From Patescibacteria group bacterium (GTDB lineage: Bacteria; Patescibacteriota; Microgenomatia; UBA8517), in assembly GCA_025999275.1 (NCBI GenBank), contig AP024680.1:419578-483577 (forward strand): 64,000 nt of DNA. The letters are read 5' to 3'. Within the stretch, counting starts at the first letter, position 1. The number at the start of each line of letters is the position of its first letter. The translations under genes and the position numbers were made by a program. Shown here one piece after another: positions 1 through 64,000 of the stretch. Under the pieces are notes generated by a model, which worked only from the letters and a program-made list of their open reading frames with translations, had not been told where the DNA came from and did no database searches.

Positions 1-1001
1 ACAGTACAGTTCCGGTTTTTGTTTTTGCCTCTCGAACAGCTATGCCTGAAACTTTAATATCTTTTTGTTTTACTCTCCTTGTTTATTTGGTTTTACTTTT
101 TAGGGAGAATGGTTCTTTGTGGTTTCTCTTGCCGATTCCACTTTTGGTGGGTATTGCTGGTCTTTCAAAGCCTACAGGTTTTTTAATTGTTCTTTTTGCT
201 GTATTCTTTATTTTTTGGAGCTTTTATCAAAGAAAAGATATAAAGAAAGCTGTTTCTTATAGTTTATTAATATTTTTTTTAACACTGCCTTTTGTGTCTT
301 TTTATTTTTGGTGGGGATACCATTTTGATTGGGATATCTTTTTGCAAATAAATTCTATTCAATCATCTCGTCCTGTTGGTTTTGGAAGTCTTGCTTGGTT
401 TTTTATAACCCCTTCTTATGATACTGTTATTCTTCGTGATAGTTGGTTTGTTTTTGCCTTGTTGTCAGTAGCGTTTTTTATTTTTAAGGGGGTTAAAGGG
501 GATAGATTCGTGGTTTTAATGGCTTTTGTTTTTTGGGTTTTGGTTGTTATGATTTCTGGTGGAGAAAATGATTTGTTGGCTTGGTACCGTTTTCCATCTT
601 ATCCATTTTTATCAATTATTCTATCTTGGGGTTTGGTTTATTTAGTTAAGAAAGCTAATTTCTTTACCATGTTTTTGGCAGCTGGATTGCTATTGGGTAA
701 TCGTATGCTTTTAGTTAATCCTTTCCATCCAAATATAAATCCATCAAGCTATAGAATATTAATCTTTATTTTTATGGTTTTTCCATTGCTTTATATTGTT
801 TTTAAAAAATCTTATTTTAAGAAAATTACCAGGTTTTTGATTTTAGCGATCATCTTAGTTGGCTTTTTCTTTAATGTTAAATATATTTACAACTCTTTTG
901 AACTTGCTTGCCAAAGCAGGTCTTGTGTAATAGTTGGTTCAAACTGGCTTTCTGAATTAAGAATTCCATTTTTTTGGAGGTTTTTGATAATGAATAGGTA
1001 G
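1..1001 (+). CDS. polytopic membrane protein, 5'-partial (reading frame open to window edge)
   Basis: Frame of ORF 42..1001 has no stop back to nt 3; multiple hydrophobic helices; likely C-terminal part of an upstream GT-C-like membrane protein. Confidence 0.45.
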   Translation, partial: STVPVFVFASRTAMPETLISFCFTLLVYLVLLFRENGSLWFLLPIPLLVGIAGLSKPTGFLIVLFAVFFIFWSFYQRKDIKKAVSYSLLIFFLTLPFVSFYFWWGYHFDWDIFLQINSIQSSRPVGFGSLAWFFITPSYDTVILRDSWFVFALLSVAFFIFKGVKGDRFVVLMAFVFWVLVVMISGGENDLLAWYRFPSYPFLSIILSWGLVYLVKKANFFTMFLAAGLLLGNRMLLVNPFHPNINPSSYRILIFIFMVFPLLYIVFKKSYFKKITRFLILAIILVGFFFNVKYIYNSFELACQSRSCVIVGSNWLSELRIPFFWRFLIMNR

Positions 1002-1007
1002 TAATCT

Positions 1008-2660
1008 ATGAAGATTAAATTAAATTATGAGAGCTTTTTAATAATTTTGTTTTTATTTTTCTCTTCTTTAATTACTCTAAAAAATATATTTCACCCAGGT
1101 ATTTATACGGCTCATGATATTTGGCATAACCTAGCTCGTCTAAATTATTATTTTCAATTTTTGAAAGATGGGCAGGTACCTCCTTATTTTGGTTCTAATC
1201 TCGCTTATGGTTTTGGTTATCCTTTATTTTTGTTTTCCTATCATTTGCCTTGGATTTTTGGGTCTTTTTTGATGTGGCTTGGTTTTGGTGATGTTAACAC
1301 GATTAAGTTTTTGTTTTTGTTTAGTTTTTTTCTTTCTTGCGTTTCGATGTATTATTTGGCTTTTGAGATATCGAAGAATAAATTTATTTCTTTAGTTTCT
1401 TCAATCTTGTATCTATGGGCTCCTTATAGGTTTTTTATTATCTATGTTTCAGCTGCTGTTGGCATATCTTTTACTTTTATTTTTGTGCCTCTTTTGTTTT
1501 TAGGATTAATTAAGATTTATAAGTCAGAATTTACAAAAGGATTAATTTGGATGACTGTAGGTTTAACTGGTTTAATATTGTCTCATTTTCCAACGTTGGT
1601 GGTTTTTTTGCCTTTGTTTTTACTTTTGTCTGTTTATTTCTTTTTTATGTCTTCCAAAAAAGGGCTTTTTATCAAGTTTTTATTTCTTTCTTTTGTTCTT
1701 TCTTTAGGCATATCTTCTTTTTATTTTATTCCGGCGTTTTATTATAAGGGTCTTGTTTTGGGTTTACCATCCGTTTTTCATATGGGTTTTGTAACCTTGA
1801 GACAATTAATTTATTCCAAGTGGGGCTTTGGAATTATTGTTAATTCGGCTTCAGAAAACCCGTTTTCTTTTCAGATTGGAATATCTCAGTGGTTAATATT
1901 TTTGGTTAGTTTTTTGTTTGTTTTTTTAAACAGGGGCAAATCTAAGAATTTTCCTTTAATTTTAATTTTGATTTTCATTTTTTGTTTTAATGTTTTTCTT
2001 TCAACGTCTTTATCAAAAGCTCTGTGGAGTTCTTTTATCTCAAAAACTGGTCTTGATTTTCCTTTTCGGTTTATTTATCCCAACGTCTTTATCTCAAGTC
2101 TTTTGTTTGTTTATTTAATTAGAGAGATAAAAAATGATTTTATTTACTATTTTTTCTCATTTTTGCTTTTATTTATCGCGTTTTATACCAACCGTAACCA
2201 TATTCGTCCGAATATGTTTTTATCTGAAAATGAGTTTCGTCAGTTTGTTAATTCTGAGGTAACGACCAGTACTTATGGCGAATATTTTCCCTCTTTTGTT
2301 GATTTGTCTTTGGCAAATTACAATTTTAGGGAGATGATTATGAAACAAAACAATCTTTCTTTGGTTTATGAAAACAGCACAAAAAGTGTTTATAAAGTGT
2401 CTTTAGATAATGATGGGGAGGTCGTGTTGCCAAAATATGCTTACTCCTTTATTTCTTTGTATATAAATGGCGTCCCTCATGGCTTTATGATGGGGGAGGG
2501 TGGTTTGATAACATTATCTGTTAATAGAGGTTTGCAGGAGATAGAGGTTGTTTTTAACAAGAGTTTTATAATGAAGTTATCTTTTTATATAACAGTTCTT
2601 AGCTTGTTTGTTTTTTTATTAATTCTTTGGAAGAATATAAAAAGAAATTATGAAATATAG
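1008..2660 (+). CDS. polytopic membrane protein with extracytoplasmic C-terminal domain and terminal TM helix (YfhO-like architecture)
   Basis: approximately 12 TM helices then soluble stretch '...VVLPKYAYSFISLYINGVPHG...' then final TM helix; same topology as the YfhO at 12686-14974. Confidence 0.4.
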   Translation: MKIKLNYESFLIILFLFFSSLITLKNIFHPGIYTAHDIWHNLARLNYYFQFLKDGQVPPYFGSNLAYGFGYPLFLFSYHLPWIFGSFLMWLGFGDVNTIKFLFLFSFFLSCVSMYYLAFEISKNKFISLVSSILYLWAPYRFFIIYVSAAVGISFTFIFVPLLFLGLIKIYKSEFTKGLIWMTVGLTGLILSHFPTLVVFLPLFLLLSVYFFFMSSKKGLFIKFLFLSFVLSLGISSFYFIPAFYYKGLVLGLPSVFHMGFVTLRQLIYSKWGFGIIVNSASENPFSFQIGISQWLIFLVSFLFVFLNRGKSKNFPLILILIFIFCFNVFLSTSLSKALWSSFISKTGLDFPFRFIYPNVFISSLLFVYLIREIKNDFIYYFFSFLLLFIAFYTNRNHIRPNMFLSENEFRQFVNSEVTTSTYGEYFPSFVDLSLANYNFREMIMKQNNLSLVYENSTKSVYKVSLDNDGEVVLPKYAYSFISLYINGVPHGFMMGEGGLITLSVNRGLQEIEVVFNKSFIMKLSFYITVLSLFVFLLILWKNIKRNYEI

Positions 2661-4290
2661 AATAACTCTTATTTTAATTATTATAATTTCCTTTTTTCTA
2701 AGATTTTATAAAGTCACAGAGGTTCCTCCTTCTTTAAATTGGGATGAGGTTTCAATAGGTTATAATGCCTATTCTATTCTAAAGACTGGCAAAGATGAGT
2801 GGAATGAGTTCCTACCCTTACATTTCAAGTCCTATGGAGAGTATAAACTTCCTGCTCAAATTTATTTTTCTATTCCAGCAATTGCCATTTTTGGTCTGAA
2901 TGATTTTTCTGTGAGAATTACACCTGTAGTTTATGGGACATTAACCATTATTTTTCTCTATTTTCTTGCTCTGGAGGTATCAAAATCAAAGGCCATAGCC
3001 CTAATTAGTTCGTTCTTTTTGGCTGTTTCTCCTTGGCATATTCAACTGACTCGTGCTTCTTTTGAATCGTCTTTTGCATTGATGTGGGTTATTTTGGGTA
3101 TGATTTATTTAGTTAAAGGATTTAAAAAAAGAAAATTTTTTATTTTTTCAGCTTTGTTTTTTGCCCTTTCAATGTATACCTACAACTCTGCTCGTGGTTT
3201 TGTTCCTATCTTTATCTTAACTCTAATTCCCTTTTATCTTAGAGATTTTTTGAGGGAAAAGAGAGCAAGTCTTTTTTCAGGTTTTTTGTTTTTGATATTA
3301 ATTTTACCGATTTTTAATTTCTTGTTATTTGGGGAAGGAGAGGCTCGTTATAAATTGGTCAGTGTTACTGATGAAGCAGGGCTTATTCCAAGAATTGAGG
3401 AGAAAAGAAATTTTTCTAATCTACCCCCATTTTTAAAAAGACTTTTTTATAACAGGTACACTTTTATAAGTTATTATATTGCCAGGAATTATTTAGCCCA
3501 TTTTACACCGGATTTTCTTTTTATTAATGGAGCTGGACACAAACAACACCATCCTCAGGGTATAGGGCAGTTGTATTGGATTCAGGCACCATTCTTGCTT
3601 TTGGGATTTTACCTTTTGTTTAAGAATAAAAACAAATATAGATGGATTTTAATTTTATGGCTTTTAACCGCTTTTATACCAGTTTCACTAACCCGCGATA
3701 GCATACCTCATGCTTTGAGAACTTTAAACGCCGCTCCGGTTTATCAAATAGTAACTGCTATAGGTATTTACTATTCTTTTTTTTATTTGTTTAAAAAAGA
3801 TCTTACTACTTACTACTTTCTACTTGCTACTATTGTTTTTGTTTTTCTTTACCAATTTATCAAATATCAGATTTATTTTTATAAACAGTATCCAGTTTTA
3901 TATTCTCGGGATTGGCAGTATGGTAATAAGGAGGCAGTTTATTTTATTAAAGAGCACTATCATGATTATGATTTAATTGTTTTTACTCGTGAGTATGGGG
4001 AGCCTCATATGTTTACATTGTTTTATCTAAATTATCCGCCTGAAAAGTTTCAAAATGATAAAAACTTGGTTCGTTTTGAGACTTTTGATTGGGTTAGGGT
4101 TTTGAGATTTGATAAGTTTTATTTTCCTGATCTTGGAGATGAAGGAACAAAGGTTGAGTATATAAGAAAAGAATTTCCAAATAAGAAGATCTTATTTATA
4201 GCAACTCCTAGTGAGACCCCTTCTGGCCAGGAGATTTTATATAGTATTGATTTCCTTAATGGCAGTCGTGCTTTTAATATTTTCGAATGA
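2650..4290 (+). CDS. GT-C fold membrane glycosyltransferase, PMT/ArnT (GT39/GT83, PMT_2)-like, paralog 1 of tandem array
   Basis: N-terminal 'RFYKVTEVPPSLNWDEVSIGYNAYSILKTGKDEWNEFLPLHF' acidic DE loop motif typical of PMT/ArnT GT-C enzymes; approx 10 TM helices; C-terminal soluble domain with 'WQYG' motif; 11-nt overlap with upstream gene. Confidence 0.75.
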   Translation: MKYRITLILIIIISFFLRFYKVTEVPPSLNWDEVSIGYNAYSILKTGKDEWNEFLPLHFKSYGEYKLPAQIYFSIPAIAIFGLNDFSVRITPVVYGTLTIIFLYFLALEVSKSKAIALISSFFLAVSPWHIQLTRASFESSFALMWVILGMIYLVKGFKKRKFFIFSALFFALSMYTYNSARGFVPIFILTLIPFYLRDFLREKRASLFSGFLFLILILPIFNFLLFGEGEARYKLVSVTDEAGLIPRIEEKRNFSNLPPFLKRLFYNRYTFISYYIARNYLAHFTPDFLFINGAGHKQHHPQGIGQLYWIQAPFLLLGFYLLFKNKNKYRWILILWLLTAFIPVSLTRDSIPHALRTLNAAPVYQIVTAIGIYYSFFYLFKKDLTTYYFLLATIVFVFLYQFIKYQIYFYKQYPVLYSRDWQYGNKEAVYFIKEHYHDYDLIVFTREYGEPHMFTLFYLNYPPEKFQNDKNLVRFETFDWVRVLRFDKFYFPDLGDEGTKVEYIRKEFPNKKILFIATPSETPSGQEILYSIDFLNGSRAFNIFE

Positions 4291-5849
4291 AAAACAAGTT
4301 TCTTTTTTTATTTCTGATTTCAATTTTTGTTTTTAGCAGGCTTTATAAAATTAGTCAGATCCCATCATCTGTCTATTGGGACGAAGCCTCGATTGGTTAT
4401 AATGCATACTCGATTTTAAAAACAGGTAGGGATGAATGGGGTGAATTTATGCCACTTCATTTTAGAGCATTTGGTGAGTTTAAACTTCCTGTTTATATTT
4501 ATTCAACTGTTCCTTTTGTCCATTTTTTCGGCTTAAATGAGGTTTCAGTTCGAATGCCTTCCTTTTTTTATTCCCTTTTTAGTTTATTAATTATTTTTGC
4601 TTTGGTTAAAACAGTTTTTGAAAGTGAATCTTTGGCTTTTTTGTCTGCTTTTCTTTTTACTGTTTTACCTTGGGATTTTATTTTTTCAAGAACTGGTTAT
4701 GAAGCATCTTGTGGTCTTTTCTTTTTTCTTCTCTCGCTTTTGATTTGGTTTTTATTCAAACCTTTTGATCTTAAAATCAAAAGATCTTTTGGAAAAAAGA
4801 TTTTATTTCTGCTTGTTTATTTATTTTCTTTAATTTTTTCTATATATTCATATAACTCTTTTCGTTTTTGGTCGCCTTTGTCTTTTGTTTTCCTTCTAAC
4901 TGCCAGTTTAATTAAACAAATTGGAAATATTAAGTATAAATTGATTTTCTCTTTAATATCTTTTCTTATAATATCTTTTTCTTTTTATCCTATTTATCGC
5001 CTTTACAAATTTGATTATGGTTCAAGCAGGTTCCAGGCCGTTTCTCTTCAAGGGAATTTTAAAGAAAAAACTTATTCTTTTGTCAAAAACTATCTTTCTC
5101 ATTTTTCTTTTGATTTTTTGTTCTTAAATGGTGATTCTAATTTACGAAGCCAAATGCCTGGCTTTGGAGAGATTTATGTTTTGAGTTTGCCATTTATTGT
5201 TTTGGGCTTTTTGTATTTATTAAGAAGAAAAGACGAATTTTCTTCGATTATTATTTTTTTGCTTTTGATTTCACCCATTCCAGCAAGCCTGACTAAAGAA
5301 TCACCGCATTCACTAAGATCAATTCTTTTAGCTTTTGTCTTTCCGGTTTTGATTTCTCTTGGAATTTATAGTTTTATTTCTGTCTTTGGTAGACAGAAAA
5401 AATTTGTTTTATCAATTATAGTCTTTTCTTATCTTTTGTTCTTTGGCTTTTATTACAGCAGTTTTATCAGAAATTATAACAATATTTCTTCTTCAGAGTG
5501 GCAATATTTGTATAAGGAGGTTTTTGTAAATAGGCGAGAAGTTGTTGAAAGAGCCAATAAAGTGATAGTTTCTGATTCTTATGGGCAGCCTTATATTTTT
5601 GCTCTTTTCTATAATGAATTTAGTCCTGAGGAATTTAGAAAGACTGTAAGATATAACTCTCCTGACAAATGGGGTTTTTCAACAGTTTATTCTTTTGATA
5701 AATTTGTATTTAAGAAAGTGGATTATCAAGATTTAGAAAAGGGTTCTATTATTTTTTCTGATGAAGAGATATTGGGAAAAGATAACAGCTTAATTGATAA
5801 GATTGTTAGTAGAGATGGAAAAGATTTGCTTTTTGTATATAAAATTTGA
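4287..5849 (+). CDS. GT-C fold membrane glycosyltransferase, PMT/ArnT-like, paralog 2
   Basis: 'RLYKISQIPSSVYWDEASIGYNAYSILKTGRDEWGEFMPLHF'; ATGA start/stop overlap with paralog 1; C-terminal 'SSEWQYLYKE'. Confidence 0.75.
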   Translation: MKNKFLFLFLISIFVFSRLYKISQIPSSVYWDEASIGYNAYSILKTGRDEWGEFMPLHFRAFGEFKLPVYIYSTVPFVHFFGLNEVSVRMPSFFYSLFSLLIIFALVKTVFESESLAFLSAFLFTVLPWDFIFSRTGYEASCGLFFFLLSLLIWFLFKPFDLKIKRSFGKKILFLLVYLFSLIFSIYSYNSFRFWSPLSFVFLLTASLIKQIGNIKYKLIFSLISFLIISFSFYPIYRLYKFDYGSSRFQAVSLQGNFKEKTYSFVKNYLSHFSFDFLFLNGDSNLRSQMPGFGEIYVLSLPFIVLGFLYLLRRKDEFSSIIIFLLLISPIPASLTKESPHSLRSILLAFVFPVLISLGIYSFISVFGRQKKFVLSIIVFSYLLFFGFYYSSFIRNYNNISSSEWQYLYKEVFVNRREVVERANKVIVSDSYGQPYIFALFYNEFSPEEFRKTVRYNSPDKWGFSTVYSFDKFVFKKVDYQDLEKGSIIFSDEEILGKDNSLIDKIVSRDGKDLLFVYKI

Positions 5850-7450
5850 TTATGAATAGATTAGCTTCTTTTTTGTTTTTGATAATTTTGTTGCTGGGGG
5901 CTTTTTTAAGATTTTATAAACTCGATTCTATTCCACCTTCTCTTAATTGGGATGAAACTGCAGCTGCTTACAATGCTTATACGATCAAAAACTGGGCAAA
6001 GGACGAGTGGGGTAAAACTTTACCTTTAGTGTTTACTTCTTTTCGCGATGATAAAAGACCTATTCATATTTATATAACTTCTATGTTTTTTAATTTATTT
6101 GGAGCTACTGATTTTTCTGCTCGCTTTCCATCTGCTCTTATTGGTTTCTTGATGATTCCTTTGTTTTTTTTATTCGGCAAGCTTTATTTTGGTAGTGATT
6201 TGGCAGGGCTTTTTTCTGCATTTGCTATTGCTTTTTCAAGTTATGATATTCATTATTCCAGGGGGTTGTGGGAAGCTCATTTTGCACTTTTCTTTTTTGT
6301 TTTGGGTTTAGTGTTGTTTAGGGCGGGTTTGACTAGGAAAGGAAGGGAAGCGCTTGTTCCGTTGGCTTATTTCTCTTTTGGATTGTCTCTTTTTTCTTAT
6401 CATTCAGCTTTGGTTGTTGTTCCACCAATGGTTTTTATTCTAACTTTATTTTTTCTTAAGGATCTTTTGAAGATACTCAATTCTTTTTCGTTTGGCATGT
6501 TTATTTTTATCTTTTTTATAAGTCTGCTTTTTTTTGAACCAAGGCTTTTGGGAATAGCAAGGATTAATCAAAATAAGTTGCCTAAAGAAACTGTAGAAAA
6601 GACTTATATTTTCCAAAAAACAGGTAACCATCTTTTGGGACAACTTGAGATTATGATCCCTAAGTACAAGGATTATTTTTCTTATCAATATCTTTTTGAG
6701 GAAGGGAATAAATCACCCCGAGCAAGTATGAATTATGGGGGGAAGTTTTCAAAAACAGTATTTTTTTTGGCAATAATTGGATTAATTTTCCTGATTGCAA
6801 AGGGTAACTTTAAAATTTTTCTTTTAATTCTTTTTTGGTTTTTATTAGCGCCGTTGCCAGCAGTATTTTCAAGTGGAGAGCCACATGCTACAAGAGCAAT
6901 TTTTATGCTTGGTCCTCCTCAAATTTTGGCTGGGTTTGGTTTTTTTAAGATCTGGCAATTTTTGAGAGCTAGTTCCCTGAGGTTTGTTCTTGTTTTGTTG
7001 ATATTGGTGTTTTTTGCCAAAGATAGAGCTCTTCAAATTTTAAATTACTTTGATCGTTATGATAAAGACTACCCTATAGAGTGGCAATATGGTATGAAGC
7101 ATGTGGTTGATATTGTAAGAGACTCTAAATACAAGAAAGTTTATGTAGATATAGTTCGCCAGCAACCTTATATTTTCTTTCTTTGGTATAACAAAGTGCC
7201 TTTGCCTGAGTTTTTGTCGACTGTAAAGTATGATTATTCTTCTTCCTCCAGTTTTAACACGGTTTTTTCTTTTGATAAATATCAATTTGGCGGTTGGGAT
7301 TGGGTAGAGAGTGCTCCTCTTGATAATGTAGCCTATGTTGTTGAACCCTATAAATATACCGGTTTAAGAAGAAGGACTGACTTTCTAAATGTTAACTTGG
7401 TAAAATATCCAAGTGGGGCAGAGGCTTTTTATGTTGTTTCAGTTTATTAA
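5846..7450 (+). CDS. GT-C fold membrane glycosyltransferase, PMT/ArnT-like, paralog 3
   Basis: 'RFYKLDSIPPSLNWDETAAAYNAYTI'; ATGA overlap with paralog 2; C-terminal 'PIEWQYGMKHV'. Confidence 0.75.
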   Translation: MIMNRLASFLFLIILLLGAFLRFYKLDSIPPSLNWDETAAAYNAYTIKNWAKDEWGKTLPLVFTSFRDDKRPIHIYITSMFFNLFGATDFSARFPSALIGFLMIPLFFLFGKLYFGSDLAGLFSAFAIAFSSYDIHYSRGLWEAHFALFFFVLGLVLFRAGLTRKGREALVPLAYFSFGLSLFSYHSALVVVPPMVFILTLFFLKDLLKILNSFSFGMFIFIFFISLLFFEPRLLGIARINQNKLPKETVEKTYIFQKTGNHLLGQLEIMIPKYKDYFSYQYLFEEGNKSPRASMNYGGKFSKTVFFLAIIGLIFLIAKGNFKIFLLILFWFLLAPLPAVFSSGEPHATRAIFMLGPPQILAGFGFFKIWQFLRASSLRFVLVLLILVFFAKDRALQILNYFDRYDKDYPIEWQYGMKHVVDIVRDSKYKKVYVDIVRQQPYIFFLWYNKVPLPEFLSTVKYDYSSSSSFNTVFSFDKYQFGGWDWVESAPLDNVAYVVEPYKYTGLRRRTDFLNVNLVKYPSGAEAFYVVSVY

Positions 7451-7456
7451 ATTTTT

Positions 7457-8317
7457 ATGAGCAAGCTTTCTGTAGTTTTGGCAACATATAACGAAGAGAA
7501 TAATTTAGGTAGATGCCTTGGTGCAGTTAAAGAAATTGCGGATGAGATAGTTGTTGTTGATGGTTCTTCGACTGATAAGACTGTTGAAATAGCTAAAAAA
7601 TATAAAGCTCGTGTTTTAGTTGTTGATAATCCGCCAATCTTTCATATTAATAAACAGAAAGCCCTTGATATGGCCAGATATCCCTGGATTCTGCAGCTTG
7701 ATGCTGATGAAGTTGTATCAAAAGAACTTGCAGAAGAGGTGAGAAAAATAATTAAGATGAGTGATGAGGAAATTGATAATTATCAAAAGAATCTTCCTGA
7801 AAGGGATCTTTTTTTGAGACACCAGTCTTTGCTTGAAAAAAGGGATGGTAAGTTTGGTAATAAAGGTGAGTATGCAGGCTTTTTTATTCCAAGAAGAAAT
7901 TATTTTTTGGGTAAATTCTTAAGGTTTGGTGGTGTTTATCCTGATGGGGTAATTAGATTGGTTAAGAAAGGCAAGGCGTATTTTCCTTGTAAAAGTGTTC
8001 ATGAACAGATTGTAATTGATGGTAGGGTTGGTTGGCTTGCTAATCCACTTTTGCATTATGACTCCCCAACTTTTAAAAGATATCTTGAAAGAAATTCTCG
8101 TTATATCGATTTAATAGTGAAGGATCTAAAGGATAAAAAAGTGGGTAAAAATTTATTTGAGTTTTTAAATTATTTTTTCTTTAAGCCTGTCTGGTGGTTT
8201 TTCTTAACACAAATAAGACACAAAGGAATTCTTGACGGTTGGCAGGGTGTTGTTTTTAGTTTCTTTTCAGCGCTTAGATTTCCAAGAGCTTATTTTAGGT
8301 ATCTTGCAAATAAATAG
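7457..8317 (+). CDS. glycosyltransferase family 2 (GT-A fold)
   Basis: 'LSVVLATYNEENNL...VVVDGSSTDKT...LQLDADEV' canonical GT2 N-terminal and DXD motifs. Confidence 0.85.
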   Translation: MSKLSVVLATYNEENNLGRCLGAVKEIADEIVVVDGSSTDKTVEIAKKYKARVLVVDNPPIFHINKQKALDMARYPWILQLDADEVVSKELAEEVRKIIKMSDEEIDNYQKNLPERDLFLRHQSLLEKRDGKFGNKGEYAGFFIPRRNYFLGKFLRFGGVYPDGVIRLVKKGKAYFPCKSVHEQIVIDGRVGWLANPLLHYDSPTFKRYLERNSRYIDLIVKDLKDKKVGKNLFEFLNYFFFKPVWWFFLTQIRHKGILDGWQGVVFSFFSALRFPRAYFRYLANK

Positions 8318-8326
8318 TTTATAGAT

Positions 8327-9517
8327 ATGATAAATCTTATTAAAAGAATTTCTATATCTGAATTGCTGGTGGTGGTTTTTTTATTTACACTGCATCTTTT
8401 TTTTGTTTTTTTTACTAAATCTAATCTTGGTTTTATAACACTTTTTCCTAAAAACCTTTTCCTCTTTCAGTTATTGGAGATAAGCTTTTCTAATCCCTCC
8501 TTTTTTATCTATATTGTTAGCTTTTTGAATTTTTTATTGATTTTTTGGTTGGCTAATATCTTTTTTGGTAAATCGGGCTTTTTATATCCCTTGATTGTTT
8601 ATTCATTTTCTCCTTGGATTTTTTATTCTGTTGCTTTTAATTCTCATTATGTTTTTTTGCTATTTATAGTTTTGCTTATTATAAGTGGAATTGTGTTTGT
8701 TGAAAAAGGAAAAAGAGGGGCTTTGTTCTTGCTTTTCTTTGCCATTTTTTTAGGTATGGTGAGCGATTTCTTTCTGTTTTTCCTAATTCCTGTTTTCTTT
8801 ATTTTGTATTTAATAATTTTTGGCAGTGAGTCTGTAAGAAAATTTATTTATCCCACAGTTTTCTCACTTTTTGTTTTATTTGTTTTCCTTTTTTTCTTCT
8901 TGTTTAAATTGAGACCCGGTTTTTTTGCAATTGCAGCCAATGAATTTGGAATTTTTGACGATCCTGGTTTTATGAATATGGTAAATACCTATAGGGGAGA
9001 ATCTTCACAAGAAGGTTTTGTTTTCCTGTCTCGTCTTGTTGAAAATAAGTATTTTCTCGGCCTTGAATTTTTAATTCTTAGGTTTCTAAGTTTTATAACA
9101 CCAGCTACTTATTTTACATCGCAAGAGAGGTTTTTTGGTTTTTCTTTCAGTCCACCTATCTTTATTGGTTTTCTGATTCCCTTTTTGTATGGTCTTTACA
9201 GACTTATTTCTGATAAAAAAGCTAGAAAATTTTTGTTTTTGAGTCTTATTTTAATTCTTCCTTCTTTTTTTTCTTCTTTATCAATCAACCTTTCTCGTTT
9301 GATTATTTTTTCTCCTATTATAATTTTTGCAATTTCTTATGGTTTTATTGGCTTATTAAATTTTAAGAAAAGTAAAGCACCAGTTGTCCTGGTTTGGATT
9401 AGTATTTTTCTTCTTATTTTTCAATTGTTTTTGACTGTTTATGATATTAAGTTAAAAGAAAAGGAGAGGTTTTTAAGGTACTATAACTTTGATAGCAGTT
9501 ATAAAATCAAAATATGA
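8327..9517 (+). CDS. polytopic integral membrane protein, function unknown
   Basis: 396 aa, almost entirely hydrophobic helices; embedded in glycosylation operon. Confidence 0.5.
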   Translation: MINLIKRISISELLVVVFLFTLHLFFVFFTKSNLGFITLFPKNLFLFQLLEISFSNPSFFIYIVSFLNFLLIFWLANIFFGKSGFLYPLIVYSFSPWIFYSVAFNSHYVFLLFIVLLIISGIVFVEKGKRGALFLLFFAIFLGMVSDFFLFFLIPVFFILYLIIFGSESVRKFIYPTVFSLFVLFVFLFFFLFKLRPGFFAIAANEFGIFDDPGFMNMVNTYRGESSQEGFVFLSRLVENKYFLGLEFLILRFLSFITPATYFTSQERFFGFSFSPPIFIGFLIPFLYGLYRLISDKKARKFLFLSLILILPSFFSSLSINLSRLIIFSPIIIFAISYGFIGLLNFKKSKAPVVLVWISIFLLIFQLFLTVYDIKLKEKERFLRYYNFDSSYKIKI

Positions 9518-11158
9518 AGATTAAAAAAAGAACGACCTTAATATTACTGGCTATAACTTTGATCGCTGCTTTTTTAAGATTTTACAAAATAGATAGAAAT
9601 CCTCCTAGTTTGACTGGTGATGAAATTTCTTTTGGCTATGCAGCTTACTCTATTTTGAAAACTGGTAGAGATGAATCTGGAAGATTCTTGCCACTTGTAA
9701 TTCAATCAATTGGTGATTACAAAAATCCTTTGCCAGCATATTTGATGGTTGTATCATTTAAATTTTTTGGAGTGAATGATTTTGCAGTTAGATTCCAGAA
9801 TGCACTTTTTGGGACATTAACAGTTTTTGTTTTTTTCTTTTTTCTTTTTTATCTCTTAAAGAATGATAAGCAAGCTTTATTGGGTAGTTTCTTTTTGGCT
9901 TTATCTCCATGGCATATTTTTTATTCTCGTTTTGCTTACGAACCATTGATTGCTAGTTTTTTTTGCTCTTTTAGGTATATGGTCTTTTATGAAGATGCTT
10001 GATAGCAAAAGCGTTAAATTTGCCTTCCTATCATCATTTTTTTTGATTCTAACCATGTATACAGGTTTTGCTCAAAGGTTATTTGTACCTGTTTTCTTCT
10101 TCTTTCTTGTTTTGTTTAATTTAAGAAAGTTGTTTAAGGTTAAAAAGATATTTTTAATTTTTTCTTTTTTATCATTCTTGTTTGTTTTGCCGCTAATCTA
10201 TGTCTCCTTATTTCAAGGAGCATCTACTAGATTTAAAATGGTTTTTATAGCTAATGATATAAATTATGTTCGTTATGTTATTTTTGGTTATGCAAGCCGT
10301 TTTATTGACTATTGTTATCTTTTCTTCTTCTGGATTAAAAGATATTTAAATTATTTACAACCTAGGTTTCTATTTTCAGATGCTTTGCAGATGGTTTTAC
10401 CAGGAAATATTGGATTAGGAATTTTATATCCTTTTGAGGGTTTGTTTTTGGTTTTTGGCATATTTGAGCTTATAAAAAGAAGAATTTTACATAAGGATAT
10501 GCTTTTAATTTGGCTTTTTACCGGTATAGTTCCTGATTCTATAACAAACAATGAGCAACATGCGGGTAGACTTCTTCATATAGCTCCACTTATATTTACT
10601 ATTACCACCTTAGGAGCAGTAAGTTTATGGCGTCTTTTAAATAAAAAAGTTAAGGGTATTAAAAGTTTTTTTATTTTATCTGTTCTTGTTGCCTTTTCTG
10701 TTTTAAATATTCTGTTTGCTTGGCTCTTGTTTAGAGTTCATTTTCCTTATCAAAAGAGTGAAGCTTTTGATGAGGGTTGGAGAGAAGTTGTTTATTCGGT
10801 AATGAAATATCAGGATAATTATGAAAAGATTATCTTTGATATCAGAAGGGGTGTTGATGGCCCATATATGGTGAGCAATCCTCATATGTATTTGTTGTTT
10901 TACTCCAAATATGATCCATCCAAATATCAAACAATAAAGAAAGTATTTAATGTGTATGGTGATAGTGAACCTTACTTTGCTTTTGATAAATATTCTTTTG
11001 GGTATATTAATTGGTACAGAGATTCTAAATATAAAAATACTCTTTTGGTAGGCAGTCCTTGGAGTTTCCCTAAGGAGGAAGATTTGGGAAATAAATTGAT
11101 TGAAAAGATTTATCTTTCGAACGGCAAACCCGCTTTTTATCTAGTTTCCACTGAATAG
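9514..11158 (+). pseudogene. GT-C PMT/ArnT-like paralog 4, interrupted by +1 frameshift inside a T8 homopolymer (9957-9964)
   Basis: ORF 9514-10002 carries the N-terminal 'RFYKIDRNPPSLTGDEISFGYAAYSILKTGRDE' motif and ends 'ASFFCSF...'; ORF 9950-11158 (TTG start in track) continues the paralog alignment ('ALLGIWSFMKMLDSK' matches 'FALMWVILGMIYLVKGF' of paralog 1); removing one T from the T8 run fuses the two into a single ORF of about 565 aa. Confidence 0.7.
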
Positions 11159-11164
11159 TTGCTA

Positions 11165-11188
11165 CTTTAAGGGAGCCTCCTTTAAAGG
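11165..11188. repeat. palindromic REP-like motif copy A (inverted orientation), between convergent gene ends
   Basis: CTTTAAGGGAGCCTCCTTTAAAGG; reverse complement shares the 17-nt core with copies at 11679 and 11897; may also act as bidirectional terminator. Confidence 0.7.
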
Positions 11189-11881
11189 TTAAGTGAGATC
11201 ATTATCTTCGATTATTAATTTTTTAATTTTTTGGGTGTTTAATGAATATCTTTCTACAAAGTCTTTATAGTTGTTTATCTTCTTGAATTCGGGTGCTGTG
11301 GGTTTATTAAAAACTTGTAGTATGATATTCGGATTTATCCAAGCTGTTTTGCGTATTCCTAGATACTCTGCGTAGGAGGAGTAAGAATCTACTAGATTGT
11401 TAGCATACTCTTTGGGGTTTAGGTGGATATATCGTGACAAGTGAATTAATTGCTCATCGTTTTTAACAATAACTGCTTTATAATGCCCCTGGAATAGTTT
11501 TCCAACACGCTTATACTTTTTATTGAAATACATAGAATATCTGGTGGAAATTGACCTCATAAAACTTTCCATACCATTTTTGTTTTCTTGCTTTATTAGT
11601 AAATGGAAATGATTTGGCATTAGACAGTAGGCAATTAATTCTATTTCTTTGTTGTAATTTTTAGGTTGTCTGGGTACACCTTTAAAGGAGGCTCCTTTTA
11701 AGGTAAAAGTTTTTCTAATATCATCTGGTTTGGGAGGGGGCAGTAAGGCTTGCTTTAGATAGTTTAAGAATACTTTATAATCTTGGGAATCAAGGAAAAT
11801 TTTTCTTTTTTCAACACCCCTATTGTAAATGTGGTAGTAACCTTGCTCAAAGTATATTTTAATGGAGTTCTTTTGAGGCAT
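11189..11881 (-). CDS. IS200-like / REP-associated tyrosine transposase (HuH Y1 transposase, PF01797-like)
   Basis: 'YYHIYNRGVEKRKIF' N-terminus, HuH motif 'LMPNHFHLLI', catalytic-Tyr motif 'RYIHLNPKEY' - all hallmarks of TnpA(IS200)/RayT. Confidence 0.8.
   Translation of the reverse strand: MPQKNSIKIYFEQGYYHIYNRGVEKRKIFLDSQDYKVFLNYLKQALLPPPKPDDIRKTFTLKGASFKGVPRQPKNYNKEIELIAYCLMPNHFHLLIKQENKNGMESFMRSISTRYSMYFNKKYKRVGKLFQGHYKAVIVKNDEQLIHLSRYIHLNPKEYANNLVDSYSSYAEYLGIRKTAWINPNIILQVFNKPTAPEFKKINNYKDFVERYSLNTQKIKKLIIEDNDLT
11679..11703. repeat. palindromic REP-like motif copy B, located inside the transposase CDS
   Basis: CCTTTAAAGGAGGCTCCTTTTAAGG; encodes the in-frame segment '...LKGASFKGVPRQ...' of the transposase. 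Confidence 0.7.
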
Positions 11882-11896
11882 ATTTGCATTATTATA

Positions 11897-11920
11897 CCTT
11901 TAAAGGAGGCTCCTTGGAAG
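11897..11920. repeat. palindromic REP-like motif copy C, upstream of transposase start
   Basis: CCTTTAAAGGAGGCTCCTTGGAAG. Confidence 0.7.
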
Positions 11921-11958
11921 TGTGAGAAGATTTTTAGATTTTTTGATAAACTTATACT

Positions 11959-12705
11959 ATGGAACTTTTGGGTAAAAATGTTGTTATACTCGGGGCGACA
12001 GGGGGAATAGGAAGATCCCTCGCCTTTGCTTTTGCAGCTAAAGGCGCCAATCTTATCTTGACTGGTAGGAGAAAGAGAATTCTTGATGCGCTTTCAAAAG
12101 AAATTCGTAAATTTTCTGTTTCAGTTGATACTTTTACTCTTGATGTCACAAAAGAAAAAGAATGGAGGCCTTTTATAAGAAAGGTGGAAAGTAAATTTGG
12201 CCATATTGATATTTTAATTAATTCTTTTGGCGTTGGTATTTATAAAAAACTCAAAGATTTAGAGATAGAGGATTTTAAAAAGTCCATTGATGTTAATTTA
12301 AACTCTGTCTTTTTGTCGATTAAGAATTTTTTGCCGCTTCTTGAAAAATCTCATAAAGCCTATGTTTTGAGTCTTGGTTCTGGTATGGGTAAAATTGGCG
12401 TCTCAGGCAGGTCTTCTTATTGCGCTAGCAAGTTTGGATTAAGGGGGTTAATGCTTTCTCTTGCTAAGGAGTATAAAAGTACTAATATTAATTTCTGTCT
12501 TTTGACCTTAGGTAGCGTTCTGACAGCGTTTGGACCTTTAAGTCTTGAGGAAAAAATAGAAAAGCAAAAGAAGGGGAAGGGATATCTTGATCCAGTAAGC
12601 CTTGCCAAGGCTATAGCTTCAAAGATAGAAAATGAAACATTAGAAGAAGAAGTCTCTATTTATCCGTCTAGGTATTTTAAGGAATCTAAAAGTGGTGTTG
12701 TTTGA
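11959..12705 (+). CDS. short-chain dehydrogenase/reductase (classical SDR)
   Basis: 'VVILGATGGIGRSLA' TGxxxGxG NAD(P)-binding motif and 'YCASKFGLRG' YxxxK catalytic motif. Confidence 0.85.
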   Translation: MELLGKNVVILGATGGIGRSLAFAFAAKGANLILTGRRKRILDALSKEIRKFSVSVDTFTLDVTKEKEWRPFIRKVESKFGHIDILINSFGVGIYKKLKDLEIEDFKKSIDVNLNSVFLSIKNFLPLLEKSHKAYVLSLGSGMGKIGVSGRSSYCASKFGLRGLMLSLAKEYKSTNINFCLLTLGSVLTAFGPLSLEEKIEKQKKGKGYLDPVSLAKAIASKIENETLEEEVSIYPSRYFKESKSGVV

Positions 12706-14974
12706 TTTTTGTCTTTCTTGCTTCTATGGCTAGTATTAAAAACCAAATTACAAATGATATTCCTGATATTTTTTTCCCTAGTTGAAACATCTTTGGATAA
12801 TAATAAAATCTGATTATTCCTTTTCCTTCTGGAACTTCTACAGATCTAAATACTTCTAAGTATTTTTTGATAGGTACATCCTTGTTGTTTAACTGAGCTT
12901 TCCAGTCATTTGTATAAGTATCAGTTAGTATAAGATTTCCTTTTTCTGGAGTTGAAAATTCGATAAAAACTTCGTTTGGGGAGTATTTTACAATTTTTGC
13001 TTCTCCAACTATTTCTCCTTTATCACTTTCTATTCTTACTCTTTCTTTATATTTAGTGTTTTCTAAGATGTATACTGATCCGTATTCGTATACTTTTTGC
13101 CAGTCTCTTAAATTTATTGCCCAATAGGTATGCTTTCCTTCTTTGTCTATATTTGTATCGTTAGAGTATTTAAGAGCCAGTAGATATTTGACTGACAATT
13201 TTCCAAGCATATCTGCATCGTAGTTTGATGACAAATTTGAGTATCTGGAAAGAAATTTCAAATTTTGTTTTGATATCTGCTTTTGATAGAAAGCGACATA
13301 TTCCTTTAGAGCTAGAGGGTCATACCCCGATAAACTGTATAGTCTGTAGAAAGCCCATGTGTTTGGTGGTAGCAATGGCCCTCTTTCACTTTCTACTCTA
13401 GCTAGATTAGCATTTTCTTTGAGATAGTTGATTATTTCTGTATTTGGGTATGCAAATTTATTAGGTGTAAATGGTAGATATTTCCAATTGTAATAAAAAA
13501 GTTCAAATATTGTTACAATAACTATTGATATAGTAAGCAATTTATTTTTTTTGTTGAATATTAAAGAAAACACAATTATGGTAAATAGAATTCCTGTTGG
13601 TATTAGTGAGTTCTTTATTGCGATTTTTAGGTGCGATGCAGACTGTTCATTTGATTGATTCAAGAAAAAAATATATGTTACAAACAGCTCTAATATTATT
13701 AGAACTATTGCTAATAAATTTTTTTGAATAAATTTTGATACTTTTGTTTTGCTGTTGTTATCTAGCCATTTTCCTATTAGAACACTTCCACAAAATATAT
13801 AAACAAAACCCATTCTTCCAGCTGCGCTTGTGGTAATTAGGGGGAGTTTTGTTTGGTAAATCATTTTAGATAGAGGATTGTCAAATATGAGTAACAAAGA
13901 TAATAAGCACCATATGGTGAAAAATTTTTCTTCTTTGGAAAGAAGTTTGAAATTTATTATTGACCATATTATTGCGAAGATTCCTACTATTCCAAGATAT
14001 ATTGTCGTTTCATGATAGTTAAAAAAGCCCCAATAATTGCCTGTAACTGGGTTGCCAAAGAAATTTGGGGCTATCAAAGTGGCTAGGTGCCTTAATGGTA
14101 GTAATCCATAGTTGTACATTTGTATATAGTTTTCATTGAAGCGTATAGATTCTGTTAGTTGTTGATATGTTGGTAATACTTGTATTAATAAAGTGCCAAT
14201 TCCTAGAATTTCTACCAACAGGAAGTATGATAGTTTAGAAAGTTTGTTTTTTAAATCTGGGTTAAGAATTTTAAGAAGAAAATAGCTGTTGAATATTATT
14301 AGAGAAAATATAAATGCTTGAAAATGACCCGAAGAACCAAGCAGAAATATTAAAGGAACAGCTAGTAACAAGTATATTTTTTTATTTTTTTCTTCGTATT
14401 GGTTTATAAGTAAGAGAAGCAGAGGCAAATAAATCATAGCAAATCCCAAATTTGCAAATTGCAACCATGTTATGGCGAAAGTTGAAAAGGTGTAACAGAT
14501 AGATCCAAGAATGGCAGGTAATTGGGATATTCTAAGTGATCTAAGGAAAAAGTACATAGATATTATAGAACCAATACTTTGAGAAATTATCATTAGGTTC
14601 CATCCTTTTAGATCTCCAAGAAATATTTGAAATAGGTTGAATGGATTTAGGGCTCCTGATTGAAAATTAGCCAATAGGGGGATTCCTGCATATTCATATG
14701 GGTTCCAAAGAGGCCACTGAAAGTTTCTATAAGATTCAGCAATCAATGACTTCCATATAAATATTTGAGAAAATATGTCAGATATTAAAGGATTTTTTAT
14801 TGGTACTCCTACTATATAGCCCCACTTATAATCTAGCCAAGGATAATATGCTCCAACCAAGAGATCTCCTGGAAATAATATTAGTCCTTTAAATATCGCT
14901 TTCCAGTAAAAAGCTATTACTATCAATATTAGAAGTGAAATAAAAAAAATTTCTTTGGTTTTTATTTTTTTCAC
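12686..14974 (-). CDS. YfhO-family polytopic membrane protein (GT-C-like glycan transferase)
   Basis: 762 aa; N-terminal '...LFPGDLLVGAYYPW', many TM helices, extracytoplasmic domain '...NDWKAQLNNKDVPIKKY...' followed by terminal TM - YfhO architecture; converges on and overlaps SDR gene by 20 nt. Confidence 0.6.
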   Translation of the reverse strand: MKKIKTKEIFFISLLILIVIAFYWKAIFKGLILFPGDLLVGAYYPWLDYKWGYIVGVPIKNPLISDIFSQIFIWKSLIAESYRNFQWPLWNPYEYAGIPLLANFQSGALNPFNLFQIFLGDLKGWNLMIISQSIGSIISMYFFLRSLRISQLPAILGSICYTFSTFAITWLQFANLGFAMIYLPLLLLLINQYEEKNKKIYLLLAVPLIFLLGSSGHFQAFIFSLIIFNSYFLLKILNPDLKNKLSKLSYFLLVEILGIGTLLIQVLPTYQQLTESIRFNENYIQMYNYGLLPLRHLATLIAPNFFGNPVTGNYWGFFNYHETTIYLGIVGIFAIIWSIINFKLLSKEEKFFTIWCLLSLLLIFDNPLSKMIYQTKLPLITTSAAGRMGFVYIFCGSVLIGKWLDNNSKTKVSKFIQKNLLAIVLIILELFVTYIFFLNQSNEQSASHLKIAIKNSLIPTGILFTIIVFSLIFNKKNKLLTISIVIVTIFELFYYNWKYLPFTPNKFAYPNTEIINYLKENANLARVESERGPLLPPNTWAFYRLYSLSGYDPLALKEYVAFYQKQISKQNLKFLSRYSNLSSNYDADMLGKLSVKYLLALKYSNDTNIDKEGKHTYWAINLRDWQKVYEYGSVYILENTKYKERVRIESDKGEIVGEAKIVKYSPNEVFIEFSTPEKGNLILTDTYTNDWKAQLNNKDVPIKKYLEVFRSVEVPEGKGIIRFYYYPKMFQLGKKISGISFVIWFLILAIEARKTKIKQHHF

Positions 14975-15034
14975 CCTATTAATTTTATATTTTATGAGTT
15001 TTTTTTCAAAAGTAGTAAAATGTTAAGGTATTTT

Positions 15035-16147
15035 ATGTATAATGTAGCCATAGATACAGGGCCACTTTTAACAGGGCATTCTTTTCGAGGAATAGGAGTT
15101 AACACAAGGGAGTTGTTATTTGCTTTAGAAAAGATTGAAAGGAAAGACATAAAGATTGAAGCTGTTGATTTTTCAAAGACTGATCTTTCCAAATATGATA
15201 TTGTTCACTACCAAAGTTTCAATCCTTTTTTTAAAACTTTGCCTGGCAAAAAGCTTGGTAAAAAAGTGGTAGTTACCATACATGACTTAATTCCACTTAT
15301 TTATAAAGAGCATTACCCGCCAGGTATAAGAGGGAAAATTAATTTTTGGTTACAGAAAAGTAGGCTTTTAAAATATGTTGATTTGGTTATAACAATTTCT
15401 GAAACTTCCAAAAAAGATATTGTTCGGTTTCTTAATTATAGTTCAGAAAAAATTAAGGTTGTTCATCTTGCACCTCGTGATATTTTTAGGCCTGTAAATG
15501 ATTTGAAAAAACTTCAAAAGATTAAGAAGAAGTTTAATCTTCCTGATAAATTTATTCTTTATGTTGGGGATGTTAATTACAATAAGAATATTTCAACTTT
15601 GGTCAAAGCCTGTAAGGATTTAGACATTACTCTTATAATCGTTGGTAAACATGCTTTGCAGATTGACGAAGGCCATTCAAAAAAGCCTTATCTTGGCGGG
15701 CCAAATGACTGGATAAGATTTTTGTTCAATAAACCCCATCCAGAAACTGCTCATTTTAAAACACTTTCACACCTTTTCTCCCAGAACAAAAAAATTGTTC
15801 GTCTAGGTTATGTTGAGGATGAAGATCTTGTTTCTGTTTATAATCTAGCATCTGTTTATGTTCAACCTTCTTTTTACGAAGGTTTTGGTCTTCCTGTTCT
15901 TGAGGCGATGGCTTGTGGAACACCAGTTATTGCAAGCAAAATTAATGCTCACAGGGAGATTGCAGATAATAAAGCTTTATTTTTTAACCCAAAAGATGTT
16001 TCAGATCTGAAAGATAAAGTAAGGTTGGTGATTGAAGATAAAAGGCTGGCAACTAAACTTTCTCAAAAATCTCTTGATAATGTCAAAAAATATTCTTGGG
16101 AAAAAACTGCTAAAGGTGTTCTTGAGGCCTATGAAGAAATTCTTTAA
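15035..16147 (+). CDS. glycosyltransferase family 4 (GT-B fold)
   Basis: 'EGFGLPVLEAMACGTPVIAS' GT4/GT1 signature; start could alternatively be ATG 15020. Confidence 0.85.
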   Translation: MYNVAIDTGPLLTGHSFRGIGVNTRELLFALEKIERKDIKIEAVDFSKTDLSKYDIVHYQSFNPFFKTLPGKKLGKKVVVTIHDLIPLIYKEHYPPGIRGKINFWLQKSRLLKYVDLVITISETSKKDIVRFLNYSSEKIKVVHLAPRDIFRPVNDLKKLQKIKKKFNLPDKFILYVGDVNYNKNISTLVKACKDLDITLIIVGKHALQIDEGHSKKPYLGGPNDWIRFLFNKPHPETAHFKTLSHLFSQNKKIVRLGYVEDEDLVSVYNLASVYVQPSFYEGFGLPVLEAMACGTPVIASKINAHREIADNKALFFNPKDVSDLKDKVRLVIEDKRLATKLSQKSLDNVKKYSWEKTAKGVLEAYEEIL

Positions 16148-17318
16148 GAGGGATATTTCTTTTGTATTTTTTATTTTTATTGTTTGGAGACTGGTTTTAT
16201 TTTTAGTTTCCTATTTGTCTTTATTTTTTATTCCAAAATACGGAGGCTGGTTTCCTTACGTTGAAAGAGTTCTTGAGATTACAAAATTACCTTCTTGGAT
16301 TTGGGGTTGGGGAGGGTTTGATGGAGTGCATTACCTGCGTATAGCTCAGAATGGTTATGATTTTATTCCTTCTCAAGCCTTTTTCCCTTTGTATCCGTTT
16401 CTAATAAGGTTTCTTAATTTCTTCCCTCGTCAAAAATTTCTTGACACCAGTGTCTATGTTGACCCTTCCTTTTTTATAGCAGGTATTTTAATTTCAAACA
16501 TTTTTGCCTTCTTGGCATTTTATGCTTTTTACAAACTTGTCAAAAACGATTTTGGTTCAAAGATTGCCGTTCTTTCTTTGTTTCTTCTTATTTCTTGGCC
16601 AACCTCTTTTTATTATGGCGCTATTTATACAGAATCTTTGTTTCTTTTTCTTGCTTCTTCTTCAATTTATTTTGTTAGGAAAAGGAATTTTATTTTTTCC
16701 GGCATATTTGCTTGTTTGGCTTCAGCTACAAAGGTGGTAGGTGTAGCCTTATTCTTTCTAATCTTGATTGAATTTTATTTAAATTACAAAGATAAATTTA
16801 AAATCTCTAAATCTTTCTTAAGGGATTTGTTTGGAGTTTTAATCTCACCACTTGGTCTTTTCTCTTATATGGCTTATCTTTGGCGTTATTTTGGCAAGCC
16901 TTTTTATTTTGTTTCTGCTCAGCCTCTTTTTGCTGCCGAAAGGAGTGATAAGCCAATTATTCTTTTACCACAGGTTTTTTATAGGTATTTCAAGATTCTT
17001 ACCAAAACACCTTTACTTTCTCACCAGTTTAATATTGCTTTTCTGGAGCTTTTTTTAACAGTTTTATTTTTATTTTTCCTAGTTCTATTTATTAAAAAGA
17101 TGAGGTTTTCTTATTGGATTTTTAGTTTCTTGGTTTTGATTATTCCCACGCTCACCGGGACACTAACTTCAATGCCTAGATACACCTTGACTGCCTTTTT
17201 GATGTTTCCTTTTTTGGCCAAGTATTATCCGAAATTAGTTAAAATATCCTTGCCATTTTTAGTTATTGTTCATATTTTTTTGCTTTTCAATTTTATTCGT
17301 GGATATTGGGTAGCATAG
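16131..17318 (+). CDS. GT-C-like membrane glycosyltransferase (PIG-V / DUF2029 mannosyltransferase-like)
   Basis: 'WGGFDGVHYLRIAQNGYDF...FFPLYPFL' motif typical of PIG-V/DUF2029-type GT-C proteins; start taken at ATG 16131 (17-nt overlap with upstream GT4) rather than track start 16032. Confidence 0.5.
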   Translation: MKKFFKRDISFVFFIFIVWRLVLFLVSYLSLFFIPKYGGWFPYVERVLEITKLPSWIWGWGGFDGVHYLRIAQNGYDFIPSQAFFPLYPFLIRFLNFFPRQKFLDTSVYVDPSFFIAGILISNIFAFLAFYAFYKLVKNDFGSKIAVLSLFLLISWPTSFYYGAIYTESLFLFLASSSIYFVRKRNFIFSGIFACLASATKVVGVALFFLILIEFYLNYKDKFKISKSFLRDLFGVLISPLGLFSYMAYLWRYFGKPFYFVSAQPLFAAERSDKPIILLPQVFYRYFKILTKTPLLSHQFNIAFLELFLTVLFLFFLVLFIKKMRFSYWIFSFLVLIIPTLTGTLTSMPRYTLTAFLMFPFLAKYYPKLVKISLPFLVIVHIFLLFNFIRGYWVA

Positions 17319-17710
17319 TTTTTGTTTTTATGAATTACAGAAGCGCCAAAAGAGAGGTGAAGCTTACTTTTTCAGATGATGATTGGAGGAACTTTTGGAT
17401 ATTGCAAAAGTAAAGGATCTTAATAAAGAATCTGTAAGGAAGTTGTTTTGCTTAGCTTTTAAACTTTTTATCAGCGATTAATACTCCATTGACGATTTAT
17501 CAGCAATTTGTGACAGATTATTTTCAGTCTTGGTTAGGTCTGGCACCAAAAAGTATCCCGAGCTTCTTGATGGAGTGGAAGCAGGTTCTGAGATTTCTTT
17601 TTACATCAGAGACATTAATCTTCTTCCTATTTTTAATAGATTTTTAAAAGATATTTTTGACGTTTATTATCTTGTTTCTAAAAAAAATAGGGTATTTTCT
17701 TTTTTTATTA

Positions 17711-17722
17711 TTGTTGTATAAT
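17711..17722 (+). promoter_or_regulatory. putative -10 element (TGTATAAT) 6 nt upstream of gmd ATG; leaderless-type arrangement
   Basis: TTGTTGTATAAT at 17711-17722, ATG at 17729; same TGTATAAT-N6-7-ATG arrangement upstream of 22190. Confidence 0.3.
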
Positions 17723-17728
17723 CTTCTT

Positions 17729-18742
17729 ATGGCTAAGGCCAAAAAGAAAGCTTTAATTACAGGGATTACTGGACAGGATGGATCTTATTTGGCAGAGCTT
17801 CTTCTTAAAAAAGGCTACGAGGTTTCTGGTATAGTGAGAAAAACTAGTCATTTTTATTATGCCAACATTGCCCATATTCAGCATAATTTGAATCTGATTC
17901 AAGCTGATCTTTTAGACCCTGTATCTATTCGTGAAGCAATTCAAAAAGTTAAGCCTGATGAAATTTATAATTTAGCCTCCCAATCTCATCCTGCAGAATC
18001 TTTCAGGCAGCCAATTCATACAGCTGAAATTACTGGAATTGGTGCTCATCGTGTAATGGACGCTGCGCTTGATGTTGTTCCTAATGCTAAGTTTTATCAG
18101 GCATCTTCAAGTGAGATGTTTGGATGGGTAAAGGAAATTCCTCAAAACGAAAACACTTCTTTTAATCCTGCCAACCCTTATGCTGCAGCCAAACTTTATG
18201 CTCATAATATCGCAAGAATTTATAGAAAGAGTTATAAGATGTTTATTTCTTGCGGTATTCTTTTTAATCACGAATCTCCTCGTCGAGGTTTGGGCTTTGT
18301 TACTCAAAAAGTTACCTATGCTGCGGCTTGTGCTAAGCTTGGTATAAGAACTAGTCAGCATTTGAATGAAGAAGGGGAGCCAATTGTTAAAGATGGTAAG
18401 GTGGCGCTTGGAAATTTGGAAGCAAAAAGAGACTGGGGCTTTGCTGGAGACTATGTTGAAAGTATGTGGTTGATGCTTCAACAGAAAGAACCTGATGATT
18501 ATGTGATTGGAACAGGAGAAACTCACACAATAGCTGAGCTTTGTGAAGAAGCTTTTTCTTACCTTGGTCTTGATTGGAAAAAGTATGTTGTTGTAGATCA
18601 GCGTTTTATAAGGCCAACTGAAACAGGTCCATTGGTGGCTGATTATTCAAAAGCAAAGAAGGTCTTAGGGTGGAAGCCAAAAACTTCTTTTAAGGAGCTT
18701 GTTCGTATGTTGGTTGATGCTCACTTGGCTCGTCTGAGATAG
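17729..18742 (+). CDS. gmd: GDP-mannose 4,6-dehydratase
   Basis: 'KKALITGITGQDGSYLAELLLKKGYEVSGIVR' and 'NHESPRRGLGFVTQKV' are near-canonical GMD motifs; start taken at internal ATG 17729 of track ORF 17657. Confidence 0.9.
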   Translation: MAKAKKKALITGITGQDGSYLAELLLKKGYEVSGIVRKTSHFYYANIAHIQHNLNLIQADLLDPVSIREAIQKVKPDEIYNLASQSHPAESFRQPIHTAEITGIGAHRVMDAALDVVPNAKFYQASSSEMFGWVKEIPQNENTSFNPANPYAAAKLYAHNIARIYRKSYKMFISCGILFNHESPRRGLGFVTQKVTYAAACAKLGIRTSQHLNEEGEPIVKDGKVALGNLEAKRDWGFAGDYVESMWLMLQQKEPDDYVIGTGETHTIAELCEEAFSYLGLDWKKYVVVDQRFIRPTETGPLVADYSKAKKVLGWKPKTSFKELVRMLVDAHLARLR

Positions 18743-18747
18743 CCTTA

Positions 18748-19833
18748 ATGTTCAAAAAGGTAGACTTTTTTGTTTTATCTTTTCTTCTTTTTTCATTTTT
18801 TGTCATTCTCTTTTTTAGAAAACCTGATATCTTTCATTATCGTTTTAATGAGAGGTTAATCTCTGATTATTTGCGAAGCCAAGATATAGAGGATAAAGAA
18901 AGAAAAATAAAGGACAGAATATTTTTGTCAGATGCTGATATTTATCTTGCTTCTGGCGTTCTTTATGCCATGGGAGAGGATCCAACAAAATTTAATTTCC
19001 AACATCCTCCTTTGGTTAAATATCTTTTTGGTTTTTCTAATCTATATTTTGGCAATCCTTACTATGTGCAAGTATTTTTTTCATCCTTAATTATTATTTT
19101 GACTTATATCTTGGGTCTAAAAATTTTTAAAAGCAGAAAAGTTGCTTTTTTATCATCTTTAATGTTAACTTTTGATCCGATTTTACTTTCAACCACTTCA
19201 CAAACTCTTCTTGATAACACAAATACAGCTTTTTCTTTGTTATTTGTTTTATTGTTTCTTTTATTTCCTAACAACTTTATTCTTAACGGCATTGTCTTGG
19301 GTCTTCTTTTTGCCTCCAAGTTTTGGAGTACTAGTTTGATTTTGGTCATTTTTGTTTTTGCTTATCATTATTTTGTTTTAAAGAAGAAGATTAAACCAAG
19401 GTCTATTTTTTTAACTTTTTTGATTGCTGTTTTCGTTTTTTGTCTTTTTTATCTGAAGACTTTTGTCAATCATGGTGGAAAATTTAATATTTTATTTTTT
19501 GAAATTAAGAATTTAAAATTTATGCTTTCTCACAATAGCTCGCCTGTTCTTGGCAATTCCTTGATTCTTTTTTTGACTGGTCATTTTGTTGATTGGTGGG
19601 GAAGCGGGAAGTGGCTTTCTGCTGATGTTTGGAGTTTTCTTTGGCCAGTTTCTTTTTTGTTTGTTTTGCTGAATCTTAAAAAAGGTTTAAAGGAAAAAGA
19701 GAAGGGCTTGTTTTTTCTTTATCCCTTTGTCTTCTTTTTAACCAGTCTTTTTAACACCGCCTTTACCCGTTATTTTCTTCTAATTTTGCCTTTTTTCTAC
19801 CTCTCTTTTTCTTATTTATTAATAAAAAAATAA
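18748..19833 (+). CDS. GT-C fold membrane glycosyltransferase, PMT-like (short form)
   Basis: 'EDPTKFNFQHPPLVKYLFGFS' resembles the conserved HPPLgK loop of PMT/PMT_2 proteins; polytopic. Confidence 0.55.
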   Translation: MFKKVDFFVLSFLLFSFFVILFFRKPDIFHYRFNERLISDYLRSQDIEDKERKIKDRIFLSDADIYLASGVLYAMGEDPTKFNFQHPPLVKYLFGFSNLYFGNPYYVQVFFSSLIIILTYILGLKIFKSRKVAFLSSLMLTFDPILLSTTSQTLLDNTNTAFSLLFVLLFLLFPNNFILNGIVLGLLFASKFWSTSLILVIFVFAYHYFVLKKKIKPRSIFLTFLIAVFVFCLFYLKTFVNHGGKFNILFFEIKNLKFMLSHNSSPVLGNSLILFLTGHFVDWWGSGKWLSADVWSFLWPVSFLFVLLNLKKGLKEKEKGLFFLYPFVFFLTSLFNTAFTRYFLLILPFFYLSFSYLLIKK

Positions 19834-19852
19834 TGGTCAATGGTCAATGGTT
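19831..19852. repeat. heptamer tandem array TAATGGT-CAATGGT-CAATGGT
   Basis: same YAATGGT heptamer arrays recur at 44451-44486 (direct) and 44877-44910 (inverted). Confidence 0.7.
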
Positions 19853-19920
19853 GAGGGTTAATATTCGTCAGCTCCTTTTCCACTTCTATATTTTACTTGC
19901 TACTGTCTCTTGTCTCTGCT

Positions 19921-19998
19921 TTTCTACCCTCTTCTACCCTTCCACTCTTCTATTCTTCCGCTCTCTTCTACTCTTCCACTCTTCTACTCTTCCACTCT
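19921..19998. repeat. G-poor C/T-rich tandem repeat, about 4.5 copies of a 16-18 nt unit (CTCTTCTACTCTTCCACT)
   Basis: 19929-19946, 19947-19962, 19963-19980, 19981-19996 degenerate copies; top strand has a single G in about 90 nt. Confidence 0.75.
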
Positions 19999-20042
19999 TA
20001 TTTATCATTGACTGCTTTTGGCGGTTTTGTTTTAATTAGATT

Positions 20043-20366
20043 ATGCAGAAGGAAAATCATCAAGAATTTATAACTAAAGACTTTCTCCAAGAGTCTCTTC
20101 AAGATTTTGCTGATACAATTCTTGCGGGTATGTATGATATGTATAACAAGTTAGACAGAAGACTAATGAACGTCGAGGAAAGGTTAATGAATGTTGAAGG
20201 AAGATTAACAAACGTTGAGGAAAGGTTAACTTCGGTTGAGTGGCAGGTTGATTCTTTGAACAGAAAGTTTGAAGCCCAGCAAGTTAGGTTGGATAGGCAT
20301 GATAGTCGGATTTCCAAGCTTGAGAAAATTCACCCCAATGGCAAACATTCTTTGCCTGCCTATTAG
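20043..20366 (+). CDS. small coiled-coil protein with four in-frame 21-nt (heptad) tandem repeats
   Basis: 'RLMNVEE RLMNVEG RLTNVEE RLTSVEW' encoded by 20159-20242 (4 x 21 nt). Confidence 0.5.
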   Translation: MQKENHQEFITKDFLQESLQDFADTILAGMYDMYNKLDRRLMNVEERLMNVEGRLTNVEERLTSVEWQVDSLNRKFEAQQVRLDRHDSRISKLEKIHPNGKHSLPAY

Positions 20367-20469
20367 CATTTGTTTTAATTAAGGGTGGCTTTTATAGCGC
20401 CCTACTTTCTACCCATCTAGCCTCTTCTTTCTGACATGGTTATTATCTAGAATTTATTCTCTTACCCCT

Positions 20470-20510
20470 TACCCATACCCCATAATTCTTAAATCTTAAA
20501 TCCACAACCT
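20470..20510. repeat. direct repeat copy A (TACCCCATAATTCTTAAATCTTAAATC)
   Basis: shares 'CCCCATAATT...ATCTTAAATC' with copies at 21626-21668 and 22049-22102. Confidence 0.6.
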
Positions 20511-21531
20511 AAAATTTATTATCTACAGCATTTCTTTGGATTATTATTTCTTTAAATGCTTGGATAAATGATATTGCTGTTATGAAGAATCTTCCGTTTT
20601 CAAGCAAAATTGGCTTTAATGTTAGGTAGTAGTAATTTTCTTTCTGATATTTTTGCCCATAGAATTGGTTATGGAGATTCGCGTAAAGCTTGCTTGGTTT
20701 TTTGGCATTGTTTTTATAAATAAAATATTCAAATAATCCATTTACAATAAGATCTTTTGTTTTAAACCACAGATAAGCCCAGAATTCTTCTTCTGGTGCA
20801 ATTTTCCTTGCAAGCTCTAAAGCAAATCTGTGAGCGTATTTTTCTTTTTGATAGTTGGTTAGCAAGAGATGATTTTTGTTTTCTTTTATCATTTCCATTT
20901 CTTGTCGTGCATGTCCTAACTCGTGTATGAAAGTGAATATAGAGGGTATTGTTTTATATTTTAGACTGCATCTTATTTCAAATATTTTTTTGTTCTTGTT
21001 GTAAAGGCAGGAGGCTTCTTCATCTTTTATTATTTTTATTTTTTTGATTATTTCTTTTGCTAAAGGGTCTGATTCTTGCCAAATTTTATATACTTCTTCC
21101 AATTGGTATTCCTTTTGAGATTTGTGTTTAGGGAAAGTTAAGTAGTGTTCCGACCAGTATTCTTTTGGCAATCCCTTTTTGAATCTTACTTTTTGATTTA
21201 TGAATGATGTAATTTTTTGGGAGTCTTTGACCAAATTTTCAAGATTTTTCTGAGGGATTTTGTTGTTTTTTGCTAATTCATCGATGAAGTTTTTATATCC
21301 TTTATGTACTGAGGATTTTTTTAGGAAGTCTGTAAATTTACAGAAATATTTTTCTGCCTCTTTTAAGTCTTTTTTGTAAGCCTCAAACCTTTTTAATTTC
21401 TGTTTGTAGCTGATTTTTGCGACTAATATCTTTCTTATCTTATTTGCTTTTTCTTCTGGTATTAAGTTTCTTATTTTTTGAAGTTCAATTGCAGCATCAA
21501 AGAGAGCGGCTTTATAGTATATGTTTATCAT
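20509..21531 (-). CDS. hypothetical protein with HExxH zincin-type motif (putative metallopeptidase)
   Basis: 'FTFIHELGHARQEME'; Lys-rich N-terminal half; no other recognisable family. Confidence 0.4.
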   Translation of the reverse strand: MINIYYKAALFDAAIELQKIRNLIPEEKANKIRKILVAKISYKQKLKRFEAYKKDLKEAEKYFCKFTDFLKKSSVHKGYKNFIDELAKNNKIPQKNLENLVKDSQKITSFINQKVRFKKGLPKEYWSEHYLTFPKHKSQKEYQLEEVYKIWQESDPLAKEIIKKIKIIKDEEASCLYNKNKKIFEIRCSLKYKTIPSIFTFIHELGHARQEMEMIKENKNHLLLTNYQKEKYAHRFALELARKIAPEEEFWAYLWFKTKDLIVNGLFEYFIYKNNAKKPSKLYANLHNQFYGQKYQKENYYYLTLKPILLENGRFFITAISFIQAFKEIIIQRNAVDNKF

Positions 21532-21625
21532 TTTTAAATTTGATTGATTTTATCAAATATTTTATTTTTTTCTTTCATTTAATTGCAGATTGATTGACGG
21601 TTTTATTTTGAGTGTGTTTTCTTTT

Positions 21626-21668
21626 TCCCAATAATTCATAATTCATAAATCTTAAATCATAAATCATA
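21626..21668. repeat. direct repeat copy B (CCCAATAATTCATAATTCATAAATCTTAAATCATAAATCAT)
   Basis: see copy A. Confidence 0.6.
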
Positions 21669-22048
21669 TTTATCTATTTAGGATTTATTTTGCTCTTATA
21701 TTATTCCAGCACTTCACTTTTAAGAAGCATTGCTTGTTTTATCCAGAAGTCTTGCCAAATTTCTTCAAGAAGACTCTTTTGTGTTGGTGTGAGTATGGTT
21801 TTTACCATAACCAAGAGGAAAGAACTTTCTTTCTTTTTGGGTCAATATCAAGCTTATCCCAATATTTTCTCAATAGTTTTTCTTTTATTTTTTTACCTCT
21901 GAGGCCAAAGTTTATTTGCTGCTCTAGTTTCCAGATTATATATTTTTCTTTGTCTTTTTTTAATTTTTTGGTATCTACACTCCAGTTATACATAGTTAAT
22001 TATGTCATTTTAGCTTTCCTTTTTCTTTATAGAATTATAGTCAAAATT

Positions 22049-22102
22049 ATTCTCTTAATCCTTACCCCGTACCCCATAATTAATAATTCATAGATCTTAA
22101 AT
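22049..22102. repeat. direct repeat copy C (CCTTACCCCGTACCCCATAATTAATAATTCATAGATCTTAAATCAT)
   Basis: see copy A; followed by (ATTTTGCAT/ATTTTGAAT) x4 and a TGTATAAT -10-like box before GT2 start 22190. Confidence 0.6.
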
Positions 22103-22189
22103 CATTTTTCCAATTTTTGACTTTTGAATTGTAATTTTGCATTTTGCATTTTGAATTTTGAATTATTATTTTGCTGTATAATATTCCCA

Positions 22190-22960
22190 ATGGCGCGCTA
22201 CCCTAAAATTTCAATTGTTGTTCCTTCTTTTAACAAAGTAGATTTTATTAAAGACACTTTGCGATCAATTGTTTCTCAAAAATATCCCAATTTAGAGGTG
22301 ATAATTCAAGATGGGGGATCAACAGATGGAACTTTAGAGGTAGTTAAAAAATATCAGAAGAAATACCCCAAGGTTTTTAAAGTTGAAAGTAAAAAAGATA
22401 AAGGCCAGCTTGATGCAATAAACAAAGGGCTAAAGAAGGCAACAGGGGAAATATTAAGTTTTATCAACGCGGATGATTTTTATGAAGATAAGGCTTTTTA
22501 TAAGGTGGCAGATTTTTATCTTAAAAATAAAGATGCTTTATGGTTTGCCGGAAAGGGGAGAGTGGTTAATAGAGAAGGGAAAGAAATTGCCAAAATCGCC
22601 ACACTTTATAAAAATTTTCTTTTGAACCTTTCTAATATTCAATTTCTACTTGTTACCAATTATCTTTTTCAGCCTTCAGTTTTTATAACTCGCAAAGCCT
22701 ACAATAAATACGGCCCTTTTACAGGCACTAAAACTGCGGTTATGGAATACGATTTATGGCTTAAACTTTTTTCAGTTTCAAAGCCAGTGGTTATTCCTTA
22801 CTATCTTTCCTCGTTTCGCCTTTACAAAGGTTCAATTTCAACTTCAAAATTCAAAGATATGATGAAAGAAGATGAAAAAATAGCCAAAAAATATACATCT
22901 GATCCTTTGGTTTTACTTCTTCATAAAATGCACAACTTAGCAAAATTTTTCTGGGCATAA
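22190..22960 (+). CDS. glycosyltransferase family 2
   Basis: 'KISIVVPSFNKVDFIKDTLRSI...EVIIQDGGSTDGT...FINADDF'; start at internal ATG 22190 of track ORF 22124. Confidence 0.85.
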   Translation: MARYPKISIVVPSFNKVDFIKDTLRSIVSQKYPNLEVIIQDGGSTDGTLEVVKKYQKKYPKVFKVESKKDKGQLDAINKGLKKATGEILSFINADDFYEDKAFYKVADFYLKNKDALWFAGKGRVVNREGKEIAKIATLYKNFLLNLSNIQFLLVTNYLFQPSVFITRKAYNKYGPFTGTKTAVMEYDLWLKLFSVSKPVVIPYYLSSFRLYKGSISTSKFKDMMKEDEKIAKKYTSDPLVLLLHKMHNLAKFFWA

Positions 22961-23019
22961 TTTGTTTTTAATTGAGATTTAGATAATTAAATTATAATAT
23001 TGTTTTAAGATTCTAATAT

Positions 23020-23727
23020 ATGTTTTTATCAATAATCTTGCCAGCTAGGAATGAAGAATTTTTAATTAGGGATACTCTTAAGGATATCACCTCTTTTCTC
23101 TCTAAAAGAAAGATTAATGATTATGAAATTTTGGTTGTATTAAATGGTTGTACTGATGGAACCGAAGGTATTGTTAGAGAATTAAATAAGAAAAACTCGA
23201 GGATAAAAATTTTAAAATCAGATCCTGGTTATGGGTTAGCTTTAAGAAAAGGGCTGGAAGGATCTAGAGGTAGATATGTTGTGGTTTTTAATGTAGATTT
23301 CTATGATTTAAAGATGATAGATCTGGCAAGTATAGATTTATACGGTAAGGATTTAATCATTGGTTCCAAAATGACCCACTGGTCTGCGGATAAAAGACCT
23401 CTTTTAAGAAGAACAATTTCCTATCTCTTTAATTTGTATTTGAGGCTTTTTTATGGCTTTAAAGGAAGCGATACTCATGGTATTAAGATAATGAAGAGAG
23501 AAGTTGTAAAGAAGGTTCTTCCTAAATGTGTGACAGATAGTGGTATTTTTGATACAGAATTTGTTTTAATAGCACAATATCTTGGATTTAAGTTTGCAGA
23601 TTTTCCTGTGGAGATTGTAGAGAAAAGGCCCCCCAGATTTTCAAAGAGAATGTTAAAAACACCATCTGATTTATTTAACTTACATCGTGTATTAATAGGA
23701 AATGATTTTAAAAATGAAATCAAATAA
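23020..23727 (+). CDS. GT2-family glycosyltransferase, DPM1/GtrB-like (polyprenyl-phosphate sugar synthase-like)
   Basis: 'LSIILPARNEEFLIRDTLKDI...ILVVLNGCTDGT'. Confidence 0.7.
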   Translation: MFLSIILPARNEEFLIRDTLKDITSFLSKRKINDYEILVVLNGCTDGTEGIVRELNKKNSRIKILKSDPGYGLALRKGLEGSRGRYVVVFNVDFYDLKMIDLASIDLYGKDLIIGSKMTHWSADKRPLLRRTISYLFNLYLRLFYGFKGSDTHGIKIMKREVVKKVLPKCVTDSGIFDTEFVLIAQYLGFKFADFPVEIVEKRPPRFSKRMLKTPSDLFNLHRVLIGNDFKNEIK

Positions 23728-25762
23728 CAAAAAAAATAATTTAAATTGGAAGAAGCCGATATTTGTTTTTTTTGTTTTTTTGGTGTTTTTACTTGTTATC
23801 TCAGAGGTTTTTATATATCCTGGCGTTGTTTTTAATAAATTGGGTATTAGAATTGAACTTTTTTTAGTTTTTTATTTTCTCCTGGTTGCTTTTTATAAAT
23901 TTAGTATTCCCAAGTCTTTTAATAAAATACTTTTATTTTCAACATGTTTAATTTTCTTGGGGTATTTATTCTTAGGTATCCAAGAAAAAATTAATTTTAA
24001 AAATTTTGTTTTTTCTAGATATCACATTTCTTTAACCCCATTGAGTTATTTGATTATGTTTCTTTCTTCATTTTTGTTTTTTGGTAATATTCAGAAAATA
24101 TCACCCAAAATCTTGGTTGATAGTTTTGAAAGATTTTTAGGTAAGTTTGAGGGATTTAGAAGATACTTTATTTTTTTGGGTAATATAGTCTCATTTTTGA
24201 ATTGGAAAAGAGTGTGGTTTTTGTTTATTTTTTCTTTCGTTTTTAGTTTTTTCATTTTTAGAGAGAATTTTGGATCAAGTTGGTCAATTATAGATGATCA
24301 TGAAATTGCTTATTTTTTAGGTAGTGATAAGAAAATTTTGGTTAATGAAATTCCAGGTTTAATCTTAAAAACTGAGGTTGGAAAATTTGGTGAAGCTTTG
24401 AGATTTAGGCCTTCTTATTATTTCTTAAGAATAGTTGAAAGTGCTTTGTGGAGGGACAATCCTTTACTTTGGTATGTCACTTTATTTTTAATACTTGTGA
24501 TTTTTGTATTTACCGTTTCTTATTTAATTTCTTCTTTTTTTGGATTCTTTGTAGGTATTGCTTTTACTATGTTTATTATGACAGATGTTTATTGGGCTGA
24601 TATTTTAGCTAGACTTGGGCCTGGGGAGATTTATGTTCTTCTTGGATTGTCTCTATATTCATTGGCGTTTTATAAAATATTTGTGCAAAAATCTGAAAAA
24701 TCTATCTACTGTCTGCTTTTTTTCTTGGGAGGCGTTATTGCTATAGGTTCTAAAGAGAATATGGTGATTTTGATGTTGCCTACTTTTTATCTAATCTTTA
24801 GTAGACTTAGATATCTTAAAAGTAGGCCATTTTTACTTTTAATGTGTGTATTACAGATTATTTTTTCCCTTTGGGTTTTTCTTGCTGTTTACCTTTCGAT
24901 TAGTAAATCTGGTCAAAATGTTTATGGGCAGAGTGTTGGTATTGGCAGTCTTTATCAAACCAGCATTTTGTCTTTTGAAAAGACGGTGAAGGAGTTAAAT
25001 CTTCCCTTTATTTTATTTGTTGTATTAATTATTTTTAGATTTTTGGGCATAAGCAAATCGATAAAACTTTTGATTAATAGCAATGGTGTTGTTTTCTTAT
25101 TTTTCTTCTTAATTTTTGGTTATATGTCTCAAATTGTTTTTTACTCTGGCGGTTTTCCGACCGGAATTAGGTATGATTTTCCTGGTGTTTTATTTAAGTA
25201 TCTTTTTTGGTTAACCAGTTTTTATATATTTATTTTGTCTTTTGAATCTTTTTTATACGAGTATAAATTTAGTTTTAAGAATTTTATTGTTCTTGTTTCA
25301 AGATTTTTGTTAGTAGTTATTCTTTTATATGAAGTAGCCACAAAAGGTTATTCAAACCTGATACTAGTGGAAAGAAAGGCTAGGGAAATTACTAATGCTT
25401 TTAACAATAAAGTAATTGATTTATCAAGTATTGCCAATAACAATCCCGATTATTTGATTATCTTTAGATCAGAAAACCCTTGGGATTATGAGCCTATTTT
25501 TTCTATGCAGAGATTTCTAGAATTTCAGGGTGTTAAGAATTTGATTGTTTTAAAATATACAGATAGTGATTTTGAGAACAGATCTGGTTTAACTAAGTTT
25601 CTTTCAGAAGAATTGTTTGAAGTTTCTAAAAATGGTGATAAAGAAAAAGGTTTTGCTGTTTTTAACCAACTTTATTTTGATAAATTTAGAAAAAGATGTA
25701 TATTGGTTTTATTTAGTAATGCTAAGGAGGATTTAAATTGTGAATACAAAATTTCTATTTAA
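23702..25762 (+). CDS. large polytopic membrane protein (686 aa), unknown function, possibly GT-C-like
   Basis: many TM helices; A8 run at 23735-23742 near 5' end. Confidence 0.45.
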   Translation: MILKMKSNNKKNNLNWKKPIFVFFVFLVFLLVISEVFIYPGVVFNKLGIRIELFLVFYFLLVAFYKFSIPKSFNKILLFSTCLIFLGYLFLGIQEKINFKNFVFSRYHISLTPLSYLIMFLSSFLFFGNIQKISPKILVDSFERFLGKFEGFRRYFIFLGNIVSFLNWKRVWFLFIFSFVFSFFIFRENFGSSWSIIDDHEIAYFLGSDKKILVNEIPGLILKTEVGKFGEALRFRPSYYFLRIVESALWRDNPLLWYVTLFLILVIFVFTVSYLISSFFGFFVGIAFTMFIMTDVYWADILARLGPGEIYVLLGLSLYSLAFYKIFVQKSEKSIYCLLFFLGGVIAIGSKENMVILMLPTFYLIFSRLRYLKSRPFLLLMCVLQIIFSLWVFLAVYLSISKSGQNVYGQSVGIGSLYQTSILSFEKTVKELNLPFILFVVLIIFRFLGISKSIKLLINSNGVVFLFFFLIFGYMSQIVFYSGGFPTGIRYDFPGVLFKYLFWLTSFYIFILSFESFLYEYKFSFKNFIVLVSRFLLVVILLYEVATKGYSNLILVERKAREITNAFNNKVIDLSSIANNNPDYLIIFRSENPWDYEPIFSMQRFLEFQGVKNLIVLKYTDSDFENRSGLTKFLSEELFEVSKNGDKEKGFAVFNQLYFDKFRKRCILVLFSNAKEDLNCEYKISI

Positions 25763-26738
25763 CAAAATAGTTATTTTTCTTGAAAAATATTTGAATATTT
25801 TTTTAAGTCGTCTTCTTGTTATTAACAAGATTCTGTTCCCGTATCTTATCAGTTTGACTTGTTTTTTCCTTTTTCTTGAATCTTATACCTATATTGGTTT
25901 TTTGAGGAAGTTTTTTCTTGTTGATTCGAGATTTTTCTTGATTTTGTCAATTTTTTCTGTTTCTCTTCTTTTTTATCTTAAACATGCACGAAAAGATTAC
26001 AAAGCTGATGCTCTTGAAAGTCTTGTCGTCAACTTAAACGCAGTCTTATTTTTACCCTTTGTTGTTTTATATTTTATTATGATTGCCACCAATGCTGCCA
26101 ATTACCCCAATTATGTCTTTGCAAATTATCACATCCAGCCTCAAAATTTTGTTAACTTGGTTTATTTATCATTTGTTATTTTTTTATTTAAAGTAGACCT
26201 ATTTTCCACAAAAGATGAGATAAATAAGTACCTAGCTTCTTTGAAGTTGTATTTAAAAAAATATTATTTATCTGTTGGAAACCTAAAAATCAACAGATCA
26301 AGATTCGCTTTTATTGAGATTGTTAAAAAGATGGGACTTAATGTAATTTTTTTATTTTTGATTCTTTTTTATTTTGTAAGTAACTTTTTAAATACTTTTG
26401 ATGACATAACTTCAGATTTAGTTTTTATTTTAACTCACAGAAACTATACCTATGAACAGAAAATGGAAAGGAGATGGGGCCTTTTGTATAAGTTTATTAG
26501 TTTGATAGAAAGGAATACTAGACCTGGTGATTCAATTTTACTTCCTGAAAACAAGCCTCCTCATAGTGTAGATGGTAGGATTGAGTACTATCGTTATTTT
26601 TTGGGTGGTAGAAAGTTAGTCAGCTATCATGACGATTTGAATTTAAAAGATTATGATTATATTGTAATTACAAAAGGATATCTGCATTCAATATATGATG
26701 GACCTCCAAAAAAAAGATTATATTTGGCCGGATTTTGA
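25740..26738 (+). CDS. membrane protein with C-terminal soluble domain, unknown function
   Basis: GTG start at 25740 preceded by AAGGAGG (25724-25730) at 9-nt spacing. Confidence 0.5.
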   Translation: MNTKFLFNKIVIFLEKYLNIFLSRLLVINKILFPYLISLTCFFLFLESYTYIGFLRKFFLVDSRFFLILSIFSVSLLFYLKHARKDYKADALESLVVNLNAVLFLPFVVLYFIMIATNAANYPNYVFANYHIQPQNFVNLVYLSFVIFLFKVDLFSTKDEINKYLASLKLYLKKYYLSVGNLKINRSRFAFIEIVKKMGLNVIFLFLILFYFVSNFLNTFDDITSDLVFILTHRNYTYEQKMERRWGLLYKFISLIERNTRPGDSILLPENKPPHSVDGRIEYYRYFLGGRKLVSYHDDLNLKDYDYIVITKGYLHSIYDGPPKKRLYLAGF

Positions 26739-26870
26739 TGTTGATTCTGATAAGATAGTTTACCTATTTAGGCGAGAGGATGGAAATTATATAGAGAGGA
26801 TCTCAGATTTATCTTATAAACCCGATGACTATAGGTATGATGATGTTTGGGGCTTAATTAGAATCAAAAA

Positions 26871-28268
26871 ATGATATACCACATCTTAATGCAATTATTC
26901 TTTTTATTGATGATCTTGTTTCTTGGAATTAATGTAATAAGGCTTTTCCGTTTAAGAATGGGTTTGGCTGAAAACATTTCTTCTGGATTTATGCTTGGCG
27001 TCGGTCTGACGACTTTTGGGCTTTTTTTATTGGGTTTTGTTGGCTACAGATTTAATTTTGTTGGTATTTTTTTATTCTTGCTTTTTGGGAATCTAATATT
27101 TGTATTGATAAATTTGTCTTTGAGGAATAAATATTCTTTAGATCTCCATTTGGGTTTCCTAAAGAATCTTGATAAATTGGATAAGTTCTTTTTTGGGGGA
27201 ATTACATTTCTGTTTTTAACTTTGCTTATCAGGGATTTGTATTGGCCAATCTGGATGTGGGACTCAATCCAAATGTATGATTACAGAGCAAAACTTATTG
27301 TTCAAAGCCAGAGTATTTTTTTCTCAGCGCAATCTTTTTATGATGCTTTCTATCCTCTTTTAACTTCTCTCGTTCACTCAATTTTGTATGTAGCGGGAAG
27401 TAATAATCCACAGTATGTTTATTCGTTCTTTTTTCTAGCATTGGTCTTGGGTGTTTACTCTTATATTAGTAGATTAACTAGTAGAAAAGCAGCGTTGTTA
27501 ATATCATTTATAATATCTTTTCTGCCTATTTTTTATCGTAAATTCTTAAATCCAGAAACTTCTACCGTTTTTTCTATTTTTATTTTGTTTGGCACATTTT
27601 ACTTGATAAGGTGGATGCATAAAAACGATATTTCTTATTTGATTTTGGGGTCTGTCTTTTTTGCCTTTTCCAGATTTACCAGGAATGAACCACTGTGGCT
27701 GCCCATATCTTTATTGCTATTTGTTGTCGTATTAATAGGCAAACACAAATCTAATATCATCAATTTGGGAAAGTTTAGGCAAATATTATATATTTTAATT
27801 TTCTTTTTGATACCCAATTATTTAGTGGGGGTAATTTTTAAAAAGTACTTGTCGATTTACAATTTTCCGGAATCTTTGCGTTTTGACTCTCAATTTTCTT
27901 TTATAGGTTTGTTTTTGCAGTATATTTATGGTTTCAAGCTTAAATTTGTCTTAGATTCATTCTGCTTAGTTTTTAAATATACGATCTTTGATATAGTTTT
28001 ACCGATGATTGTGATTTTTTTCCTTGGTTTCAGAAAACATTTGGTTGGAGAAACTTATTATCTGTTTCTTGTTGTGTTTTTTTATCTTCTTACGCTTTTT
28101 GTTGGGACATTTTTTTATAGAATTATTTATTTCTACTCTGATTCTAATTTCTGGGCATTAGGAACTTCTCTTGCTAGGTTTGGTATGTTCTGGCAAGTGT
28201 TGGTTTTTGTTCTTGGGGGTTTGGTGTTAGGTGAGTGTTTCAGCCGTATTAATAAAGAAATCCGTTGA
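26871..28268 (+). CDS. polytopic membrane protein, unknown function
   Basis: 465 aa, about 12 hydrophobic helices. Confidence 0.45.
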   Translation: MIYHILMQLFFLLMILFLGINVIRLFRLRMGLAENISSGFMLGVGLTTFGLFLLGFVGYRFNFVGIFLFLLFGNLIFVLINLSLRNKYSLDLHLGFLKNLDKLDKFFFGGITFLFLTLLIRDLYWPIWMWDSIQMYDYRAKLIVQSQSIFFSAQSFYDAFYPLLTSLVHSILYVAGSNNPQYVYSFFFLALVLGVYSYISRLTSRKAALLISFIISFLPIFYRKFLNPETSTVFSIFILFGTFYLIRWMHKNDISYLILGSVFFAFSRFTRNEPLWLPISLLLFVVVLIGKHKSNIINLGKFRQILYILIFFLIPNYLVGVIFKKYLSIYNFPESLRFDSQFSFIGLFLQYIYGFKLKFVLDSFCLVFKYTIFDIVLPMIVIFFLGFRKHLVGETYYLFLVVFFYLLTLFVGTFFYRIIYFYSDSNFWALGTSLARFGMFWQVLVFVLGGLVLGECFSRINKEIR

Positions 28269-28274
28269 TAATTT

Positions 28275-29237
28275 ATGAGGAAAAAACAGTTTGACATACC
28301 AATACTTTTTATAATTTTTCGTCGCAAAGATACGGCTTTGCAGGTTATTGACGCTATTGCAAAAGTTAAACCTAAGAAGCTTTATATATCTCAAGATGGG
28401 CCTCGTAATGAAAATGAGAAAAAAGAAGTTTTAGAAACAAGAAAGGCTGTTCTTTCAAGAATTAATTGGAAATGCGACTTGACTCTTTGGACACATAAAA
28501 ATAATTTGGGGCTTAAGAAACACATACCTCAAGCCTTTGACCGAGTTTTCAAAAGAGAAAAGTGGTGCATTTATCTGGAAGATGATACCCTTCCTTCTGA
28601 AGACTTCTTTTATTTTGAGAGAGAGTTGCTGAAGAGATATGAAAAAGACAAAAGAATATTTTCAATTAATGGGACCAACTTCTATCCAGATAAGGTGAGA
28701 TCAAAACATTCTTATTACTTGTCTAAGATGGGGGATATATGGGGTTTTGGTTTATGGAGACGAAGTTGGAAATTGTATAGTTCTAATATGGATGATTTTG
28801 GGATTATTTCAAAAACTGAGAGTTATAAGAATTATTTTTTTAGTAAAAGATATAGGTTTTATTTAGAGACTTTTTGGAACGCTATTATTAAAGGGAGATT
28901 AGACAGTTGGGCGATGCAGTTAGTTTATGCAGCTGTTAAGAATAATATGTTTTTTATTACCCCAAGTGTGAATCTTGTTAATAATCTTGGATATTCTAAA
29001 AGATCAACTAATATATCTATTCAGAAATATTATTGTGATTTTGGTAATCTATTTTCGATAGATTCTTCTATAAAGACTGGTTACTATAAACAATATGATA
29101 ATATGTATTTTGAGAACATGATTAAAGGTGGATGGTTGAGGCTTTTTTCTATTAGATTGTATCTTTGGTTGCCCGATTTTTTCAAAAGTTTGATAAAACA
29201 ATTATGGGCTAAGTTATTCTTTGAGATTATAATCTAA
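28275..29237 (+). CDS. GT-A fold glycosyltransferase, GnT-I (GT13)-like
   Basis: 'IPILFIIFRRKDTALQVIDAI...LYISQDGP' and 'YLEDDTLPSEDFFYFE' parallel GnT-I 'ILVIACDR...IIVSQDCG' and 'VEDDLEVAPDFFEYF'. Confidence 0.5.
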   Translation: MRKKQFDIPILFIIFRRKDTALQVIDAIAKVKPKKLYISQDGPRNENEKKEVLETRKAVLSRINWKCDLTLWTHKNNLGLKKHIPQAFDRVFKREKWCIYLEDDTLPSEDFFYFERELLKRYEKDKRIFSINGTNFYPDKVRSKHSYYLSKMGDIWGFGLWRRSWKLYSSNMDDFGIISKTESYKNYFFSKRYRFYLETFWNAIIKGRLDSWAMQLVYAAVKNNMFFITPSVNLVNNLGYSKRSTNISIQKYYCDFGNLFSIDSSIKTGYYKQYDNMYFENMIKGGWLRLFSIRLYLWLPDFFKSLIKQLWAKLFFEIII

Positions 29238-29247
29238 ATTTGTTGAT

Positions 29248-30057
29248 ATGATTGGTTTATTGAAGAAAATTTTAACAGCTTTGAGATATATTCTTTCTAA
29301 AAATAATATAAGTAATCTTGTTTTTGTTTATTATAAGAAGATCAGTGTTCCTAAAAAAATTGTTTCTGGCTATGAAGTTGATATGGATATTGTTGCAAAA
29401 AGGTATTTGTCTGGCGTTAAAAATTATAATTCCACAGTATTGCTAAATGATTTTATAGCTAGGGAGAATATTTCTTTTTTGGAAAAATCAATTCGTAAAA
29501 TTGGCTTTAGGGTAGAGGAAGGTATGAAATTTTTGGATGTTGGTTGTGGAAACGGGTTTTATGGAAAAATTATAAAGAAGAAAGGATCTATTTTTGAAGA
29601 TGTTGATTATGCTGGTTGTGAATTTCATCCTAAATTGGTTGAGGTTTGCAAAAAGCTAAACCCAAATTTTGTTTTTTTTCTGTCTCGGGCAGAAAAAATT
29701 GATTCACCTGATAATTTTTATGATTTTGTTTTTTCTAGTGGTGTTTTGCATTATACTCTTAGAAATTGGAAAAAATCTGTATTGGAATTTAAGAGAGTTT
29801 CGAAAAGTTTTATTTTTATCACTAGAATTCCTCTTTCTAAATACGAGAAGACTTTTTATGTTCAGCAAAAAGTTTGGAGTATTAGTGGTATTGAGACTCA
29901 TTATTTTGTTGTACCCAATAGAGATGTCTTTGAAAATTTTTTAGTTAGAAATGGGTTGGAAATTCTAGAAAGGGATTATTCTCTAGAGGAATATATTATT
30001 AATGGTGTTAAAGAAAAGATTATTCTTTCTAATTATTTTTTGAGAAAAGTCAACTAG
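29248..30057 (+). CDS. class I SAM-dependent methyltransferase
   Basis: motif I 'FLDVGCGNGFYG'. Confidence 0.7.
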   Translation: MIGLLKKILTALRYILSKNNISNLVFVYYKKISVPKKIVSGYEVDMDIVAKRYLSGVKNYNSTVLLNDFIARENISFLEKSIRKIGFRVEEGMKFLDVGCGNGFYGKIIKKKGSIFEDVDYAGCEFHPKLVEVCKKLNPNFVFFLSRAEKIDSPDNFYDFVFSSGVLHYTLRNWKKSVLEFKRVSKSFIFITRIPLSKYEKTFYVQQKVWSISGIETHYFVVPNRDVFENFLVRNGLEILERDYSLEEYIINGVKEKIILSNYFLRKVN

Positions 30058-30063
30058 CTGTTT

Positions 30064-31038
30064 ATGAAGAATAATAATCTGGTTTATTGTACTTATTTTG
30101 ATAAAGGCTTTCTGATTAAAGGATTAGCTCTTCACGCCTCGTTAATTAAAAACAATCCTAAAGCTAAGCTTTGGATTTTGGCCTTTGATAGCTATACGAA
30201 GGATATATTAAACAAAATGAAATTAAAAGGAGTTACGGTAGTATCTCTTTCTAGTTTTGAAGATAAGGAGCTATTATCAATTAAGAACACTAGACAAACT
30301 GTTGAGTATTATTGGACTTGCACTCCAAGTTGGATACTTTATGTATTGGAAAAAACTAAGGCTGATTATGTGATTTATTTAGATGCTGATTTGTATTTTT
30401 TCTCTAATCCTGACCCTGCTGTCTTGGAGATTGGGAATAAATCTTTATTAGTTGTTGAGCATAGATTTCCATCAGGACGTAAGGGAATGGAAATAAAGGC
30501 TGGTAGATTTAATGTTGCTTTTAATGTTTTTAAGAATGATAGGATTGGTAAGAAATGTCTTGAGAGATGGAGAAAGCAATGTATCGATTGGTGTTACTGG
30601 AAACCTGAGGGTAATAAGTTGGGGGATCAGAAATATTTAGATGAATGGCCAATGTTGTATGAAGATAAACTTGTAATTTCTGAAAACTTGGGTGTAGATG
30701 CCGCACCCTGGAACATATCGCAATATAGAATTTCAAGTAAAGATGGAGACATTTATATTAATGACGACAAACTTGTTTGTTATCACTTTCATCAACTTCG
30801 TATATTAGGTCCAAATCATTATAGCCGTGTTTTAGGTTATACTTTGCCAAAGGCTGTTGTTGATTTAATATACATTCCTTATGAGAAAGAGTTGGATAAA
30901 CAATACTCAAGAATTAAAAGTTATGATTCAGAGTTTGAATTGGTAGCGACAAAACAAAGTGCCAGTATGTTATTATGGCATAAACTTGCTAGGTATCTTG
31001 GCCCTATTTATTGGAAACTTAAGAGTATTTCTAGATGA
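30064..31038 (+). CDS. GT-A fold DXD glycosyltransferase (family uncertain; GT8/GT32-like)
   Basis: 'YVIYLDADLYFFSNPDP' DXD motif in nucleotide-diphospho-sugar transferase-like context. Confidence 0.45.
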   Translation: MKNNNLVYCTYFDKGFLIKGLALHASLIKNNPKAKLWILAFDSYTKDILNKMKLKGVTVVSLSSFEDKELLSIKNTRQTVEYYWTCTPSWILYVLEKTKADYVIYLDADLYFFSNPDPAVLEIGNKSLLVVEHRFPSGRKGMEIKAGRFNVAFNVFKNDRIGKKCLERWRKQCIDWCYWKPEGNKLGDQKYLDEWPMLYEDKLVISENLGVDAAPWNISQYRISSKDGDIYINDDKLVCYHFHQLRILGPNHYSRVLGYTLPKAVVDLIYIPYEKELDKQYSRIKSYDSEFELVATKQSASMLLWHKLARYLGPIYWKLKSISR

Positions 31039-31439
31039 AAAGAAAGTTAATAAAGATTATAAAAGCCCCTTCATTTATTACAGATGGGATGCTCACCCAA
31101 CTTCAGTATCCCGACGTTCCTTTTGAAATAAAGAGGGTATATTTTATACAGGGAGTTTCGGAAGGTGCCGTGAGGGGAGCGCATGCCCATGTGGAGACTA
31201 TTCAGGCTTTATTTTGTATCCAAGGATCAATAAAAATGGTCTTTGATGATGGTAAAGTTAGGGAAGAGATAATTTTAGATAAGCCTAATGTGGGGGTTTT
31301 ACTTGAACCTGGTGTTTGGCATGAGATGCAGGATTTTAAGAAGGATACTATAATTTTAGTGTTGGCGTCCAAAGAGTATGAACCTAAGGATTATATCAGG
31401 AGTTATGAAGATTTCTTAAACTTTTATGCAGGTAACTAG
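31035..31439 (+). CDS. sugar 3,4-ketoisomerase, FdtA/QdtA-like cupin (WxcM C-terminal domain family)
   Basis: 'FEIKRVYFIQGVSEGAVRGAHAH...LVLASKEYEPKDYIRSYEDF' matches FdtA family conserved blocks. Confidence 0.75.
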   Translation: MKRKLIKIIKAPSFITDGMLTQLQYPDVPFEIKRVYFIQGVSEGAVRGAHAHVETIQALFCIQGSIKMVFDDGKVREEIILDKPNVGVLLEPGVWHEMQDFKKDTIILVLASKEYEPKDYIRSYEDFLNFYAGN

Positions 31440-32535
31440 AAGTATTAAATATTTGGATTTTCAGAAAGAGGCGGCTCTCCGTGGCAAGAAATATCTTGCT
31501 GCTATGAGAAGGGTCCTTAATTCAGGGGTTTATATCTTATCTGATGAAGTCAAGAGATTTGAGCAGGAATTTGCTGATTATTGTGATATTAAGTATTGTG
31601 TTGGAGTTGGTAATGGACTTGAGGCAATTCAGATATCGTTGATGGCTTTAGGAATTGGCAAGGGCGATGAAGTAATAACCACGCCCCTTTCAGCAGTAGC
31701 TACAACACTAGCAATTTTAGCGGTTGGGGCAGAGCCTGTTTTTGTGGATATAAAGGAAAATGGACAAATAAACGAAGATCTTATTGAAAAAGCAATAACA
31801 AAAAGAACTAAAGCCGTTCTACCTGTTCATCTTTATGGACAGCCAGCAAATGTAAAGAAGATTAGTGATATTTGTAAAAAGCACGATTTGTTTTTGGTTG
31901 AGGATTGTGCCCAAGCTCATGGAACTACTTTAGATGGTAGGAAAGTTGGGACTTTTGGTGATATAGCATGTTGGAGTTTTTATCCCACCAAGAATTTGGG
32001 TGCTATAGGAGATGGTGGGGCTATCACTACCAATAGTCCAGAATTAGCTAAGATTTGTTCGGAGATACGCGATTATGGCCAAGAAAGTAAATATGTTCAT
32101 GTAAGGTTTGGCCTAAATAGTCGTTTGGACGAACTTCAGGCTGCAATACTTAGAGAAAAGTTGAAATTTTTGGATAGGGATAACCTTAAAAGAAGGAAAA
32201 TTGCAAAATTTTATGTGGATAAATTAAAAAATGTTAAAGGTATTGAAGTTGTTTTGCCTGAGAGATTTGAGGATTCGGTTTTTCATCTTTTTGTTATCAA
32301 AACGGACAAGAGAGATGAACTTAAGAAATATTTAGCCAATAATGGTATTCCTACTTTGATCCATTATCCAATTGTTATTCCAGACCAGCCTATGTTTGGG
32401 GAGAGGTTTAAAAAACTGGATATTCCAGTTTCGAAGCGGTTTGTAATCGAGACATTGTCTTTGCCCATGTATCCATTTACTAAGAATATAGAAGCTAATT
32501 ATGTAGTATCTAAATTGTCGGATTTTTTTTGTTAA
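31426..32535 (+). CDS. DegT/DnrJ/EryC1/StrS-family PLP-dependent sugar aminotransferase
   Basis: 'CVGVGNGLEAIQISLMALGIGKGDEVITTPLSAVATTLAIL' and 'NSRLDELQAAILREKLKFLD'. Confidence 0.85.
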   Translation: MQVTRSIKYLDFQKEAALRGKKYLAAMRRVLNSGVYILSDEVKRFEQEFADYCDIKYCVGVGNGLEAIQISLMALGIGKGDEVITTPLSAVATTLAILAVGAEPVFVDIKENGQINEDLIEKAITKRTKAVLPVHLYGQPANVKKISDICKKHDLFLVEDCAQAHGTTLDGRKVGTFGDIACWSFYPTKNLGAIGDGGAITTNSPELAKICSEIRDYGQESKYVHVRFGLNSRLDELQAAILREKLKFLDRDNLKRRKIAKFYVDKLKNVKGIEVVLPERFEDSVFHLFVIKTDKRDELKKYLANNGIPTLIHYPIVIPDQPMFGERFKKLDIPVSKRFVIETLSLPMYPFTKNIEANYVVSKLSDFFC

Positions 32536-33524
32536 ATAATTTTGTTTACATGAAATGTGTAAATTTTTTTAATTTTATTAATTTTGGATCTAAGAAAGCT
32601 CTAGAGGATTTAATGGATAAAGTTGAAGTCAGATTTAGGAAGCCATTAACCAAACTACAAAAGATTTCTTATTTTAATAATAAACTTTATTTTAAGTTAG
32701 AAAACGAAAATTCAACTGGTTCTTTTAAGGATAGAGTTGCTGGTTTAATTTTATTGAAAATGAATAAATTGGGTTATAAAAAATTTTTTGTTAATACTAG
32801 TGGAAATATGGGCTTGGCTTTAACTGCTCTTTCTAATAAAAAAAAAGTTTTTTCGTATGTTCTTTTGGATGATCCTTACTATTCAAATATAGGTTTGTTA
32901 AGCAATAAGTCTTCTTTTTTGGAGATTAGGCCAAATAGAATTTCTTTTATTAGCCGTATTTTAAGTTTTTTTTGTGCTGAAATTGGCGTTTGGGATTTTT
33001 GGTGGTTTATTTATAAGAAAAGATTTTTCCAATCTTTCAATGATCGAGGTTTCTTTATTGCTCAGCCGAGTATATATATAAATCCAGATTGCATTTTGGG
33101 ATACGCGGATATATCTTTTGAGATTTTTAAACAATTGGGCGATATGGTTCCTGATTATTTAATTACACCTGTTATAAATAGCGATAATGCTATAGGTCAG
33201 TGGTTGGGTTATTATGCTCTTTTTAAGTATAAATTTGTAAATAAGATTCCACATTTTATTTTGGTTGAAAGGGAGAAAGTATATAGGCATTTCAATTACC
33301 CGGATGCTTGGCAAAAAATTAAAAGATTTTCAAAGATATCTTTGATTGGAGTTAGAGAAGATGAAGAATTTTGTGCTAGAAAGTATGTTTCTGATAATTT
33401 TGGTAAAAATATTAATGGAGTGTCGGCAGGTTGTTGGGCCGCTTATAGTAAATTATGTGATAGAGGTTTTTTTAGAACAGACGATGTTGTAGTATTAGTT
33501 TTATCTGGTTCTGATAAATTATGA
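32529..33524 (+). CDS. divergent fold-type-II PLP enzyme-like protein (Trp-synthase-beta/Thr-synthase superfamily), possibly degenerate
   Basis: 'NSTGSFKDRVAGLIL' PLP-lysine motif and 'VNTSGNMGLALTAL'; no clear Gly-rich phosphate loop downstream; A9 run at 32840-32848. Confidence 0.45.
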   Translation: MLNNFVYMKCVNFFNFINFGSKKALEDLMDKVEVRFRKPLTKLQKISYFNNKLYFKLENENSTGSFKDRVAGLILLKMNKLGYKKFFVNTSGNMGLALTALSNKKKVFSYVLLDDPYYSNIGLLSNKSSFLEIRPNRISFISRILSFFCAEIGVWDFWWFIYKKRFFQSFNDRGFFIAQPSIYINPDCILGYADISFEIFKQLGDMVPDYLITPVINSDNAIGQWLGYYALFKYKFVNKIPHFILVEREKVYRHFNYPDAWQKIKRFSKISLIGVREDEEFCARKYVSDNFGKNINGVSAGCWAAYSKLCDRGFFRTDDVVVLVLSGSDKL

Positions 33525-33784
33525 TTTCCAGGTTCTTGCTGTTTTTTTTATCTGGTAAAAGAAAGGATATGCCAATAGACGAAATTGCACATATATTGGC
33601 AGTTAAAAAACTTAAAAAGATATCGAGGTTATATAGAATTAATCAGAATTTTTTTCAGATTTCTGATCTGGGTTACTTTTTACCAGAATTTAATTCATAT
33701 AATCTTTTAAGTCTAAGCGATCTTGATAAAAAGAGATTTGCTTTTAAAAATAATTATGTTTTTTATTCACTCACCGTCGAATAA
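33521..33784 (+). CDS. small hypothetical protein (could be spurious or part of next gene's 5' region)
   Basis: ORF only; overlaps track start of next ORF. Confidence 0.2.
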   Translation: MISRFLLFFLSGKRKDMPIDEIAHILAVKKLKKISRLYRINQNFFQISDLGYFLPEFNSYNLLSLSDLDKKRFAFKNNYVFYSLTVE

Positions 33785-34898
33785 TTTTTTGAGAGATCTA
33801 TATTATGTTAAAAACAAACCAAGGATAATTATTTTGTTGGCACATAACTACTTCTCTTTAGATAACTTAATAACACGAATTGGCTTACGTCTCGGTTTAT
33901 CAGAATCTGACCCTAATAGATTTGTTTCTAAAAAGGATATTACAAATATCTTAAAAGATTGTGGTTACGAACTTGTTTTTGACGAGGGTTCTTTTTATTT
34001 TTCTAAGCTATTTTTAGTTCTTTTCCCTAACATATTCCAGAAGATTTTGGGTAAATTTATATGGAAATTTGAAGGTTCTGATAAATTAAGATTTTTAAGA
34101 TTAGTCTTTAAGCCTTTTTCTAGAAACAGATTTATGGTTTTTAGGATAAACAATTACTTTATTCTTGGTAAAAAACACCTTGGTCTAGACTATTTATTAG
34201 GTACTGTTAATTTTGACAAGCTCTACAATAAATCTACTTCTCAAGGCAAATTTTATTTCGCTAATGTTAAGAGACTTATGTTTGTTTCTAAACCTGGTTT
34301 GGGAGATTGTGTGTTGGACGTTGGTACTGGTACTGGAAGTTTTGCAATAGAAGCTGCAAAACTTGGAGCTAGGGTTTTTGCCATAGATATATTACCCCAG
34401 ATGCTTTTGAAGGCAAAGAGAAAAGCGGCTAGAGTTGGTCTAGAAAAGAGAATTAAATTTGTAGAAGCTGATGCAGAGAAAATTCCTTTTCCTGACAATA
34501 AATTTGATATTGTTTATTCTGCAAGTGTTCCTCACGATGTTCCTGATTTTAGCAATTTTATGAAGGAATTGTCGAGGGTGACAAAAAAAGGAGGTCATAT
34601 TTATTTGAATATTTTTAATTTTTATAGTTTAGCTGGTTTGTATCATTTATTTAGAATGTTTATATTAAAGTCAACTAAATTAAATTTGATTACAAGAAAA
34701 AGATTGTTATATGAAGCAGAAAAAAATAATTTGTATTTAGTAGGCAGATTTGGTATAGAGCTTTTTCAAGGTTGGCCAATTCCTTGGAAGTTACGCTGGT
34801 TTTTGTTCAAGAAGTTTTGTAATTTTGAAAAAAGGCTTTCTTTTTCTAATTTTAACTTCTTGTATTCTCAATTTTTTTACCGTCTAGTTAAACTTTAA
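33723..34898 (+). CDS. two-domain protein with class I SAM-dependent methyltransferase domain
   Basis: 'VLDVGTGTGSFAIEAAKLGARVFAIDILPQML' motif I / post-I; true start may be an internal ATG (e.g. 33756). Confidence 0.65.
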   Translation: MIKRDLLLKIIMFFIHSPSNNFLRDLYYVKNKPRIIILLAHNYFSLDNLITRIGLRLGLSESDPNRFVSKKDITNILKDCGYELVFDEGSFYFSKLFLVLFPNIFQKILGKFIWKFEGSDKLRFLRLVFKPFSRNRFMVFRINNYFILGKKHLGLDYLLGTVNFDKLYNKSTSQGKFYFANVKRLMFVSKPGLGDCVLDVGTGTGSFAIEAAKLGARVFAIDILPQMLLKAKRKAARVGLEKRIKFVEADAEKIPFPDNKFDIVYSASVPHDVPDFSNFMKELSRVTKKGGHIYLNIFNFYSLAGLYHLFRMFILKSTKLNLITRKRLLYEAEKNNLYLVGRFGIELFQGWPIPWKLRWFLFKKFCNFEKRLSFSNFNFLYSQFFYRLVKL

Positions 34899-34905
34899 TA
34901 TACAA

Positions 34906-35757
34906 ATGGTGAAAATTTTAATAGATATTTTAAGTTTGACAAGATCATCTTTTAAATCTTTTGGGATTTTATTTGTTTTTAGAGTTATTTTTTGGAAAAT
35001 TAACAAAATACTTATTAAATTACCAATGATCATGGCTTTAACAGAGGATATAAAATGTATTTGTTACCCTTCTAGTTCTTTTGGTAGTTTGGTTGTTTAT
35101 ACAAGGTTGCCGGAGTATTGGGAGATGAATTTCTTGTTAGATAATCTTAATGAATTATCTACTTTTATTGATGTGGGGGCGAATATTGGAGTTTATACTC
35201 TTCTTGCCGCATCAAAAATTAAAAAGGGTAAAATATTTTCTTTTGAAATAGACCCTAGGGCCTTGAAAAATCTTTACGAGAATATCAGGTTAAATGATTT
35301 GGGAAACAGAGTAGAGGTTATAGAAAAAGTTGTTTCTGATAAAAATGGCTATGAAAGTTTTGTTTTTTCTAAAGAATCAGAAGTAAGTCACATTCTAACG
35401 GATGAGAAGGAAAACAAAAATATTAGTAAGATTGCGTCTATTAAACTAGATGATTTTATAGATAGTAGAAAAATTAGGTTTGTAGATTTTTTGAAGATAG
35501 ATGTAGAAGGTGCGGAATATAAAGTATTGAAGGGTTTAAGCAAAACATTGAAGGGAAAAAGGGTTGGTATGATTTTGTTTGAGCTGAATAGTAATTTAAC
35601 TAGATATGGTGCTGGAAGCAATGATGTTTTTAATTTATTATCAGGTTTTGGTTATAAAGTTTACTCCTTTTTAAATAATGGCAAAATAAGGAGAATTAAA
35701 AATGTGGAAGATTTTCCTTCAAATAAAACACAAAATTTTTTGGCAAAAGTCAGTTAA
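34906..35757 (+). CDS. FkbM-family methyltransferase
   Basis: 'IDVGANIGVYTLLAA...FSFEIDPRALKNLYENIRLN'. Confidence 0.75.
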   Translation: MVKILIDILSLTRSSFKSFGILFVFRVIFWKINKILIKLPMIMALTEDIKCICYPSSSFGSLVVYTRLPEYWEMNFLLDNLNELSTFIDVGANIGVYTLLAASKIKKGKIFSFEIDPRALKNLYENIRLNDLGNRVEVIEKVVSDKNGYESFVFSKESEVSHILTDEKENKNISKIASIKLDDFIDSRKIRFVDFLKIDVEGAEYKVLKGLSKTLKGKRVGMILFELNSNLTRYGAGSNDVFNLLSGFGYKVYSFLNNGKIRRIKNVEDFPSNKTQNFLAKVS

Positions 35758-35828
35758 ATCTATTTAACAAGATTCTTGCTTTTAGGGAATTGTTTTTTCC
35801 TCTCTTATGTTAGAATAAATTATATTTT

Positions 35829-37394
35829 ATGTTTAATTTATCCTATCTTACTTTTTCTGATGCGGCGAAGTTTGCTGATTTGGCAAGGAATTTTGTTTTA
35901 GGAAGAGGGTGGGGTTCTTCTTTTTCTTTCTTTTCTCCCTCTATTTTCCAACAGTTGGAAAAAACTCTTTTTGATATGGGTATTTTTCCTTTGACTCCTT
36001 TTTTTATTTCTTTATCTTTTAGAATTTTTGGAATCTCTGATTTTGCAGTAATTGCCACTTCATTTTTCTTTTATGTTTTATCTTTGGTTTTTACATTTTT
36101 ACTTTCAAGAAAGATTTTTAAAAGCAGTTTAATTGGTTTTCTTTCTTTGCTGGTTGTTGGTTTTAATCTTAATCTTATTGATTATGCAACAAGCGGGGCG
36201 TCGGAGGCTTTGTTTATCGCTGAGATATTGCTTCTTTTTTATCTTCTTTCTTTCAAGAAGAAAGTTTTTGATTTATTTTCTTTACTGGTTATTGTACTGA
36301 TGTATTTTACTCGAGCTCATGCATTTATTTTTATAGCAGGCGCTTTACTTTTTTGGCTTCTTTTACGATTTGATGTTAAAAAATCTCTTTTTTATTTTTC
36401 TTTCATTTTGATTTTGGGTCTTTTATTTGATCGTTTTGTTCTTTCCTCTTTATCTGGCAAGTTTTTCATTTATTCAATTTTGGGAGGGGGGAAGTATGCA
36501 GTTTTACAACACAATTCTTCATGGGCGGTTTCTGACACCTTGCGAGGTCTTCCTCGCCAGTCTTTTGATTTGATTTCTGTTTTAAAGAAAGTTTTTTACA
36601 ATCTTTACAACTTCTATAAATTGATGCCACAGATTATGAATCCTTATTTATTTGCTCTTTTTCTCATTGGTCTTTTTGCTTGGGGTAAAGATAGGCTGCA
36701 AAATTCATTTAAGATTGCCTCATTGTTTATGGTGTTTTTAACTTTTTTGGTTGCTGCCGCTTCTATTCCGTTTTTCCGCTATATTCATCCAGTTGTTCCA
36801 CTAGTTTATATCTTGGCAGTAGGAACACTTGTAGAGATAATTTCTAAATTAGAAATTCTAAATTCTAAACTAAAGATATCAAAACAAAAATTAGTTATTT
36901 TTTCTTCCTTATTTCTTATTCTGTTTTTTGGGGTTGGGCAGAGCGTTGGCGTTCTTCTTCTTGATAGACGTTTTGAAAGGAGAGTTTATAATTTTGATAA
37001 GCCCCCAGTTTATGTTTTGCTTTCAAAAATTATTAAGGAAAATACAGATCCTAACGAGGTTATTTTGACTAATCTTGATACTTGGGGCAGTTGGTATGGG
37101 GAAAGGAGAACTGTTTGGTTTCCATTAACACCGAAGCAGATAATTAATCCTGAAAATGGAAAAATTCCTTTTGACGCTATTTATCTTACAAGCTACAAAA
37201 TGGACGACCCAAATTATTATATGGGAAATGAGTGGAGACTTATTTTTGAAAACCCCCAAAGTCCTGAAAAATGGAATTGTGAAGGGTGTGATCAGATTGC
37301 AAAGGAATTTACCCTAAAGGGTGTTTATAAAGTTATTCCTGACGATGATTATGAAAGACAAGGTGAAATTAGTATTATTTTAGTTAAGAATTAA
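35829..37394 (+). CDS. GT-C fold membrane glycosyltransferase, ArnT/PMT_2-like
   Basis: 'FSDAAKFADLARNFVLGRGWG' resembles ArnT-type acidic/Arg motif; polytopic with C-terminal soluble domain. Confidence 0.55.
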   Translation: MFNLSYLTFSDAAKFADLARNFVLGRGWGSSFSFFSPSIFQQLEKTLFDMGIFPLTPFFISLSFRIFGISDFAVIATSFFFYVLSLVFTFLLSRKIFKSSLIGFLSLLVVGFNLNLIDYATSGASEALFIAEILLLFYLLSFKKKVFDLFSLLVIVLMYFTRAHAFIFIAGALLFWLLLRFDVKKSLFYFSFILILGLLFDRFVLSSLSGKFFIYSILGGGKYAVLQHNSSWAVSDTLRGLPRQSFDLISVLKKVFYNLYNFYKLMPQIMNPYLFALFLIGLFAWGKDRLQNSFKIASLFMVFLTFLVAAASIPFFRYIHPVVPLVYILAVGTLVEIISKLEILNSKLKISKQKLVIFSSLFLILFFGVGQSVGVLLLDRRFERRVYNFDKPPVYVLLSKIIKENTDPNEVILTNLDTWGSWYGERRTVWFPLTPKQIINPENGKIPFDAIYLTSYKMDDPNYYMGNEWRLIFENPQSPEKWNCEGCDQIAKEFTLKGVYKVIPDDDYERQGEISIILVKN

Positions 37395-37400
37395 ACCAGT

Positions 37401-39044
37401 GTGAATTTCATGTCAGTTGTTTTTATAAAATTTATAAAATTTTACAATTCTTTTAGAAATGTATTCTTGGTGTTTTTTGTAGTAGTTATTTTTATTTTTT
37501 TTAGCCTTTATATTTTTTCCCAAGATAGAACTACTGGTGATGCTGCATCACATCTTCTTTTGGCTGTTGCGCCGATAATTAAAATAGGTGCTCCTTATAA
37601 AGATTACTGGGATATAAAACCTCCTATGATGCCTTTAATCCTTTTTGTTTGGAGCAAAATATTTGGATTTGGAATAGTTTCAATTAGGCTTATTAATATA
37701 CTTTTGTCAGCACTTAGCGTTTTCCTGACCTATTTTTTGTACAAAAGGTTTTTTAAAAAGCCTGTATTTGAAATAGTTTTCTTAAGTACTTTATTAATTC
37801 TTCTTTCACCGTTTCTTCACTCAATTATGCTTCCAACTGAAATTTTAGGTCTTTGTATGTCTTTATTGGCTTTATTATTCCTAATTCAATCAAAAAATCA
37901 GTTTTATAAATTTTTTATTTCAGGCCTACTTTTCTTTTTTTCTAGTCAGTCAAAAGAACCTTTTTCTTTTACTGTAATAGCTGTGTTGCCATTTTTTGTT
38001 TATTCCTTTTTAATCAGCGGTATTAATGGATTTATAAAGAATTTTCTATTATTTCTGGCCGGTCTTTTTTTTGGGTTTGTAATTATTTTTATGTATCTAT
38101 ATTTTATGGGATCAGTTAGTTCCTACAGAGAAGTGTTTATTGCAAAAAGCATTGCTTACCCGCTTAATTATAGCAATGTTTCTAAAAATTTTATTTTAGG
38201 TTTAGAAGCTGCTGAAAGAACTTTTACTGAATTCTCATCAGGTATTTCTATTCTCATTGTTTTCTTTTTGGTATCTCTTTTTATGGTAAACAAATACAAA
38301 AAACTGTTATTTTTTGATCGTGTAAGGTTAAAATTAAAATTTAATTCTTTTTATGTCTTAGATAAAAACATGTTGGTAAGTTATTCAGCGTTGTTTTATG
38401 CAATTGGTTCGTTTCTAGGTTTTGGTCTTGGAAAAGTATTTGGATCTCATTATTTAATTCAAGTTGTTGTTCCATTTTATATAATTTCAGGATTTATTAT
38501 CTCGTCTATACTTGGTAGAACAAGTTTTCTTATACATAAATCAAAAATACTTTCTTTTATATCTTTGATATTGTTTTTGTTTTCAATAGTTATAATCCTT
38601 CCCAAGAGGCAGTATTTGAAGAGTTTTTTGTCTGTTAATTTTAATTTTGTAATGAAAGACAGAGTCTACGATTTTGAGGAAAGAATTACTGATATCACAA
38701 CAAATGATCAGTGTATTTTAAGTGTATATGGTTGGGGAGCTGGGGAAAATTATTTATATTCTGGGAGAAGGTCTTGCACAAGATTTTTTTTACCAAATAT
38801 TGTTAGGGAAGAGTGGCAGCGGGAAGAATATAGAAGTAGTATTTTGAAAAATCCTCCAGCAGCCATTATATATCAAACGAATGCTTCAGATATGGATGTA
38901 AAAAGATTTGAGTATCAGGTAATAAATATTGGTAATATAGTAAACAATTGTTACAAGAGAGATATTGAAAATAATGAAATCTTTGTTCCTGCGGTATTGA
39001 ATATCAATGATTTAAGAGAATGTATAAAAGACAATTCCACATAG
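37401..39044 (+). CDS. GT-C fold membrane glycosyltransferase, PMT_2-like
   Basis: 'TGDAASHLLLAVAPIIKIGAPYKDYWDIKPPMMPLI' (D..H...KPP loop typical of PMT_2); polytopic. Confidence 0.55.
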   Translation: MNFMSVVFIKFIKFYNSFRNVFLVFFVVVIFIFFSLYIFSQDRTTGDAASHLLLAVAPIIKIGAPYKDYWDIKPPMMPLILFVWSKIFGFGIVSIRLINILLSALSVFLTYFLYKRFFKKPVFEIVFLSTLLILLSPFLHSIMLPTEILGLCMSLLALLFLIQSKNQFYKFFISGLLFFFSSQSKEPFSFTVIAVLPFFVYSFLISGINGFIKNFLLFLAGLFFGFVIIFMYLYFMGSVSSYREVFIAKSIAYPLNYSNVSKNFILGLEAAERTFTEFSSGISILIVFFLVSLFMVNKYKKLLFFDRVRLKLKFNSFYVLDKNMLVSYSALFYAIGSFLGFGLGKVFGSHYLIQVVVPFYIISGFIISSILGRTSFLIHKSKILSFISLILFLFSIVIILPKRQYLKSFLSVNFNFVMKDRVYDFEERITDITTNDQCILSVYGWGAGENYLYSGRRSCTRFFLPNIVREEWQREEYRSSILKNPPAAIIYQTNASDMDVKRFEYQVINIGNIVNNCYKRDIENNEIFVPAVLNINDLRECIKDNST

Positions 39045-39233
39045 TTTTTGGTTTGTATTTATATGTTTTAATCAGTTTTAGGATTCATTTTCAAAATATT
39101 TAGTTTTTTATTTACGAAGAGGTGATCTTTAATTTATAAATGGTATTTATTAAGTTACTGTTTTAACAACATAATTTTTATCAGTGGATTAGAAAAGCAA
39201 AAAGCTTTTACTAATAATCTATAATTTAATTAG

Positions 39234-40541
39234 ATGGTAAAAAGAATTATTGTTTATCTATCTTCTGTTATTTTTATTTTGGTCTCTTTTTATTTTATTT
39301 TTACAACCTCGCCTTTTGTTAGATATTGGGTTGATGATTTTTGTTCTGCGGCTTTTCTTAAAAACAATGGCTTTTGGGGTGCTCAGATTGGCTGGTGGAA
39401 AAGTTGGACTGGAAGATATTCAGCAGTTTTCTTTACTGATATTTTTGAGTCAATTGGTCCTTGGGTTGTAAAGTTTTTACCCATTTTAATATTATTTTTA
39501 TTGTCAAGTTCTTTTTATAAAGTTTTTAAAAATATTGTTTTTACCTTTCTTTTTGTTGTTATTTTATTGGTAAATGCCCCAAATATCGTTCAATCTTTTT
39601 ATTGGCAAACTGGGTCGCTAAACTATACAGCACCGTTTATTTTTTTAGGTATCTTTCTTTCTCAACTATTTTCAGATAGAAATAAAAGTATATTTTTGCC
39701 TTTTATTTTAATGTTTGTTGCTGGTGGTTTTTCTGAAGCTTTTGCTCTTGGTGCGTTGGTTTTTTTATTTTTTGCTTTACTGGTTAGTTTTGGTTGGTGG
39801 CCAGGGAAGGTTGTTTTGGAAAAAAGAAAAATAATTATTGCTGGCCTAGTCGGGGTTTTGCTTTCTTTAGTTTTAATGTCTTTTTCGCCCGGTAATGTGG
39901 CGCGAGGAGGAGAGATAATTAAGCAGGATAAAATATTTTTTGTTATAAAATCTTCTATTTTGGGAACAAAATGGTTCCTTTTTAGAATGCTTTCTATTAA
40001 AACTTTTATTTTTTCTCTTTTTTCCTTATTTATCTTTGTTTATTTTATTTTTAAGAAACCTAAATTTGGGCCAAGAAGATCGTTTATTCTTATCTTTTTG
40101 TCTTTGCTTGCGATAGTGTTTACGACAATGGCAGTTTTGGCTTCCGGCTTTTATGCAATGGGCATTCTGCCGCCCGAGCGAGCTTTGTTTGTGGCCACTT
40201 CTATGATTTTAGGAATTTGGGTTTTTATTTCTTGGGTTTTATCTGGGATTTTGAGCAATTATTTAGTTAGTGGAATTAGAAAGTTGTTTAGTTTTGTATT
40301 GATTTTGTTTTTGCCATTATTGTTTGCCTCATTGACTATTTTAACTTTTTCTCATTGGAAGAGCATAAAAGAGGAAGTGAGATCTTACGCTTTAAGTTGG
40401 GATAAAGAGGTAAATAATTTGCCTAAAATCAGGAATATAAGGTCTGTTGGGGGATTAGATAGTTTTACTGATAATAAAGGTTGGGTTTCATCTTGCGTTG
40501 CTAATTATTTTGGTTATAAGGAAATTGAAATAATTGAGTAG
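39234..40541 (+). CDS. polytopic membrane protein, unknown function
   Basis: 435 aa, many TM helices. Confidence 0.45.
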   Translation: MVKRIIVYLSSVIFILVSFYFIFTTSPFVRYWVDDFCSAAFLKNNGFWGAQIGWWKSWTGRYSAVFFTDIFESIGPWVVKFLPILILFLLSSSFYKVFKNIVFTFLFVVILLVNAPNIVQSFYWQTGSLNYTAPFIFLGIFLSQLFSDRNKSIFLPFILMFVAGGFSEAFALGALVFLFFALLVSFGWWPGKVVLEKRKIIIAGLVGVLLSLVLMSFSPGNVARGGEIIKQDKIFFVIKSSILGTKWFLFRMLSIKTFIFSLFSLFIFVYFIFKKPKFGPRRSFILIFLSLLAIVFTTMAVLASGFYAMGILPPERALFVATSMILGIWVFISWVLSGILSNYLVSGIRKLFSFVLILFLPLLFASLTILTFSHWKSIKEEVRSYALSWDKEVNNLPKIRNIRSVGGLDSFTDNKGWVSSCVANYFGYKEIEIIE

Positions 40542-40547
40542 AGTTAT

Positions 40548-42072
40548 TTATATTTTGTAGATTTTCGCGATAATTGCATTGTGGAATTCTATATCTTTAA
40601 TTAGATTTTTGTCCTCAATAAATTTTAGAACTTGACTTTCTGGATGTTGCTTGGCAAAGTAAGTTTCAAGAATAATATATTCTGCTTCTAAGAAATTATA
40701 GGTAAGATTAAAATCAGAGTAATATCTTACTGCTTCTGGACAACCTGCTACAAAAATACTTCCTTTTATATTTTCCTTTTTAAGATATTCAACGGCTAGT
40801 CTTGAACTTGCACAGAAACCAACCATGTCATATTTTTGGGCCCCTTTTGGCCCACCTGCGAGGTAGTTGTAGTAAAAGTAATAATCGGGATTAAAAGAAA
40901 GTGGGAGAATTAAATTAAATGTGGTTAAAATAAGGAAAATGAATTTCAGACTTTTGTTTTTTTAGTATTTCTAATATTTTTAGCCATCCGGATGCAGAGG
41001 CTATAACAAACCATGGCAAGAGTGGAAGAGCATATCTTATCCCCAGTTTTTTATTTGAGATACTTATTATGATTAGAAAAATGAGGACATAGGTGATTAT
41101 GGTGATATTTTGTTTTTTAGTCTTTATGTTTTTGTTTTTAATCAAGTAGAGAATTGAGATTAAGTTGACAAAAAATCCTAGTATTAATATTTCAGGCATT
41201 CTTATTAAGTACTGGAATAAATAGAAATCAAACGGGGGATTGGTGGTGATTTTTCCTCTGTAAAATACTGTCATACCGTCTTGAACAAGGTGAAATTGCC
41301 TTATAAGATATTCGAATATAGAATATATTGGTTTTTCCCAAGAATATGGCCACATGATGTTGGTGAAAACTAAGAAAGATATTGTGTTAATTGCTAATTG
41401 TTTGCTAGGGAAATTATTTCTTTTTTGATATAGATCATAAACTAACCAACCTATTATTGGTAATATACCATTTGGTTTTGTGAGAAAGGCTAGTGATAAG
41501 AATATTCCAGGTATAAAACTAATCTTATTTTCTTTTGAGTAGTATAAGTATGAAGTTAGGGCCGTAAAACTGAATAGGGTTAAGAAACTATCGTTGATAG
41601 ACATCCTGTCAAATGCGATGGCGATAGGATTTATGAGGTAAAATATGGCTGATATCAATGCCAATTTTTCTCCTATGAGTTTGGAGCCGAAGTAAAAAAT
41701 AAAAACTGGAGTTAGAGAGGATATTATTGCAATGGGCAATCTTGAAGCGAAGATATCATTAAATATCTTAAGGCTGTACTTTCCGTTTCCTGCTAGAAAG
41801 AATTGTGAAATACCACTAAGTAAAGTTAAAGGAAGCGCTATAGCTTCTGTATCGTTTGTTTTTTTCCACCAGGCATTTTCAAAGAAATTTTTGTTGGCGT
41901 GAATTAAAGCGTAGATTATTTCTTTTCCTCTTACTGTCCATGTTATTTCATCCGAGTATATTGAGGTGTTTTCTAGATCAATTAACCTTAGGCTTAAACT
42001 TAATATGTATATGAGAGCTATTAATATTATTTTTCTTTTTTTAAGAAGTATGCTGAATCTACCTTTTTTCAT
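40548..42072 (-). pseudogene. GT-C PMT/ArnT-like paralog interrupted by frameshift inside an A7 (minus-strand) homopolymer at 40957-40963
   Basis: ORF 40915-42072 encodes N-terminal GT-C part ('SIYSDEITWTVRGKEI'); frame of ORF 40548-40826 is open up to 40961, immediately after the A7 run; deleting one A gives '...ILKN KSLKFIFLILTTFNL...' and a single ORF of about 513 aa, the length of intact paralogs. Confidence 0.6.
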
Positions 42073-42149
42073 TTTGTTTTTATGTTTTTATTTTATACCC
42101 TTTAGGTTATGAAGAAGCAATATTGATGGTAAATAATTTATCTTTTGAC

Positions 42150-42170
42150 TGACAAGGTCCGTCTTTGTCA
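42150..42170. repeat. 21-nt hairpin repeat, copy 1 (TGACAAGGTCCGTCTTTGTCA)
   Basis: identical copy at 42448-42468; the two flank small ORF 42211-42438. Confidence 0.75.
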
Positions 42171-42210
42171 ACTTGTTTTGTTAGAAAGATAAAACTATAT
42201 TTAAAATATT

Positions 42211-42438
42211 ATGGAGCTAAAGAAAAGTCTTAAAGCTGATGCTGTTGCCAATCTTTATAGAGCTTCTATTTATTTTGCTAAAGGTAATGAAAAGATGGGT
42301 AATTTTTTTGTCAGTAGAGCAAGTAAGTTCATTGATCTTGGGAGTTTAAGAAGACAAATCTCTTACTTAAGAGATAATAAAATTATTGCAGAGAAGGTGT
42401 TAGATTTTTATTTACGTCTCAAAAGGAAGATTTGGTAA
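42211..42438 (+). CDS. small hypothetical protein (75 aa) flanked by identical hairpins
   Basis: ORF only. Confidence 0.3.
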   Translation: MELKKSLKADAVANLYRASIYFAKGNEKMGNFFVSRASKFIDLGSLRRQISYLRDNKIIAEKVLDFYLRLKRKIW

Positions 42439-42447
42439 AGTTGTGGG

Positions 42448-42476
42448 TGACAAGGTCCGTCTTTGTCATTTTTTAA
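42448..42476 (+). terminator. hairpin repeat copy 2 followed by T-run; putative intrinsic terminator
   Basis: TGACAAGGTCCGTCTTTGTCA then TTTTTTAATTT. Confidence 0.45.
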
Positions 42477-42526
42477 TTTACATCTTCAGTTTTTTGCTTA
42501 AAGGTAGATAATGTTAAAATATAAGA

Positions 42527-43120
42527 GTGAAAAGATTTCTTTTTGTTGATGGAACCAATCTTTACGCGGGGCAGTTTTCCCTATTTGGCCCAGATAAGTA
42601 TCTTGTATTTTCTGATTTTTTAAGATTTATCGAGGATGCTATAGGTAAAAAATTTGATAAGATATTTTTTTATGCTTCTTATTCTCCTAGAAGTAAAAAG
42701 CTTACCGAGAAAGAAAAGATTTATCTTAAAAATGAATACTTTTTTTATAAAAGTGCCAAATTAACCCCAAAATTATCTTTTTTCCGTGGATATCGTTCTA
42801 GAAAAAGTGGAAAAGAAAAAGGGGTTGATGTTAAACTTGCGTGTGATTTAGTCTCTTTATCTATTACTGGAAAGTATCAAGAAGGTTTTATTTTAAGCGG
42901 AGATGCTGATTTTTTGGAGGCTCTCTTTATATCAAAGAAGTATTCTAAAGGAATTAGGCAAAATATAATTTGCTTGGAAAATAAAATAATGTATCGAGGT
43001 TCTTATTTTTTTCCAACTTATGTAATCAGATTTACCGGAAAGAATTTAAAAATTAAAGAGAAGTATTACAAATTTATTTATTTGGATCAGAAATTTTTGG
43101 TTAGGGATCTTAATAATTAG
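42527..43120 (+). CDS. NYN-domain (LabA-like) protein
   Basis: GTG start; 'KRFLFVDGTNLYAGQF...' matches N-terminus of NYN/LabA domain proteins. Confidence 0.55.
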   Translation: MKRFLFVDGTNLYAGQFSLFGPDKYLVFSDFLRFIEDAIGKKFDKIFFYASYSPRSKKLTEKEKIYLKNEYFFYKSAKLTPKLSFFRGYRSRKSGKEKGVDVKLACDLVSLSITGKYQEGFILSGDADFLEALFISKKYSKGIRQNIICLENKIMYRGSYFFPTYVIRFTGKNLKIKEKYYKFIYLDQKFLVRDLNN

Positions 43121-43124
43121 AAAT

Positions 43125-43161
43125 CCCGACATACAAGTATGTCGGGAAGGTTGTTTTTATT
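43125..43161 (+). terminator. intrinsic terminator
   Basis: perfect 9-bp stem CCCGACATA/TATGTCGGG with CAAG loop, followed by GTTGTTTTTATT. Confidence 0.7.
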
Positions 43162-43169
43162 AAAACATA

Positions 43170-44438
43170 ATGGAAGAAAAAAAGCAAGTCTTAAAATCAA
43201 TGATTTTTTCTTCGACTGCCAAGGATACTTATATTCTTTTTTTTAGCAATGTTGCTACCGCTTTTCTGGGTTTTGTTTTTACTTGGTTTGTTGCGAGAGC
43301 TCTAAGTGTTTCTGATTTTGGTGTTTTCTCTTCGGTCAACAATCTTGCTTTAATGCTTTCTCCATTAGTTGATCTTGGCGTGAGCTCAGCTTTAATCAAT
43401 TTCATTGCCTATTTTCAGGCAAGAAATGAATACAAAAAGACTTTTGAGTATGTTAAGGCAGGACTTGTTATTCGATTTGTTATTTTGCTTTTAGTTTCAA
43501 TCTTTCTTTTTGCTTTTAGGGGCTTTGTTTCAGATAAGCTTTTGGCTGGTGGAGGTGTTTATTTAGTTTATTGGACAATAATTATTCTTCTTGGTCTTGT
43601 TTTCTCAAGTTTTGTTACTTCTGTTCTTCAGGCTTATAAGAAATTTTTTAGGTCGATGATTTCTGAAGTTTCTTATTCTTTTGGCAGAGTGATTTTTGTT
43701 CTTATTTTTGCTTTTAATGGTTTGACTTTAACAGGCTCTTTAAGCGCTTTTGCTTTGGCAGGTTTAGTTTCTTTGGTGATTACTGTTTTTGTTTTGGGTT
43801 ATGGCTTTTTGAAATCGCATCCACCAAAAAGTATTTATCTTGATTTGCTTAGATTTTCCGGGTGGCTTGGGGTAAATAGGATTTTGTCTTCTATTTCAGG
43901 TAGGGCTGATGTTCAAATGCTTGCAGCTCTTTCTGGGGCTGTTGCTGTTGGTTATTATTCCATCGCTGGAAGACTCGCTTTTTTTATTGCTGTTTTGTCT
44001 TCAAGTTTATCGGCAGTTATTGCTCCCCGTCTTGCCTCTTTTGGCAATAAAGAGAGAGAAAGGGCGTATATTTTAAAATCTCTTTTGGCAATAGTTGGGG
44101 TTAGTTTTGGAATAATTTTATGGGTAATTTTTGCCAAACCTTTTATACTTCTACTTTTTGGAGAAAAGTATCTTAATTCTGTTGGTATCTTTCAGGCCTT
44201 GGCCTTGGCTATGATCCCATTTTTGTTTACCTCTCCTTCTGTTTCAGCGATTATTTATGCAATGAAAAAGCCAAAAATTATTGGCGTTTTTTCTATTTTT
44301 CAGACAGCTGCAATTTTAATTTTGAATTATCTTTTGATTCCCAAATTTGGCGCTTATGGACCAACTATAACACTGGCGGTTACAAATACTGTTCTAATGG
44401 CGTATAGCTGGGTGGTGGTGGTTAGATACTATAGATAA
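43170..44438 (+). CDS. Wzx-like oligosaccharide flippase (MOP superfamily, Polysacc_synt)
   Basis: 422 aa, about 12-14 TM helices, N-terminal region typical of polysaccharide biosynthesis/flippase proteins. Confidence 0.65.
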   Translation: MEEKKQVLKSMIFSSTAKDTYILFFSNVATAFLGFVFTWFVARALSVSDFGVFSSVNNLALMLSPLVDLGVSSALINFIAYFQARNEYKKTFEYVKAGLVIRFVILLLVSIFLFAFRGFVSDKLLAGGGVYLVYWTIIILLGLVFSSFVTSVLQAYKKFFRSMISEVSYSFGRVIFVLIFAFNGLTLTGSLSAFALAGLVSLVITVFVLGYGFLKSHPPKSIYLDLLRFSGWLGVNRILSSISGRADVQMLAALSGAVAVGYYSIAGRLAFFIAVLSSSLSAVIAPRLASFGNKERERAYILKSLLAIVGVSFGIILWVIFAKPFILLLFGEKYLNSVGIFQALALAMIPFLFTSPSVSAIIYAMKKPKIIGVFSIFQTAAILILNYLLIPKFGAYGPTITLAVTNTVLMAYSWVVVVRYYR

Positions 44439-44450
44439 GATAAAAGCTGA

Positions 44451-44486
44451 TAATGGTTAATGATTGATGACTAATGGTTAATGATT
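44451..44486. repeat. heptamer array: two direct copies of TAATGGTTAATGAT; second copy contains the start codon of the 4HB gene
   Basis: perfectly complementary to 44877-44890. Confidence 0.75.
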
Positions 44487-44870
44487 AAGAAAAAGAATAA
44501 TCTTTATAGGACTGTTGAAGACGTGCCTGTGTGGCAATTGTCGCATCAGCTAACTCTTAGAGTTTATAAATTAACAGAGGCCTTTCCTAGGGCTGAGGTA
44601 TATGGTCTAACCTCTCAGATTAGGAGGTCTGCCAGTTCTGTGTCAGCGAATATATCTGAGGGTTTCTATAGGAATAGCACAAAAGAGTTGATAAATTTTC
44701 TATATAACGCGAGAGGGTCGTTGGGAGAAACGCTTTATCACATAAGGCTTGCAAGAGATTTGGGTTTATTAAATTCTTCTGATTTTGAAAGTCTTAAAAA
44801 TGGCTATAATTTACTTGGTAGACAATTGAATGGATGGATTAGGAGTCTTAAATTGAAAATTAATGGTTGA
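44481..44870 (+). CDS. four helix bundle protein (TIGR02436 / 23S rRNA intervening-sequence protein family)
   Basis: 'VYKLTEAFPRAEVYGLTSQIRRSASSVSANISEG'. Confidence 0.85.
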   Translation: MIKKKNNLYRTVEDVPVWQLSHQLTLRVYKLTEAFPRAEVYGLTSQIRRSASSVSANISEGFYRNSTKELINFLYNARGSLGETLYHIRLARDLGLLNSSDFESLKNGYNLLGRQLNGWIRSLKLKING

Positions 44871-44876
44871 TAAGTA

Positions 44877-44910
44877 AAGATCATTAACCATTAACCATTG
44901 ACCATTGACT
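44877..44910. repeat. inverted heptamer array (ATCATTAACCATTAACCATTGACCATTGACTATT)
   Basis: reverse complement of the upstream array and of 19831-19852. Confidence 0.75.
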
Positions 44911-44917
44911 ATTATTT

Positions 44918-45763
44918 ATGTCTAATTCTATCTTTGCTCATACCCTAGTAAGAAATGAGGAGCGGTATTTGTGGTTTGCTATTTCTTCAGTCGTTGATTA
45001 TGTTGATAGGGTTTTTCTTTGGGATACTGGAAGCACGGATAAAAGCCTTGAGATAGAAAAGGAAATAAAAAAGAAGTGGCCTGGGAAAATTGACTTAAGA
45101 CAAATTGGGGAAGTTGATGCAAATGAGTTTACCAGTGTCAGGCAAAAAATGCTTGATCAATCAGATTGTGATTGGGTAATGATTTTGGATGGTGATGAAG
45201 TTTGGTGGAAAGATTCAATAAAAAGAGCGATTGATCTTATAAATGAGAAGGGAAACGAGTTGGATTCTTTGGTTCACAGATACTACAACTTAGTGGGGGA
45301 TATATTTCATTATCAGGAAGAGAAAGCGGGACGTTATGTTATTGACGGCAAGCAGGGAAATTTAACTGTTAGGTTTTTTAGGCGAAATATTCCTGGTATT
45401 CATTTTGACAATCCTCATGGGACTCAGGGTTTGTTTGATAAAGATGGAGTTTTAATTCAGGAAAGAGATCCAAAAAGGAGGTTCCATTTGGATGATTATT
45501 ATCTCCACTTTACCCATCTTGTTCGCTCAACTAGCCTTATCGAAGACAAAAAAGTGATTAAGAGAAATTTAAAGTACAAATATGAGCTAGGTATTCCTTT
45601 TCCTTTAGATTTTTATTATCCAGAAGCGTTTTTTAAAGATAGGCCAGATATTGTTGAAAGTCCTTGGAGAGTAATGGATGCTTCGTTTAGGATTAGATCA
45701 TTTTTTGAAACTCCATTAAGGAAGATAAAAAGGAGGATTTGGTGGGGGAAGACTGGTTATTAG
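44918..45763 (+). CDS. putative GT-A-like glycosyltransferase (GT2/GT92-like), low confidence
   Basis: 'HTLVRNEERYLWFAISSV...FLWDTGSTDKS...VMILDGDEVWW'. Confidence 0.4.
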   Translation: MSNSIFAHTLVRNEERYLWFAISSVVDYVDRVFLWDTGSTDKSLEIEKEIKKKWPGKIDLRQIGEVDANEFTSVRQKMLDQSDCDWVMILDGDEVWWKDSIKRAIDLINEKGNELDSLVHRYYNLVGDIFHYQEEKAGRYVIDGKQGNLTVRFFRRNIPGIHFDNPHGTQGLFDKDGVLIQERDPKRRFHLDDYYLHFTHLVRSTSLIEDKKVIKRNLKYKYELGIPFPLDFYYPEAFFKDRPDIVESPWRVMDASFRIRSFFETPLRKIKRRIWWGKTGY

Positions 45764-45792
45764 ATTGTAGGCAAGAGTTTCAAGTTATAAAA

Positions 45793-47163
45793 ATGTTAGA
45801 AAAATCAGAATATACAAAAATAAATAAACGAGATGGCATTTTACTTATTGGCATTTTAGCCTTTCAGTTGTTTTTTCTTTTTAATCTTAAATTTACAGCT
45901 TGGCCGGAAATGTTAGCATGGCCTTATTTGATGATTAAGGGCTGGATGCCATATAGGGATATTGCCATAGCTCATAACCCATTATTGCTTGTTGACTTGG
46001 CAATCTTTTATAAATTTTTTGGGGTAGGCGTTTGGCAGTTAAAATTTTTTACTTGGCTCTTGATTATCTTGTCTGAGATGGTCTTGTTTTTAATTGCAAA
46101 GGAAATTTGGGGCAGGAAAGTTGCGTTGTGGTCGGTCTTGTTTTACAGCTTTTGGGTTATCTTTTATGAAGGTAATGGAATTTGGTTTGATTTTTATATG
46201 GGCATTTTGGCCTTTATTTCTTTTTACCTTGTTTATAAGAAGGATTGGTTTCTGGCGGGTGTTTTTTGGTCTTTGGCTTTTTTGTCAAAGCAAACGGCTA
46301 TTTGGTTCTTGTTCCCAATCCTGTTTGAGATTATTGTGCGACCACCTTTAAAGATTGAATCTTTAAAGATGGTTTTTGGGGCAGGTGCTGTCTTGAGTAT
46401 ATTTTTGTTTTTGCTTTGGAAATTGGGTATTTTGTTTTATTGGTGGAATTGGGCGGTTAATTTTGGGGTTTTTGTTCTTCCAAAATCAACAGGCCAAATA
46501 AAATTGCCAGGTTTTTCAGAGCTTTTTGTTTCTCTTTTTCCATTTTTTGTGTTTTTACTTTTATTCCTAAATCATAAATCTAAATTGTTAAATCTATTTC
46601 TTTGGTCTTTGGCTGGTATTCTTGGTGCCTATCCGCGTTTTGAATATTTTCATTTTCAGCCTGCAATTTTTTATCTTTCGATTGCCGCAGCTCTTGTTTT
46701 TTCGGATTTTAAAAAGATAAGTAAGATTGGGCAGATGTTTTTGATATTTTTTGTTTTGGGCAATACATTTTTGTTTGCAAGATTTTTGGAAAGGAATTTT
46801 AACAAAGAAACTAGATTTTATGAATCTGATTTTAGAAAGGTAATTGATTATGTTAGGGAAGAAACTAAACCTGGTGATTATATTTTTGTTTTGAATTGGT
46901 GGGATAGTCTTTATGCTTTAACTGAGACTATACCAGCAACAAAGCCATTAGTTCCTCAACTTGCCTGGTATCAAGAGTTTGATAAGATTCAGAAAAAAGA
47001 AGTAGAAGACATTGCTTCTATAAGGCCAAAACTTGTAGTTCTTAATTCTTATACGGATAGCGGCCTTTCTTCTTATATTCCCAAAGAGCTTTATAATTAT
47101 ATTGATAAAAACTACATTATGGTAGACGAAATTGGGGATGTAAAAATATTAAATCTAAGATAA
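45793..47163 (+). CDS. polytopic membrane protein, GT-C-like (DUF2029/GT87-like)
   Basis: 'WPEMLAWPYLMIKGWMPYRDIAIAHNPLLL'; start at internal ATG 45793. Confidence 0.45.
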   Translation: MLEKSEYTKINKRDGILLIGILAFQLFFLFNLKFTAWPEMLAWPYLMIKGWMPYRDIAIAHNPLLLVDLAIFYKFFGVGVWQLKFFTWLLIILSEMVLFLIAKEIWGRKVALWSVLFYSFWVIFYEGNGIWFDFYMGILAFISFYLVYKKDWFLAGVFWSLAFLSKQTAIWFLFPILFEIIVRPPLKIESLKMVFGAGAVLSIFLFLLWKLGILFYWWNWAVNFGVFVLPKSTGQIKLPGFSELFVSLFPFFVFLLLFLNHKSKLLNLFLWSLAGILGAYPRFEYFHFQPAIFYLSIAAALVFSDFKKISKIGQMFLIFFVLGNTFLFARFLERNFNKETRFYESDFRKVIDYVREETKPGDYIFVLNWWDSLYALTETIPATKPLVPQLAWYQEFDKIQKKEVEDIASIRPKLVVLNSYTDSGLSSYIPKELYNYIDKNYIMVDEIGDVKILNLR

Positions 47164-48240
47164 ATGAAAATTGCTTTTTTAAATATTTATAACGGTATAG
47201 TCAATAGAGGGGCAGAAACTTTTGTTAAAGAATTAGCTAGTCGTTTGACTTTAAAACACAAAGTGACTGTTTTTCAATCAGGGGGTAAAGAGGGTTTTGA
47301 AAGATATGAAGTTGAAAAGATAAATATAAATTTTGAAAGCAATAGAGGACTAAAATCTTTTTTTATTTTGCGTCGTCTTTTTCTTGACTATCAAAACAGA
47401 TCTATTTTGGTTTTTACATTAAAATCTTTACCTAAAATTTTAAAAGAAAAATATGACGTTGTTATTCCTGTTAATGGTGGTTGGATGCCGGCAATATTAA
47501 GAATTGCAACCTGGCTTTATGGAGGGAAAATGGTTATTTCGGGGCAATCGGGAATTGGTTGGGATGACAGGAACAACCTTTGGTGTTTTCCTGATGTTTT
47601 TGTAGCTCTTTCAACTTATGCCAAAAATTGGGCTAAAAAAGCTAATCCTTTTGTAAAAGTTACATATATACCAAATGGAGTTGATACTAATAAATTCAAA
47701 GATGAAAGAAAGGCAAAGAAAAAGGATAAAAGAAAAACTATTTTGGCAGTAGGGGCTTTTGTTTCTGATAAAAGGCTAAATCTTGCAATAGATGCAGTTG
47801 CAAAAATTAAGGATGCAAAGTTGATTATTGCAGGTGGAGGTGGAGATTTAAAAGAAGAAATATTTAAGTATGGAATGAAAAAACTTGGAAAGGATAGGTT
47901 TGAAGTATTAAGCGTTTCTTATGAACAAATGCCTGAGGTCTATCAGATGGCTGATGTTTTTACTCTTCCTTCAAGGTCTTCTGAGGCTTTTGGGAATGTT
48001 TTAGTTGAGGCTATGGCGACTGGTCTTCCTGTGGTGGCGACAAATGATCCGATAAGACAGGAGATTGTAGGCAGGGCTGGAATTTTGATCGACCCGACTG
48101 ATGTTGATCAATATGCAAAGGCCTTAAAACAGGCTCTTGAAAAAAAATGGGGAAATCTACCCAGAAAACAAGCGGAGAAGTTTGGTTGGGATAAAGTTTC
48201 GATTTTATATGAAGAAATATTTAAAGAGGTTTCTAAATAA
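47164..48240 (+). CDS. glycosyltransferase family 4 (GT-B)
   Basis: 'SEAFGNVLVEAMATGLPVVATN'. Confidence 0.85.
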   Translation: MKIAFLNIYNGIVNRGAETFVKELASRLTLKHKVTVFQSGGKEGFERYEVEKININFESNRGLKSFFILRRLFLDYQNRSILVFTLKSLPKILKEKYDVVIPVNGGWMPAILRIATWLYGGKMVISGQSGIGWDDRNNLWCFPDVFVALSTYAKNWAKKANPFVKVTYIPNGVDTNKFKDERKAKKKDKRKTILAVGAFVSDKRLNLAIDAVAKIKDAKLIIAGGGGDLKEEIFKYGMKKLGKDRFEVLSVSYEQMPEVYQMADVFTLPSRSSEAFGNVLVEAMATGLPVVATNDPIRQEIVGRAGILIDPTDVDQYAKALKQALEKKWGNLPRKQAEKFGWDKVSILYEEIFKEVSK

Positions 48241-49477
48241 TAAAAATAATTTATTACTGTTTTTGATTTTGCTTTTTGCCTTTTTGGTTAGGTTTTATAA
48301 TTTTTCTAACAGAGTTACTTTTGGGCCCGAGCAGGCTATTAGTTTGATAACATCTGGTAGAATGATAAATAAAGGTTTGAGTTTGTTGGGTCAAGAAAAT
48401 GTTCAAAGGATAACTTCAGATGGACATAAATTGTTTTCTGGGGTTCTTTTTACTTATTCTCTTATACCCCTTCAAATATTGTTTAGATTTCAAGTATTAC
48501 CTATTACTGCTTATTTTTCTGTATTAAATCTATTTACTGGGATTGTTTTGTACATAATGGTCAGGAGATTATTATCTGAAAAAGTGGCTTTGATTTCTCT
48601 TGTTTTGTTTTTATTTAATAGTTTAATGATTTATCACTCTTTGTTTATATGGATTTTAAATTATATGCCTCTTATTGGAATTTTGAGTTTTTATTTTTTA
48701 ATTAGGTTCAGGAAAGAAAAATCTTTTGTTTATTTGATAATGTTAGGAATTTTAACAGGTGTGGGAATTTCTTTGGAGTATGTTTATTTATTTTTCGCTT
48801 TTATTATTTTGTTTTTTGTGCTTAAATATTCAAAGAAAAAATTTTTGTCTTTGTTTATTTTCGTTTTGTCTACAATTGTTCCCAATTTTCCTACTTTGAT
48901 TTTTGACTTGAGAAATAATTTTTATCATTTTTTTGCTCTTGTTAGATACACTGCTGATGTTTTAGATGGTAGAGCAAAGAGTGGCATTACGTACTACCAT
49001 TTTTTACCGATACTGCCTTTGTTTATAGTGTTCTTCTCATATTTATTGGTAAGAGTATTTGATAGATCTAAATCTTTTTTGTTATTTTTTTTCTTTTTTT
49101 ATATTTTATTTAATTTGAAAAGTGAATTGGTGAATTTTGATTCTCCTACCGGTATGCCTTCTGATCTAACATTACCAAACATAATGAAATCCTCAAGAAT
49201 TATTGCTAAAGATTGCCCTAATAATTTTAACGTTGTTGTTATTAACGACTTTGACACACGTGGTCATATACTGCGTTATCCGCTTGAGTTTATTTGGAAA
49301 TGTTTTCCAAATGGTGTTGAGGATTATCCAAATTCTGATATTATTTACGTTTTATCTCCTGTCGGATATGATTTTACAGAAAACTCTGCCTGGGAGATTA
49401 GAAGTTTTAATTATAAACACAGACAGGAAGTGGCAACGGTGGGTAAAAGTTATAGTTTAGTTAAGTTCTCAAAATGA
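48209..49477 (+). CDS. polytopic membrane protein with C-terminal soluble domain, GT-C-like
   Basis: N-terminal 'FLVRFYNFSNRVTFGPEQA'; start at ATG 48209 (32-nt overlap with upstream GT4). Confidence 0.45.
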   Translation: MKKYLKRFLNNKNNLLLFLILLFAFLVRFYNFSNRVTFGPEQAISLITSGRMINKGLSLLGQENVQRITSDGHKLFSGVLFTYSLIPLQILFRFQVLPITAYFSVLNLFTGIVLYIMVRRLLSEKVALISLVLFLFNSLMIYHSLFIWILNYMPLIGILSFYFLIRFRKEKSFVYLIMLGILTGVGISLEYVYLFFAFIILFFVLKYSKKKFLSLFIFVLSTIVPNFPTLIFDLRNNFYHFFALVRYTADVLDGRAKSGITYYHFLPILPLFIVFFSYLLVRVFDRSKSFLLFFFFFYILFNLKSELVNFDSPTGMPSDLTLPNIMKSSRIIAKDCPNNFNVVVINDFDTRGHILRYPLEFIWKCFPNGVEDYPNSDIIYVLSPVGYDFTENSAWEIRSFNYKHRQEVATVGKSYSLVKFSK

Positions 49478-50313
49478 AAATATCAGTTATTATTCCAACC
49501 TATAATGAAGAAAAAGTTATTCTTGATTGTCTTTCCTCTTTAGATAGTCAGACAATCAAAGGTTTTGAAGTTGTTGTGGTTGATGACGGAAGCGCTGATA
49601 AAACACTTGAGGTTTTAAAAAAAATAAAAAGTAAGAATTATAAATTAAAGATATTAAAGCAAGATCATAAAGGGCCTGGAGCGGCAAGAAATCTTGGAGC
49701 AAAGAACGCAAAAGGTGAAATCCTTGTTTTTGTTGACGCTGATATGACTTTTGATAAGGATTTTTTAAGGAAACTAACCAAGCCTATTGTTTTAGGTAAG
49801 CATAAAGGCACTTTTAGTAAGGAGGAATATGTGGCTAATTGGGAAAATGTTTGGGCAAGATGTTGGAATTTAAATGAAGGTTGGGAAGAAAAAAGAAGAC
49901 ACCCCAAAAATTATCCTGATAAACAGCCAGTGTTTAGGGCAATTTTAAAGTCTGAGTTTGAAAGAGTTGGTGGTTTTACTCCTGGTGGTTATGATGACGA
50001 CTGGAGTCTTTATAAAAAATTGGGATATGAGGCCATAAGTGCACCTGGGGCGATTTTTTATCATAAAAACCCAGAAAGTTTAAAGGAAATCTTTGATCAC
50101 TCAAGGTGGGTGGGGAAGAGAAGATATAAAGCCGGTTTTTTTGGTTATATTGTTGCCTTGGTTAGATCTTCATTGCCTTTTTCTATTTTAGTGGGTCTTG
50201 CCAAGTCAATTAGAAGCTCTAATTTTAGGTTTTTAATTTTCAAAATTGTGTATGATTTTGGTGTTTTCTTGGGAATTTTGGAAATGCTATTTACAGGTAA
50301 AAGAGGAAAGTAG
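49474..50313 (+). CDS. glycosyltransferase family 2
   Basis: 'KISVIIPTYNEEKVILDCLSSL...VVVVDDGSADKT...FVDADM'. Confidence 0.85.
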   Translation: MKISVIIPTYNEEKVILDCLSSLDSQTIKGFEVVVVDDGSADKTLEVLKKIKSKNYKLKILKQDHKGPGAARNLGAKNAKGEILVFVDADMTFDKDFLRKLTKPIVLGKHKGTFSKEEYVANWENVWARCWNLNEGWEEKRRHPKNYPDKQPVFRAILKSEFERVGGFTPGGYDDDWSLYKKLGYEAISAPGAIFYHKNPESLKEIFDHSRWVGKRRYKAGFFGYIVALVRSSLPFSILVGLAKSIRSSNFRFLIFKIVYDFGVFLGILEMLFTGKRGK

Positions 50314-50667
50314 TTATTTTTTCTTTGCTGCTTCTTTTAAGGATATTTCTCTTACAATCTCAGTTATTCTTTGTTCAATATTCTCAATTATAGAAAGTAT
50401 TTTGAAGATAAGCATAAAAGTGACGACGAAACCGAGGAAAATTAATGTGTTTAGATTTTCTCCCATTCCCAATTTTCCTGAGATAAAGTAAGCGAAATCG
50501 GGGAATATTGAAATTATTAGTATTATTCCCCAAATAACAAAAGTTGCCAAGAATTTTAGGATTGATTGACCGGTTTGTTTTTTTAAGAAACGGTTTATTC
50601 TTTCAATAAGCATCAGTGAAGAAAAGATAATTAAAACCCAGCGCATTATGGATATTCCTGCTATCAT
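50314..50667 (-). CDS. small two-TM membrane protein, DUF2304-like (GT2 partner)
   Basis: 117 aa, two hydrophobic helices; immediately downstream of a GtrB/ArnC-type GT2 on the same strand, the usual DUF2304 context. Confidence 0.5.
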   Translation of the reverse strand: MIAGISIMRWVLIIFSSLMLIERINRFLKKQTGQSILKFLATFVIWGIILIISIFPDFAYFISGKLGMGENLNTLIFLGFVVTFMLIFKILSIIENIEQRITEIVREISLKEAAKKK

Positions 50668-50707
50668 ACCTTTATTTTATTAAATTTCAGACTTTAATTC
50701 AAAAAAG

Positions 50708-51385
50708 TTAATAACCAATAATTTTAATTAGCGTCTTGATGCCGTTAATTAAGTTTTGTTTTTGTTTTTTGGAGATAGAGTAGGGAGTATAGAAAACATC
50801 GATTGGTATTTCGCAGAATTTTAGCTTGTTTTTGGCAATTTCTCTTATCACTTCGCTATCGAATTCATACCTGTCAAGTTTTGTATTTATTACCTCTAGT
50901 GCCTTTTTGGAATATGCTCTAAACCCAGATTGAGAATCAGAAACCCAAAGGTTGTAAATAAAAAATACCAGTATATTGGCAATATGATTGGCAATTCTAT
51001 TAAAAAGCGGCATTTTGTTTTTCTTTTTTATGAATCGTGAACCTAATACAATTTCATACCCTCTTTCTATTTTTTCAATCATTTTTCTGATATCTTTGGG
51101 GTTATGCTGACCATCACCGTCGATTGTGACGGCTATTTCTGCCTTTTTTAACTTGGCATATTCAAGTCCAGTTTTAACTGCTGCTCCTTTACCTCGATTT
51201 ATAATGTGTCTTAGAACAACAGCCTTTTCTTTTGAGGCGGTACTTTTAGTTTTGTCTTTGGATCCGTCGTCAACAACGACTATATTTTTAAATCCTTCTT
51301 TTTTAATACCCTTTATTACACCATCAATTACTTTTTCTTCGTTGTATGCGGGAATGATTATAAATACTTTATCTTTTTTTCTCAT
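50708..51385 (-). CDS. GT2 polyprenyl-phosphate sugar transferase (GtrB/ArnC/DPM1-like)
   Basis: 'VFIIIPAYNEEKVI...VVVDDGSKDKT...VTIDGDGQHNP'. Confidence 0.85.
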   Translation of the reverse strand: MRKKDKVFIIIPAYNEEKVIDGVIKGIKKEGFKNIVVVDDGSKDKTKSTASKEKAVVLRHIINRGKGAAVKTGLEYAKLKKAEIAVTIDGDGQHNPKDIRKMIEKIERGYEIVLGSRFIKKKNKMPLFNRIANHIANILVFFIYNLWVSDSQSGFRAYSKKALEVINTKLDRYEFDSEVIREIAKNKLKFCEIPIDVFYTPYSISKKQKQNLINGIKTLIKIIGY

Positions 51386-51467
51386 TTAGTCGATTTTAAC
51401 AAATTTTAATTTTGTACGCATTTTTAGGAAGAAAAATAGCTTCTTAAGTGGTATAATTTAGGTATAA

Positions 51468-51761
51468 ATGGATAATTTTTCAGCCTCTTTTAAGAAACTT
51501 TTTTGGGATGTTGATTTATCATCTCTCGATGAAAACAAAAACAAGGATTTTATTATAGAAAGGGTGCTTGAGTTTGGAAACTTGGAGGATTTTGCTGAGC
51601 TTAAGAAGCATTATGCTCTTGAGGATATAGTTTCGGTTTTGAAGAATTCTTCTAATTTGTCTTACAAAACTGGCAATTTTTATGCTTTAATTTTAGGTGT
51701 GCCAAGAAAGGAGGTTCTATGTTTGAGGAAGCCATTGACACAAAGACAAGACAGGTTTTAG
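51468..51761 (+). CDS. small hypothetical protein, putative partner of downstream AbiEii-like nucleotidyltransferase
   Basis: 97 aa; overlaps downstream gene by 43 nt in a different frame; TGGTATAAT box at 51449-51457. Confidence 0.4.
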   Translation: MDNFSASFKKLFWDVDLSSLDENKNKDFIIERVLEFGNLEDFAELKKHYALEDIVSVLKNSSNLSYKTGNFYALILGVPRKEVLCLRKPLTQRQDRF

Positions 51762-52339
51762 ATAAGATAAAAGAAACAGGAGCTTTGGATAATTTTTATT
51801 TAGCAGGTGGAACTGCCTTGTCTTTAATTTTGGGACACAGAAAATCCATAGATCTTGATTTTTTTTCTGATAAGTTTCCAAAAACAGAAATTTTGCTTGC
51901 CAAGCTTAAAAAACTTTCTCCTGTTGTTATAAATCAGGATAAAGGCACTCTTGATTTATATATTGATGATGTAAAGGTAAGTTTCTTGGAGTATAGGTAT
52001 CCTGTTGTTGGTGATTTTCTTGAGTTTGATGGAGTAAAAATTGCCTCACTTTATGATATTGCTTGTATGAAGTTAACGGCTATTTCCTCTCGTGGTAGTA
52101 AGAAGGATTTTATAGATATTTATTTTATTCTTAAAAAAATCAGTTTTGAAAAACTTCTTGATATTTTCAAGAAAAAATATAAGGGTGTTGATTATCAAAT
52201 GAGCCACATTCTAAAGTCCTTGGTTTATTTTGAAGAAGCCGACACTCAACCAGATCCTCAATTTTTGGTAAATGTTGATTGGGAGGAAGTTAAGAGATTT
52301 TTAGAAAAAGTTGTTACCTTATCTTTCCAATTTTTGTAG
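51719..52339 (+). CDS. nucleotidyltransferase, AbiEii/AbiGii-toxin family-like (DUF1814)
   Basis: 'NFYLAGGTALSLILGHRKSIDLDFFS' matches AbiEii 'GGTAL...R.S.DiDf' N-terminal motif. Confidence 0.55.
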   Translation: MFEEAIDTKTRQVLDKIKETGALDNFYLAGGTALSLILGHRKSIDLDFFSDKFPKTEILLAKLKKLSPVVINQDKGTLDLYIDDVKVSFLEYRYPVVGDFLEFDGVKIASLYDIACMKLTAISSRGSKKDFIDIYFILKKISFEKLLDIFKKKYKGVDYQMSHILKSLVYFEEADTQPDPQFLVNVDWEEVKRFLEKVVTLSFQFL

Positions 52340-52340
52340 T

Positions 52341-54059
52341 TTATAAAGGAATATTTATCCAATTTGAGCAAAAATCTTCATAGCTTAGATTTTCTAAATC
52401 ATAGTATTTAAGATAATGGAATCTTCTGTAAACATCTTTGCTGATTCCTTGGCAAATGTCACTGTTGTAAATATTAATTATTACGCCAGCATCTTTTTGG
52501 TCGATTATGGTAAAAGTTGGTTTAAATGGAATATCGCATGCTAATCTTGAACTTTTTATATAAATTGTGTTCTTGCTTATAGTTTCTGGGCAAAGTTTGG
52601 TAAATGTTATACTTCCCAATTGGTATTCTTTGTTTTCCTCAATGTATGGCAAAGGATTTTTGATTGCATCTTTTATATCTTTGTTTTTTGATAAAATTAG
52701 AAATCGGAGTAAGGCTGATCTTGGATTAGGGGTGATTATTTTTACTTCTTTATTTATATCTTTATACTCCAGGTATTTGCAGATCACATTTTCACTTAAC
52801 CAGTATTTTTCCTGTCCAGTTATTGGCATTCTGAATAAGTAGAAGTGATAAAAGTAAGTAATTGATGTTATATATAGGCAGATTAGTATGGGGATGACTA
52901 ATTTTTTAATTTTTTTTGGGACAATGTTAACAAGAAATGTAAAGCCATATGCAGAGAATATTATAATTACAGGGAGTAATAGAAACGATCTGTTAATTAC
53001 GGATATTTCTATTTTACTTATGGCAGTTGGAATTGGGGCGATTACTGCGAGACTGATCAAGAATAGGAATGAATATATCTTCTTTTTATACATTTCAAGT
53101 AAACCTATGGAAATTAAGATTATGTCAATTAGATAAAAAAGTCCGTGGTATTCAAATCTATATAATGCTCTAGTATCCCCACTTATAAAAATTACTTCAG
53201 GGGAAAAGGCACTCAGGTATTGTTTAGTTTTTTGTCTAAATGACTCGGTATATTTATTTATAAAAATATTTGTCAAAGGGTTTTGGATTATTTGTGTTCG
53301 GTTTTTGTTTACAGAAGATATTATTTCAGGAGTGAATAACGATATTTCTTTCGATCTAGCATTTATGTCTGAATTGGGTAGATTTAGACTAATAATTAGA
53401 TATGTTAGAAGAAAGATTGTGGTTAGGATTGTAATTATTATAAATTCTTTAGGCTTTATTTTCTTATCGACCTTTTTCTTAAACAGTAGGGTTATAAGTA
53501 GGATTGGTAAGAGTATTATCTTACCTCCGTGGTAGGAGAAAAAAGCCATTATAAGAATTAAGAATGGAATAATTAATTTCCAGCCGTTAAAAATTAGCAG
53601 TGTTGCTATGAAAGATAAGTAAAAAAGAAGCGCGAATGGAGAATCTCCTATATATGTTGAGAGATATATGCTCCAGGGATTTACTAAAAAAAGGATACTT
53701 CCCAATAAGGCTGTTTTTTTACTATTTGTTAACCTTAATGTAAGTATGTAAACGAAAAAGGCAGTTATTAGATTGACAAACATATATAAGATTCTGAGGT
53801 TGGTAACATTGAATTTGATAATTTTTAGTGGTACTGATGTTAAAATTGGGGGGATAGCGCTAATTTTCCCATAGGTTTGACTTTCAAAAAGAGATATGGG
53901 GAATCTTGAACCTGAAATATCCCGATTATATAAGGAATAGCTTTCTGCACTTATTGCGTATTCTACTTCATCATCTGAGATTCCCGGTGGAATAAGGTTG
54001 ATGGAAAAGAAGCGAATGATGACAATAGCTATTATGGTTATTATGGCGATTTTTTTCAT
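52341..54059 (-). CDS. GT-C fold membrane glycosyltransferase, PMT/ArnT-like paralog
   Basis: 'LIPPGISDDEVEYAISAESYSLYNRDISGSRFPISLF' parallels the tandem paralogs; start at internal ATG (54059) of track ORF. Confidence 0.65.
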   Translation of the reverse strand: MKKIAIITIIAIVIIRFFSINLIPPGISDDEVEYAISAESYSLYNRDISGSRFPISLFESQTYGKISAIPPILTSVPLKIIKFNVTNLRILYMFVNLITAFFVYILTLRLTNSKKTALLGSILFLVNPWSIYLSTYIGDSPFALLFYLSFIATLLIFNGWKLIIPFLILIMAFFSYHGGKIILLPILLITLLFKKKVDKKIKPKEFIIITILTTIFLLTYLIISLNLPNSDINARSKEISLFTPEIISSVNKNRTQIIQNPLTNIFINKYTESFRQKTKQYLSAFSPEVIFISGDTRALYRFEYHGLFYLIDIILISIGLLEMYKKKIYSFLFLISLAVIAPIPTAISKIEISVINRSFLLLPVIIIFSAYGFTFLVNIVPKKIKKLVIPILICLYITSITYFYHFYLFRMPITGQEKYWLSENVICKYLEYKDINKEVKIITPNPRSALLRFLILSKNKDIKDAIKNPLPYIEENKEYQLGSITFTKLCPETISKNTIYIKSSRLACDIPFKPTFTIIDQKDAGVIINIYNSDICQGISKDVYRRFHYLKYYDLENLSYEDFCSNWINIPL

Positions 54060-54121
54060 TATCGTTTTTATTATACATTTTTCTCTTAATATTAATCTTT
54101 TTGTATGAGATAATAGGAAAA

Positions 54122-55210
54122 ATGAGAATAGGGATTGATATATCACAGATCGTTTATAAAACTGGTGTTTCAACATACACGGAAAACCTAGTCAAGTCTT
54201 TGCTTGAAGTGGACAAGGAAAATGAATACCTCCTTTTTGGTGGTTCTTTAAGAAGAAGAGAGGGTTTGATTACATTTGCCAGGGAGCTTGATTATAAATA
54301 TGGTTCTCGTGTTAAAAGTCGTATCTTTCATTTTCCTCCCACTTTTCTTGATTTGATTTGGAATAAATGGCATATATTGCCAGTTGAAACTTTTACTGGC
54401 AGACTCAATGTTTTTCATTCTTCAGATTGGGTTCAACCGCCTAGCTATTCTTTTAGAGTAACAACAATTCACGATCTTTCTCCTTTGAGGTTTCCAAAGC
54501 TTACAGACCCCAAAATAGTTGAAGTAACCAAAAATAGGCTAAAGTGGATTAAAAAAGAAGTTGATAGGATTATTGTCCCAAGCCAAGCTACTCGTGAAGA
54601 CCTCTTGCTTTTGAAGTTTGATAAAAAAAAGATAAGAGTAATTCCAGAGGCTGTTGATCCATTTTTTAAAGAGATTGGGCAGAAAGAAAAAGATGCTGTT
54701 AAAAGAAAGTATAGGGCTGAGAAGTTTATTTTGGCTGTTGGGACCAATAAGAGGAAAAATTTGGAAAGAGTTATTTCTGCTTTTGATTTGGTTAGAGCTG
54801 GCAAGGGATTAAAGCTTATTGTGGTAGGAGAAAAACCAGAACCTCATCCAACTATTAGAGGGGTTGTTTTTGCTGGCCATATTAGCAAGGAAGAGCTAAG
54901 GCGGCTTTATAATTCTGCTGAAGCTTTGGTTTACCCCTCACTTTATGAGGGTTTTGGTTTGCCAATTTTGGAAGCTTTTGCCTGTGGATGCCCTGTGGTA
55001 ACCTCCAATCTTTCAAGCATGCCTGAGGTTTCAGGTAAGGCGGCAATTCTGGTTGATCCCTATAGTGAATCTTCTATAGCAGATGGCATTAAAAAGGCAT
55101 TATTAAGAAGAAAGAGTTTAGCAAGAATGGGGAAGAGCAGGTTGTCTTTATTTTCTTGGCAGGAAACAGCTAAGAAAACTCTTGAGGTTTACAAGGAGGC
55201 TTTCTTATGA
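54122..55210 (+). CDS. glycosyltransferase family 4 (GT-B)
   Basis: 'YEGFGLPILEAFACGCPVVTSN'; divergent from the GT-C gene. Confidence 0.85.
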   Translation: MRIGIDISQIVYKTGVSTYTENLVKSLLEVDKENEYLLFGGSLRRREGLITFARELDYKYGSRVKSRIFHFPPTFLDLIWNKWHILPVETFTGRLNVFHSSDWVQPPSYSFRVTTIHDLSPLRFPKLTDPKIVEVTKNRLKWIKKEVDRIIVPSQATREDLLLLKFDKKKIRVIPEAVDPFFKEIGQKEKDAVKRKYRAEKFILAVGTNKRKNLERVISAFDLVRAGKGLKLIVVGEKPEPHPTIRGVVFAGHISKEELRRLYNSAEALVYPSLYEGFGLPILEAFACGCPVVTSNLSSMPEVSGKAAILVDPYSESSIADGIKKALLRRKSLARMGKSRLSLFSWQETAKKTLEVYKEAFL

Positions 55211-56346
55211 TTGTTATTGGCATAGATGGAAATGAGGCTAATATTGCCCAAAGGGTGGGGGTTAATATTTATGCCTTTAATTTGCTTCAAGCTCTGCATA
55301 AACTACAGGATGAAATATCTAAAGACTATAGGTTTGTGATATATTTGGCGGAAAAACCACTCCCTGACATGCCAAAAGAGGTAAAAGGTTTTTGGGAATA
55401 CAAAATCATTCCCGGTAAGGGATTATGGATAATTAAAAAACTAATGCCTTATCTTTGGTTAAACAAAGATCATATCGATCTTTTATTTACCCCAAGTCAT
55501 TATACTGTTCCTCTTTTGCCAATTTCAAGAGTAGTCTCGATAACAGATTTAGGATACCTTGAATTTTCGGAACAATTTGAAAAAAAAGTGTTTTGGCAGT
55601 TAAAGTATTGGAGTGCTATCTCAATTTTTGTATCAAAAGGTATCATTGCTATTTCTAAGAATACTGCTGATGACATTTTACGACATTATCCTTTTGCCTC
55701 AAAGAAGATCAAAGTTACTCATTTAGCGTATGACAATAGCAGGTTTTACTTTCCAATACCCAAAAAAAATGTGCGACAAGTCAAAAGAAAGTATAAAATT
55801 GATAAAAACTATATCCTTTACCTTGGAACCCTTAAACCAAGTAAGAATGTCGAAGGATTAATTGATGCTTTTGATATTGTTTCCAAAGATTTTCCTGATC
55901 TTCAGTTGGTAATAGCCGGCAAAAAAGGTTGGCTTTTTGAATCTATATTTAAAAAAGTTGAAAGCCTGGGACTTGAAAGAAAAGTTATATTTACCGATTT
56001 TATTAGCGAAGATGATAAGGCTCCTCTTATGGCAGGAGCGTCTGTTTTTGTTTGCCCTTCTTTTTGGGAGGGTTTTGGTTTAATTGCCCTTGAAGCGATG
56101 GCTTGTGGGACGCCGGTTGTGGTTTCAAATATAGCCAGTTTTCCTGAAGTTGTGGGTGATGCTGGAATTTTAGTTGATCCTTACAAAAAAGAGTCTATTG
56201 CTAAAGGAATTTCTAAAGTTCTTAAAATGAATTCTTTAGAGTATAATAAGCTAGTTGAGGCCGGTTTGAAACAAGCTGCTCTTTTCTCTTGGGAAAAGAC
56301 TGCTAAAGAGACTTTATCTTTTTTGAAAGATATTGTTAAAAAATGA
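55207..56346 (+). CDS. glycosyltransferase family 4 (GT-B)
   Basis: 'WEGFGLIALEAMACGTPVVVSN'. Confidence 0.85.
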   Translation: MIVIGIDGNEANIAQRVGVNIYAFNLLQALHKLQDEISKDYRFVIYLAEKPLPDMPKEVKGFWEYKIIPGKGLWIIKKLMPYLWLNKDHIDLLFTPSHYTVPLLPISRVVSITDLGYLEFSEQFEKKVFWQLKYWSAISIFVSKGIIAISKNTADDILRHYPFASKKIKVTHLAYDNSRFYFPIPKKNVRQVKRKYKIDKNYILYLGTLKPSKNVEGLIDAFDIVSKDFPDLQLVIAGKKGWLFESIFKKVESLGLERKVIFTDFISEDDKAPLMAGASVFVCPSFWEGFGLIALEAMACGTPVVVSNIASFPEVVGDAGILVDPYKKESIAKGISKVLKMNSLEYNKLVEAGLKQAALFSWEKTAKETLSFLKDIVKK

Positions 56347-56948
56347 AAAGCTTTTTTAAAGATAAAAATGGGAAGCCTCTCTCTTGGGGTGAGGCTATCA
56401 AAAAAATTTATAATCGTTTTCTGAATATTTTTCTTGATTTTGAGCTTATGCTTCTTCGTTGGGTGGGCCATATTCCTCTCCATTCAGTTAGAAGGTTTTT
56501 TTATTCTTTAGCTGGCATTAAGATGGGTAGGGGTTCTACTATTCATATGTGGGCAAACTTTTTCAATCCAAAGAATATCTCTATTGGCGAGGATACTATC
56601 ATTGGGGATCATGTTTTTATAGATGGGAGAGATAAAGTTAAAATTGGCAGTCACACCGATATTGCCTCCTCTGTCATGATTTATAACTCTGAACACGATT
56701 TGGGGGATGAAGAGTTTAAAGCACGAGAGGAACCAGTTGAAATAGGAGATTATTGTTTTATTGGTCCAAGATCAATTATTTTGCCGGGAGTAAAGATTGG
56801 CAAAGGGGCGGTTGTTGCAGCCGGTGCTGTTGTTACAAAAGATGTTGGTAATTTGGAAATTGTTGGTGGTGTACCTGCCAAGGTTATTGGTGTAAGGAAG
56901 GTTAAAAAACTCAATTATCGTTTGGGTAGGGCTCGCCTTTTCCAATAA
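56343..56948 (+). CDS. left-handed beta-helix (hexapeptide-repeat) sugar O-/N-acetyltransferase
   Basis: 'IGDHVFIDGRDKVKIGSHTDIASSVMIYNSEHD...IGDYCFIGPRSIILPGVKIGKGAVVAAGAVV'. Confidence 0.85.
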   Translation: MKSFFKDKNGKPLSWGEAIKKIYNRFLNIFLDFELMLLRWVGHIPLHSVRRFFYSLAGIKMGRGSTIHMWANFFNPKNISIGEDTIIGDHVFIDGRDKVKIGSHTDIASSVMIYNSEHDLGDEEFKAREEPVEIGDYCFIGPRSIILPGVKIGKGAVVAAGAVVTKDVGNLEIVGGVPAKVIGVRKVKKLNYRLGRARLFQ

Positions 56949-56949
56949 T

Positions 56950-57513
56950 ATGCTGCGTTTTTTAAAAGTCTTGCTTTCCTTTTTTTCTATAATTTTCCTT
57001 TTGTATTTAATTTGGCCTTTTGAGCCCAAAAGAATAGATGATTTTTCTGCACTTCCTCAATCAACAAAGTCTGACCTAACTGGGGATACCATTGAAGTTC
57101 CCAATGTTGCTGCTTATTTTTCTAACAACTACCGAAATTTTGTCACTAAGTACTATCGCAATGAATTTCAGTACAAAACAAAGTTTCCTTTTCCTCCCCT
57201 GACCTTAAATCATCCTCCAGAATATGCTTTTAATTATATTAAAGATCAAACTCAAAGTACTTATCTTGAGGAATATGTTTATCCGCTAAGAGGTTCGTTG
57301 TTTGTTAATGGTCTTGAGCCATTTGATGAAAAAACAAAGAAGCCTAGATACTCTGCTGCTAGTCATTTTTCAGCTGGTGGGATGCTTTATGAAACGAAAG
57401 TTACACTAAGGTATTACCCAACAAAGATAATAAACAGGATTGGGGTTTGGTCAGGAATTAATTTGATAGTGGTTTTTTTGTGGAAATTATCACGTAAATT
57501 GGTAAATGGTTGA
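56950..57513 (+). CDS. hypothetical membrane-anchored/secreted protein
   Basis: N-terminal hydrophobic helix then soluble domain. Confidence 0.35.
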   Translation: MLRFLKVLLSFFSIIFLLYLIWPFEPKRIDDFSALPQSTKSDLTGDTIEVPNVAAYFSNNYRNFVTKYYRNEFQYKTKFPFPPLTLNHPPEYAFNYIKDQTQSTYLEEYVYPLRGSLFVNGLEPFDEKTKKPRYSAASHFSAGGMLYETKVTLRYYPTKIINRIGVWSGINLIVVFLWKLSRKLVNG

Positions 57514-58399
57514 AATACTCGTAGTTGTATTAAATTACAATACTAAAGTTTTGACAGAAAAGTGCTTAAAAAGCATAGTGGATAAAAAGTGGAAAAGAAA
57601 AATTAAGGTGGTAGTGGTTGATAATGCTTCAACGGATGGTTCTTTGGAATACCTTAAAAAGAAATTTAAGACTGTTTCTTTTATTGTCTCTAAATCCAAT
57701 TTGGGTTTTGCTGGTGGAAATAACTTGGCACTTAAGAGGCACTTTAAAGATGCTGAATTTTGTTTAATTCTTAATTCTGATACAGAAGTCTTAGAAGGTT
57801 CTCTTGATAGTCTTTATGATTTTGCTAAATCTGGTTTTGATATTGCTTCTCCAAAGCTTATTAATAAAGATGGTTCTTTTCAGCCAAATGGGGGAGAATT
57901 GCCATATCTTTGGCCTTTATTTTTATGGCTTTCTGGACTTGATGATATATTTCGTCGATTTATAAATATTCCTTCTTATCAAGAGAGAAGTTTGTCTTAC
58001 TATAAAAAGGGTAGGGTTGGTTGGGTTTCGGGAACTGCAATGCTTGTTAAAAATGAGGTTTTTGATAGGATAGGCTTTTTTGATGATAATATTTTTATGT
58101 ATGGGGAAGATGTTGACTTTTGCTTTAGGGCAAGAAAAGCTGGATTTAAGATAGGATGGACAGATAGTGCAGAAGTTATTCATCTTGGGGGTGGTAGTCT
58201 TGATAGACCGCAATTTAGACAGTGGTTGGGTGAATTTAAGGGCCTTTTGTATTTTTACAAAAAACATTTTGGGAAAATGGCTAAAGTTGGTCTTTTAATC
58301 TTAATTTATATTTTTGTTTTCTTTCGTATAATTGCTTTTTGGTTTATTGGTAAGAAGGAATATGCTAAAACATATGTCAAAATACTTAGAGAGATTTGA
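57506..58399 (+). CDS. glycosyltransferase family 2 (rhamnosyltransferase-like)
   Basis: 'VVVLNYNTKVLTEKCLKSI...VVVVDNASTDGS...LILNSDTEV'. Confidence 0.85.
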   Translation: MVEILVVVLNYNTKVLTEKCLKSIVDKKWKRKIKVVVVDNASTDGSLEYLKKKFKTVSFIVSKSNLGFAGGNNLALKRHFKDAEFCLILNSDTEVLEGSLDSLYDFAKSGFDIASPKLINKDGSFQPNGGELPYLWPLFLWLSGLDDIFRRFINIPSYQERSLSYYKKGRVGWVSGTAMLVKNEVFDRIGFFDDNIFMYGEDVDFCFRARKAGFKIGWTDSAEVIHLGGGSLDRPQFRQWLGEFKGLLYFYKKHFGKMAKVGLLILIYIFVFFRIIAFWFIGKKEYAKTYVKILREI

Positions 58400-59828
58400 G
58401 GAGTTTTTATTTTGGTTTTTAATTACAATTTTATCGTTTGTAATTTTGTACCAAAAGTTTCCTTTTATTGAGATACCTAAAAGCGTTGTTTCAATAAGAC
58501 TTGAGGATTTTTTGATTTTGACTGCAGTTATTTTTTGGTCATTTTATGTTTTGGTTTCGGGAAAATTTAAAGATTTGGTTAAAGACAATTTATTTCAAGC
58601 CGTTGTTATTTTTTGGTTTGTTGGATTGGTTTCATCTTATTCTGCTATTTCGCTTATCCAGACTGTTTCTTTTTCTTCTGTTGTTTTTCATTTCTTAAGG
58701 AGAGTTGAACTTTTGATTCTTATATTTTTAGGAATGAGTATAAAGATAGACAAAAGGAGGTTTAATTTATTTCTTGCAACTTTGTTTTCGTCTTTATTGT
58801 TGGTCAATATTTATGGTGTAGGCCAACTTTATTTTCATTTTCCTAGTATATCAACCACAAATACTGAGCTTGCCAAAGGTAAGATAGTTTACTTGACTCA
58901 GGGTCAGAGAATAAATTCAACCTTTGCTGGTCATTATGATCTGGCTGTTTTTTTGGTGATGTGTATGATTTTGGTTTCTGCTTTTGTTATTTACCACTGG
59001 CCGTTTAAAGGTTTTTCTTTGCAAAAAAAGAGAAATAATATTTTTCTTTTCTCTATTTTTATATTTCTTTTAGCGTTTTCTTTTTATGTTTTTATGTTGA
59101 CTGCTGCTCGGCTTTCTTTTATTGCACTTGTTTTTGGTATATTGGCGCTTCTTGTCCTCTTGGGTAAAAAGAAGCTTATTTTTGTTGCATCTTTGATATT
59201 CTTGCTTGTTCTTGCCTATCCATCTCAGCTTAGAGATCGTTTTATTTTGACCATCAAGGTAAATATAAATAAGGAGTGGAATTCTTTTAATGCTTTAAAT
59301 AAAGAGCAAGAGCAAAGAAGTCAACTTAATATTCCAACTCTTCCATCTGGAAGTAAAAGACTTGATGTAGGTGAGGGTTTGCCTGCTGATGTTGTACCCG
59401 GAGAGCCTGTTAATATTGCTGAAGTGGCAGTTTATCGCTCTTTTGAGATAAGGACAAAAATCGAATGGCCAAGAGCTTGGCGCGCTTTTTTGAGAAACCC
59501 AATTTTGGGAAGTGGTTATTCTTCTGTTGATTTGGCAACTGATAATGATCTTTTAAGACTTTTAGCTGAGGTTGGAATTTTGGGGTTGTTAAGTTTTTAT
59601 TTGCTTATTTTTGCAATAATCAAAAGGCTCTTTTATTTTTGGCAGAATTCAAAAGGCTTTTTAAAGTACTATATTTCTGGATTAATAGCAATGCTTTTGG
59701 CATTTATAGTTAATAGTTTCTTAATCGATGTTTTTGAGGCAAGTAAGGTTGCTTCTTTACTTTGGCTTTTAATTGGAGTAACTTTTGGTTATTTGAATTA
59801 TAATTCTGGAAAGAAAACATATGTCTAA
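58374..59828 (+). CDS. O-antigen ligase / Wzy-type polymerase family membrane protein (Wzy_C domain)
   Basis: polytopic; 'RAWRAFLRNPILGSGYSSVDLATDNDLLRLLAEVGILGLLSFYLLI' matches O-antigen ligase domain; start ambiguous (58362 or 58374). Confidence 0.65.
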   Translation: MSKYLERFEEFLFWFLITILSFVILYQKFPFIEIPKSVVSIRLEDFLILTAVIFWSFYVLVSGKFKDLVKDNLFQAVVIFWFVGLVSSYSAISLIQTVSFSSVVFHFLRRVELLILIFLGMSIKIDKRRFNLFLATLFSSLLLVNIYGVGQLYFHFPSISTTNTELAKGKIVYLTQGQRINSTFAGHYDLAVFLVMCMILVSAFVIYHWPFKGFSLQKKRNNIFLFSIFIFLLAFSFYVFMLTAARLSFIALVFGILALLVLLGKKKLIFVASLIFLLVLAYPSQLRDRFILTIKVNINKEWNSFNALNKEQEQRSQLNIPTLPSGSKRLDVGEGLPADVVPGEPVNIAEVAVYRSFEIRTKIEWPRAWRAFLRNPILGSGYSSVDLATDNDLLRLLAEVGILGLLSFYLLIFAIIKRLFYFWQNSKGFLKYYISGLIAMLLAFIVNSFLIDVFEASKVASLLWLLIGVTFGYLNYNSGKKTYV

Positions 59829-61272
59829 AGTCAAAAAATTTATTTTTAGTGAACTGTTTTGGTTGTTTTTAATTTTGATTTTTGGTTTTTTGGTTAGAAT
59901 TTATAAGATTAATAACCCCTTGGCTGATTGGCATTCGTGGCGTCAAGCTGATACCTCCTCGGTCTCAAGAATTTATTTTGAAGAAGGAATAAACATACTT
60001 TATCCTCGATATTATGATATTTCAAGTATTCAATCTGGTTGGTTTAATCCAAATGGATATAGATTTGTTGAGTTCCCTCTTTTTAATGTTATTCATACAG
60101 TTTTGGCAAAACTGGGAGGGCCTTTGAATTTTGAGGGGTGGGGTAGGATGACAAGTATTATCTTTTCTCTTTTTTCTGTTGTCTTTGTTTACCTACTTGG
60201 AAAAAGGTTTATTTCTCCTCTTGGGGGATTGTTATCGGCATTTTTCTTTGCCTTTTTGCCCTACAACATTTATTACTCTCGTGTTATTTTGCCAGAGCCA
60301 ATGGCAACCAGTCTTGCTTTGTTTTCAGTTGTTTTATTTGTTTGGTTTTTAGACAGAAATAAACTCTTATTCTTTTACCTTTCTTCTGTTTTTTTATCTT
60401 TGGCTGTTTTAGTTAAGCCTCATGCAATTTTTTATCTTGTGCCCATAATTCTTTTGTTTATTGAAAAATACTCTCTTGATGGAATTTTCAAGAATTCTAG
60501 GAACTTTATTAGGCTGCTTTTGTTTTTTGTTATTTTAATTTTGCCTTTTTTAGCTTGGAGGGTGTGGGTTAATCAATTTCCAGCAGGTATTCCTTTTATG
60601 AAATGGTCTTTTAATGGTGATATGATTCGTTTTCACCCAGCGTTTTGGCGTTGGATTTTTGGTGAGCGTTTGGGATATTTAATTTTGGGCGTTTACGGTG
60701 TTTTTATTTTTGGTCTGGGTATAATCTCAAGGACAAGAAAGGAAAATTTTATTCGTTTCTTTTTAGTGGGAATGTTTTTATATGTTTCTATTTTTGCCGC
60801 AGCTAATGTTAGACATGATTATTATCAGATATTTATAATTCCTTCGGTAAGTTTAGCTTTGGCACAAGGTGGGGTTTTTCTAGTTTCTGATAGAAGAGTT
60901 GGTAAGATTGGTGTTTTTGCTTTTTCTGTTTTTATGATGTTTTTTATGTCTTTTTACAAAATTAAAGATTACTATCAAATTAATCATCCGGAAATTATAG
61001 AAGCGGGTAAGGCAGTAGATGAATTAACTCCAAAAAATGCTAGAATTATAGCACCATATAATGGGGATACTGCCTTTTTATACCAGACTAAACGTTTTGG
61101 CTGGCCAGCGGTTGACAGCTCGTTTGATAAACTAATTAATGAAAGAGGAGCTAAGTTTTATGTAAGCGTGGAGAAGGAAAGCCAAGATTCTAAATTTATT
61201 AGATCTCATTTTAAGTTGATAAAGGAAACAGACAGTTATTTTATTGCAGATTTAACTCAAAAAATAAAATGA
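59821..61272 (+). CDS. GT-C fold membrane glycosyltransferase, ArnT/PMT_2-like
   Basis: 'YKINNPLADWHSWRQADTSSVSRIYFEEG'; polytopic with C-terminal soluble domain. Confidence 0.6.
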   Translation: MSKVKKFIFSELFWLFLILIFGFLVRIYKINNPLADWHSWRQADTSSVSRIYFEEGINILYPRYYDISSIQSGWFNPNGYRFVEFPLFNVIHTVLAKLGGPLNFEGWGRMTSIIFSLFSVVFVYLLGKRFISPLGGLLSAFFFAFLPYNIYYSRVILPEPMATSLALFSVVLFVWFLDRNKLLFFYLSSVFLSLAVLVKPHAIFYLVPIILLFIEKYSLDGIFKNSRNFIRLLLFFVILILPFLAWRVWVNQFPAGIPFMKWSFNGDMIRFHPAFWRWIFGERLGYLILGVYGVFIFGLGIISRTRKENFIRFFLVGMFLYVSIFAAANVRHDYYQIFIIPSVSLALAQGGVFLVSDRRVGKIGVFAFSVFMMFFMSFYKIKDYYQINHPEIIEAGKAVDELTPKNARIIAPYNGDTAFLYQTKRFGWPAVDSSFDKLINERGAKFYVSVEKESQDSKFIRSHFKLIKETDSYFIADLTQKIK

Positions 61273-62486
61273 AAATCTTAATGCTTACTCCATATCTTCC
61301 TTTTCCTCCCTCATCAGGAGGGCAAATAAGGTCTTACAACTTGATTAAACACCTATCAAAAAAACACCAAATTACTCTTTTTTCTTTAATCAAGAGTGAC
61401 GATGAAAAAAAGTATATTTTTGAACTTGAAAAATATTGTGATAAAGTTAAGGTTTTCAAGAGGTCAAAAAGCCCTTGGACAGTCAAGAATATTCTGAAGA
61501 CAGGTTTTGGTACATATCCATTTTTGGTGGTAAGAAATCATGTTGATGAAGAGAAAGATACTATGGAGAAAGAATTAAAAAAGACTCAGTATGATGTTAT
61601 TCATGCCGAGACTTTTTATGTAATGCCACATATTCCAGAGACAAAAGTTCCTGTTTTATTAGTTGACCAGACTATTGAATATTTGGTTTACAAACATTAT
61701 GTAGATGAACAGGCTCCTTTTTTCTTAAGACCTCTTTTTTCTATTGATGTTGCCAAACTTAAATATTGGGAAAAGAAATATTGGGAGAAAGCAAATAGGG
61801 TGGTGGCAGTTTCTGAGGCAGATAAGAAAGAGATGCTTAAGGTTTCGCCACAACTTAAAGTTGATGTTTTGCCAAACGGTGTCGACCTGGGTTTTTTTAA
61901 GGCAAAGAACAACTGGTCTGATAAAGAACCAAAGATTCTTTTTGTTGCCAATTTTAAGTGGTTGCAAAATACAGAAGCAGCTGAAGCCTTGCTTGATATT
62001 GTTTTCCCTTTGATATCCAAGGAATTGCCTGCGGCAAAGCTTTGGATTGTTGGGCAACATATTCCAGATAAAATTAAAAAGAGATCAGGGAAGAATATTT
62101 TGATTAGCGATCTTGATTACGATGATGAGGAAACTATAAAGAAAGCTTATTACGAATCTTCTATTTTTATATCTCCTCTAAAAGGTCCTGGTGGAACTAG
62201 ACTAAAGCATTTTGCTGCCATGGCTTCAAAATTGCCCCTTTTAACCACTTCTGTAGGGGCTGAGGGATTGGGTGCAAAAAGAAATGTAAACATTTTAGTT
62301 GAAGATGATTTTGAAAAGATGGCCAAATCAGCTGTTTTTGTTTTAAACAACCCTAAAGTAGCCAAAAGACTTGCTGAATCTGCTCGTTTATTGGTTGAGA
62401 AAAACTTTAGTTGGGAAGTTATTTCGAACAAACTCGACAAGATTTATGAGGAAACTGTAAAAAGTTCTTATGGTAAAAAATCCTAA
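61269..62486 (+). CDS. glycosyltransferase family 4 (GT-B)
   Basis: 'MKILMLTPYLPFPPSSGGQIRSYNLIKHLSKKH' Glyco_trans_4-like N-terminal domain, C-terminal GT-B domain. Confidence 0.8.
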   Translation: MKILMLTPYLPFPPSSGGQIRSYNLIKHLSKKHQITLFSLIKSDDEKKYIFELEKYCDKVKVFKRSKSPWTVKNILKTGFGTYPFLVVRNHVDEEKDTMEKELKKTQYDVIHAETFYVMPHIPETKVPVLLVDQTIEYLVYKHYVDEQAPFFLRPLFSIDVAKLKYWEKKYWEKANRVVAVSEADKKEMLKVSPQLKVDVLPNGVDLGFFKAKNNWSDKEPKILFVANFKWLQNTEAAEALLDIVFPLISKELPAAKLWIVGQHIPDKIKKRSGKNILISDLDYDDEETIKKAYYESSIFISPLKGPGGTRLKHFAAMASKLPLLTTSVGAEGLGAKRNVNILVEDDFEKMAKSAVFVLNNPKVAKRLAESARLLVEKNFSWEVISNKLDKIYEETVKSSYGKKS

Positions 62487-63393
62487 ACTTTCAATTGTAA
62501 TTTTAAATTACAATACGAAAGATTTACTTTTTGATTGTTTGTCTTCTCTTCGCCGGGTTAAGAACGAGGTTGATTTTGAGATTATTGTTATTGACAACGC
62601 CTCTTTGGATGGGAGCTCTTTAATGATTAAAACTAATTTTCCAGAGGTTTTATTGATTGAAAATAAAAGTAATCTTGGTTTTGCTGCAGGAAACAATAAA
62701 GCAAAGATGTTCGTAAAAGGTGAATATGTACTTTTTCTTAATTCTGATACTGTTGTTTATAAAGGAGCGCTTAGGCAAACAGTTAAATATTTGGATAAAA
62801 ATCCTGATGTTGGGGCTGTGAGTTGTAAGCTGGTTTTATCTGATGGAAAGCTTGATAAAGATACTAGGAGGAGTTTTATTACTCCATGGATTGGGTTAGT
62901 TCACTTGGTTTTGAGGCTTGATAGAATTTTTCCTAGATCACCCCTTTTTGGACGTTATTGGTATGGTTATATTCCAGAGGATGAAGTTCATGAGGTAGAT
63001 GCTCTCCAGGGCGCTTTTTTTATGACTAGAAAAAAAATACTGGATGATGTTGGTTGGTTTGATGAAGACTATTTTCTTGATGGAGAAGATATTGACCTTT
63101 CTTGGAAAATAAAAGAAAAAGGTTGGAGATTGGTTTATTATCCCAAAGTGAAAATACTTCATCTAAAAGGTGCTTCTAAAGGAAAATTGGTTTCTAGGAG
63201 GAGGAGAAAAATTGGTTTGAGAGAAAGAGTAAGGATAAAACTTCAAGGAGTTAGATCGATGGAGATTTTTTATCGAAAAAGACTTTGGAGAAAATATCCT
63301 ATTTGGCTTAATATCTTAGTTTTGCTTGGTATTAGATTTCTTTTATTTTTGAGGTCTATTAAGGCTTTTTTTGAATGGATTATTTTTAGGTAA
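62470..63393 (+). CDS. glycosyltransferase family 2
   Basis: 'LSIVILNYNTKDLLFDCLSSL...IIVIDNASLDGS...LFLNSDTVV'. Confidence 0.85.
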   Translation: MVKNPKLSIVILNYNTKDLLFDCLSSLRRVKNEVDFEIIVIDNASLDGSSLMIKTNFPEVLLIENKSNLGFAAGNNKAKMFVKGEYVLFLNSDTVVYKGALRQTVKYLDKNPDVGAVSCKLVLSDGKLDKDTRRSFITPWIGLVHLVLRLDRIFPRSPLFGRYWYGYIPEDEVHEVDALQGAFFMTRKKILDDVGWFDEDYFLDGEDIDLSWKIKEKGWRLVYYPKVKILHLKGASKGKLVSRRRRKIGLRERVRIKLQGVRSMEIFYRKRLWRKYPIWLNILVLLGIRFLLFLRSIKAFFEWIIFR

Positions 63394-63405
63394 AGATGAA
63401 AGTTG

Positions 63406-64000
63406 TAATAGATGCCAGACTTTATGGGCTTGAAAATGCGGGTTTGGGTAGATATCTGATAAATCTTATCAATGAGATTGCAAGAATAAAAAAACCAAAG
63501 TTTGATTATGTTGTTATTTTAAGAAAAAAGTATTTTGATAGTTTAGATTTACCTTCGAATTTTAAGAAAGTTTGTCTTGATGTCAGACACTATTCTTTTT
63601 CAGAGCAATTTTTGCTGCCATTGTTTTTGTATAAGGAAAATCCGGATTTAGTTCACTTCCCCCATTTTAATGTTCCGATTTTATATTTTGGTAAGTATGT
63701 AGTTACCATACACGATATGCTAATGCATAGGTTTAAGGGAGTATCAAGCACTACCCTGCATCCATTTCTATATTTTATTAAAAGAATTTTCTATTATTTT
63801 GTTTTTTGGAAAGCGGTTGGGTTTGCAAAGTTTATTTTTGTTCCATCAGAATTTGTTGGTGGAGAAATAGGAGAAAGATTTTCATTTTCTAACCCTAAAA
63901 TAAGGGTTATTTATGAAGGAGTGAGTAATTTATTTTTAAATGATTTTCAAAGTAAAAAACTTTTATACAAAAAATATAATCTATCTCGAGATTACATAAT
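63406..64000 (+). CDS. glycosyltransferase family 4, 3'-partial (runs off window)
   Basis: 'MKVVIDARLYGLENAGLGRYLINLINEI' GT4 N-terminus; frame open to end of window. Confidence 0.7.

Follow-up and report, generated by a model that had tools for sequence, protein, structure and literature searches.

A putative cell-envelope glycan assembly locus rich in GT-C glycosyltransferases in a Microgenomates bacterium

Gene content of the window

The window, the whole 64-kb stretch of DNA analysed here, stems from a 786-kb contig of the hot-spring MAG KatS3mg088 (Patescibacteria), in line with the CPR origin that an initial annotation had proposed; judged from its closest relatives, the host belongs to the Microgenomates. 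It comprises 57 complete coding sequences and one partial one, tightly packed at a coding density of 94% and nearly all on the same strand. Glycan-related genes occupy about 85% of the bases, and GT-C genes alone (19 supported, one probable) 30 kb or 47%. As claimed, there is hardly any housekeeping gene: the non-glycan inventory consists of an IS200-like Y1 transposase, an SDR, a NYN protein, a 23S-IVS-like protein, a DUF6922/AbiEii pair and a few unknowns. The locus also houses a toxin-antitoxin pair and a gene resembling a transposase, so parts could be accessory or still changing. Overall, the window probably lies within a locus for cell-envelope glycan assembly that measures at least 64 kb. 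The following cytoplasmic, tailoring and export genes were found:

7457-8317, +, GT2 (Pfam, 72.9 bits), conserved partner gene in related arrays and best window match of 53 ORFs in related loci
15020-16147, +, GT4 (Pfam), with homologues in 35 related loci, one of which (in L053) adjoins a PIG-V-like gene
17657-18742, +, GDP-mannose 4,6-dehydratase, Gmd (Pfam, 385.7 bits; NCBIfam gmd, 368 bits), probably starting at 17729
22124-22960, +, GT2 (Pfam, 108 bits)
28275-29237, +, soluble 320-aa protein with an 'EDD' motif and no family match, possibly a GT-A
29248-30057, +, SAM methyltransferase (Pfam Methyltransf_11)
30064-31038, +, weak GT8-like protein (Pfam, 22.2 bits against a cut-off of 24.3)
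31035-31439, +, FdtA-like cupin of the sugar 3,4-ketoisomerase family (Pfam, 135.5 bits)
31426-32535, +, DegT/DnrJ/EryC1 sugar aminotransferase (Pfam, 375 bits; NCBIfam PseC/LegC/WecE-like)
32529-33524, +, threonine-synthase-like PLP enzyme (Pfam PALP, 89.8 bits; NCBIfam)
33723-34898, +, SAM methyltransferase (Pfam); the Logan gene call begins about 200 bases further upstream (458 aa)
34906-35757, +, FkbM-family methyltransferase (Pfam, 84.5 bits; NCBIfam, 110 bits)
43170-44438, +, Wzx-type MOP flippase (Pfam Polysacc_synt, 87.7 bits)
44918-45763, +, GT2 (Pfam, 45.2 bits)
47164-48240, +, GT4 (Pfam, 117 bits)
54101-55210, +, GT4 (Pfam, 101.7 bits)
55207-56346, +, GT4 (Pfam, 144.8 bits)
56343-56948, +, hexapeptide-repeat acetyltransferase, WcaF-like, for O-acetylation (Pfam; NCBIfam WcaF family, 99.5 bits)
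57506-58399, +, GT2 (Pfam, 59.4 bits)
58332-59828, +, Wzy_C polytopic protein, O-antigen ligase/polymerase-like (Pfam, 47.9 bits)
61269-62486, +, GT4 (Pfam)
62470-63393, +, GT2 (Pfam, 75.2 bits)
63396-64000, +, 5' part of a GT4 gene that continues past the window (Pfam Glyco_transf_4, 37.7 bits)

The initial annotation had named most of these from the letters alone, and its six GT4 enzymes, roughly eight GT-A enzymes (eight GT2), Wzx-like flippase, Wzy/O-antigen-ligase-like protein (Wzy_C), gmd, FdtA-like isomerase, DegT aminotransferase, LbH acetyltransferase and three methyltransferases are all present at Pfam significance.

The GT-C glycosyltransferases

Nineteen window genes were shown to encode GT-C membrane glycosyltransferases, and the count is probably 20 when a DUF6056 protein is included, so that the 'at least 13' put forward previously was an undercount. 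Support came from Pfam, paralogy, homologue annotation, profile-profile comparison or predicted fold; twelve polytopic proteins exceed Pfam family cut-offs (39234-40541 as DUF6056), and seven polytopic ORFs had no Pfam match at first pass.

1-1001, +, GT-C (PMT_2), 3' portion only of a 498-aa gene that the window edge truncates, loop 1 'GHLDEQ'; PMT_2 is found in the complete gene on Logan contig L003
1008-2660, +, GT-C, YfhO/PTPS_related-like (PF10131, PTPS_related, or PF09586, YfhO, in homologues)
2650-4290, +, GT-C, PMT/PMT_2 (Pfam, 38.5 and 37.6 bits; loop 1 'WDE')
4287-5849, +, GT-C, paralogue of 2650-4290 (phmmer E 2e-75; loop 1 'WDE')
5846-7450, +, GT-C, PMT_2 (Pfam, 41.5 bits; loop 1 'WDE')
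8327-9517, +, GT-C, divergent PMT_2 (Pfam, 25.3 bits against a cut-off of 26.1; hhalign with the 2650-4290 family 97.5%, E 9e-12)
9514-11158, +, GT-C (PMT), split by a frameshift into 162-aa and 402-aa ORFs (Pfam PMT, 51.9 bits, on ORF 9514-10002)
12686-14974, -, GT-C, YfhO family (Pfam, 70.3 bits; hhalign with the 1008-2660 family profile 96%)
16032-17318, +, GT-C, PIG-V-like (Mannosyl_trans2; Pfam, 33.0 bits); given the gene call on L003, the true start is probably near 16131
18748-19833, +, compact GT-C of 361 aa (PMT_2 in some homologues; JGI name PMT/ArnT-like; 'DAD...HPPL' after TM1; hhalign with the 2650-4290 family 81%)
23702-25762, +, GT-C of a family without Pfam model (invariant DDHE, residues 198-201)
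25740-26738, +, uncharacterised membrane protein, not assigned to GT-C
26871-28268, +, GT-C, PMT_2, marginal (Pfam, 26.8 bits against a cut-off of 26.1; hhalign 87.7%)
35829-37394, +, GT-C, divergent PMT_2 (Pfam, 24.9 bits, under the cut-off; hhalign with the 2650-4290 family profile 95.3%)
37401-39044, +, GT-C, PMT_2 (Pfam, 38.9 bits)
39234-40541, +, DUF6056 polytopic protein (Pfam, 77.5 bits; 'VDD' after TM1)
40915-42072, -, GT-C, PMT_2/PMT (Pfam, 45.9 and 32.2 bits; loop 1 'SDE')
45739-47163, +, GT-C, PMT_2 (Pfam, 35.4 bits)
48137-49477, +, GT-C, PMT_2 (Pfam, 27.2 bits; hhalign 95.7%)
52341-54176, -, GT-C, distant paralogue of 2650-4290 (phmmer E 4e-20; hhalign between the two families 100%; loop 1 'DDE')
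59821-61272, +, GT-C, PMT_2/PMT (Pfam, 43.2 and 27.4 bits)

These enzymes fall into at least eight families and are mutually very divergent, most members being beyond the reach of phmmer from one another. Almost every one carries an acidic Asp/Glu motif directly after TM1 (variants WDE, DDE, SDE, DAD, HDxWH, DDHE and VDD), preceded by a short K/R-bearing N-terminus, which is how the catalytic loop of GT-C enzymes is arranged. In the aligned 1008-2660 family, HDxWH is invariant, and the three PMT-like genes of 2650-7450, whose start and stop codons overlap by a few bases, have all retained the DE motif. The split of 9514-11158 is due to one extra T in a T8 run (9957-9964), where the near-identical strain L004 has T7 and an intact protein of 547 aa; this frameshifted gene counts against the pathway proposed below. 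The model of 23702-25762, a protein with homologues in Leptospira and Bdellovibrionales, has Pmt2 and Pmt4 as its nearest structural matches. Its neighbour 25740-26738 yielded neither a Pfam nor a PDB fold match, and its similarity to the N-terminal extension of 23702-25762 (hhalign 98%, E 2e-13) suggests that it is likely an accessory module of this preceding GT-C. For the DUF6056 protein, which we regard as a probable GT-C by its sequence, profile-profile comparison gave no link to the other window GT-C families and the PDB search no sequence match.

Lipid-linked sugar donors and related loci

The remaining GT2 genes and the DUF2304 gene bear on the supply of lipid-linked sugars:

23020-23727, +, GT2 (NCBIfam dolichyl-phosphate hexose transferase, E 3.5e-7, over most of its length; GtrB in the PDB search, E 4e-4)
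49474-50313, +, GT2 with two C-terminal TM helices (Pfam, 118 bits)
50314-50667, -, DUF2304 small membrane protein, synthase partner (Pfam, 59.5 bits)
50708-51385, -, polyprenyl-phosphate-sugar synthase, GT2 of PpgS/DPM1/ArnC/GtrB type (NCBIfam PpgS, 173 bits, full length)

Three GT2 enzymes had been assigned to the GtrB/DPM1 type. The assignment is clear for 50708-51385, whose best PDB matches in full-length alignment are DPMS, ArnC and GtrB and which adjoins the DUF2304 gene, confirming the claimed pairing; the weak matches of 23020-23727 suggest that it is possibly a DPM1-type polyprenyl-phosphate hexose synthase; no third enzyme of this type is supported, and 49474-50313 matched generic GT2 N-terminal domains in the PDB. 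One clear donor synthase for about 20 GT-C enzymes is a further observation that counts against the pathway below. As profile searches of the 64-kb window detected neither a GtrA-type flippase nor a priming phosphoglycosyltransferase (Bac_transf, Glycos_transf_4), both the Wzx/Wzy branch and monosaccharide-carrier flipping are incomplete here.

For comparison, we used the neighbourhood of one GT-C gene, the 1008-2660 orthologue, in 67 related genomes, mostly titled Microgenomates. These neighbourhoods often hold 6-11 GT-C paralogues per 21 kb, and 57 of the 67 contain a synthase of the same type; among 14 loci inspected for gene order, 13 have it directly beside the orthologue. A synthase beside GT-Cs is the arrangement of donor and user expected for outer-face glycosylation. 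The recurring order is PIG-V-like, GT2, three PMT-like paralogues and then the 1008-2660 orthologue; a relative with about 59% identity to this genome in one common protein retains the gene order of the window across the left part of the locus and lacks 8327-11158 and the YfhO gene. The array core is common to related genomes, with further modules added in this one. GT-C density, initially taken as far above that of O-antigen clusters, is to our knowledge indeed far lower in such clusters of other bacteria, but it is not exceptional within the lineage, where relatives reach 9-11 per 21 kb. A tie between the array and the episymbiotic CPR lifestyle, as initially proposed, is conjectural. We found no description of the smaller arrays of Microgenomates in the searchable literature.

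Proposed pathway and known systems

The proposal that the locus serves lipid-linked glycosylation outside the membrane is well supported by the GT-Cs, the synthase/DUF2304 pair and the recurrence of the synthase in related neighbourhoods. Judged from sequence, a GT-C relay that uses lipid-linked sugars on the outer face to build a surface glycoconjugate is the best explanation, and a probable one. Nucleotide sugars would be made and tailored in the cytoplasm, and GT4 and GT2 enzymes would assemble a lipid-linked oligosaccharide on the inner face, to be flipped by Wzx. Polyprenyl phosphate would meanwhile be loaded with single sugars by the synthase/DUF2304 pair and perhaps by 23020-23727; after flipping, the GT-Cs would spend these sugars on the outer face, one linkage per enzyme, jointly elongating, branching or decorating the glycoconjugate.

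One can ask whether the locus represents a single pathway at all. Less likely, though a serious contender, is a variable glycan island in which several independent systems (a Wzx/Wzy heteropolysaccharide, GT-C side-chain modifiers, sugar tailoring), some redundant or decaying, were gathered by duplication and horizontal transfer under selection for surface variation, for instance by phages or host recognition. The modules missing from the 59%-identical relative (8327-11158, YfhO), the GT-C frameshifted here and intact in the near-identical strain, the DUF6922/AbiEii pair, NYN protein, 23S-IVS-like protein and Y1 transposase interspersed among glycan genes, the failure of phmmer to link most GT-Cs and the Leptospira and Bdellovibrionales homologues of 23702-25762 would all fit. 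However, the related loci examined share a core of similar gene order (PMT-like triplet, 1008-2660 orthologue, synthase, GT2, GT4, PIG-V-like), an argument for one ancestral pathway, and the dense, tightly packed and almost single-stranded layout also speaks against an island. For the right-hand half of the window, the island and the GT-C relay are compatible.

As the main acceptor of the relay we favour a wall-linked polysaccharide or lipoglycan, by analogy with mycobacterial LM/LAM and arabinogalactan, with protein O-glycosylation a possible side activity. YfhO-type and PIG-V-type members fit the way in which known pathways for polymers and lipoglycans are organised, as does the combination of GT4 enzymes, a DPM1-like synthase and GT-Cs. 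The Pfam PMT model, that of protein O-mannosyltransferases, scores on several members, which counts against a wall polymer and keeps protein glycosylation in play. That the array mainly transfers polyprenyl-phosphate-borne sugars to Ser/Thr of secreted proteins is nevertheless unlikely, as are S-layer proteins, pilins or adhesins as targets of paralogues differing in target or linkage specificity: PMT_2 is common to ArnT-type lipid and glycan transferases and so uninformative on the acceptor, the locus showed neither a MIR domain nor a gene for a Ser/Thr-rich target, the YfhO-like and PIG-V-like members indicate polymer or lipid acceptors, and 20 different enzymes exceed the need of known protein O-glycosylation systems. 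It is highly improbable that the polytopic proteins only mimic GT-C motifs and are in fact transporters or belong to unrelated membrane families, for although seven initially lacked a Pfam match, twelve exceed family cut-offs, the rest are tied to GT-Cs by paralogy, homologue annotation, profile-profile matches or fold, the Wzx control scored a probability of at most 0.6% against the same GT-C profiles (hhalign), and only 25740-26738 is left unassigned and 39234-40541 unproven. HMM searches returned GT-C families, not transporters, and for the 19 genes these tests refuted a transporter identity.

Wzx/Wzy O-antigen and capsule clusters share with the locus Wzx, a Wzy_C protein, GT2, GT4, Gmd, FdtA/DegT-type tailoring and an acetyltransferase, but the window lacks their priming phosphoglycosyltransferase and chain-length regulator, and GT-Cs, normally limited there to Wzy and WaaL, make up half of the locus. 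GT39 protein O-mannosyltransferases (yeast Pmt1/2/4, actinobacterial Pmt) resemble the GT-Cs in Pfam PMT scores, the DE motif in loop 1 and, for Pmt2 and Pmt4, the fold of 23702-25762, yet MIR domains are absent here and sequence identity is about 10%. Three-component systems (GtrA/GtrB/GtrC; CsbB/GtcA/YfhO of teichoic acids; GacI/GacJ/GacK/GacL of the streptococcal group A carbohydrate) likewise combine a GT2 polyprenyl-phosphate-sugar synthase, here with a GacJ-like DUF2304 partner, with outer-face GT-Cs, predicted here and including one YfhO-family member; they use one GT-C per module and a GtrA/GtcA-type flippase, whereas about 20 GT-Cs share one clear synthase in this window, in which no such flippase was found. 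In the mycobacterial PIM/LM/LAM and arabinogalactan pathways, the genes are scattered over 4.4 Mb of an actinobacterium, while here one locus in a patescibacterial genome of about 0.8 Mb is involved; Emb, Aft, Mpt and PimE show no detectable orthology with the GT-Cs. Both, however, pair cytoplasmic GT4 steps with many different outer-face GT-Cs (in mycobacteria PimA/PimB' as GT4, PimE, MptA-C, EmbA-C and AftA-D as GT-C, and Ppm1), fed by a DPM1-type polyprenyl-phosphate-sugar synthase, and the mycobacterial PpgS (Rv3631) with Rv3632, which supplies a GT-C, is mirrored by the synthase/DUF2304 pair.

Gene content of the locus

The window has a G+C content of about 31% and a coding density of 94%, with 57 complete CDS, 51 of them on the forward strand, and one partial CDS; Rfam and tRNA scans of it came back empty. 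Two of its proteins correspond at 100% identity to KatS3mg088_435 and KatS3mg088_455 of a Patescibacteria MAG, of whose longest contig (785,860 bp) the window represents about 8%, and its DNA is also present in three Logan contigs of run DRR290133, indicating that the sequence is real and was independently assembled. A Pfam scan of all window ORFs of at least 100 aa recovered each of the gene classes named in the initial annotation, and glycan-related genes account for about 54 of the 64 kb. Besides the polytopic GT-C glycosyltransferases, these comprise:

43170-44438, Wzx flippase (Polysacc_synt)
58332-59828, Wzy_C protein
50314-50667, minus strand, DUF2304 protein adjoining a GT2 gene
six GT4 glycosyltransferases, counting the partial gene 63396-64000
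eight GT2 glycosyltransferases
Gmd, an FdtA-like cupin and a DegT aminotransferase
a hexapeptide acetyltransferase, nearest to WcaF-type O-acetyltransferases
three methyltransferases

A threonine-synthase-like PLP enzyme (32529-33524), unusual in a sugar-tailoring operon, is encoded between the genes for the DegT aminotransferase and a methyltransferase, and might make or attach an amino-acid-derived substituent. Upstream of the window, a PMT-like GT-C ORF (positions 1-1120 of L003, a Logan contig of the same DNA) extends past the beginning of the retrieved sequence; with this gene just to the left and a GT4 gene cut at the right edge, the locus exceeds the window.

That there would be little besides glycan genes is borne out by the ORF inventory, in which the non-glycan set is small. 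It includes an SDR, a coiled-coil protein, two small membrane ORFs and a 340-aa protein on the minority strand (20509-21531, minus) with a HELGH (HExxH-type) motif and no family match. A toxin-antitoxin pair, DUF6922 (97 aa) and an AbiEii nucleotidyltransferase, sits between glycan genes at 51468-52339, and the Wzx gene is flanked by a NYN-domain protein (42527-43120) and a 23S-rRNA-intervening-sequence/bAvd-like four-helix protein (44481-44870). The IS200-like Y1 transposase gene (11189-11881, minus) occupies the same site, between a GT2 gene and the SDR, in a relative whose 1008-2660 orthologue is 59% identical (L005), and thus looks long-resident or domesticated rather than freshly inserted. 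Strand asymmetry is marked throughout: GC skew is positive in all 2-kb bins of the window and AT skew reaches -0.39, a pattern to which the coding of Phe/Leu/Ile-rich membrane proteins and replication bias may each contribute; a Microgenomates genome with unusual genome-wide GC skew has been described (PMC7143001).

The GT-C genes and their loop-1 motifs

The initial annotation had counted at least 13 GT-C genes, which proves too low: 19 are supported by GT-C family evidence, ruling out for these the reading of the polytopic proteins as transporters, and a DUF6056 gene is a probable addition. Together, the 20 genes span 30.2 kb, or 47% of the window. Eleven pass the Pfam cut-off for PMT, PMT_2, YfhO or Mannosyl_trans2, and one further gene scores DUF6056.

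Assignments and loop-1 motifs of window GT-C genes. All hhalign values, here and in the text, derive from small alignments without secondary structure.
1-1001, cut by the window edge; the full gene on the Logan contig encodes a 498-aa PMT_2 protein; LDE
1008-2660, PTPS_related or YfhO in many annotated homologues; HDxWH, invariant after TM1 in the alignment
2650-7450, three tandem PMT-like paralogues, including the reference paralogue 2650-4290; WDE
4287-5849, paralogue of 2650-4290 (phmmer, E 2e-75)
8327-9517, 97.5% against the 2650-4290 family (hhalign), slightly under the Pfam cut-off; no obvious loop-1 acidic motif
9514-10002 and 9950-11158, match the N- and C-terminal halves of 2650-4290 (phmmer), hence one split gene; GDE
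12686-14974, minus strand, YfhO (70.3 bits over two matched stretches; Pfam cut-off 28.5); PGD
16032-17318, PIG-V-like; FDGVHY
18748-19833, PMT_2 in some homologues, 81% against the 2650-4290 family (hhalign); DAD, as 'DAD...HPPL' after TM1
23702-25762, family with no Pfam model; DDHE
35829-37394, 95.3% against the 2650-4290 family (hhalign), slightly under the Pfam cut-off
39234-40541, DUF6056, probable GT-C; VDD
40915-42072, minus strand, PMT; SDE
52341-54176, minus strand, paralogue of 2650-4290 (phmmer, E 4e-20); DDE
59821-61272, PMT; DE

A Pfam PMT match coincides with a loop-1 DE motif in 2650-4290, 9514-10002, 40915-42072 and 59821-61272, and no window protein matches in Pfam the MIR domain that eukaryotic protein O-mannosyltransferases carry. 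The window YfhO protein reaches 96% in hhalign against the 1008-2660 family profile, and the Wzx protein, used as a negative control, at most 0.6% against the same profiles. Among most window GT-C genes, phmmer fails at mutual detection; by their sequences they appear to be old, diverse paralogues and not recent duplicates. A hydropathy scan, a crude measure rather than a dedicated predictor, gives 6-14 TM cores per GT-C protein, the superfamily typically having roughly 8-13 TM helices or more. In nearly all of them, an acidic motif follows a short K/R-bearing N-terminus and TM1, and this motif is invariant in two family alignments (A1 and A2, the latter that of 1008-2660). The loop that bears it is predicted to be extracytoplasmic, judging from the positive-inside rule and homology.

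Sequence comparison with known structures was of little help: a PDB search with 2650-4290 returned no match, and one with the 23702-25762 family profile only three chance-level matches to unrelated proteins (E 0.3-0.9). For 23702-25762, fold comparison succeeded where sequence search had failed, linking the protein to GT-C enzymes in the PDB. For the DUF6056 protein, hhalign found no link to the other GT-C families, either with the single sequence or with three metagenome homologues added, and a PDB sequence search no match; its 'VDD' motif and topology indicate that it is probably a GT-C enzyme. The neighbouring 25740-26738 was rejected as a GT-C gene, as it has no Pfam match and its good AF2 model (pLDDT 84.7) no meaningful fold match in the PDB. 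Its N-terminal TM module is, however, homologous to the N-terminal extension of 23702-25762 (hhalign 98%), and its family, which counts 249 cluster representatives, lacks a Pfam model; in L027, a homologue adjoins a 26871-28268-like gene. The DDHE-motif GT-C family and this associated membrane module are additions of the present work.

The split in the PMT-type gene 9514-11158 is due to one additional T, which makes a run of eight at 9957-9964. In a near-identical strain from another sample (L004, SRR23829991), which differs at 2 of 2,832 positions, the run has seven T and the gene is an intact 547-aa frame. The split could have arisen through a frameshift not long ago, through on/off switching or through a fault in assembly. 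Phase variation was not retained as an explanation, since T8 runs are frequent in this AT-rich window (35 of this kind); the run being nothing special, a recent frameshift or an error in the assembly of one sample is as likely.

Donor synthase and conserved core

The initial annotation had also proposed three GT2 enzymes of the GtrB/DPM1 type, one of them paired with DUF2304. The pair is indeed present, and with it one clear synthase; a second enzyme is possible, while a third was not found. The genes concerned are:

50708-51385, minus strand, polyprenyl-phosphate-sugar synthase
50314-50667, minus strand, its DUF2304 partner
23020-23727, GT2, possible second synthase
49474-50313, GT2, rejected as a synthase
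22124-22960, GT2, rejected as a synthase

Residues 7-220 of the clear synthase align to positions 2-217 of the 226 in the NCBIfam model PpgS, with a score of 173 bits. As this falls short of the equivalog cut-off of 370 bits, we assign the same enzyme type and leave the sugar specificity unassigned. Its best solved relatives in the PDB are dolichyl-phosphate-mannose synthase, ArnC and GtrB. The DUF2304 gene (59.5 bits) lies 40 bases away, and the pair recurs in related loci. The same arrangement exists in PpgS/Rv3632 of M. tuberculosis and GacI/GacJ of S. pyogenes, in both of which the synthase is stimulated by its small partner. The possible second enzyme, 23020-23727, which overlaps the start of the GT-C gene 23702-25762, is weakly similar, over nearly its full length, to a dolichyl-phosphate hexose transferase of haloarchaea. 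Of the rejected candidates, 49474-50313 has generic GT2 similarity only, despite two C-terminal TM helices, and 22124-22960 likewise yields only generic GT2 matches.

Among GTDB species representatives we found 67 loci with the 1008-2660 family, the source genome not being among the hits; the informative titles name Davies-, Woese-, Gottesman-, Ames-, Blackburn-, Pace- and Levybacteria, while about half of the loci are titled merely 'uncultured'. Counts for these loci come from phmmer with window proteins as queries, so that families absent from the window are uncounted; on this basis, many of the 21-kb neighbourhoods contain 6-11 GT-C paralogues. Of the 67 loci, 57 have a 50708-51385-type synthase, a context suggesting that the window GT-C enzymes may use polyprenyl-phosphate- or polyprenyl-diphosphate-linked donors. 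Gene order was printed for 14 loci, and in 13 of these the synthase adjoins the 1008-2660 orthologue. Other recurrent genes, in similar order where printed, are the GT2 of the 7457-8317 type, the GT4 of the 15020-16147 type and the PIG-V-like gene, and part of the loci share a trio of synthase, DUF2304 and 22124-22960-type GT2. Given this recurrence, arrays of GT-C genes that include a polyprenyl-phosphate-sugar synthase as donor source are widespread among these related genomes. In a Microgenomates genome further removed, there are only three GT-C genes and a single GT2, surrounded by housekeeping genes.

In L005, the order is PMT_2, 1008-2660 orthologue, PMT-like triplet, GT2, Y1 transposase, SDR, GT4, PIG-V-like gene and Gmd; 8327-11158 and the YfhO gene are missing, and extra GT-C genes lie upstream. 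The genome studied here combines a shared core with many additional modules. In the triplet, stop and start codons overlap, all three paralogues keep the DE motif, and clear one-to-one orthologues exist in several related genomes, e.g. in Daviesbacteria (loci L012, L013, L014, L017 and L034); by analogy to yeast Pmt1-Pmt2, this conservation might indicate a hetero-oligomer.

In the searchable literature on CPR, Patescibacteria or Microgenomates, nothing specific was found on GT-C, PMT_2, GT39, GT83 or mannosyltransferases, nor any description of these GT-C arrays; the sole related remark is that a Microgenomates genome has 29 glycosyltransferase genes (PMC7143001). The components all belong to known families and nothing is categorically new; it is the scale that is unusual, and the arrays recur widely among the related genomes examined. 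Other bacteria probably carry far fewer GT-C genes, and the envelope chemistry of the mostly uncultured Patescibacteria has hardly been described. For a very small Patescibacteria genome to spend at least 8% of a 785,860-bp contig on one glycan locus, with 30 kb on GT-C genes, means that the surface it builds must matter greatly to the organism, and the core array, being conserved and equipped with a clear donor synthase, lends itself to experimental testing.

Proposed pathway and known systems

Observed are the gene families, the motifs in loop 1 and the recurrence of donor synthase and GT-C genes as neighbours; the remainder of the mechanism we infer. The first step would be cytoplasmic, with sugars being activated and then tailored: Gmd would provide a 4-keto-6-deoxy intermediate to be modified by the isomerase, the aminotransferase, the methyltransferases and the O-acetyltransferase. 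GT4 and GT2 enzymes would then build a lipid-linked oligosaccharide, which Wzx would flip and the Wzy_C protein polymerise or ligate. The synthase/DUF2304 pair would make polyprenyl-phosphate monosaccharides, and about 20 GT-C enzymes would use these donors at the outer face.

Several known systems resemble parts of this scheme. Three-component Gtr modification differs in its GtrA-family flippase, for which the window yielded no match; the small membrane ORFs 21734-22093 and 56950-57513 gave no family match with the E limit relaxed to 10. The Wzx/Wzy pathway is represented by Wzx and Wzy_C, but without a priming phosphoglycosyltransferase or a chain-length regulator, as no Bac_transf, Glycos_transf_4 or Wzz was found in window ORFs of at least 100 aa; both functions may be encoded elsewhere in the genome. 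The YfhO-like members recall teichoic-acid glycosylation, and the closest likeness is to the mycobacterial assembly of PIM/LM/LAM and arabinogalactan, where GT4 enzymes and a DPM1-like synthase operate with many GT-C enzymes. These two likenesses favour, by analogy, a polymer or lipoglycan as the acceptor of the GT-C enzymes, with protein O-glycosylation by the array as a live rival.

The core, that is, the PMT-like triplet, the YfhO/PTPS-like gene, the DPM1-type synthase (accompanied by DUF2304 in part of the loci), GT2, GT4 and the PIG-V-like GT-C, could conceivably be an ancestral, class-wide Microgenomates pathway that makes the main envelope glycopolymer or lipoglycan of these bacteria, nearly all of it at the outer face, through a GT-C relay, a tentative proposal that we consider less likely than not. 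Were it true, lineage-specific add-ons, such as the right-hand 40 kb here, would diversify the surface, and a bacterium of ultrasmall size, whose own lipid biosynthesis is limited, would possess an independent counterpart to the logic of mycobacterial LM/LAM and arabinogalactan assembly.

Follow-up and report, generated by a model that had tools for sequence, protein, structure and literature searches.

One of the membrane glycosyltransferase genes in the cell-surface glycosylation island of the Patescibacteria genome KatS3mg088 (AP024680) is split into two ORFs by a single additional T within a run of T residues, and this frameshift is polymorphic between populations. The interruption is probably a real and recent slippage mutation from T7 to T8, one that knocks out a redundant GT-C paralog and differs between strains. 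The affected gene spans 9514-11158 on the forward strand and would encode a GT-C (PMT/PMT_2-type) protein of 547 aa with a tract of T7, according to the repaired translation, the Pfam matches, the intact allele and a structural model. The frameshift site is the T8 homopolymer at 9957-9964 (forward strand), which carries one T more than the T7 allele and is the only indel in 6343 aligned bases.

KatS3mg088 is a circular "finished" MAG of 785,860 bp obtained from hot-spring sediment at Katase (52 °C), and it was assembled with metaFlye 2.8.3 from PacBio Sequel II HiFi reads only, at 9.6x coverage (PMC9671151, Kato et al. 2022). GTDB places it in the genus Ch104c, family UBA8517, order GWA2-44-7 and class Microgenomatia, while the Silva classification is Candidatus Woesebacteria (PMC9671151). 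The HiFi run behind the genome is DRR290133. The window, meaning the whole 64-kb stretch of DNA that was analysed, is a cell-surface glycosylation island with a dozen or so ORFs for PMT_2-like, GT-C-type membrane glycosyltransferases, and the other island genes include GT2, GT4, Wzy_C, DegT, GDP-mannose dehydratase and YfhO. Three intact full-length paralogs are encoded in an operon-like array on the forward strand (2650-7450), followed by a GT2 gene (7457-8317) that could make a polyprenyl-phosphate-linked sugar donor. The immediate upstream neighbour of the broken gene encodes a 396-aa PMT_2-like membrane protein (8327-9517, forward strand); its stop overlaps the start of the broken gene, and it is identical in the two strains compared below. 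Directly downstream, an IS200/RAYT-like Y1 transposase gene lies on the reverse strand (11189-11881); both strains have it, whereas the sister species lacks it at the syntenic position.

The earlier note had reported a run of eight T residues at 9957-9964, a stop in frame 1 shortly afterwards and a continuation of the protein in frame 2, and all three are present in the sequence. Positions 9950-9969 of the forward strand read TTGCTAGTTTTTTTTGCTCT, with the T8 run in the context ...GAACCATTGATTGCTAG-TTTTTTTT-GCTCTTTTAGG... and located exactly at 9957-9964. The frame 1 ORF (9514-10002, 162 aa) has the C-terminal end ...EPLIASFFCSFRYMVFYEDA*, and frame 2 is open from 9950 to 11158 and reads ...LLVFFALLGIWSFMKMLDSKS... 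across the break, with a longer stretch of this frame given by ...VFFALLGIWSFMKMLDSK... Computational removal of one T from the T8 run restores a single ORF that reads ...EPLIASFFALLGIWSFMKM..., as had been claimed, although its length is 547 aa and not the approximately 565 aa given in that note. In the intact T7 allele the tract is read AGT TTT TTT, encoding Ser-Phe-Phe, and the additional T shifts the frame at codons 148-150. The length of the tract thereby switches the reading frame, with T7 giving the 547-aa protein and T8 leading to a stop after 12 out-of-frame codons. A true tract of T9, encoding Phe-Phe-Phe, is rejected because the orthologs lack an extra residue and the sister strain has T7.

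The two halves are deposited in GenBank as separate hypothetical proteins, with sequences identical to BCX14758.1 and BCX14759.1. The N-terminal fragment (BCX14758.1, KatS3mg088_441; 9514-10002, forward strand) consists of 150 native residues followed by the 12 out-of-frame residues CSFRYMVFYEDA, and it contains only the first helices and the invariant D36-E37 loop motif. The C-terminal fragment (BCX14759.1, KatS3mg088_442; 9989-11158, forward strand) is annotated as 389 aa from an internal ATG, while its open frame extends back to 9950; it comprises the other transmembrane helices together with the C-terminal alpha/beta domain. The ORFs at 9514-10002 and 9950-11158 are two halves of one GT-C (PMT/PMT_2) glycosyltransferase gene. 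The repaired protein exhibits Pfam matches to PMT (45.2 bits, cut-off 22.7) and PMT_2 (36.5 bits, cut-off 26.1), in agreement with the GT-C identity first proposed for it, and the PMT/PMT_2 match at residues 13-228 is unbroken over codons 148-150. It also aligns from end to end with the three intact paralogs of the window, as had been suggested, with 32% identity to the product of 2650-4290 and 27% identity to each of the products of 4287-5849 and 5846-7450. When it is aligned with 117 orthologs, there is no gap at the break.

An AlphaFold2 model of the intact allele (pLDDT 82.6, pTM 0.83) predicts a long domain of membrane helices and, starting at about residue 420, a C-terminal alpha/beta domain. 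A Foldseek search with this model gave 30 matches with E <= 0.001, all of which are GT-C proteins: STT3, ArnT (5EZM/5F15), AglB, PglB, Pmt4, ALG9/12 and Pmt1-Pmt2. The ArnT structures 5EZM and 5F15 superpose on the model with TM-scores of 0.53-0.56. Identity to the solved structures among these fold matches is only 12-19%, and a search of PDB sequences with the family profile gave no match, so that the placement came from the fold search. Residues G35, D36 and E37 are invariant in an alignment of 19 orthologs and are predicted by the model to lie in the first external loop, between helix 1 (residues 5-23) and the helix at residues 35-50. The protein shares with ArnT (GT83, PDB 5EZM/5F15), PMT (GT39) and STT3/PglB/AglB the PMT/PMT_2 Pfam assignment, an Asp-Glu pair in the first loop and, as predicted, the GT-C fold, but it differs from them in its low identity to the solved structures. 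By sequence and model, it is a clear but divergent GT-C member.

The model places the break within a hydrophobic segment, the predicted helix at residues 142-164. Read from the sequence, the only possible products of the T8 allele are a 162-aa stub that includes the acidic loop and, should translation start at the internal ATG at 9989, a 389-aa piece that would lack this loop. The split enzyme is very probably inactive, since the catalytic Asp-Glu loop occurs only in the 162-aa stub, and this stub is missing most of the membrane domain as well as the entire C-terminal domain. We infer from this a loss of function.

An intact version of the same gene is found in a second strain. The protein cluster at 90% identity that holds both fragments also includes a member of 547 aa, which is encoded on Logan contig SRR23829991_10272 (6342 bp) with the same gene order as in the window. 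This contig aligns to positions 5960-12302 of the window with 98.83% identity over 6343 nt, and the differences are 73 substitutions and one indel, which is the missing T that gives T7. Within the gene, the sole other difference is A10770G, a change from Asp to Gly, which amounts to one substitution in 1644 nt and one amino acid. The other 54 of the 55 A/T runs of at least 6 nt in the shared 6.3 kb have the same length in both strains. Since the sister strain differs by exactly one T at this position, the frameshift is pinned to the T tract. The slipped-strand origin that had been put forward for it is supported. SNP density between the two strains is mosaic across the island, a patchy, recombination-like divergence.

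Variation of the tract length between populations, which the earlier note had suggested looking for, is therefore present, with T8 in the Katase HiFi data and T7 together with an intact gene in SRR23829991; this also excludes a pseudogene that is fixed in all strains. The frameshift appears recent, as the rest of the gene shows no decay. The comparison covers two strains with one tract length per sample, and a single T7/T8 difference between two strains means that the mutation happened; it is not evidence of high-frequency reversible switching. Exact-protein look-ups with the upstream neighbour and both fragments recovered only the NCBI genome, DRR290133 and SRR23829991. An exact-pattern DNA scan around the tract that allowed T6-T10 gave no matches in the GTDB species-representative genomes and none in the JGI metagenomes. 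Protein-guided searches for the locus in the GTDB representatives and JGI metagenomes identified no contigs of the same species, and only orthologs of at most 55% identity, all of them intact, which were used solely to compare the tract between species. One 89-aa fragment from ENA covers the C-terminus only and does not reach the tract.

More distant relatives encode the protein in one piece. The best orthologs exhibit 72-73% identity and are 545-547 aa in length. The sister-species cluster has 17 members, including QLG69540.1 of 'Candidatus Woesebacteria bacterium CH104c'; 14 of the 15 members listed are 545 aa, and one, located on a 1.6-kb contig, is shorter. The sister-species locus is syntenic with the window. 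All 117 orthologs and the sister strain have single ORFs of 531-589 aa, so that the two-frame organisation is not conserved. The three codons of the tract encode Ser, Phe and Phe in 78, 64 and 99, respectively, of the 118 aligned sequences, and the repaired reading needs no gap here. The DNA of the sister species reads AGTTTTTTC (T6) at this site, and seven other species have T5, T6, T7 or an interrupted run, all in frame. The tract is not kept as a tract in the orthologs beyond what the protein needs, while Ser-Phe-Phe is conserved at the protein level. Because Ser-Phe-Phe is conserved while the DNA tract varies in the relatives, and because Phe codons are mostly TTT, the T run simply results from the use of Phe codons in AT-rich DNA and is not a maintained repeat.

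The homopolymers of the whole window were examined by simulating a 1-nt insertion or deletion at every one of them, with Pfam searches on the candidate joinable pairs. The window contains 134 A/T runs of at least 7 nt and 35 of at least 8 nt (24 T8, 10 A8 and 1 A9). The length of T8 is itself not unusual in the window; what is unusual is the breakage of a gene, which occurs at 1 of the 134 runs of at least 7 nt. In the simulation, only the run at 9957-9964 joined two halves of one protein. Overlapping ORF pairs at 16032, 32529, 45739, 48137 and 58332 were considered as further frameshifts and rejected, as each pair encodes two complete and different domains; the joinable but distinct gene pairs are GT4 with GT-C, DegT with a PLP enzyme, and GT2 with Wzy_C.

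Synonymous codons were also shuffled within each of the 51 window genes, 200 times. Coding T runs of at least 9 nt are absent from the window, compared with 19.8 expected (minimum 13 in the 200 shuffles), and coding T8 runs number 20 compared with 31.8 expected, a count as low as this being reached in none of the 200 shuffles. Coding T7 runs are as frequent as expected (65 observed, 67.8 expected). Phe is encoded in the window genes by 1708 TTT and 262 TTC codons, and runs of Phe are visibly interrupted by TTC, for example at 9826-9850. The absence of T runs of at least 9 nt and the depletion of T8 relative to the synonymous shuffles indicate selection against long T runs in the window genes, contrary to the enrichment that contingency loci show. 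The mutant T8 lies at the very top of the tolerated range of T-run lengths. A ceiling of eight that results from artefactual collapse of longer runs was rejected, since such collapse would break frames window-wide, yet the frames are intact.

Homopolymer indels are the main residual error of PacBio HiFi chemistry, and a sequencing or assembly error was one of the two options originally given for the break. In this case the genome would truly carry T7, and the additional T would be a HiFi homopolymer error in a low-coverage consensus. The assembly was made by metaFlye from HiFi data at 9.6x without short-read polishing, the gene is otherwise pristine and T7 is found in the closest strain, all of which would fit such an error. 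However, Logan contig DRR290133_4123 (58 kb), from an independent k-mer (de Bruijn-graph) assembly of the same run made without a polishing step, shows 100% identity with the window across 7170 nt, including the T8 run. As both assemblies of this run have T8, the additional T does not come from the Flye polisher. From the way Logan is constructed, the T8 path would need at least 2 supporting reads and better coverage than the alternative; both T8 assemblies rest on one HiFi read set of roughly 10x and one technology. The other 133 A/T runs of at least 7 nt in the 64 kb cause no frameshift, and all other homopolymers in the shared 6.3 kb agree in length with the second strain. Consensus homopolymer errors are therefore rare in this assembly, given that no other run breaks a gene and that the shared runs agree. 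The option of an error is weakened by the second assembler and by the absence of any other broken gene, and with HiFi data only at 9.6x it still stands as an unlikely explanation, T8 presumably being what the reads say.

The other option originally given was phase variation, by analogy with the contingency genes of Campylobacter, Helicobacter and Neisseria. The tract would then be a poly-T contingency locus that flips the glycosyltransferase ON (T7) or OFF (T8, T6) at high frequency through slipped-strand mispairing, diversifying the surface glycan of an episymbiont against phages or hosts. The tract length does differ between near-identical strains in a gene that is otherwise undamaged, and the product is a surface-glycan enzyme encoded in a strain-variable island with the mosaic SNP density described above. 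Its functional class is also that of known phase-variable genes (PMC8355987, PMC9176279). Against this, the ON tract is only T7 and is not conserved, being T6 in the sister species and T5-T7 or interrupted elsewhere, and it is fully explained by the conserved Ser-Phe-Phe and AT-rich codons. The window genes are depleted of T8 and have no T9 or longer run relative to the synonymous shuffles, the other 54 A/T runs of at least 6 nt in the shared 6.3 kb are all invariant between the strains, and every full-length protein listed for the sister-species cluster is in frame. The locus fails two defining tests for a contingency locus, over-representation of the tract and its conservation. With an ON tract that is short, unconserved and accounted for by Ser-Phe-Phe, and with long T runs depleted, the analogy is not supported by these results.

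The glycosyltransferase genes of Campylobacter, Helicobacter, Neisseria, Haemophilus and Pasteurella with poly-G/C contingency loci (for example PMC8355987, PMC9176279) resemble the present gene in that an intragenic homopolymer sets the frame of a surface-glycan enzyme and in that its length differs between closely related genomes. The tracts of those loci are longer, usually G/C of at least 8 nt, and are over-represented, conserved and variable within single cultures, whereas the tract described here is T7/T8, unconserved, under-represented in the window genes and found in one state per sample. By analogy, the event may work like the first step of classical slipped-strand phase variation. 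A literature search that combined Patescibacteria with phase variation or homopolymers gave no paper mentioning Patescibacteria among the matches listed, and phase variation is not known to us to have been described from this uncultured and host-dependent radiation. High-frequency switching at this locus is improbable on this evidence. The wider proposal, that homopolymer slippage is a working ON/OFF mechanism for the surface glycosyltransferases of Patescibacteria (CPR) episymbionts and that T7/T8 is one visible switch in a recombining glycosylation island, is quite doubtful.

Recoding rescue has been proposed before for frameshifted genes of AT-rich endosymbionts, and here it would mean that the T8 allele still gives some full-length enzyme, either through RNA polymerase dropping one U on the U8/A8 run or through a +1 shift of the ribosome on UUU-UUU-U. 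The transcriptional-slippage rescue of poly(A) tracts in Buchnera and Blochmannia and of tssM in Citrobacter rodentium (PMC4256274) likewise involves a frameshift in an A/T homopolymer of an AT-rich genome. These cases reportedly have generally longer runs and/or frameshifts maintained across lineages, whereas the present gene has an 8-nt run and a strain-specific frameshift and needs the less favoured deletion direction. A/T runs are classic slippage substrates, tRNA-Phe could presumably re-pair perfectly in the +1 frame on the U run, and there is a weak downstream hairpin (z = -2.18). [quoted passage not shown] Rescue of T8 would require a 1-nt deletion on a run of only 8 nt, the frameshift is unconserved, with single ORFs in the sister strain and all orthologs, neither a stop nor an evident slow codon comes after the run, and the intact allele has the hairpin sequence as well. 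Rescue of this kind is very unlikely. Programmed -1 frameshifting with a downstream hairpin is rejected, because the frame after the run is +1 and because the hairpin, besides being weak, is not specific to one allele.

The slippage mutation favoured here would have proceeded as follows. In the dominant genotype at Katase, one T would have been gained in the T7 run that encodes the conserved Ser-Phe-Phe of a predicted transmembrane helix, a gain of the error type typical of replication slippage. The frame would then end 12 codons on, giving the 162-aa stub and an inactive enzyme, while the intact 547-aa allele would persist in another population, that of the 98.8%-identical strain. The loss may be tolerated through paralog redundancy or may be favoured by pressure to vary surface glycans. 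Redundancy of the broken gene is plausible, as the island holds a dozen or so PMT_2-like ORFs in addition to other glycosyltransferases.

The event is of a well-known type, in which strains differ by a frameshift allele in a homopolymer of a surface-glycan gene. It corresponds to the A/T-run frameshift alleles and pseudogenes of AT-rich reduced genomes, which also result from a single-base change in a gene that is otherwise undamaged and is intact in close relatives, and which occur in the same type of small, AT-rich, symbiont-like genome. Unlike them, it concerns a short run (7 to 8 nt) and a gene with many paralogs instead of a single-copy core gene, in an uncultured Patescibacterium known from metagenomes only. 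The most fitting description of the T8 allele is a loss of function, at strain level, in a redundant surface-glycan gene, and not a dedicated switch.

For the annotation of this genome, BCX14758.1 and BCX14759.1 should be treated as one disrupted GT-C gene instead of two hypothetical proteins. The upper limit on T-run length across the window is a helpful indication that slippage exerts real selection in the AP024680 genome. If the reads held mixed tract lengths, the locus would provide the first hint of phase variation in Patescibacteria; otherwise it would be a case of routine pseudogenisation. The split gene offers a concrete example, with its two alleles in different samples, of strain-level gain and loss within the very large GT-C repertoire of the Woesebacteria.

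The window (1-64,000) is occupied almost entirely by a single glycosylation island whose genes lie on the same strand, and its GC content is 28-35% compared with 35.4% for the genome. The island encodes about a dozen membrane proteins of the PMT_2/GT-C-like type; several of them lack a Pfam match yet can be aligned to the remaining ones. Further genes encode GT2 and GT4 glycosyltransferases, a Wzy_C protein, a DegT aminotransferase and a GDP-mannose 4,6-dehydratase.

Comparison of positions 5960-12302 with the corresponding contig of the second strain (L002) revealed a mosaic pattern of divergence. The two strains differ at 42 of 861 nt in the GT2 gene (7457-8317; 11 aa) and at 17 of 693 nt in the Y1 transposase gene (11189-11881, reverse strand). 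They are identical over the 1191 nt of the GT-C gene at 8327-9517, and the frameshifted GT-C gene (9514-11158, forward strand) differs by one substitution and the indel. This mosaic looks like the product of recombination tracts within the island.

The Y1 gene lies just 3' of the broken gene and encodes an IS200/RAYT-like tyrosine transposase (Pfam Y1_Tnp) that also matches the NCBIfam REP-associated tyrosine transposase model below its cut-off. It is followed by an SDR gene (11959-12705) and then, further from the broken gene, by a YfhO-family gene of 762 aa (12686-14974, reverse strand). In the sister species, the syntenic region (L005) lacks both the Y1 transposase gene and the YfhO-family gene, and the ortholog of the broken gene is directly followed there by the SDR and GT4 genes.

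The closest full-length NCBI ortholog of the broken gene's product is MCM8832094.1 (72% identity), encoded on a 4.5 kb contig labelled 'Candidatus Omnitrophica bacterium'. This contig is probably mis-binned, judging by the affiliation of all other relatives, which are Microgenomatia (Woesebacteria).

An RNA hairpin is predicted at 9975-10060 on the forward strand, beginning approximately 10 nt 3' of the T8 tract. Its predicted folding energy is -20.4 kcal/mol (z = -2.18), and 4 of 200 shuffles did as well. The hairpin is probably incidental, as it is weak and is also carried by the intact allele.

T-run lengths in the 51 large ORFs of the window were compared with those expected from 200 synonymous-codon shuffles. 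The longest coding T run is 8 nt; no runs of at least 9 nt were observed against 19.8 expected (shuffle minimum 13). T8 runs are likewise depleted (20 versus 31.8 expected) and T6 runs are enriched (187 versus 144.8). Stretches of four phenylalanines are broken up at the nucleotide level by TTC codons, as at 9826-9850. Together, these patterns suggest that slippage-prone runs are strongly selected against in this AT-rich, reduced genome.

Follow-up and report, generated by a model that had tools for sequence, protein, structure and literature searches.

A probable REPtron-like module formed by a Y1 HUH protein gene and its own palindromes in a Patescibacteria genome

The locus described here is best explained, with reasonable though far from full assurance, as a REPtron-like module of a CPR Woesebacteria-type genome, in which a Y1 HUH nuclease from the RAYT/TIRYT class, encoded in single copy and probably domesticated, is accompanied by its own low-copy palindrome hairpins. 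It lies within a 64-kb stretch of DNA from a Patescibacteria group bacterium, all of which was analysed and which is called the window below. The analysis yielded the fold of the protein, its intact catalytic residues, a three-copy palindrome architecture, the conservation of this architecture in the family, co-variation specific to each locus, and a sparse dispersal of copies that extends in frame into host genes. Counted against the explanation are the lack of a GT[AG]G tetranucleotide, the small number of dispersed copies, the unremarkable hairpins, the weak -35 element, the variable orientation of the flanking copies and an NCBIfam RAYT score below the cut-off. To our knowledge, work on RAYT/REP systems has dealt almost exclusively with Proteobacteria, Cyanobacteria and Bacteroidetes, and the cellular role of these systems is debated. 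Patescibacteria genomes are about 1 Mb in size and poor in mobile DNA, and our limited literature search found no description of REP or RAYT in Patescibacteria/CPR. The locus leaves the RAYT/REP category unchanged and would extend a known system to Patescibacteria, where the module may represent a stripped-down form with few dispersed repeats and a fixed palindrome triad at the gene.

The gene (11189..11881, minus strand) encodes a protein of 230 amino acids. Its translation contains NHFH at residues 90-93 and YIHLNP at residues 151-156, comprising the catalytic tyrosine Y151, the polar metal ligand N155 and P156, and a YSSY motif is found in the C-terminal tail. The transposase-like nature that an earlier note on this DNA had read from the HuH and YIHLNP motifs is borne out by a match to Pfam Y1_Tnp (PF01797; E=1.2e-12, 48.5 bits against a cut-off of 23) and by the predicted structure. 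With the AF2 model (pLDDT 78.5, pTM 0.78), the top Foldseek match was 4ER8 (4er8_A, E=4e-6), the E. coli TnpA-REP protein with a REP hairpin bound (PDB 4ER8), and the matches that followed were 2VIC, 2A6O and 2XO6, the TnpA proteins of IS608 and ISDra2. A phmmer search of the PDB with the single sequence gave just one spurious match, to BspA, and a 21-sequence profile gave weak ISDra2 matches limited to the HUH strand; neither reached 4ER8, and structure prediction with Foldseek was therefore needed. Motifs, Pfam and AF2/Foldseek together identify the protein as a member of the Y1 HUH endonuclease superfamily. After clustering at 90%, the protein search gave no fewer than 7,972 proteins, and at least about 600 matches came from GTDB species genomes. 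H91, H93 and Y151 are invariant in 62/62 family members, as is the presence of S169, while residue 155 is Asn in 53 and Gln in nine (N/Q in 62/62) and P156 is found in 50/62. The narrower identity proposed earlier, an IS200 TnpA or REP-associated tyrosine transposase, holds as far as the Y1 HUH, TnpA-REP-like fold is concerned, but the protein scores only 48.6 bits with the NCBIfam equivalog model NF047646 REP_Tyr_transpos (cut-off 80) and 16.9 with the NCBIfam IS200 model (cut-off 55), so that it is clearly not IS200. Pfam detected none of Bac_DnaA_C, HTH_23 and HTH_28 in the C-terminal tail at E up to 1.

Within the 64 kb there are exactly three copies of the 17-mer CCTTTAAAGGAGGCTCC, all of them at this gene: at 11172-11188 (minus strand), 11679-11695 (plus strand) and 11897-11913 (plus strand). 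These exact copies are those that had been reported at the two gene ends in opposite orientation and, a third time, inside the coding sequence. With up to three mismatches allowed, no further copy was found in the window; 0.24 matches were expected by chance, and 0/100 shuffles gave as many as 5 matches. Every copy is embedded in an imperfect palindrome of 25-27 nt with the layout ACCTT[TG][AC]AAGG-centre-CCTT..AAGGT. The upstream palindrome spans 11896..11921 (ACTTCCAAGGAGCCTCCTTTAAAGGT in gene orientation), the intragenic palindrome, here termed site A, spans 11678..11704 (27 nt, with 12/13 positions paired), and the downstream palindrome spans 11164..11189, its first base being the last of the TAA stop codon. 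Read in the direction of the gene, the upstream and internal copies share one orientation (centre GAGCCTC), to which the downstream copy is inverted (GAGGCTC). The inverted flanking palindromes do resemble those around rayT genes, as was first supposed, and hence a REPtron arrangement. The mapped units have no conserved GT[AG]G guide tetranucleotide 5' of their stems, and the common TIR consensus GGGGWSAS is likewise absent, the flanks being palindromes of the AAGG...CCTT type. Rfam (at gathering thresholds) and ARAGORN gave zero matches over the window, and in the absence of an Rfam match the palindromes correspond to no known RNA family. Folding, which had been put forward as a check, predicts hairpins, but as isolated single-strand DNA their stability is modest (-3 to -7.6 kcal/mol, z -0.4 to -2.1) and in 2/3 copies not significantly better than that of shuffles; the RNA fold of the internal copy reaches -11.4 kcal/mol. 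The case for the palindromes therefore lies in repetition and conservation rather than in folding energy. A simple terminator function for the 3' copy was rejected because the promoter/terminator scan called no intrinsic terminator there.

Directly downstream of the upstream palindrome is a perfect -10 box (TATAAT, 11891..11896, minus strand; read from the sequence), and the palindrome itself covers the -35-like hexamer TTCCAA (11914-11919; 3/6 consensus matches) and the 17-nt spacer of this putative promoter. The -10 box ends 9 nt from the ATG with no Shine-Dalgarno sequence in between, implying a leaderless or very short-leader mRNA. The consensus promoter/terminator scan missed the window's own promoter because its -35 element matches at 3/6 positions only. 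Among homologues, 5-12 nt separate the end of the -10 box from the ATG; promoter-like sites were called in 30/57 upstream regions, compared with 15/236 control windows, and the palindrome overlaps the site in 16 of the 30. Across the family, the upstream copy often falls in the -35/spacer region of the promoter, where binding of the protein would autoregulate the gene.

The arrangement recurs among relatives. In 57 homologous Patescibacteria loci the core was defined from the upstream 80 nt alone, and at most one mismatch was allowed. The upstream core recurred in the locus's own CDS in 28/57 (49%, compared with 3.3% of non-self pairs) and in its own 3' flank in 37/57 (65%, compared with 2.9%). 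A layout of promoter, CDS and 3'-end copies is thus the rule in the protein family, which places the locus with the REP/RAYT kind and makes it no one-off oddity. The earlier note had considered a REP hairpin inside the coding sequence of its own transposase unusual; the 28 loci above, and the published precedent of subclass 2.4 (PMC6006769), speak otherwise. In six protein-selected relatives (the window included) the triplet consists of a copy near -30, one at residue 62 and one beyond the stop codon at a distance of 5 to 21 nt, the window's downstream copy standing at +5 in this comparison. Each of the six has its own centre (GAGCCTC, GATCAAC, GGGTTACC or GGAACATC), and the site-A copy keeps pace with the flanking copies in 6/6. 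The three copies evolve in concert, alike within a genome and divergent between lineages, so that residues 64-65 track the palindrome centre. The orientation of the flanking copies varies, being inverted in 5/6 close relatives and direct in L177, L119, L140 and L152. At L157, a junction joining palindrome copies was noted.

Under the favoured explanation of a REPtron-like module, the palindrome, folded into a hairpin on single-stranded DNA, is most likely the target of the protein, which would cut and rejoin beside it by analogy with E. coli TnpA-REP, which cuts and rejoins next to the REP hairpin. Homology thus suggests hairpin binding and cleavage, and we infer a single-stranded substrate, autoregulation and a homogenising mechanism. 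The concerted evolution could arise through enzyme-mediated replacement, gene conversion, or co-evolution with the specificity of the protein. The downstream copy would be kept abutting the stop codon, and the Y1 enzyme may occasionally seed or maintain a few copies elsewhere, some of them in frame within host-protein loops. Three copies that co-vary locus by locus, including one in coding sequence, offer natural material for telling apart the effects of enzyme specificity, gene conversion and selection.

Site A keeps the reading frame and codes for residues T60-G68 (TLKGASFKG), which lie after helix alpha-A and ahead of the HUH strand. In the AF2 model this peptide is a beta-hairpin with strands 57-61 and 64-68 (block pLDDT about 88). 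The copy would sit in a permissive linker and be translated as a surface beta-hairpin. The Pro/Lys-rich segment here, first taken for an insertion, is neither private nor recent: it is present in 20/20 sampled homologues (62-70% identity over the alignment) as PPPxPxx..FTL[QK]GxxFKGVPRQPKNY, with G63, F66 and G68 invariant, and it is the length of the linker that varies family-wide, from 5 to 37 aa. A locus-specific palindrome occupies the site-A position in 5 mapped related loci, and residues 64-65 vary with its centre (AS, ST, LP, TS). Codon choice at site A matches the stem, with TTT in 9/9 (background 0.65), GGT in 8/9 (0.44) and xCC at residue 65 in 9/9, which weakly points to a DNA-level constraint (n=9, in AT-rich genomes). 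Intragenic copies cluster at two sites, one before HUH (site A) and one just after the catalytic tyrosine (site B), with possibly a third place.

These observations bear on whether the internal copy is a REP without function, accommodated by a permissive loop in the way suggested for subclass 2.4, and similar to the flanking copies solely through gene conversion or repeated re-insertion. Such a passenger is really a sub-variant of the best explanation and fits most of the data, including the variable linker, the two or three permissive places, the tolerance of the same element in loops of many host proteins and the published precedent (PMC6006769); as the whole account it is unlikely, since pure neutrality sits badly with the site-A copy in 21/21 sequences of the subfamily alignment (the window's protein included), with its keeping pace with the flanks at all six protein-selected loci, and with the stem-fitting codons. 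A contrary and rather unlikely reading gives the intragenic palindromes a function in cis, as parts of a HUH module that refers to itself and would be near-ubiquitous among Patescibacteria. The enzyme would act on its own fixed triad of promoter, CDS and 3'-end copies, for example in replication-coupled nicking, autoregulation, or excision and re-joining of gene segments; the DNA motif would dictate residues 63-68 (through the conserved stem, and 64-65 through the loop), and the dispersed and host-gene copies would be by-products. If true, this would imply a host-level role for RAYT-class proteins in ultra-reduced genomes and a clear natural case of apparent amino-acid conservation imposed by DNA structure.

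Compared with known systems, the favoured REPtron-like module shares with the E. coli REPtron (TnpA-REP, RayT/YafM; RAYT group 2, TnpAY1 subclass 2.2; PDB 4ER8; PMC3333891, PMC3479197, PMC8266576) the Y1 HUH fold, the YxxxNP motif, a gene in single copy (as far as the window shows), cognate inverted palindromes on both sides and a repeat specific to the gene lineage. However, the palindromes are shorter, AT-richer, nearly perfect and devoid of the 5' GT[AG]G guide, and there is a handful of dispersed copies per genome rather than hundreds. The protein has an extra linker and a C-terminal tail, and its sequence is too remote for a phmmer or profile match to 4ER8. Among the features that define RAYTs, the class-2 YxxxNP tyrosine motif (as opposed to YxxxQ of IS200; PMC6006769) and a gene-specific palindrome family on both flanks are present, while the GT[AG]G guide and a score above the NCBIfam cut-off are absent and highly abundant dispersed repeats were not seen in the window or in the flanks of related loci. 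In-frame REPs inside tnpA-REP genes were described for subclass 2.4 by Quentin et al. 2018 (PMC6006769). This subclass (RAYT group 4; Cyanobacteria, Bacteroidetes) has in common with the window family an in-frame cognate palindrome in a peripheral variable region and flanking copies; the window family carries its copies at site A or site B together with the motifs NHFH / FQ / YIHLNP, and the REPs of subclass 2.4 are of long GTAG or 'double foot' types, unlike the palindromes here.

By motifs, TnpAY1 subclass 2.1 (RAYT group 1; TIRYT/TIRtron) is closer. NHFH, LFQG, YIHLNP, the length of 230 aa and YSSY with a conserved serine agree with the tabulated NH[YF]H, FQ or W[EQ], Y[IV]HLNP, about 238 aa and serine-conserving proximal tail (PMC6006769, Table 1), and motif comparison thus suggests this placement. 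In contrast to TIRYTs, the window locus has neither GGGGWSAS TIRs nor a Pfam-detected C-terminal HTH-like domain. Self-complementary repeats belonging to moderately abundant families flank some TIRYT genes (Di Nocera et al. 2013, PMC3733652). Flanking 16-mers of group 1 have only about 12 occurrences per replicon. REP-like structures were not found around subclass 2.1 genes by Quentin et al. 2018 (PMC6006769). Because cognate hairpins had not been described for this large motif class, the window's protein may reveal what the class targets.

The Y1 gene is single-copy in the window; a neighbouring SDR gene and a PMT/GT cluster are kept in relatives down to about 64-70% protein identity, in L172, L173/L174, L176 and L140. 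L175 and L178 have the Y1 gene displaced by one gene, and in L177 its surroundings are unrelated. Some genomes (DPYI01, CAYMIA01, JAJYQQ01) contain two diverged Y1 paralogues, each with its own palindrome. An autonomous insertion sequence of the IS200/IS605 type would be a unit of roughly 760 bp at 11164-11921 with the terminal hairpins as its ends and the internal copy incidental. The window's protein has the Y1 HUH fold in common with IS608 and ISDra2 TnpA and probably, like them, recognises hairpins on ssDNA. The compact hairpin-bounded unit, these changes of gene position and the direct, IS200-type ends of the four loci named above would suit it. The IS200/IS605 TnpA proteins, however, have about 130-150 aa and YxxxQ and belong to multi-copy, near-identical elements with ends in the same orientation, whereas the window has a 230-aa protein with YxxxN, of the YxxxNP, RAYT-like class 2, in one copy across the 64 kb and with inverted ends. 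Together with the IS200 model score, the conserved neighbourhood and the divergence of paralogues within genomes, this makes an insertion sequence very improbable.

Dispersal of the palindrome away from the gene is real but sparse. Around 58 loci, 178 copies lie within 200 nt of the gene and 8 in 298 kb of farther flank, an approximately 100-fold concentration. In five relatives, the 20-kb loci together contained a single far copy, and relatives have roughly one dispersed copy per 40-150 kb. The REP/BIME-like distribution that the earlier note had anticipated is thus seen in part, as sparse dispersed copies in relatives, but the window holds one degenerate copy only; abundance in the tens to hundreds was not seen, with no extra canonical copy in the 64 kb and few in the relatives' flanks. 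With numbers this low, the system may work chiefly at its own locus instead of spreading a population of REPs. Canonical copies with no Y1 gene nearby were found on 34 metagenome contigs, where most of them lie within host genes and keep the frame. About 48 of the 91 exact 17-mer metagenome matches were set aside as chance because of high GC and no extension of the palindrome.

A purely regulatory account can be built on the same concentration. Here the three copies are an operator triad, bound as double-stranded DNA by a Y1-derived protein or by another dimeric regulator, and serve autorepression or looping with no cleavage or mobility. Many palindromes, indeed most, are perfect with a single central base, a form equally typical of sites for dimeric double-stranded-DNA binders; in many loci the upstream copy lies in the -35/spacer with the -10 box next to it, and the copies keep constant places (about -30, residue 62, immediately past the stop). 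We nevertheless consider it improbable, as the HUH histidines and catalytic tyrosine, invariant in 62/62, would be needless in a binding-only protein, canonical copies occur far from Y1 genes, including in-frame insertion-like sites in unrelated host genes, and operators rarely combine identity within a locus with such rapid divergence between lineages.

Host genes with in-frame copies include those for RNase HII, LeuRS, ArgRS, UvrC and DinB. Compared with PDB 3o3g, the element adds 9 aa to RNase HII, and an additional 5-aa gap comes after it. The copy in FolD shows no net insertion against solved FolD structures, and therefore not all host-gene copies can be called insertions. The nine-codon in-frame inserts in the genes listed above and in others represent lineage-specific loop variation in CPR and can mislead annotation and alignment. 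Intragenic REPs (Di Nocera et al. 2013) are similar in that palindromes occupy loops of housekeeping proteins without breaking the frame, above all in DNA repair/replication proteins and aminoacyl-tRNA synthetases. The window element, of about 27 nt (9 codons), has a cognate Y1 gene that carries the same element, in contrast to the palindromic elements of Rickettsia (RPE). RPEs are palindromic repeats lying in frame in protein loops, RPE-1 being roughly 100-150 nt long, and we know of no transposase for them.

In the window itself, the degenerate fourth copy (ACCACCTTTAAAGATTGAATCTTTAAAGATGGT, 46341..46373, plus strand) is in frame in a gene for a PMT_2-type membrane glycosyltransferase (45739..47163), where it specifies the residues RPPLKIESLKM of a variable-length loop. 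In the genome of a relative (L179), the orthologous site contains the canonical core AAGGAGGCTCCTT, and an alignment of 120 homologues shows PLKxxPxK-type inserts in this PMT_2 loop in some and none in others. In the genome encoding the Y1 protein P0005, one common core is shared by the triplet, an intergenic copy and an in-frame copy in PMT_2.

The Y1 gene of the window (11189..11881, minus strand) encodes a 230-aa protein with an HUH motif (NHFH, residues 90-93) and a catalytic tyrosine motif (YIHLNP, residues 151-156). The 17-mer CCTTTAAAGGAGGCTCC occurs in three exact copies: downstream (11172-11188, minus strand; palindrome 11164-11189), internal (11679-11695, plus strand; palindrome 11678-11704) and upstream (11897-11913, plus strand; palindrome 11896-11921). 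The region thus reads as an earlier note had claimed, including the opposite orientation of the end copies and the third, in-frame copy. Each copy is embedded in an imperfect palindrome of 25-27 nt; in gene orientation, the upstream and internal palindromes are direct and the downstream one is inverted. The last base of the stop codon is the start of the downstream palindrome, and the internal palindrome is translated as T60-G68 (TLKGASFKG). The chance expectation for CCTTTAAAGGAGGCTCC is 0.24 matches, the observed count was reached by 0/100 shuffles, and there is no further match with up to three mismatches elsewhere in the 64-kb window. Folding does predict hairpins, but their single-strand stability is only modest, so the case rests on repetition and conservation rather than on folding energy.

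Pfam Y1_Tnp matches residues 77-153 of the protein (E=1.2e-12). The top NCBIfam model is the REP-associated tyrosine transposase, with a score of 48.6 below the cut-off of 80, and the IS200 model scores 16.9 against a cut-off of 55. Sequence searches of the PDB barely detect this family. An AlphaFold2 model, built on a shallow alignment of 21 homologues (pLDDT 78.5, pTM 0.78), finds its best structural match in E. coli TnpA-REP with a REP hairpin (4ER8, E=4.4e-6), followed by the TnpA proteins of IS608 and ISDra2. H91, H93 and Y151 are invariant in 62/62 family members, in all of which residue 155 is N or Q; this suggests an active HUH enzyme maintained by purifying selection. The linker that carries the internal palindrome had been taken for a lineage-specific insertion. 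The protein alignment contradicts this: PPPxPxx..FTL[QK]GxxFKGVPRQPKNY is kept in 20/20 sampled homologues (62-70% identity over the alignment), with G63, F66 and G68 invariant, and the segment is therefore neither private nor recent. It is modelled as a beta-hairpin (strands 57-61 and 64-68, block pLDDT about 88). Across the wider family, which comprises at least 7,972 clusters and whose named members are Candidatus Woesebacteria and other Patescibacteria, the linker from helix alpha-A to the HUH strand is 5 to 37 aa long, and it is an old elaboration of the minimal Y1 core.

In six subfamily loci picked by protein similarity only (the window, L173, L175, L176, L177 and L178), the palindrome triplet is present in 6/6, at about -30, at residue 62 and 5 to 21 nt past the stop codon (+5 in the window). 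The variable centre of the triplet is GAGCCTC in the window and L173, GATCAAC in L175, GGGTTACC in L176 and L178, and GGAACATC in L177. The flanking copies are mutually inverted in 5/6 of these loci, and direct in L177 and in three metagenome loci. Residues 64-65 track the centre (AS, ST, LP, TS, and QA in the homologous locus L001), and the K/Q choice at residues 62 and 67 tracks the outer arms, TTTAAA vs TTGCAA. At site A, the intragenic palindrome position before the HUH motif, the codons match the stem (TTT 9/9, GGT 8/9, residue-65 xCC 9/9), a weak test, given n=9 and AT-rich genomes. Since residues and codons track the palindrome, the apparent conservation of amino acids at site A is probably due in part to a constraint on the DNA.

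We consider it probable that these elements form a REPtron-like module, working like the REPtrons described previously (PMC3333891, PMC3479197, PMC8266576). A Y1 nuclease of the RAYT/TIRYT class would recognize the cognate palindrome, which by analogy would be an ssDNA hairpin, and would cut and rejoin beside it. The promoter copy, the 3'-end copy and the internal copy, which encodes a permissive surface hairpin, would be maintained in concert, and this concert would extend to a few dispersed copies. The layout, the intact catalytic residues, the co-variation and the dispersal are observed directly; the form of the substrate, catalysis, autoregulation and the homogenizing process are inferred. 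The internal copy may instead be a neutral passenger, essentially a sub-variant of the REPtron-like reading; the variable linker length is compatible with this, the shared centres of the triplet speak for concert, and we think it unlikely.

To describe the family, 80 homologous loci were taken from GTDB species genomes (at least about 600 matches), with the gene callable in 64; the loci compared are MAG and metagenome contigs, some with unreliable taxonomic labels. A palindrome of its own, typically CA[AG]GG-N3-5-CC[TC]TG flanked by variable outer arms, is present at nearly every locus. Upstream there are one or two copies, which end 2-60 nt ahead of the ATG, and downstream there are one to three, 0-60 nt past the stop codon; these flanking palindromes are often REPIN-like doublets with inverted centres. 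Tight doublets of this kind, 3-5 nt apart, such as AGGGTCAGACCCTtgacAGGGTCTGACCCT, flank many Y1 homologues (L012, L045, L047, L052, L040, L066, L029, L031) and resemble miniature REPINs, TTGACA often being supplied by the spacer. Palindromes inside the CDS occur at many loci and form three clusters on the protein alignment: site A (about window residues 52-69; 15 copies in 13 loci), site B directly past YIHLNP (between residues 159 and 161; 25 copies, and one more at residue 165) and the extreme C-terminus (5 copies). When the hairpin core was defined from the upstream 80 nt alone and up to one mismatch was allowed, it was found again in the CDS of the same locus in 28/57 cases (3.3% of non-self pairs) and in its 3' flank in 37/57 (2.9%). 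Palindromes are ~100-fold concentrated at the gene, with 178 within 200 nt vs 8 in 298 kb of farther flank. The Y1 homologue of the metagenome contig L102 breaks off (...LLHLTR, then stop) immediately ahead of the catalytic tyrosine, with unrelated sequence beyond, and is a pseudogene or a rearrangement breakpoint near site B.

At many loci the upstream palindrome contains or abuts TTGACA or TTGCAA, with a TATAAT-like box 16-18 nt on that ends 5-12 nt before the ATG. Promoter-like sites were found in 30/57 upstream regions vs 15/236 control windows, and 16 overlap the palindrome. In the window, the putative promoter has TTCCAA as a weak -35 and, after a spacer of 17 nt, TATAAT as the -10 box, which stops 9 nt short of the ATG; a generic promoter scan made no call there. 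Autoregulation via the upstream palindrome may reasonably be inferred. A purely regulatory operator triad would draw on the same promoter overlap; the conserved catalytic residues and the copies in other genes favour the REPtron-like module, and a solely regulatory role is probably not the explanation.

The Y1 gene is single-copy in the window, beside a divergent SDR gene and a PMT/GT cluster. The same neighbours occur in L172, a contig with 98.8% identity, and in relatives with 70%, 65% and 64% identical Y1 proteins; the gene lies on the opposite side of the SDR gene in L175 and L178, and in an unrelated context in L177. In genomes with two paralogues, the Y1 copies are diverged and each has its own palindrome. 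These findings are compatible with a mostly vertically inherited, probably domesticated gene that is occasionally relocated. An autonomous IS200-type element, to which the structural matches to IS608 and ISDra2 could point, is very improbable, and the conserved neighbours, the single copy in the window and the diverged paralogues with their own palindromes do not fit an active insertion sequence. In the adjacent cluster, ORFs 9514..10002 (162 aa) and 9950..11158 (402 aa) are one 547-aa PMT-family gene in L172, and a homopolymer at ~9957-9962 has one extra A/T relative to L172; the resulting frameshift may reflect misassembly, pseudogene formation or a phase-variable tract.

The check for further copies that the earlier note had proposed came out partly for and partly against REP-like dispersal in the window, metagenome contigs and relatives' loci covered here. 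The window holds no further canonical copy and one degenerate fourth copy (46341-46373), in frame in a PMT_2-type gene (45739..47163) and encoding RPPLKIESLKM; relatives have dispersed copies, few in number. Public metagenome contigs scanned for the exact 17-mer gave 91 loci, a sample biased to copies that keep it. Nine of the 91 carry a Y1 homologue (43-71% identity), seven of these nine with two or three exact copies, and those with all three have the layout of the window. The extended 27-nt unit is present in 43/91; the remaining loci look like chance matches. No Y1 gene is nearby in 34 of the 43, and the majority of these 34 copies are in frame within long ORFs. Translated-ORF reading identifies the host genes as RNase HII, Y-family polymerase, LeuRS, ArgRS, UvrC, RarA, FolD, Fmt, transketolase, M16 peptidase and glycosyltransferases, with database matches confirming RNase HII and FolD only. 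Aligned with the solved Thermotoga enzyme, RNase HII shows the element as an insertion of 9 aa and, after it, another gap of 5 aa; FolD has no net length change at the element. Besides the triplet, the genome encoding P0005, a Y1 protein 70% identical to that of the window, holds two more copies, one intergenic at a distance of 6.7 kb and one in frame in the orthologous PMT_2 loop; all of them share the core AAGGAG[GC]CTCCTT. Among 120 PMT_2 homologues, some lineages have PLKxxPxK-type inserts in this loop, with differing centres, and other lineages lack any insert. Dispersal is real and reaches coding sequences, and copy number is low, an estimated 5-30 or so per ~1-Mb genome.

The 27-nt element occupies one and the same position of the host protein in contigs with diverged flanking CDS for RNase HII (L090, L101, L137), Y-family polymerase (L105, L141, L169), LeuRS (L167, L171) and ArgRS (L130, L166). 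The LeuRS element has opposite orientations in L167 and L171 (TLQGASFKG vs TFKGGSLKG). Such shared sites suggest that the element persists while its centre flips, or that insertion recurs at hot spots.

The comparison with rayT/REP loci made in the earlier note holds for the REPtron-like layout and the TnpA-REP fold, but in contrast to canonical RAYT/REP systems there is no GT[AG]G guide, copy number is not high and the protein scores under the curated NCBIfam cut-off. By motif only, against the table of Quentin et al. (2018), it matches TnpAY1 subclass 2.1 (RAYT group 1, TIRYT) in NHFH, FQ, YIHLNP, a length of ~230 aa and a serine-containing tail. No REP-like flanks were reported for subclass 2.1 (Quentin et al., 2018), group 1 flanking 16-mers are only slightly enriched, and TIRtrons have self-complementary, moderately abundant repeats (Di Nocera et al., 2013). 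A palindrome within its own transposase gene is less unusual than had been supposed, given its recurrence across the family and a published precedent: in subclass 2.4, in-frame REPs lie within a transposase-like gene between HuH and Tyr (Quentin et al., 2018), whereas the positions here are before HuH and after Tyr. REPs within repair genes and tRNA-synthetase genes have also been published (Di Nocera et al., 2013). What is notable is the CPR host range of the REPtron-like module, the fixed palindrome triad with demonstrable concerted evolution into coding sequence, and the palindrome embedded in a promoter. The literature searched contains no description of a Patescibacteria/CPR palindrome-Y1 module, and one may still exist.

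The window has a GC content of 31.4%, and contains (1-64000) no tRNA gene and no Rfam family at the gathering threshold. Several PMT/PMT_2 (GT39-like) membrane glycosyltransferase-type ORFs occur in the 13 kb examined (8327-14974, 45739-47163), and such ORFs dominate the syntenic clusters of relatives. In relatives (L173, L174, L178, L179), small genes encoding a 23S_rRNA_IVP domain (PF05635) recur in glycosyltransferase clusters near the Y1 gene. The metagenome contig L157 (1104 nt; compared with window 45739-46373 and 11921-12350) joins two orthologues at a canonical palindrome: the 5' part of the PMT_2 gene stops there, and the SDR gene, which adjoins the Y1 gene in the window, comes immediately after; recombination, a circle or a tandem duplication between two palindromes, or a chimeric assembly, would give this junction.
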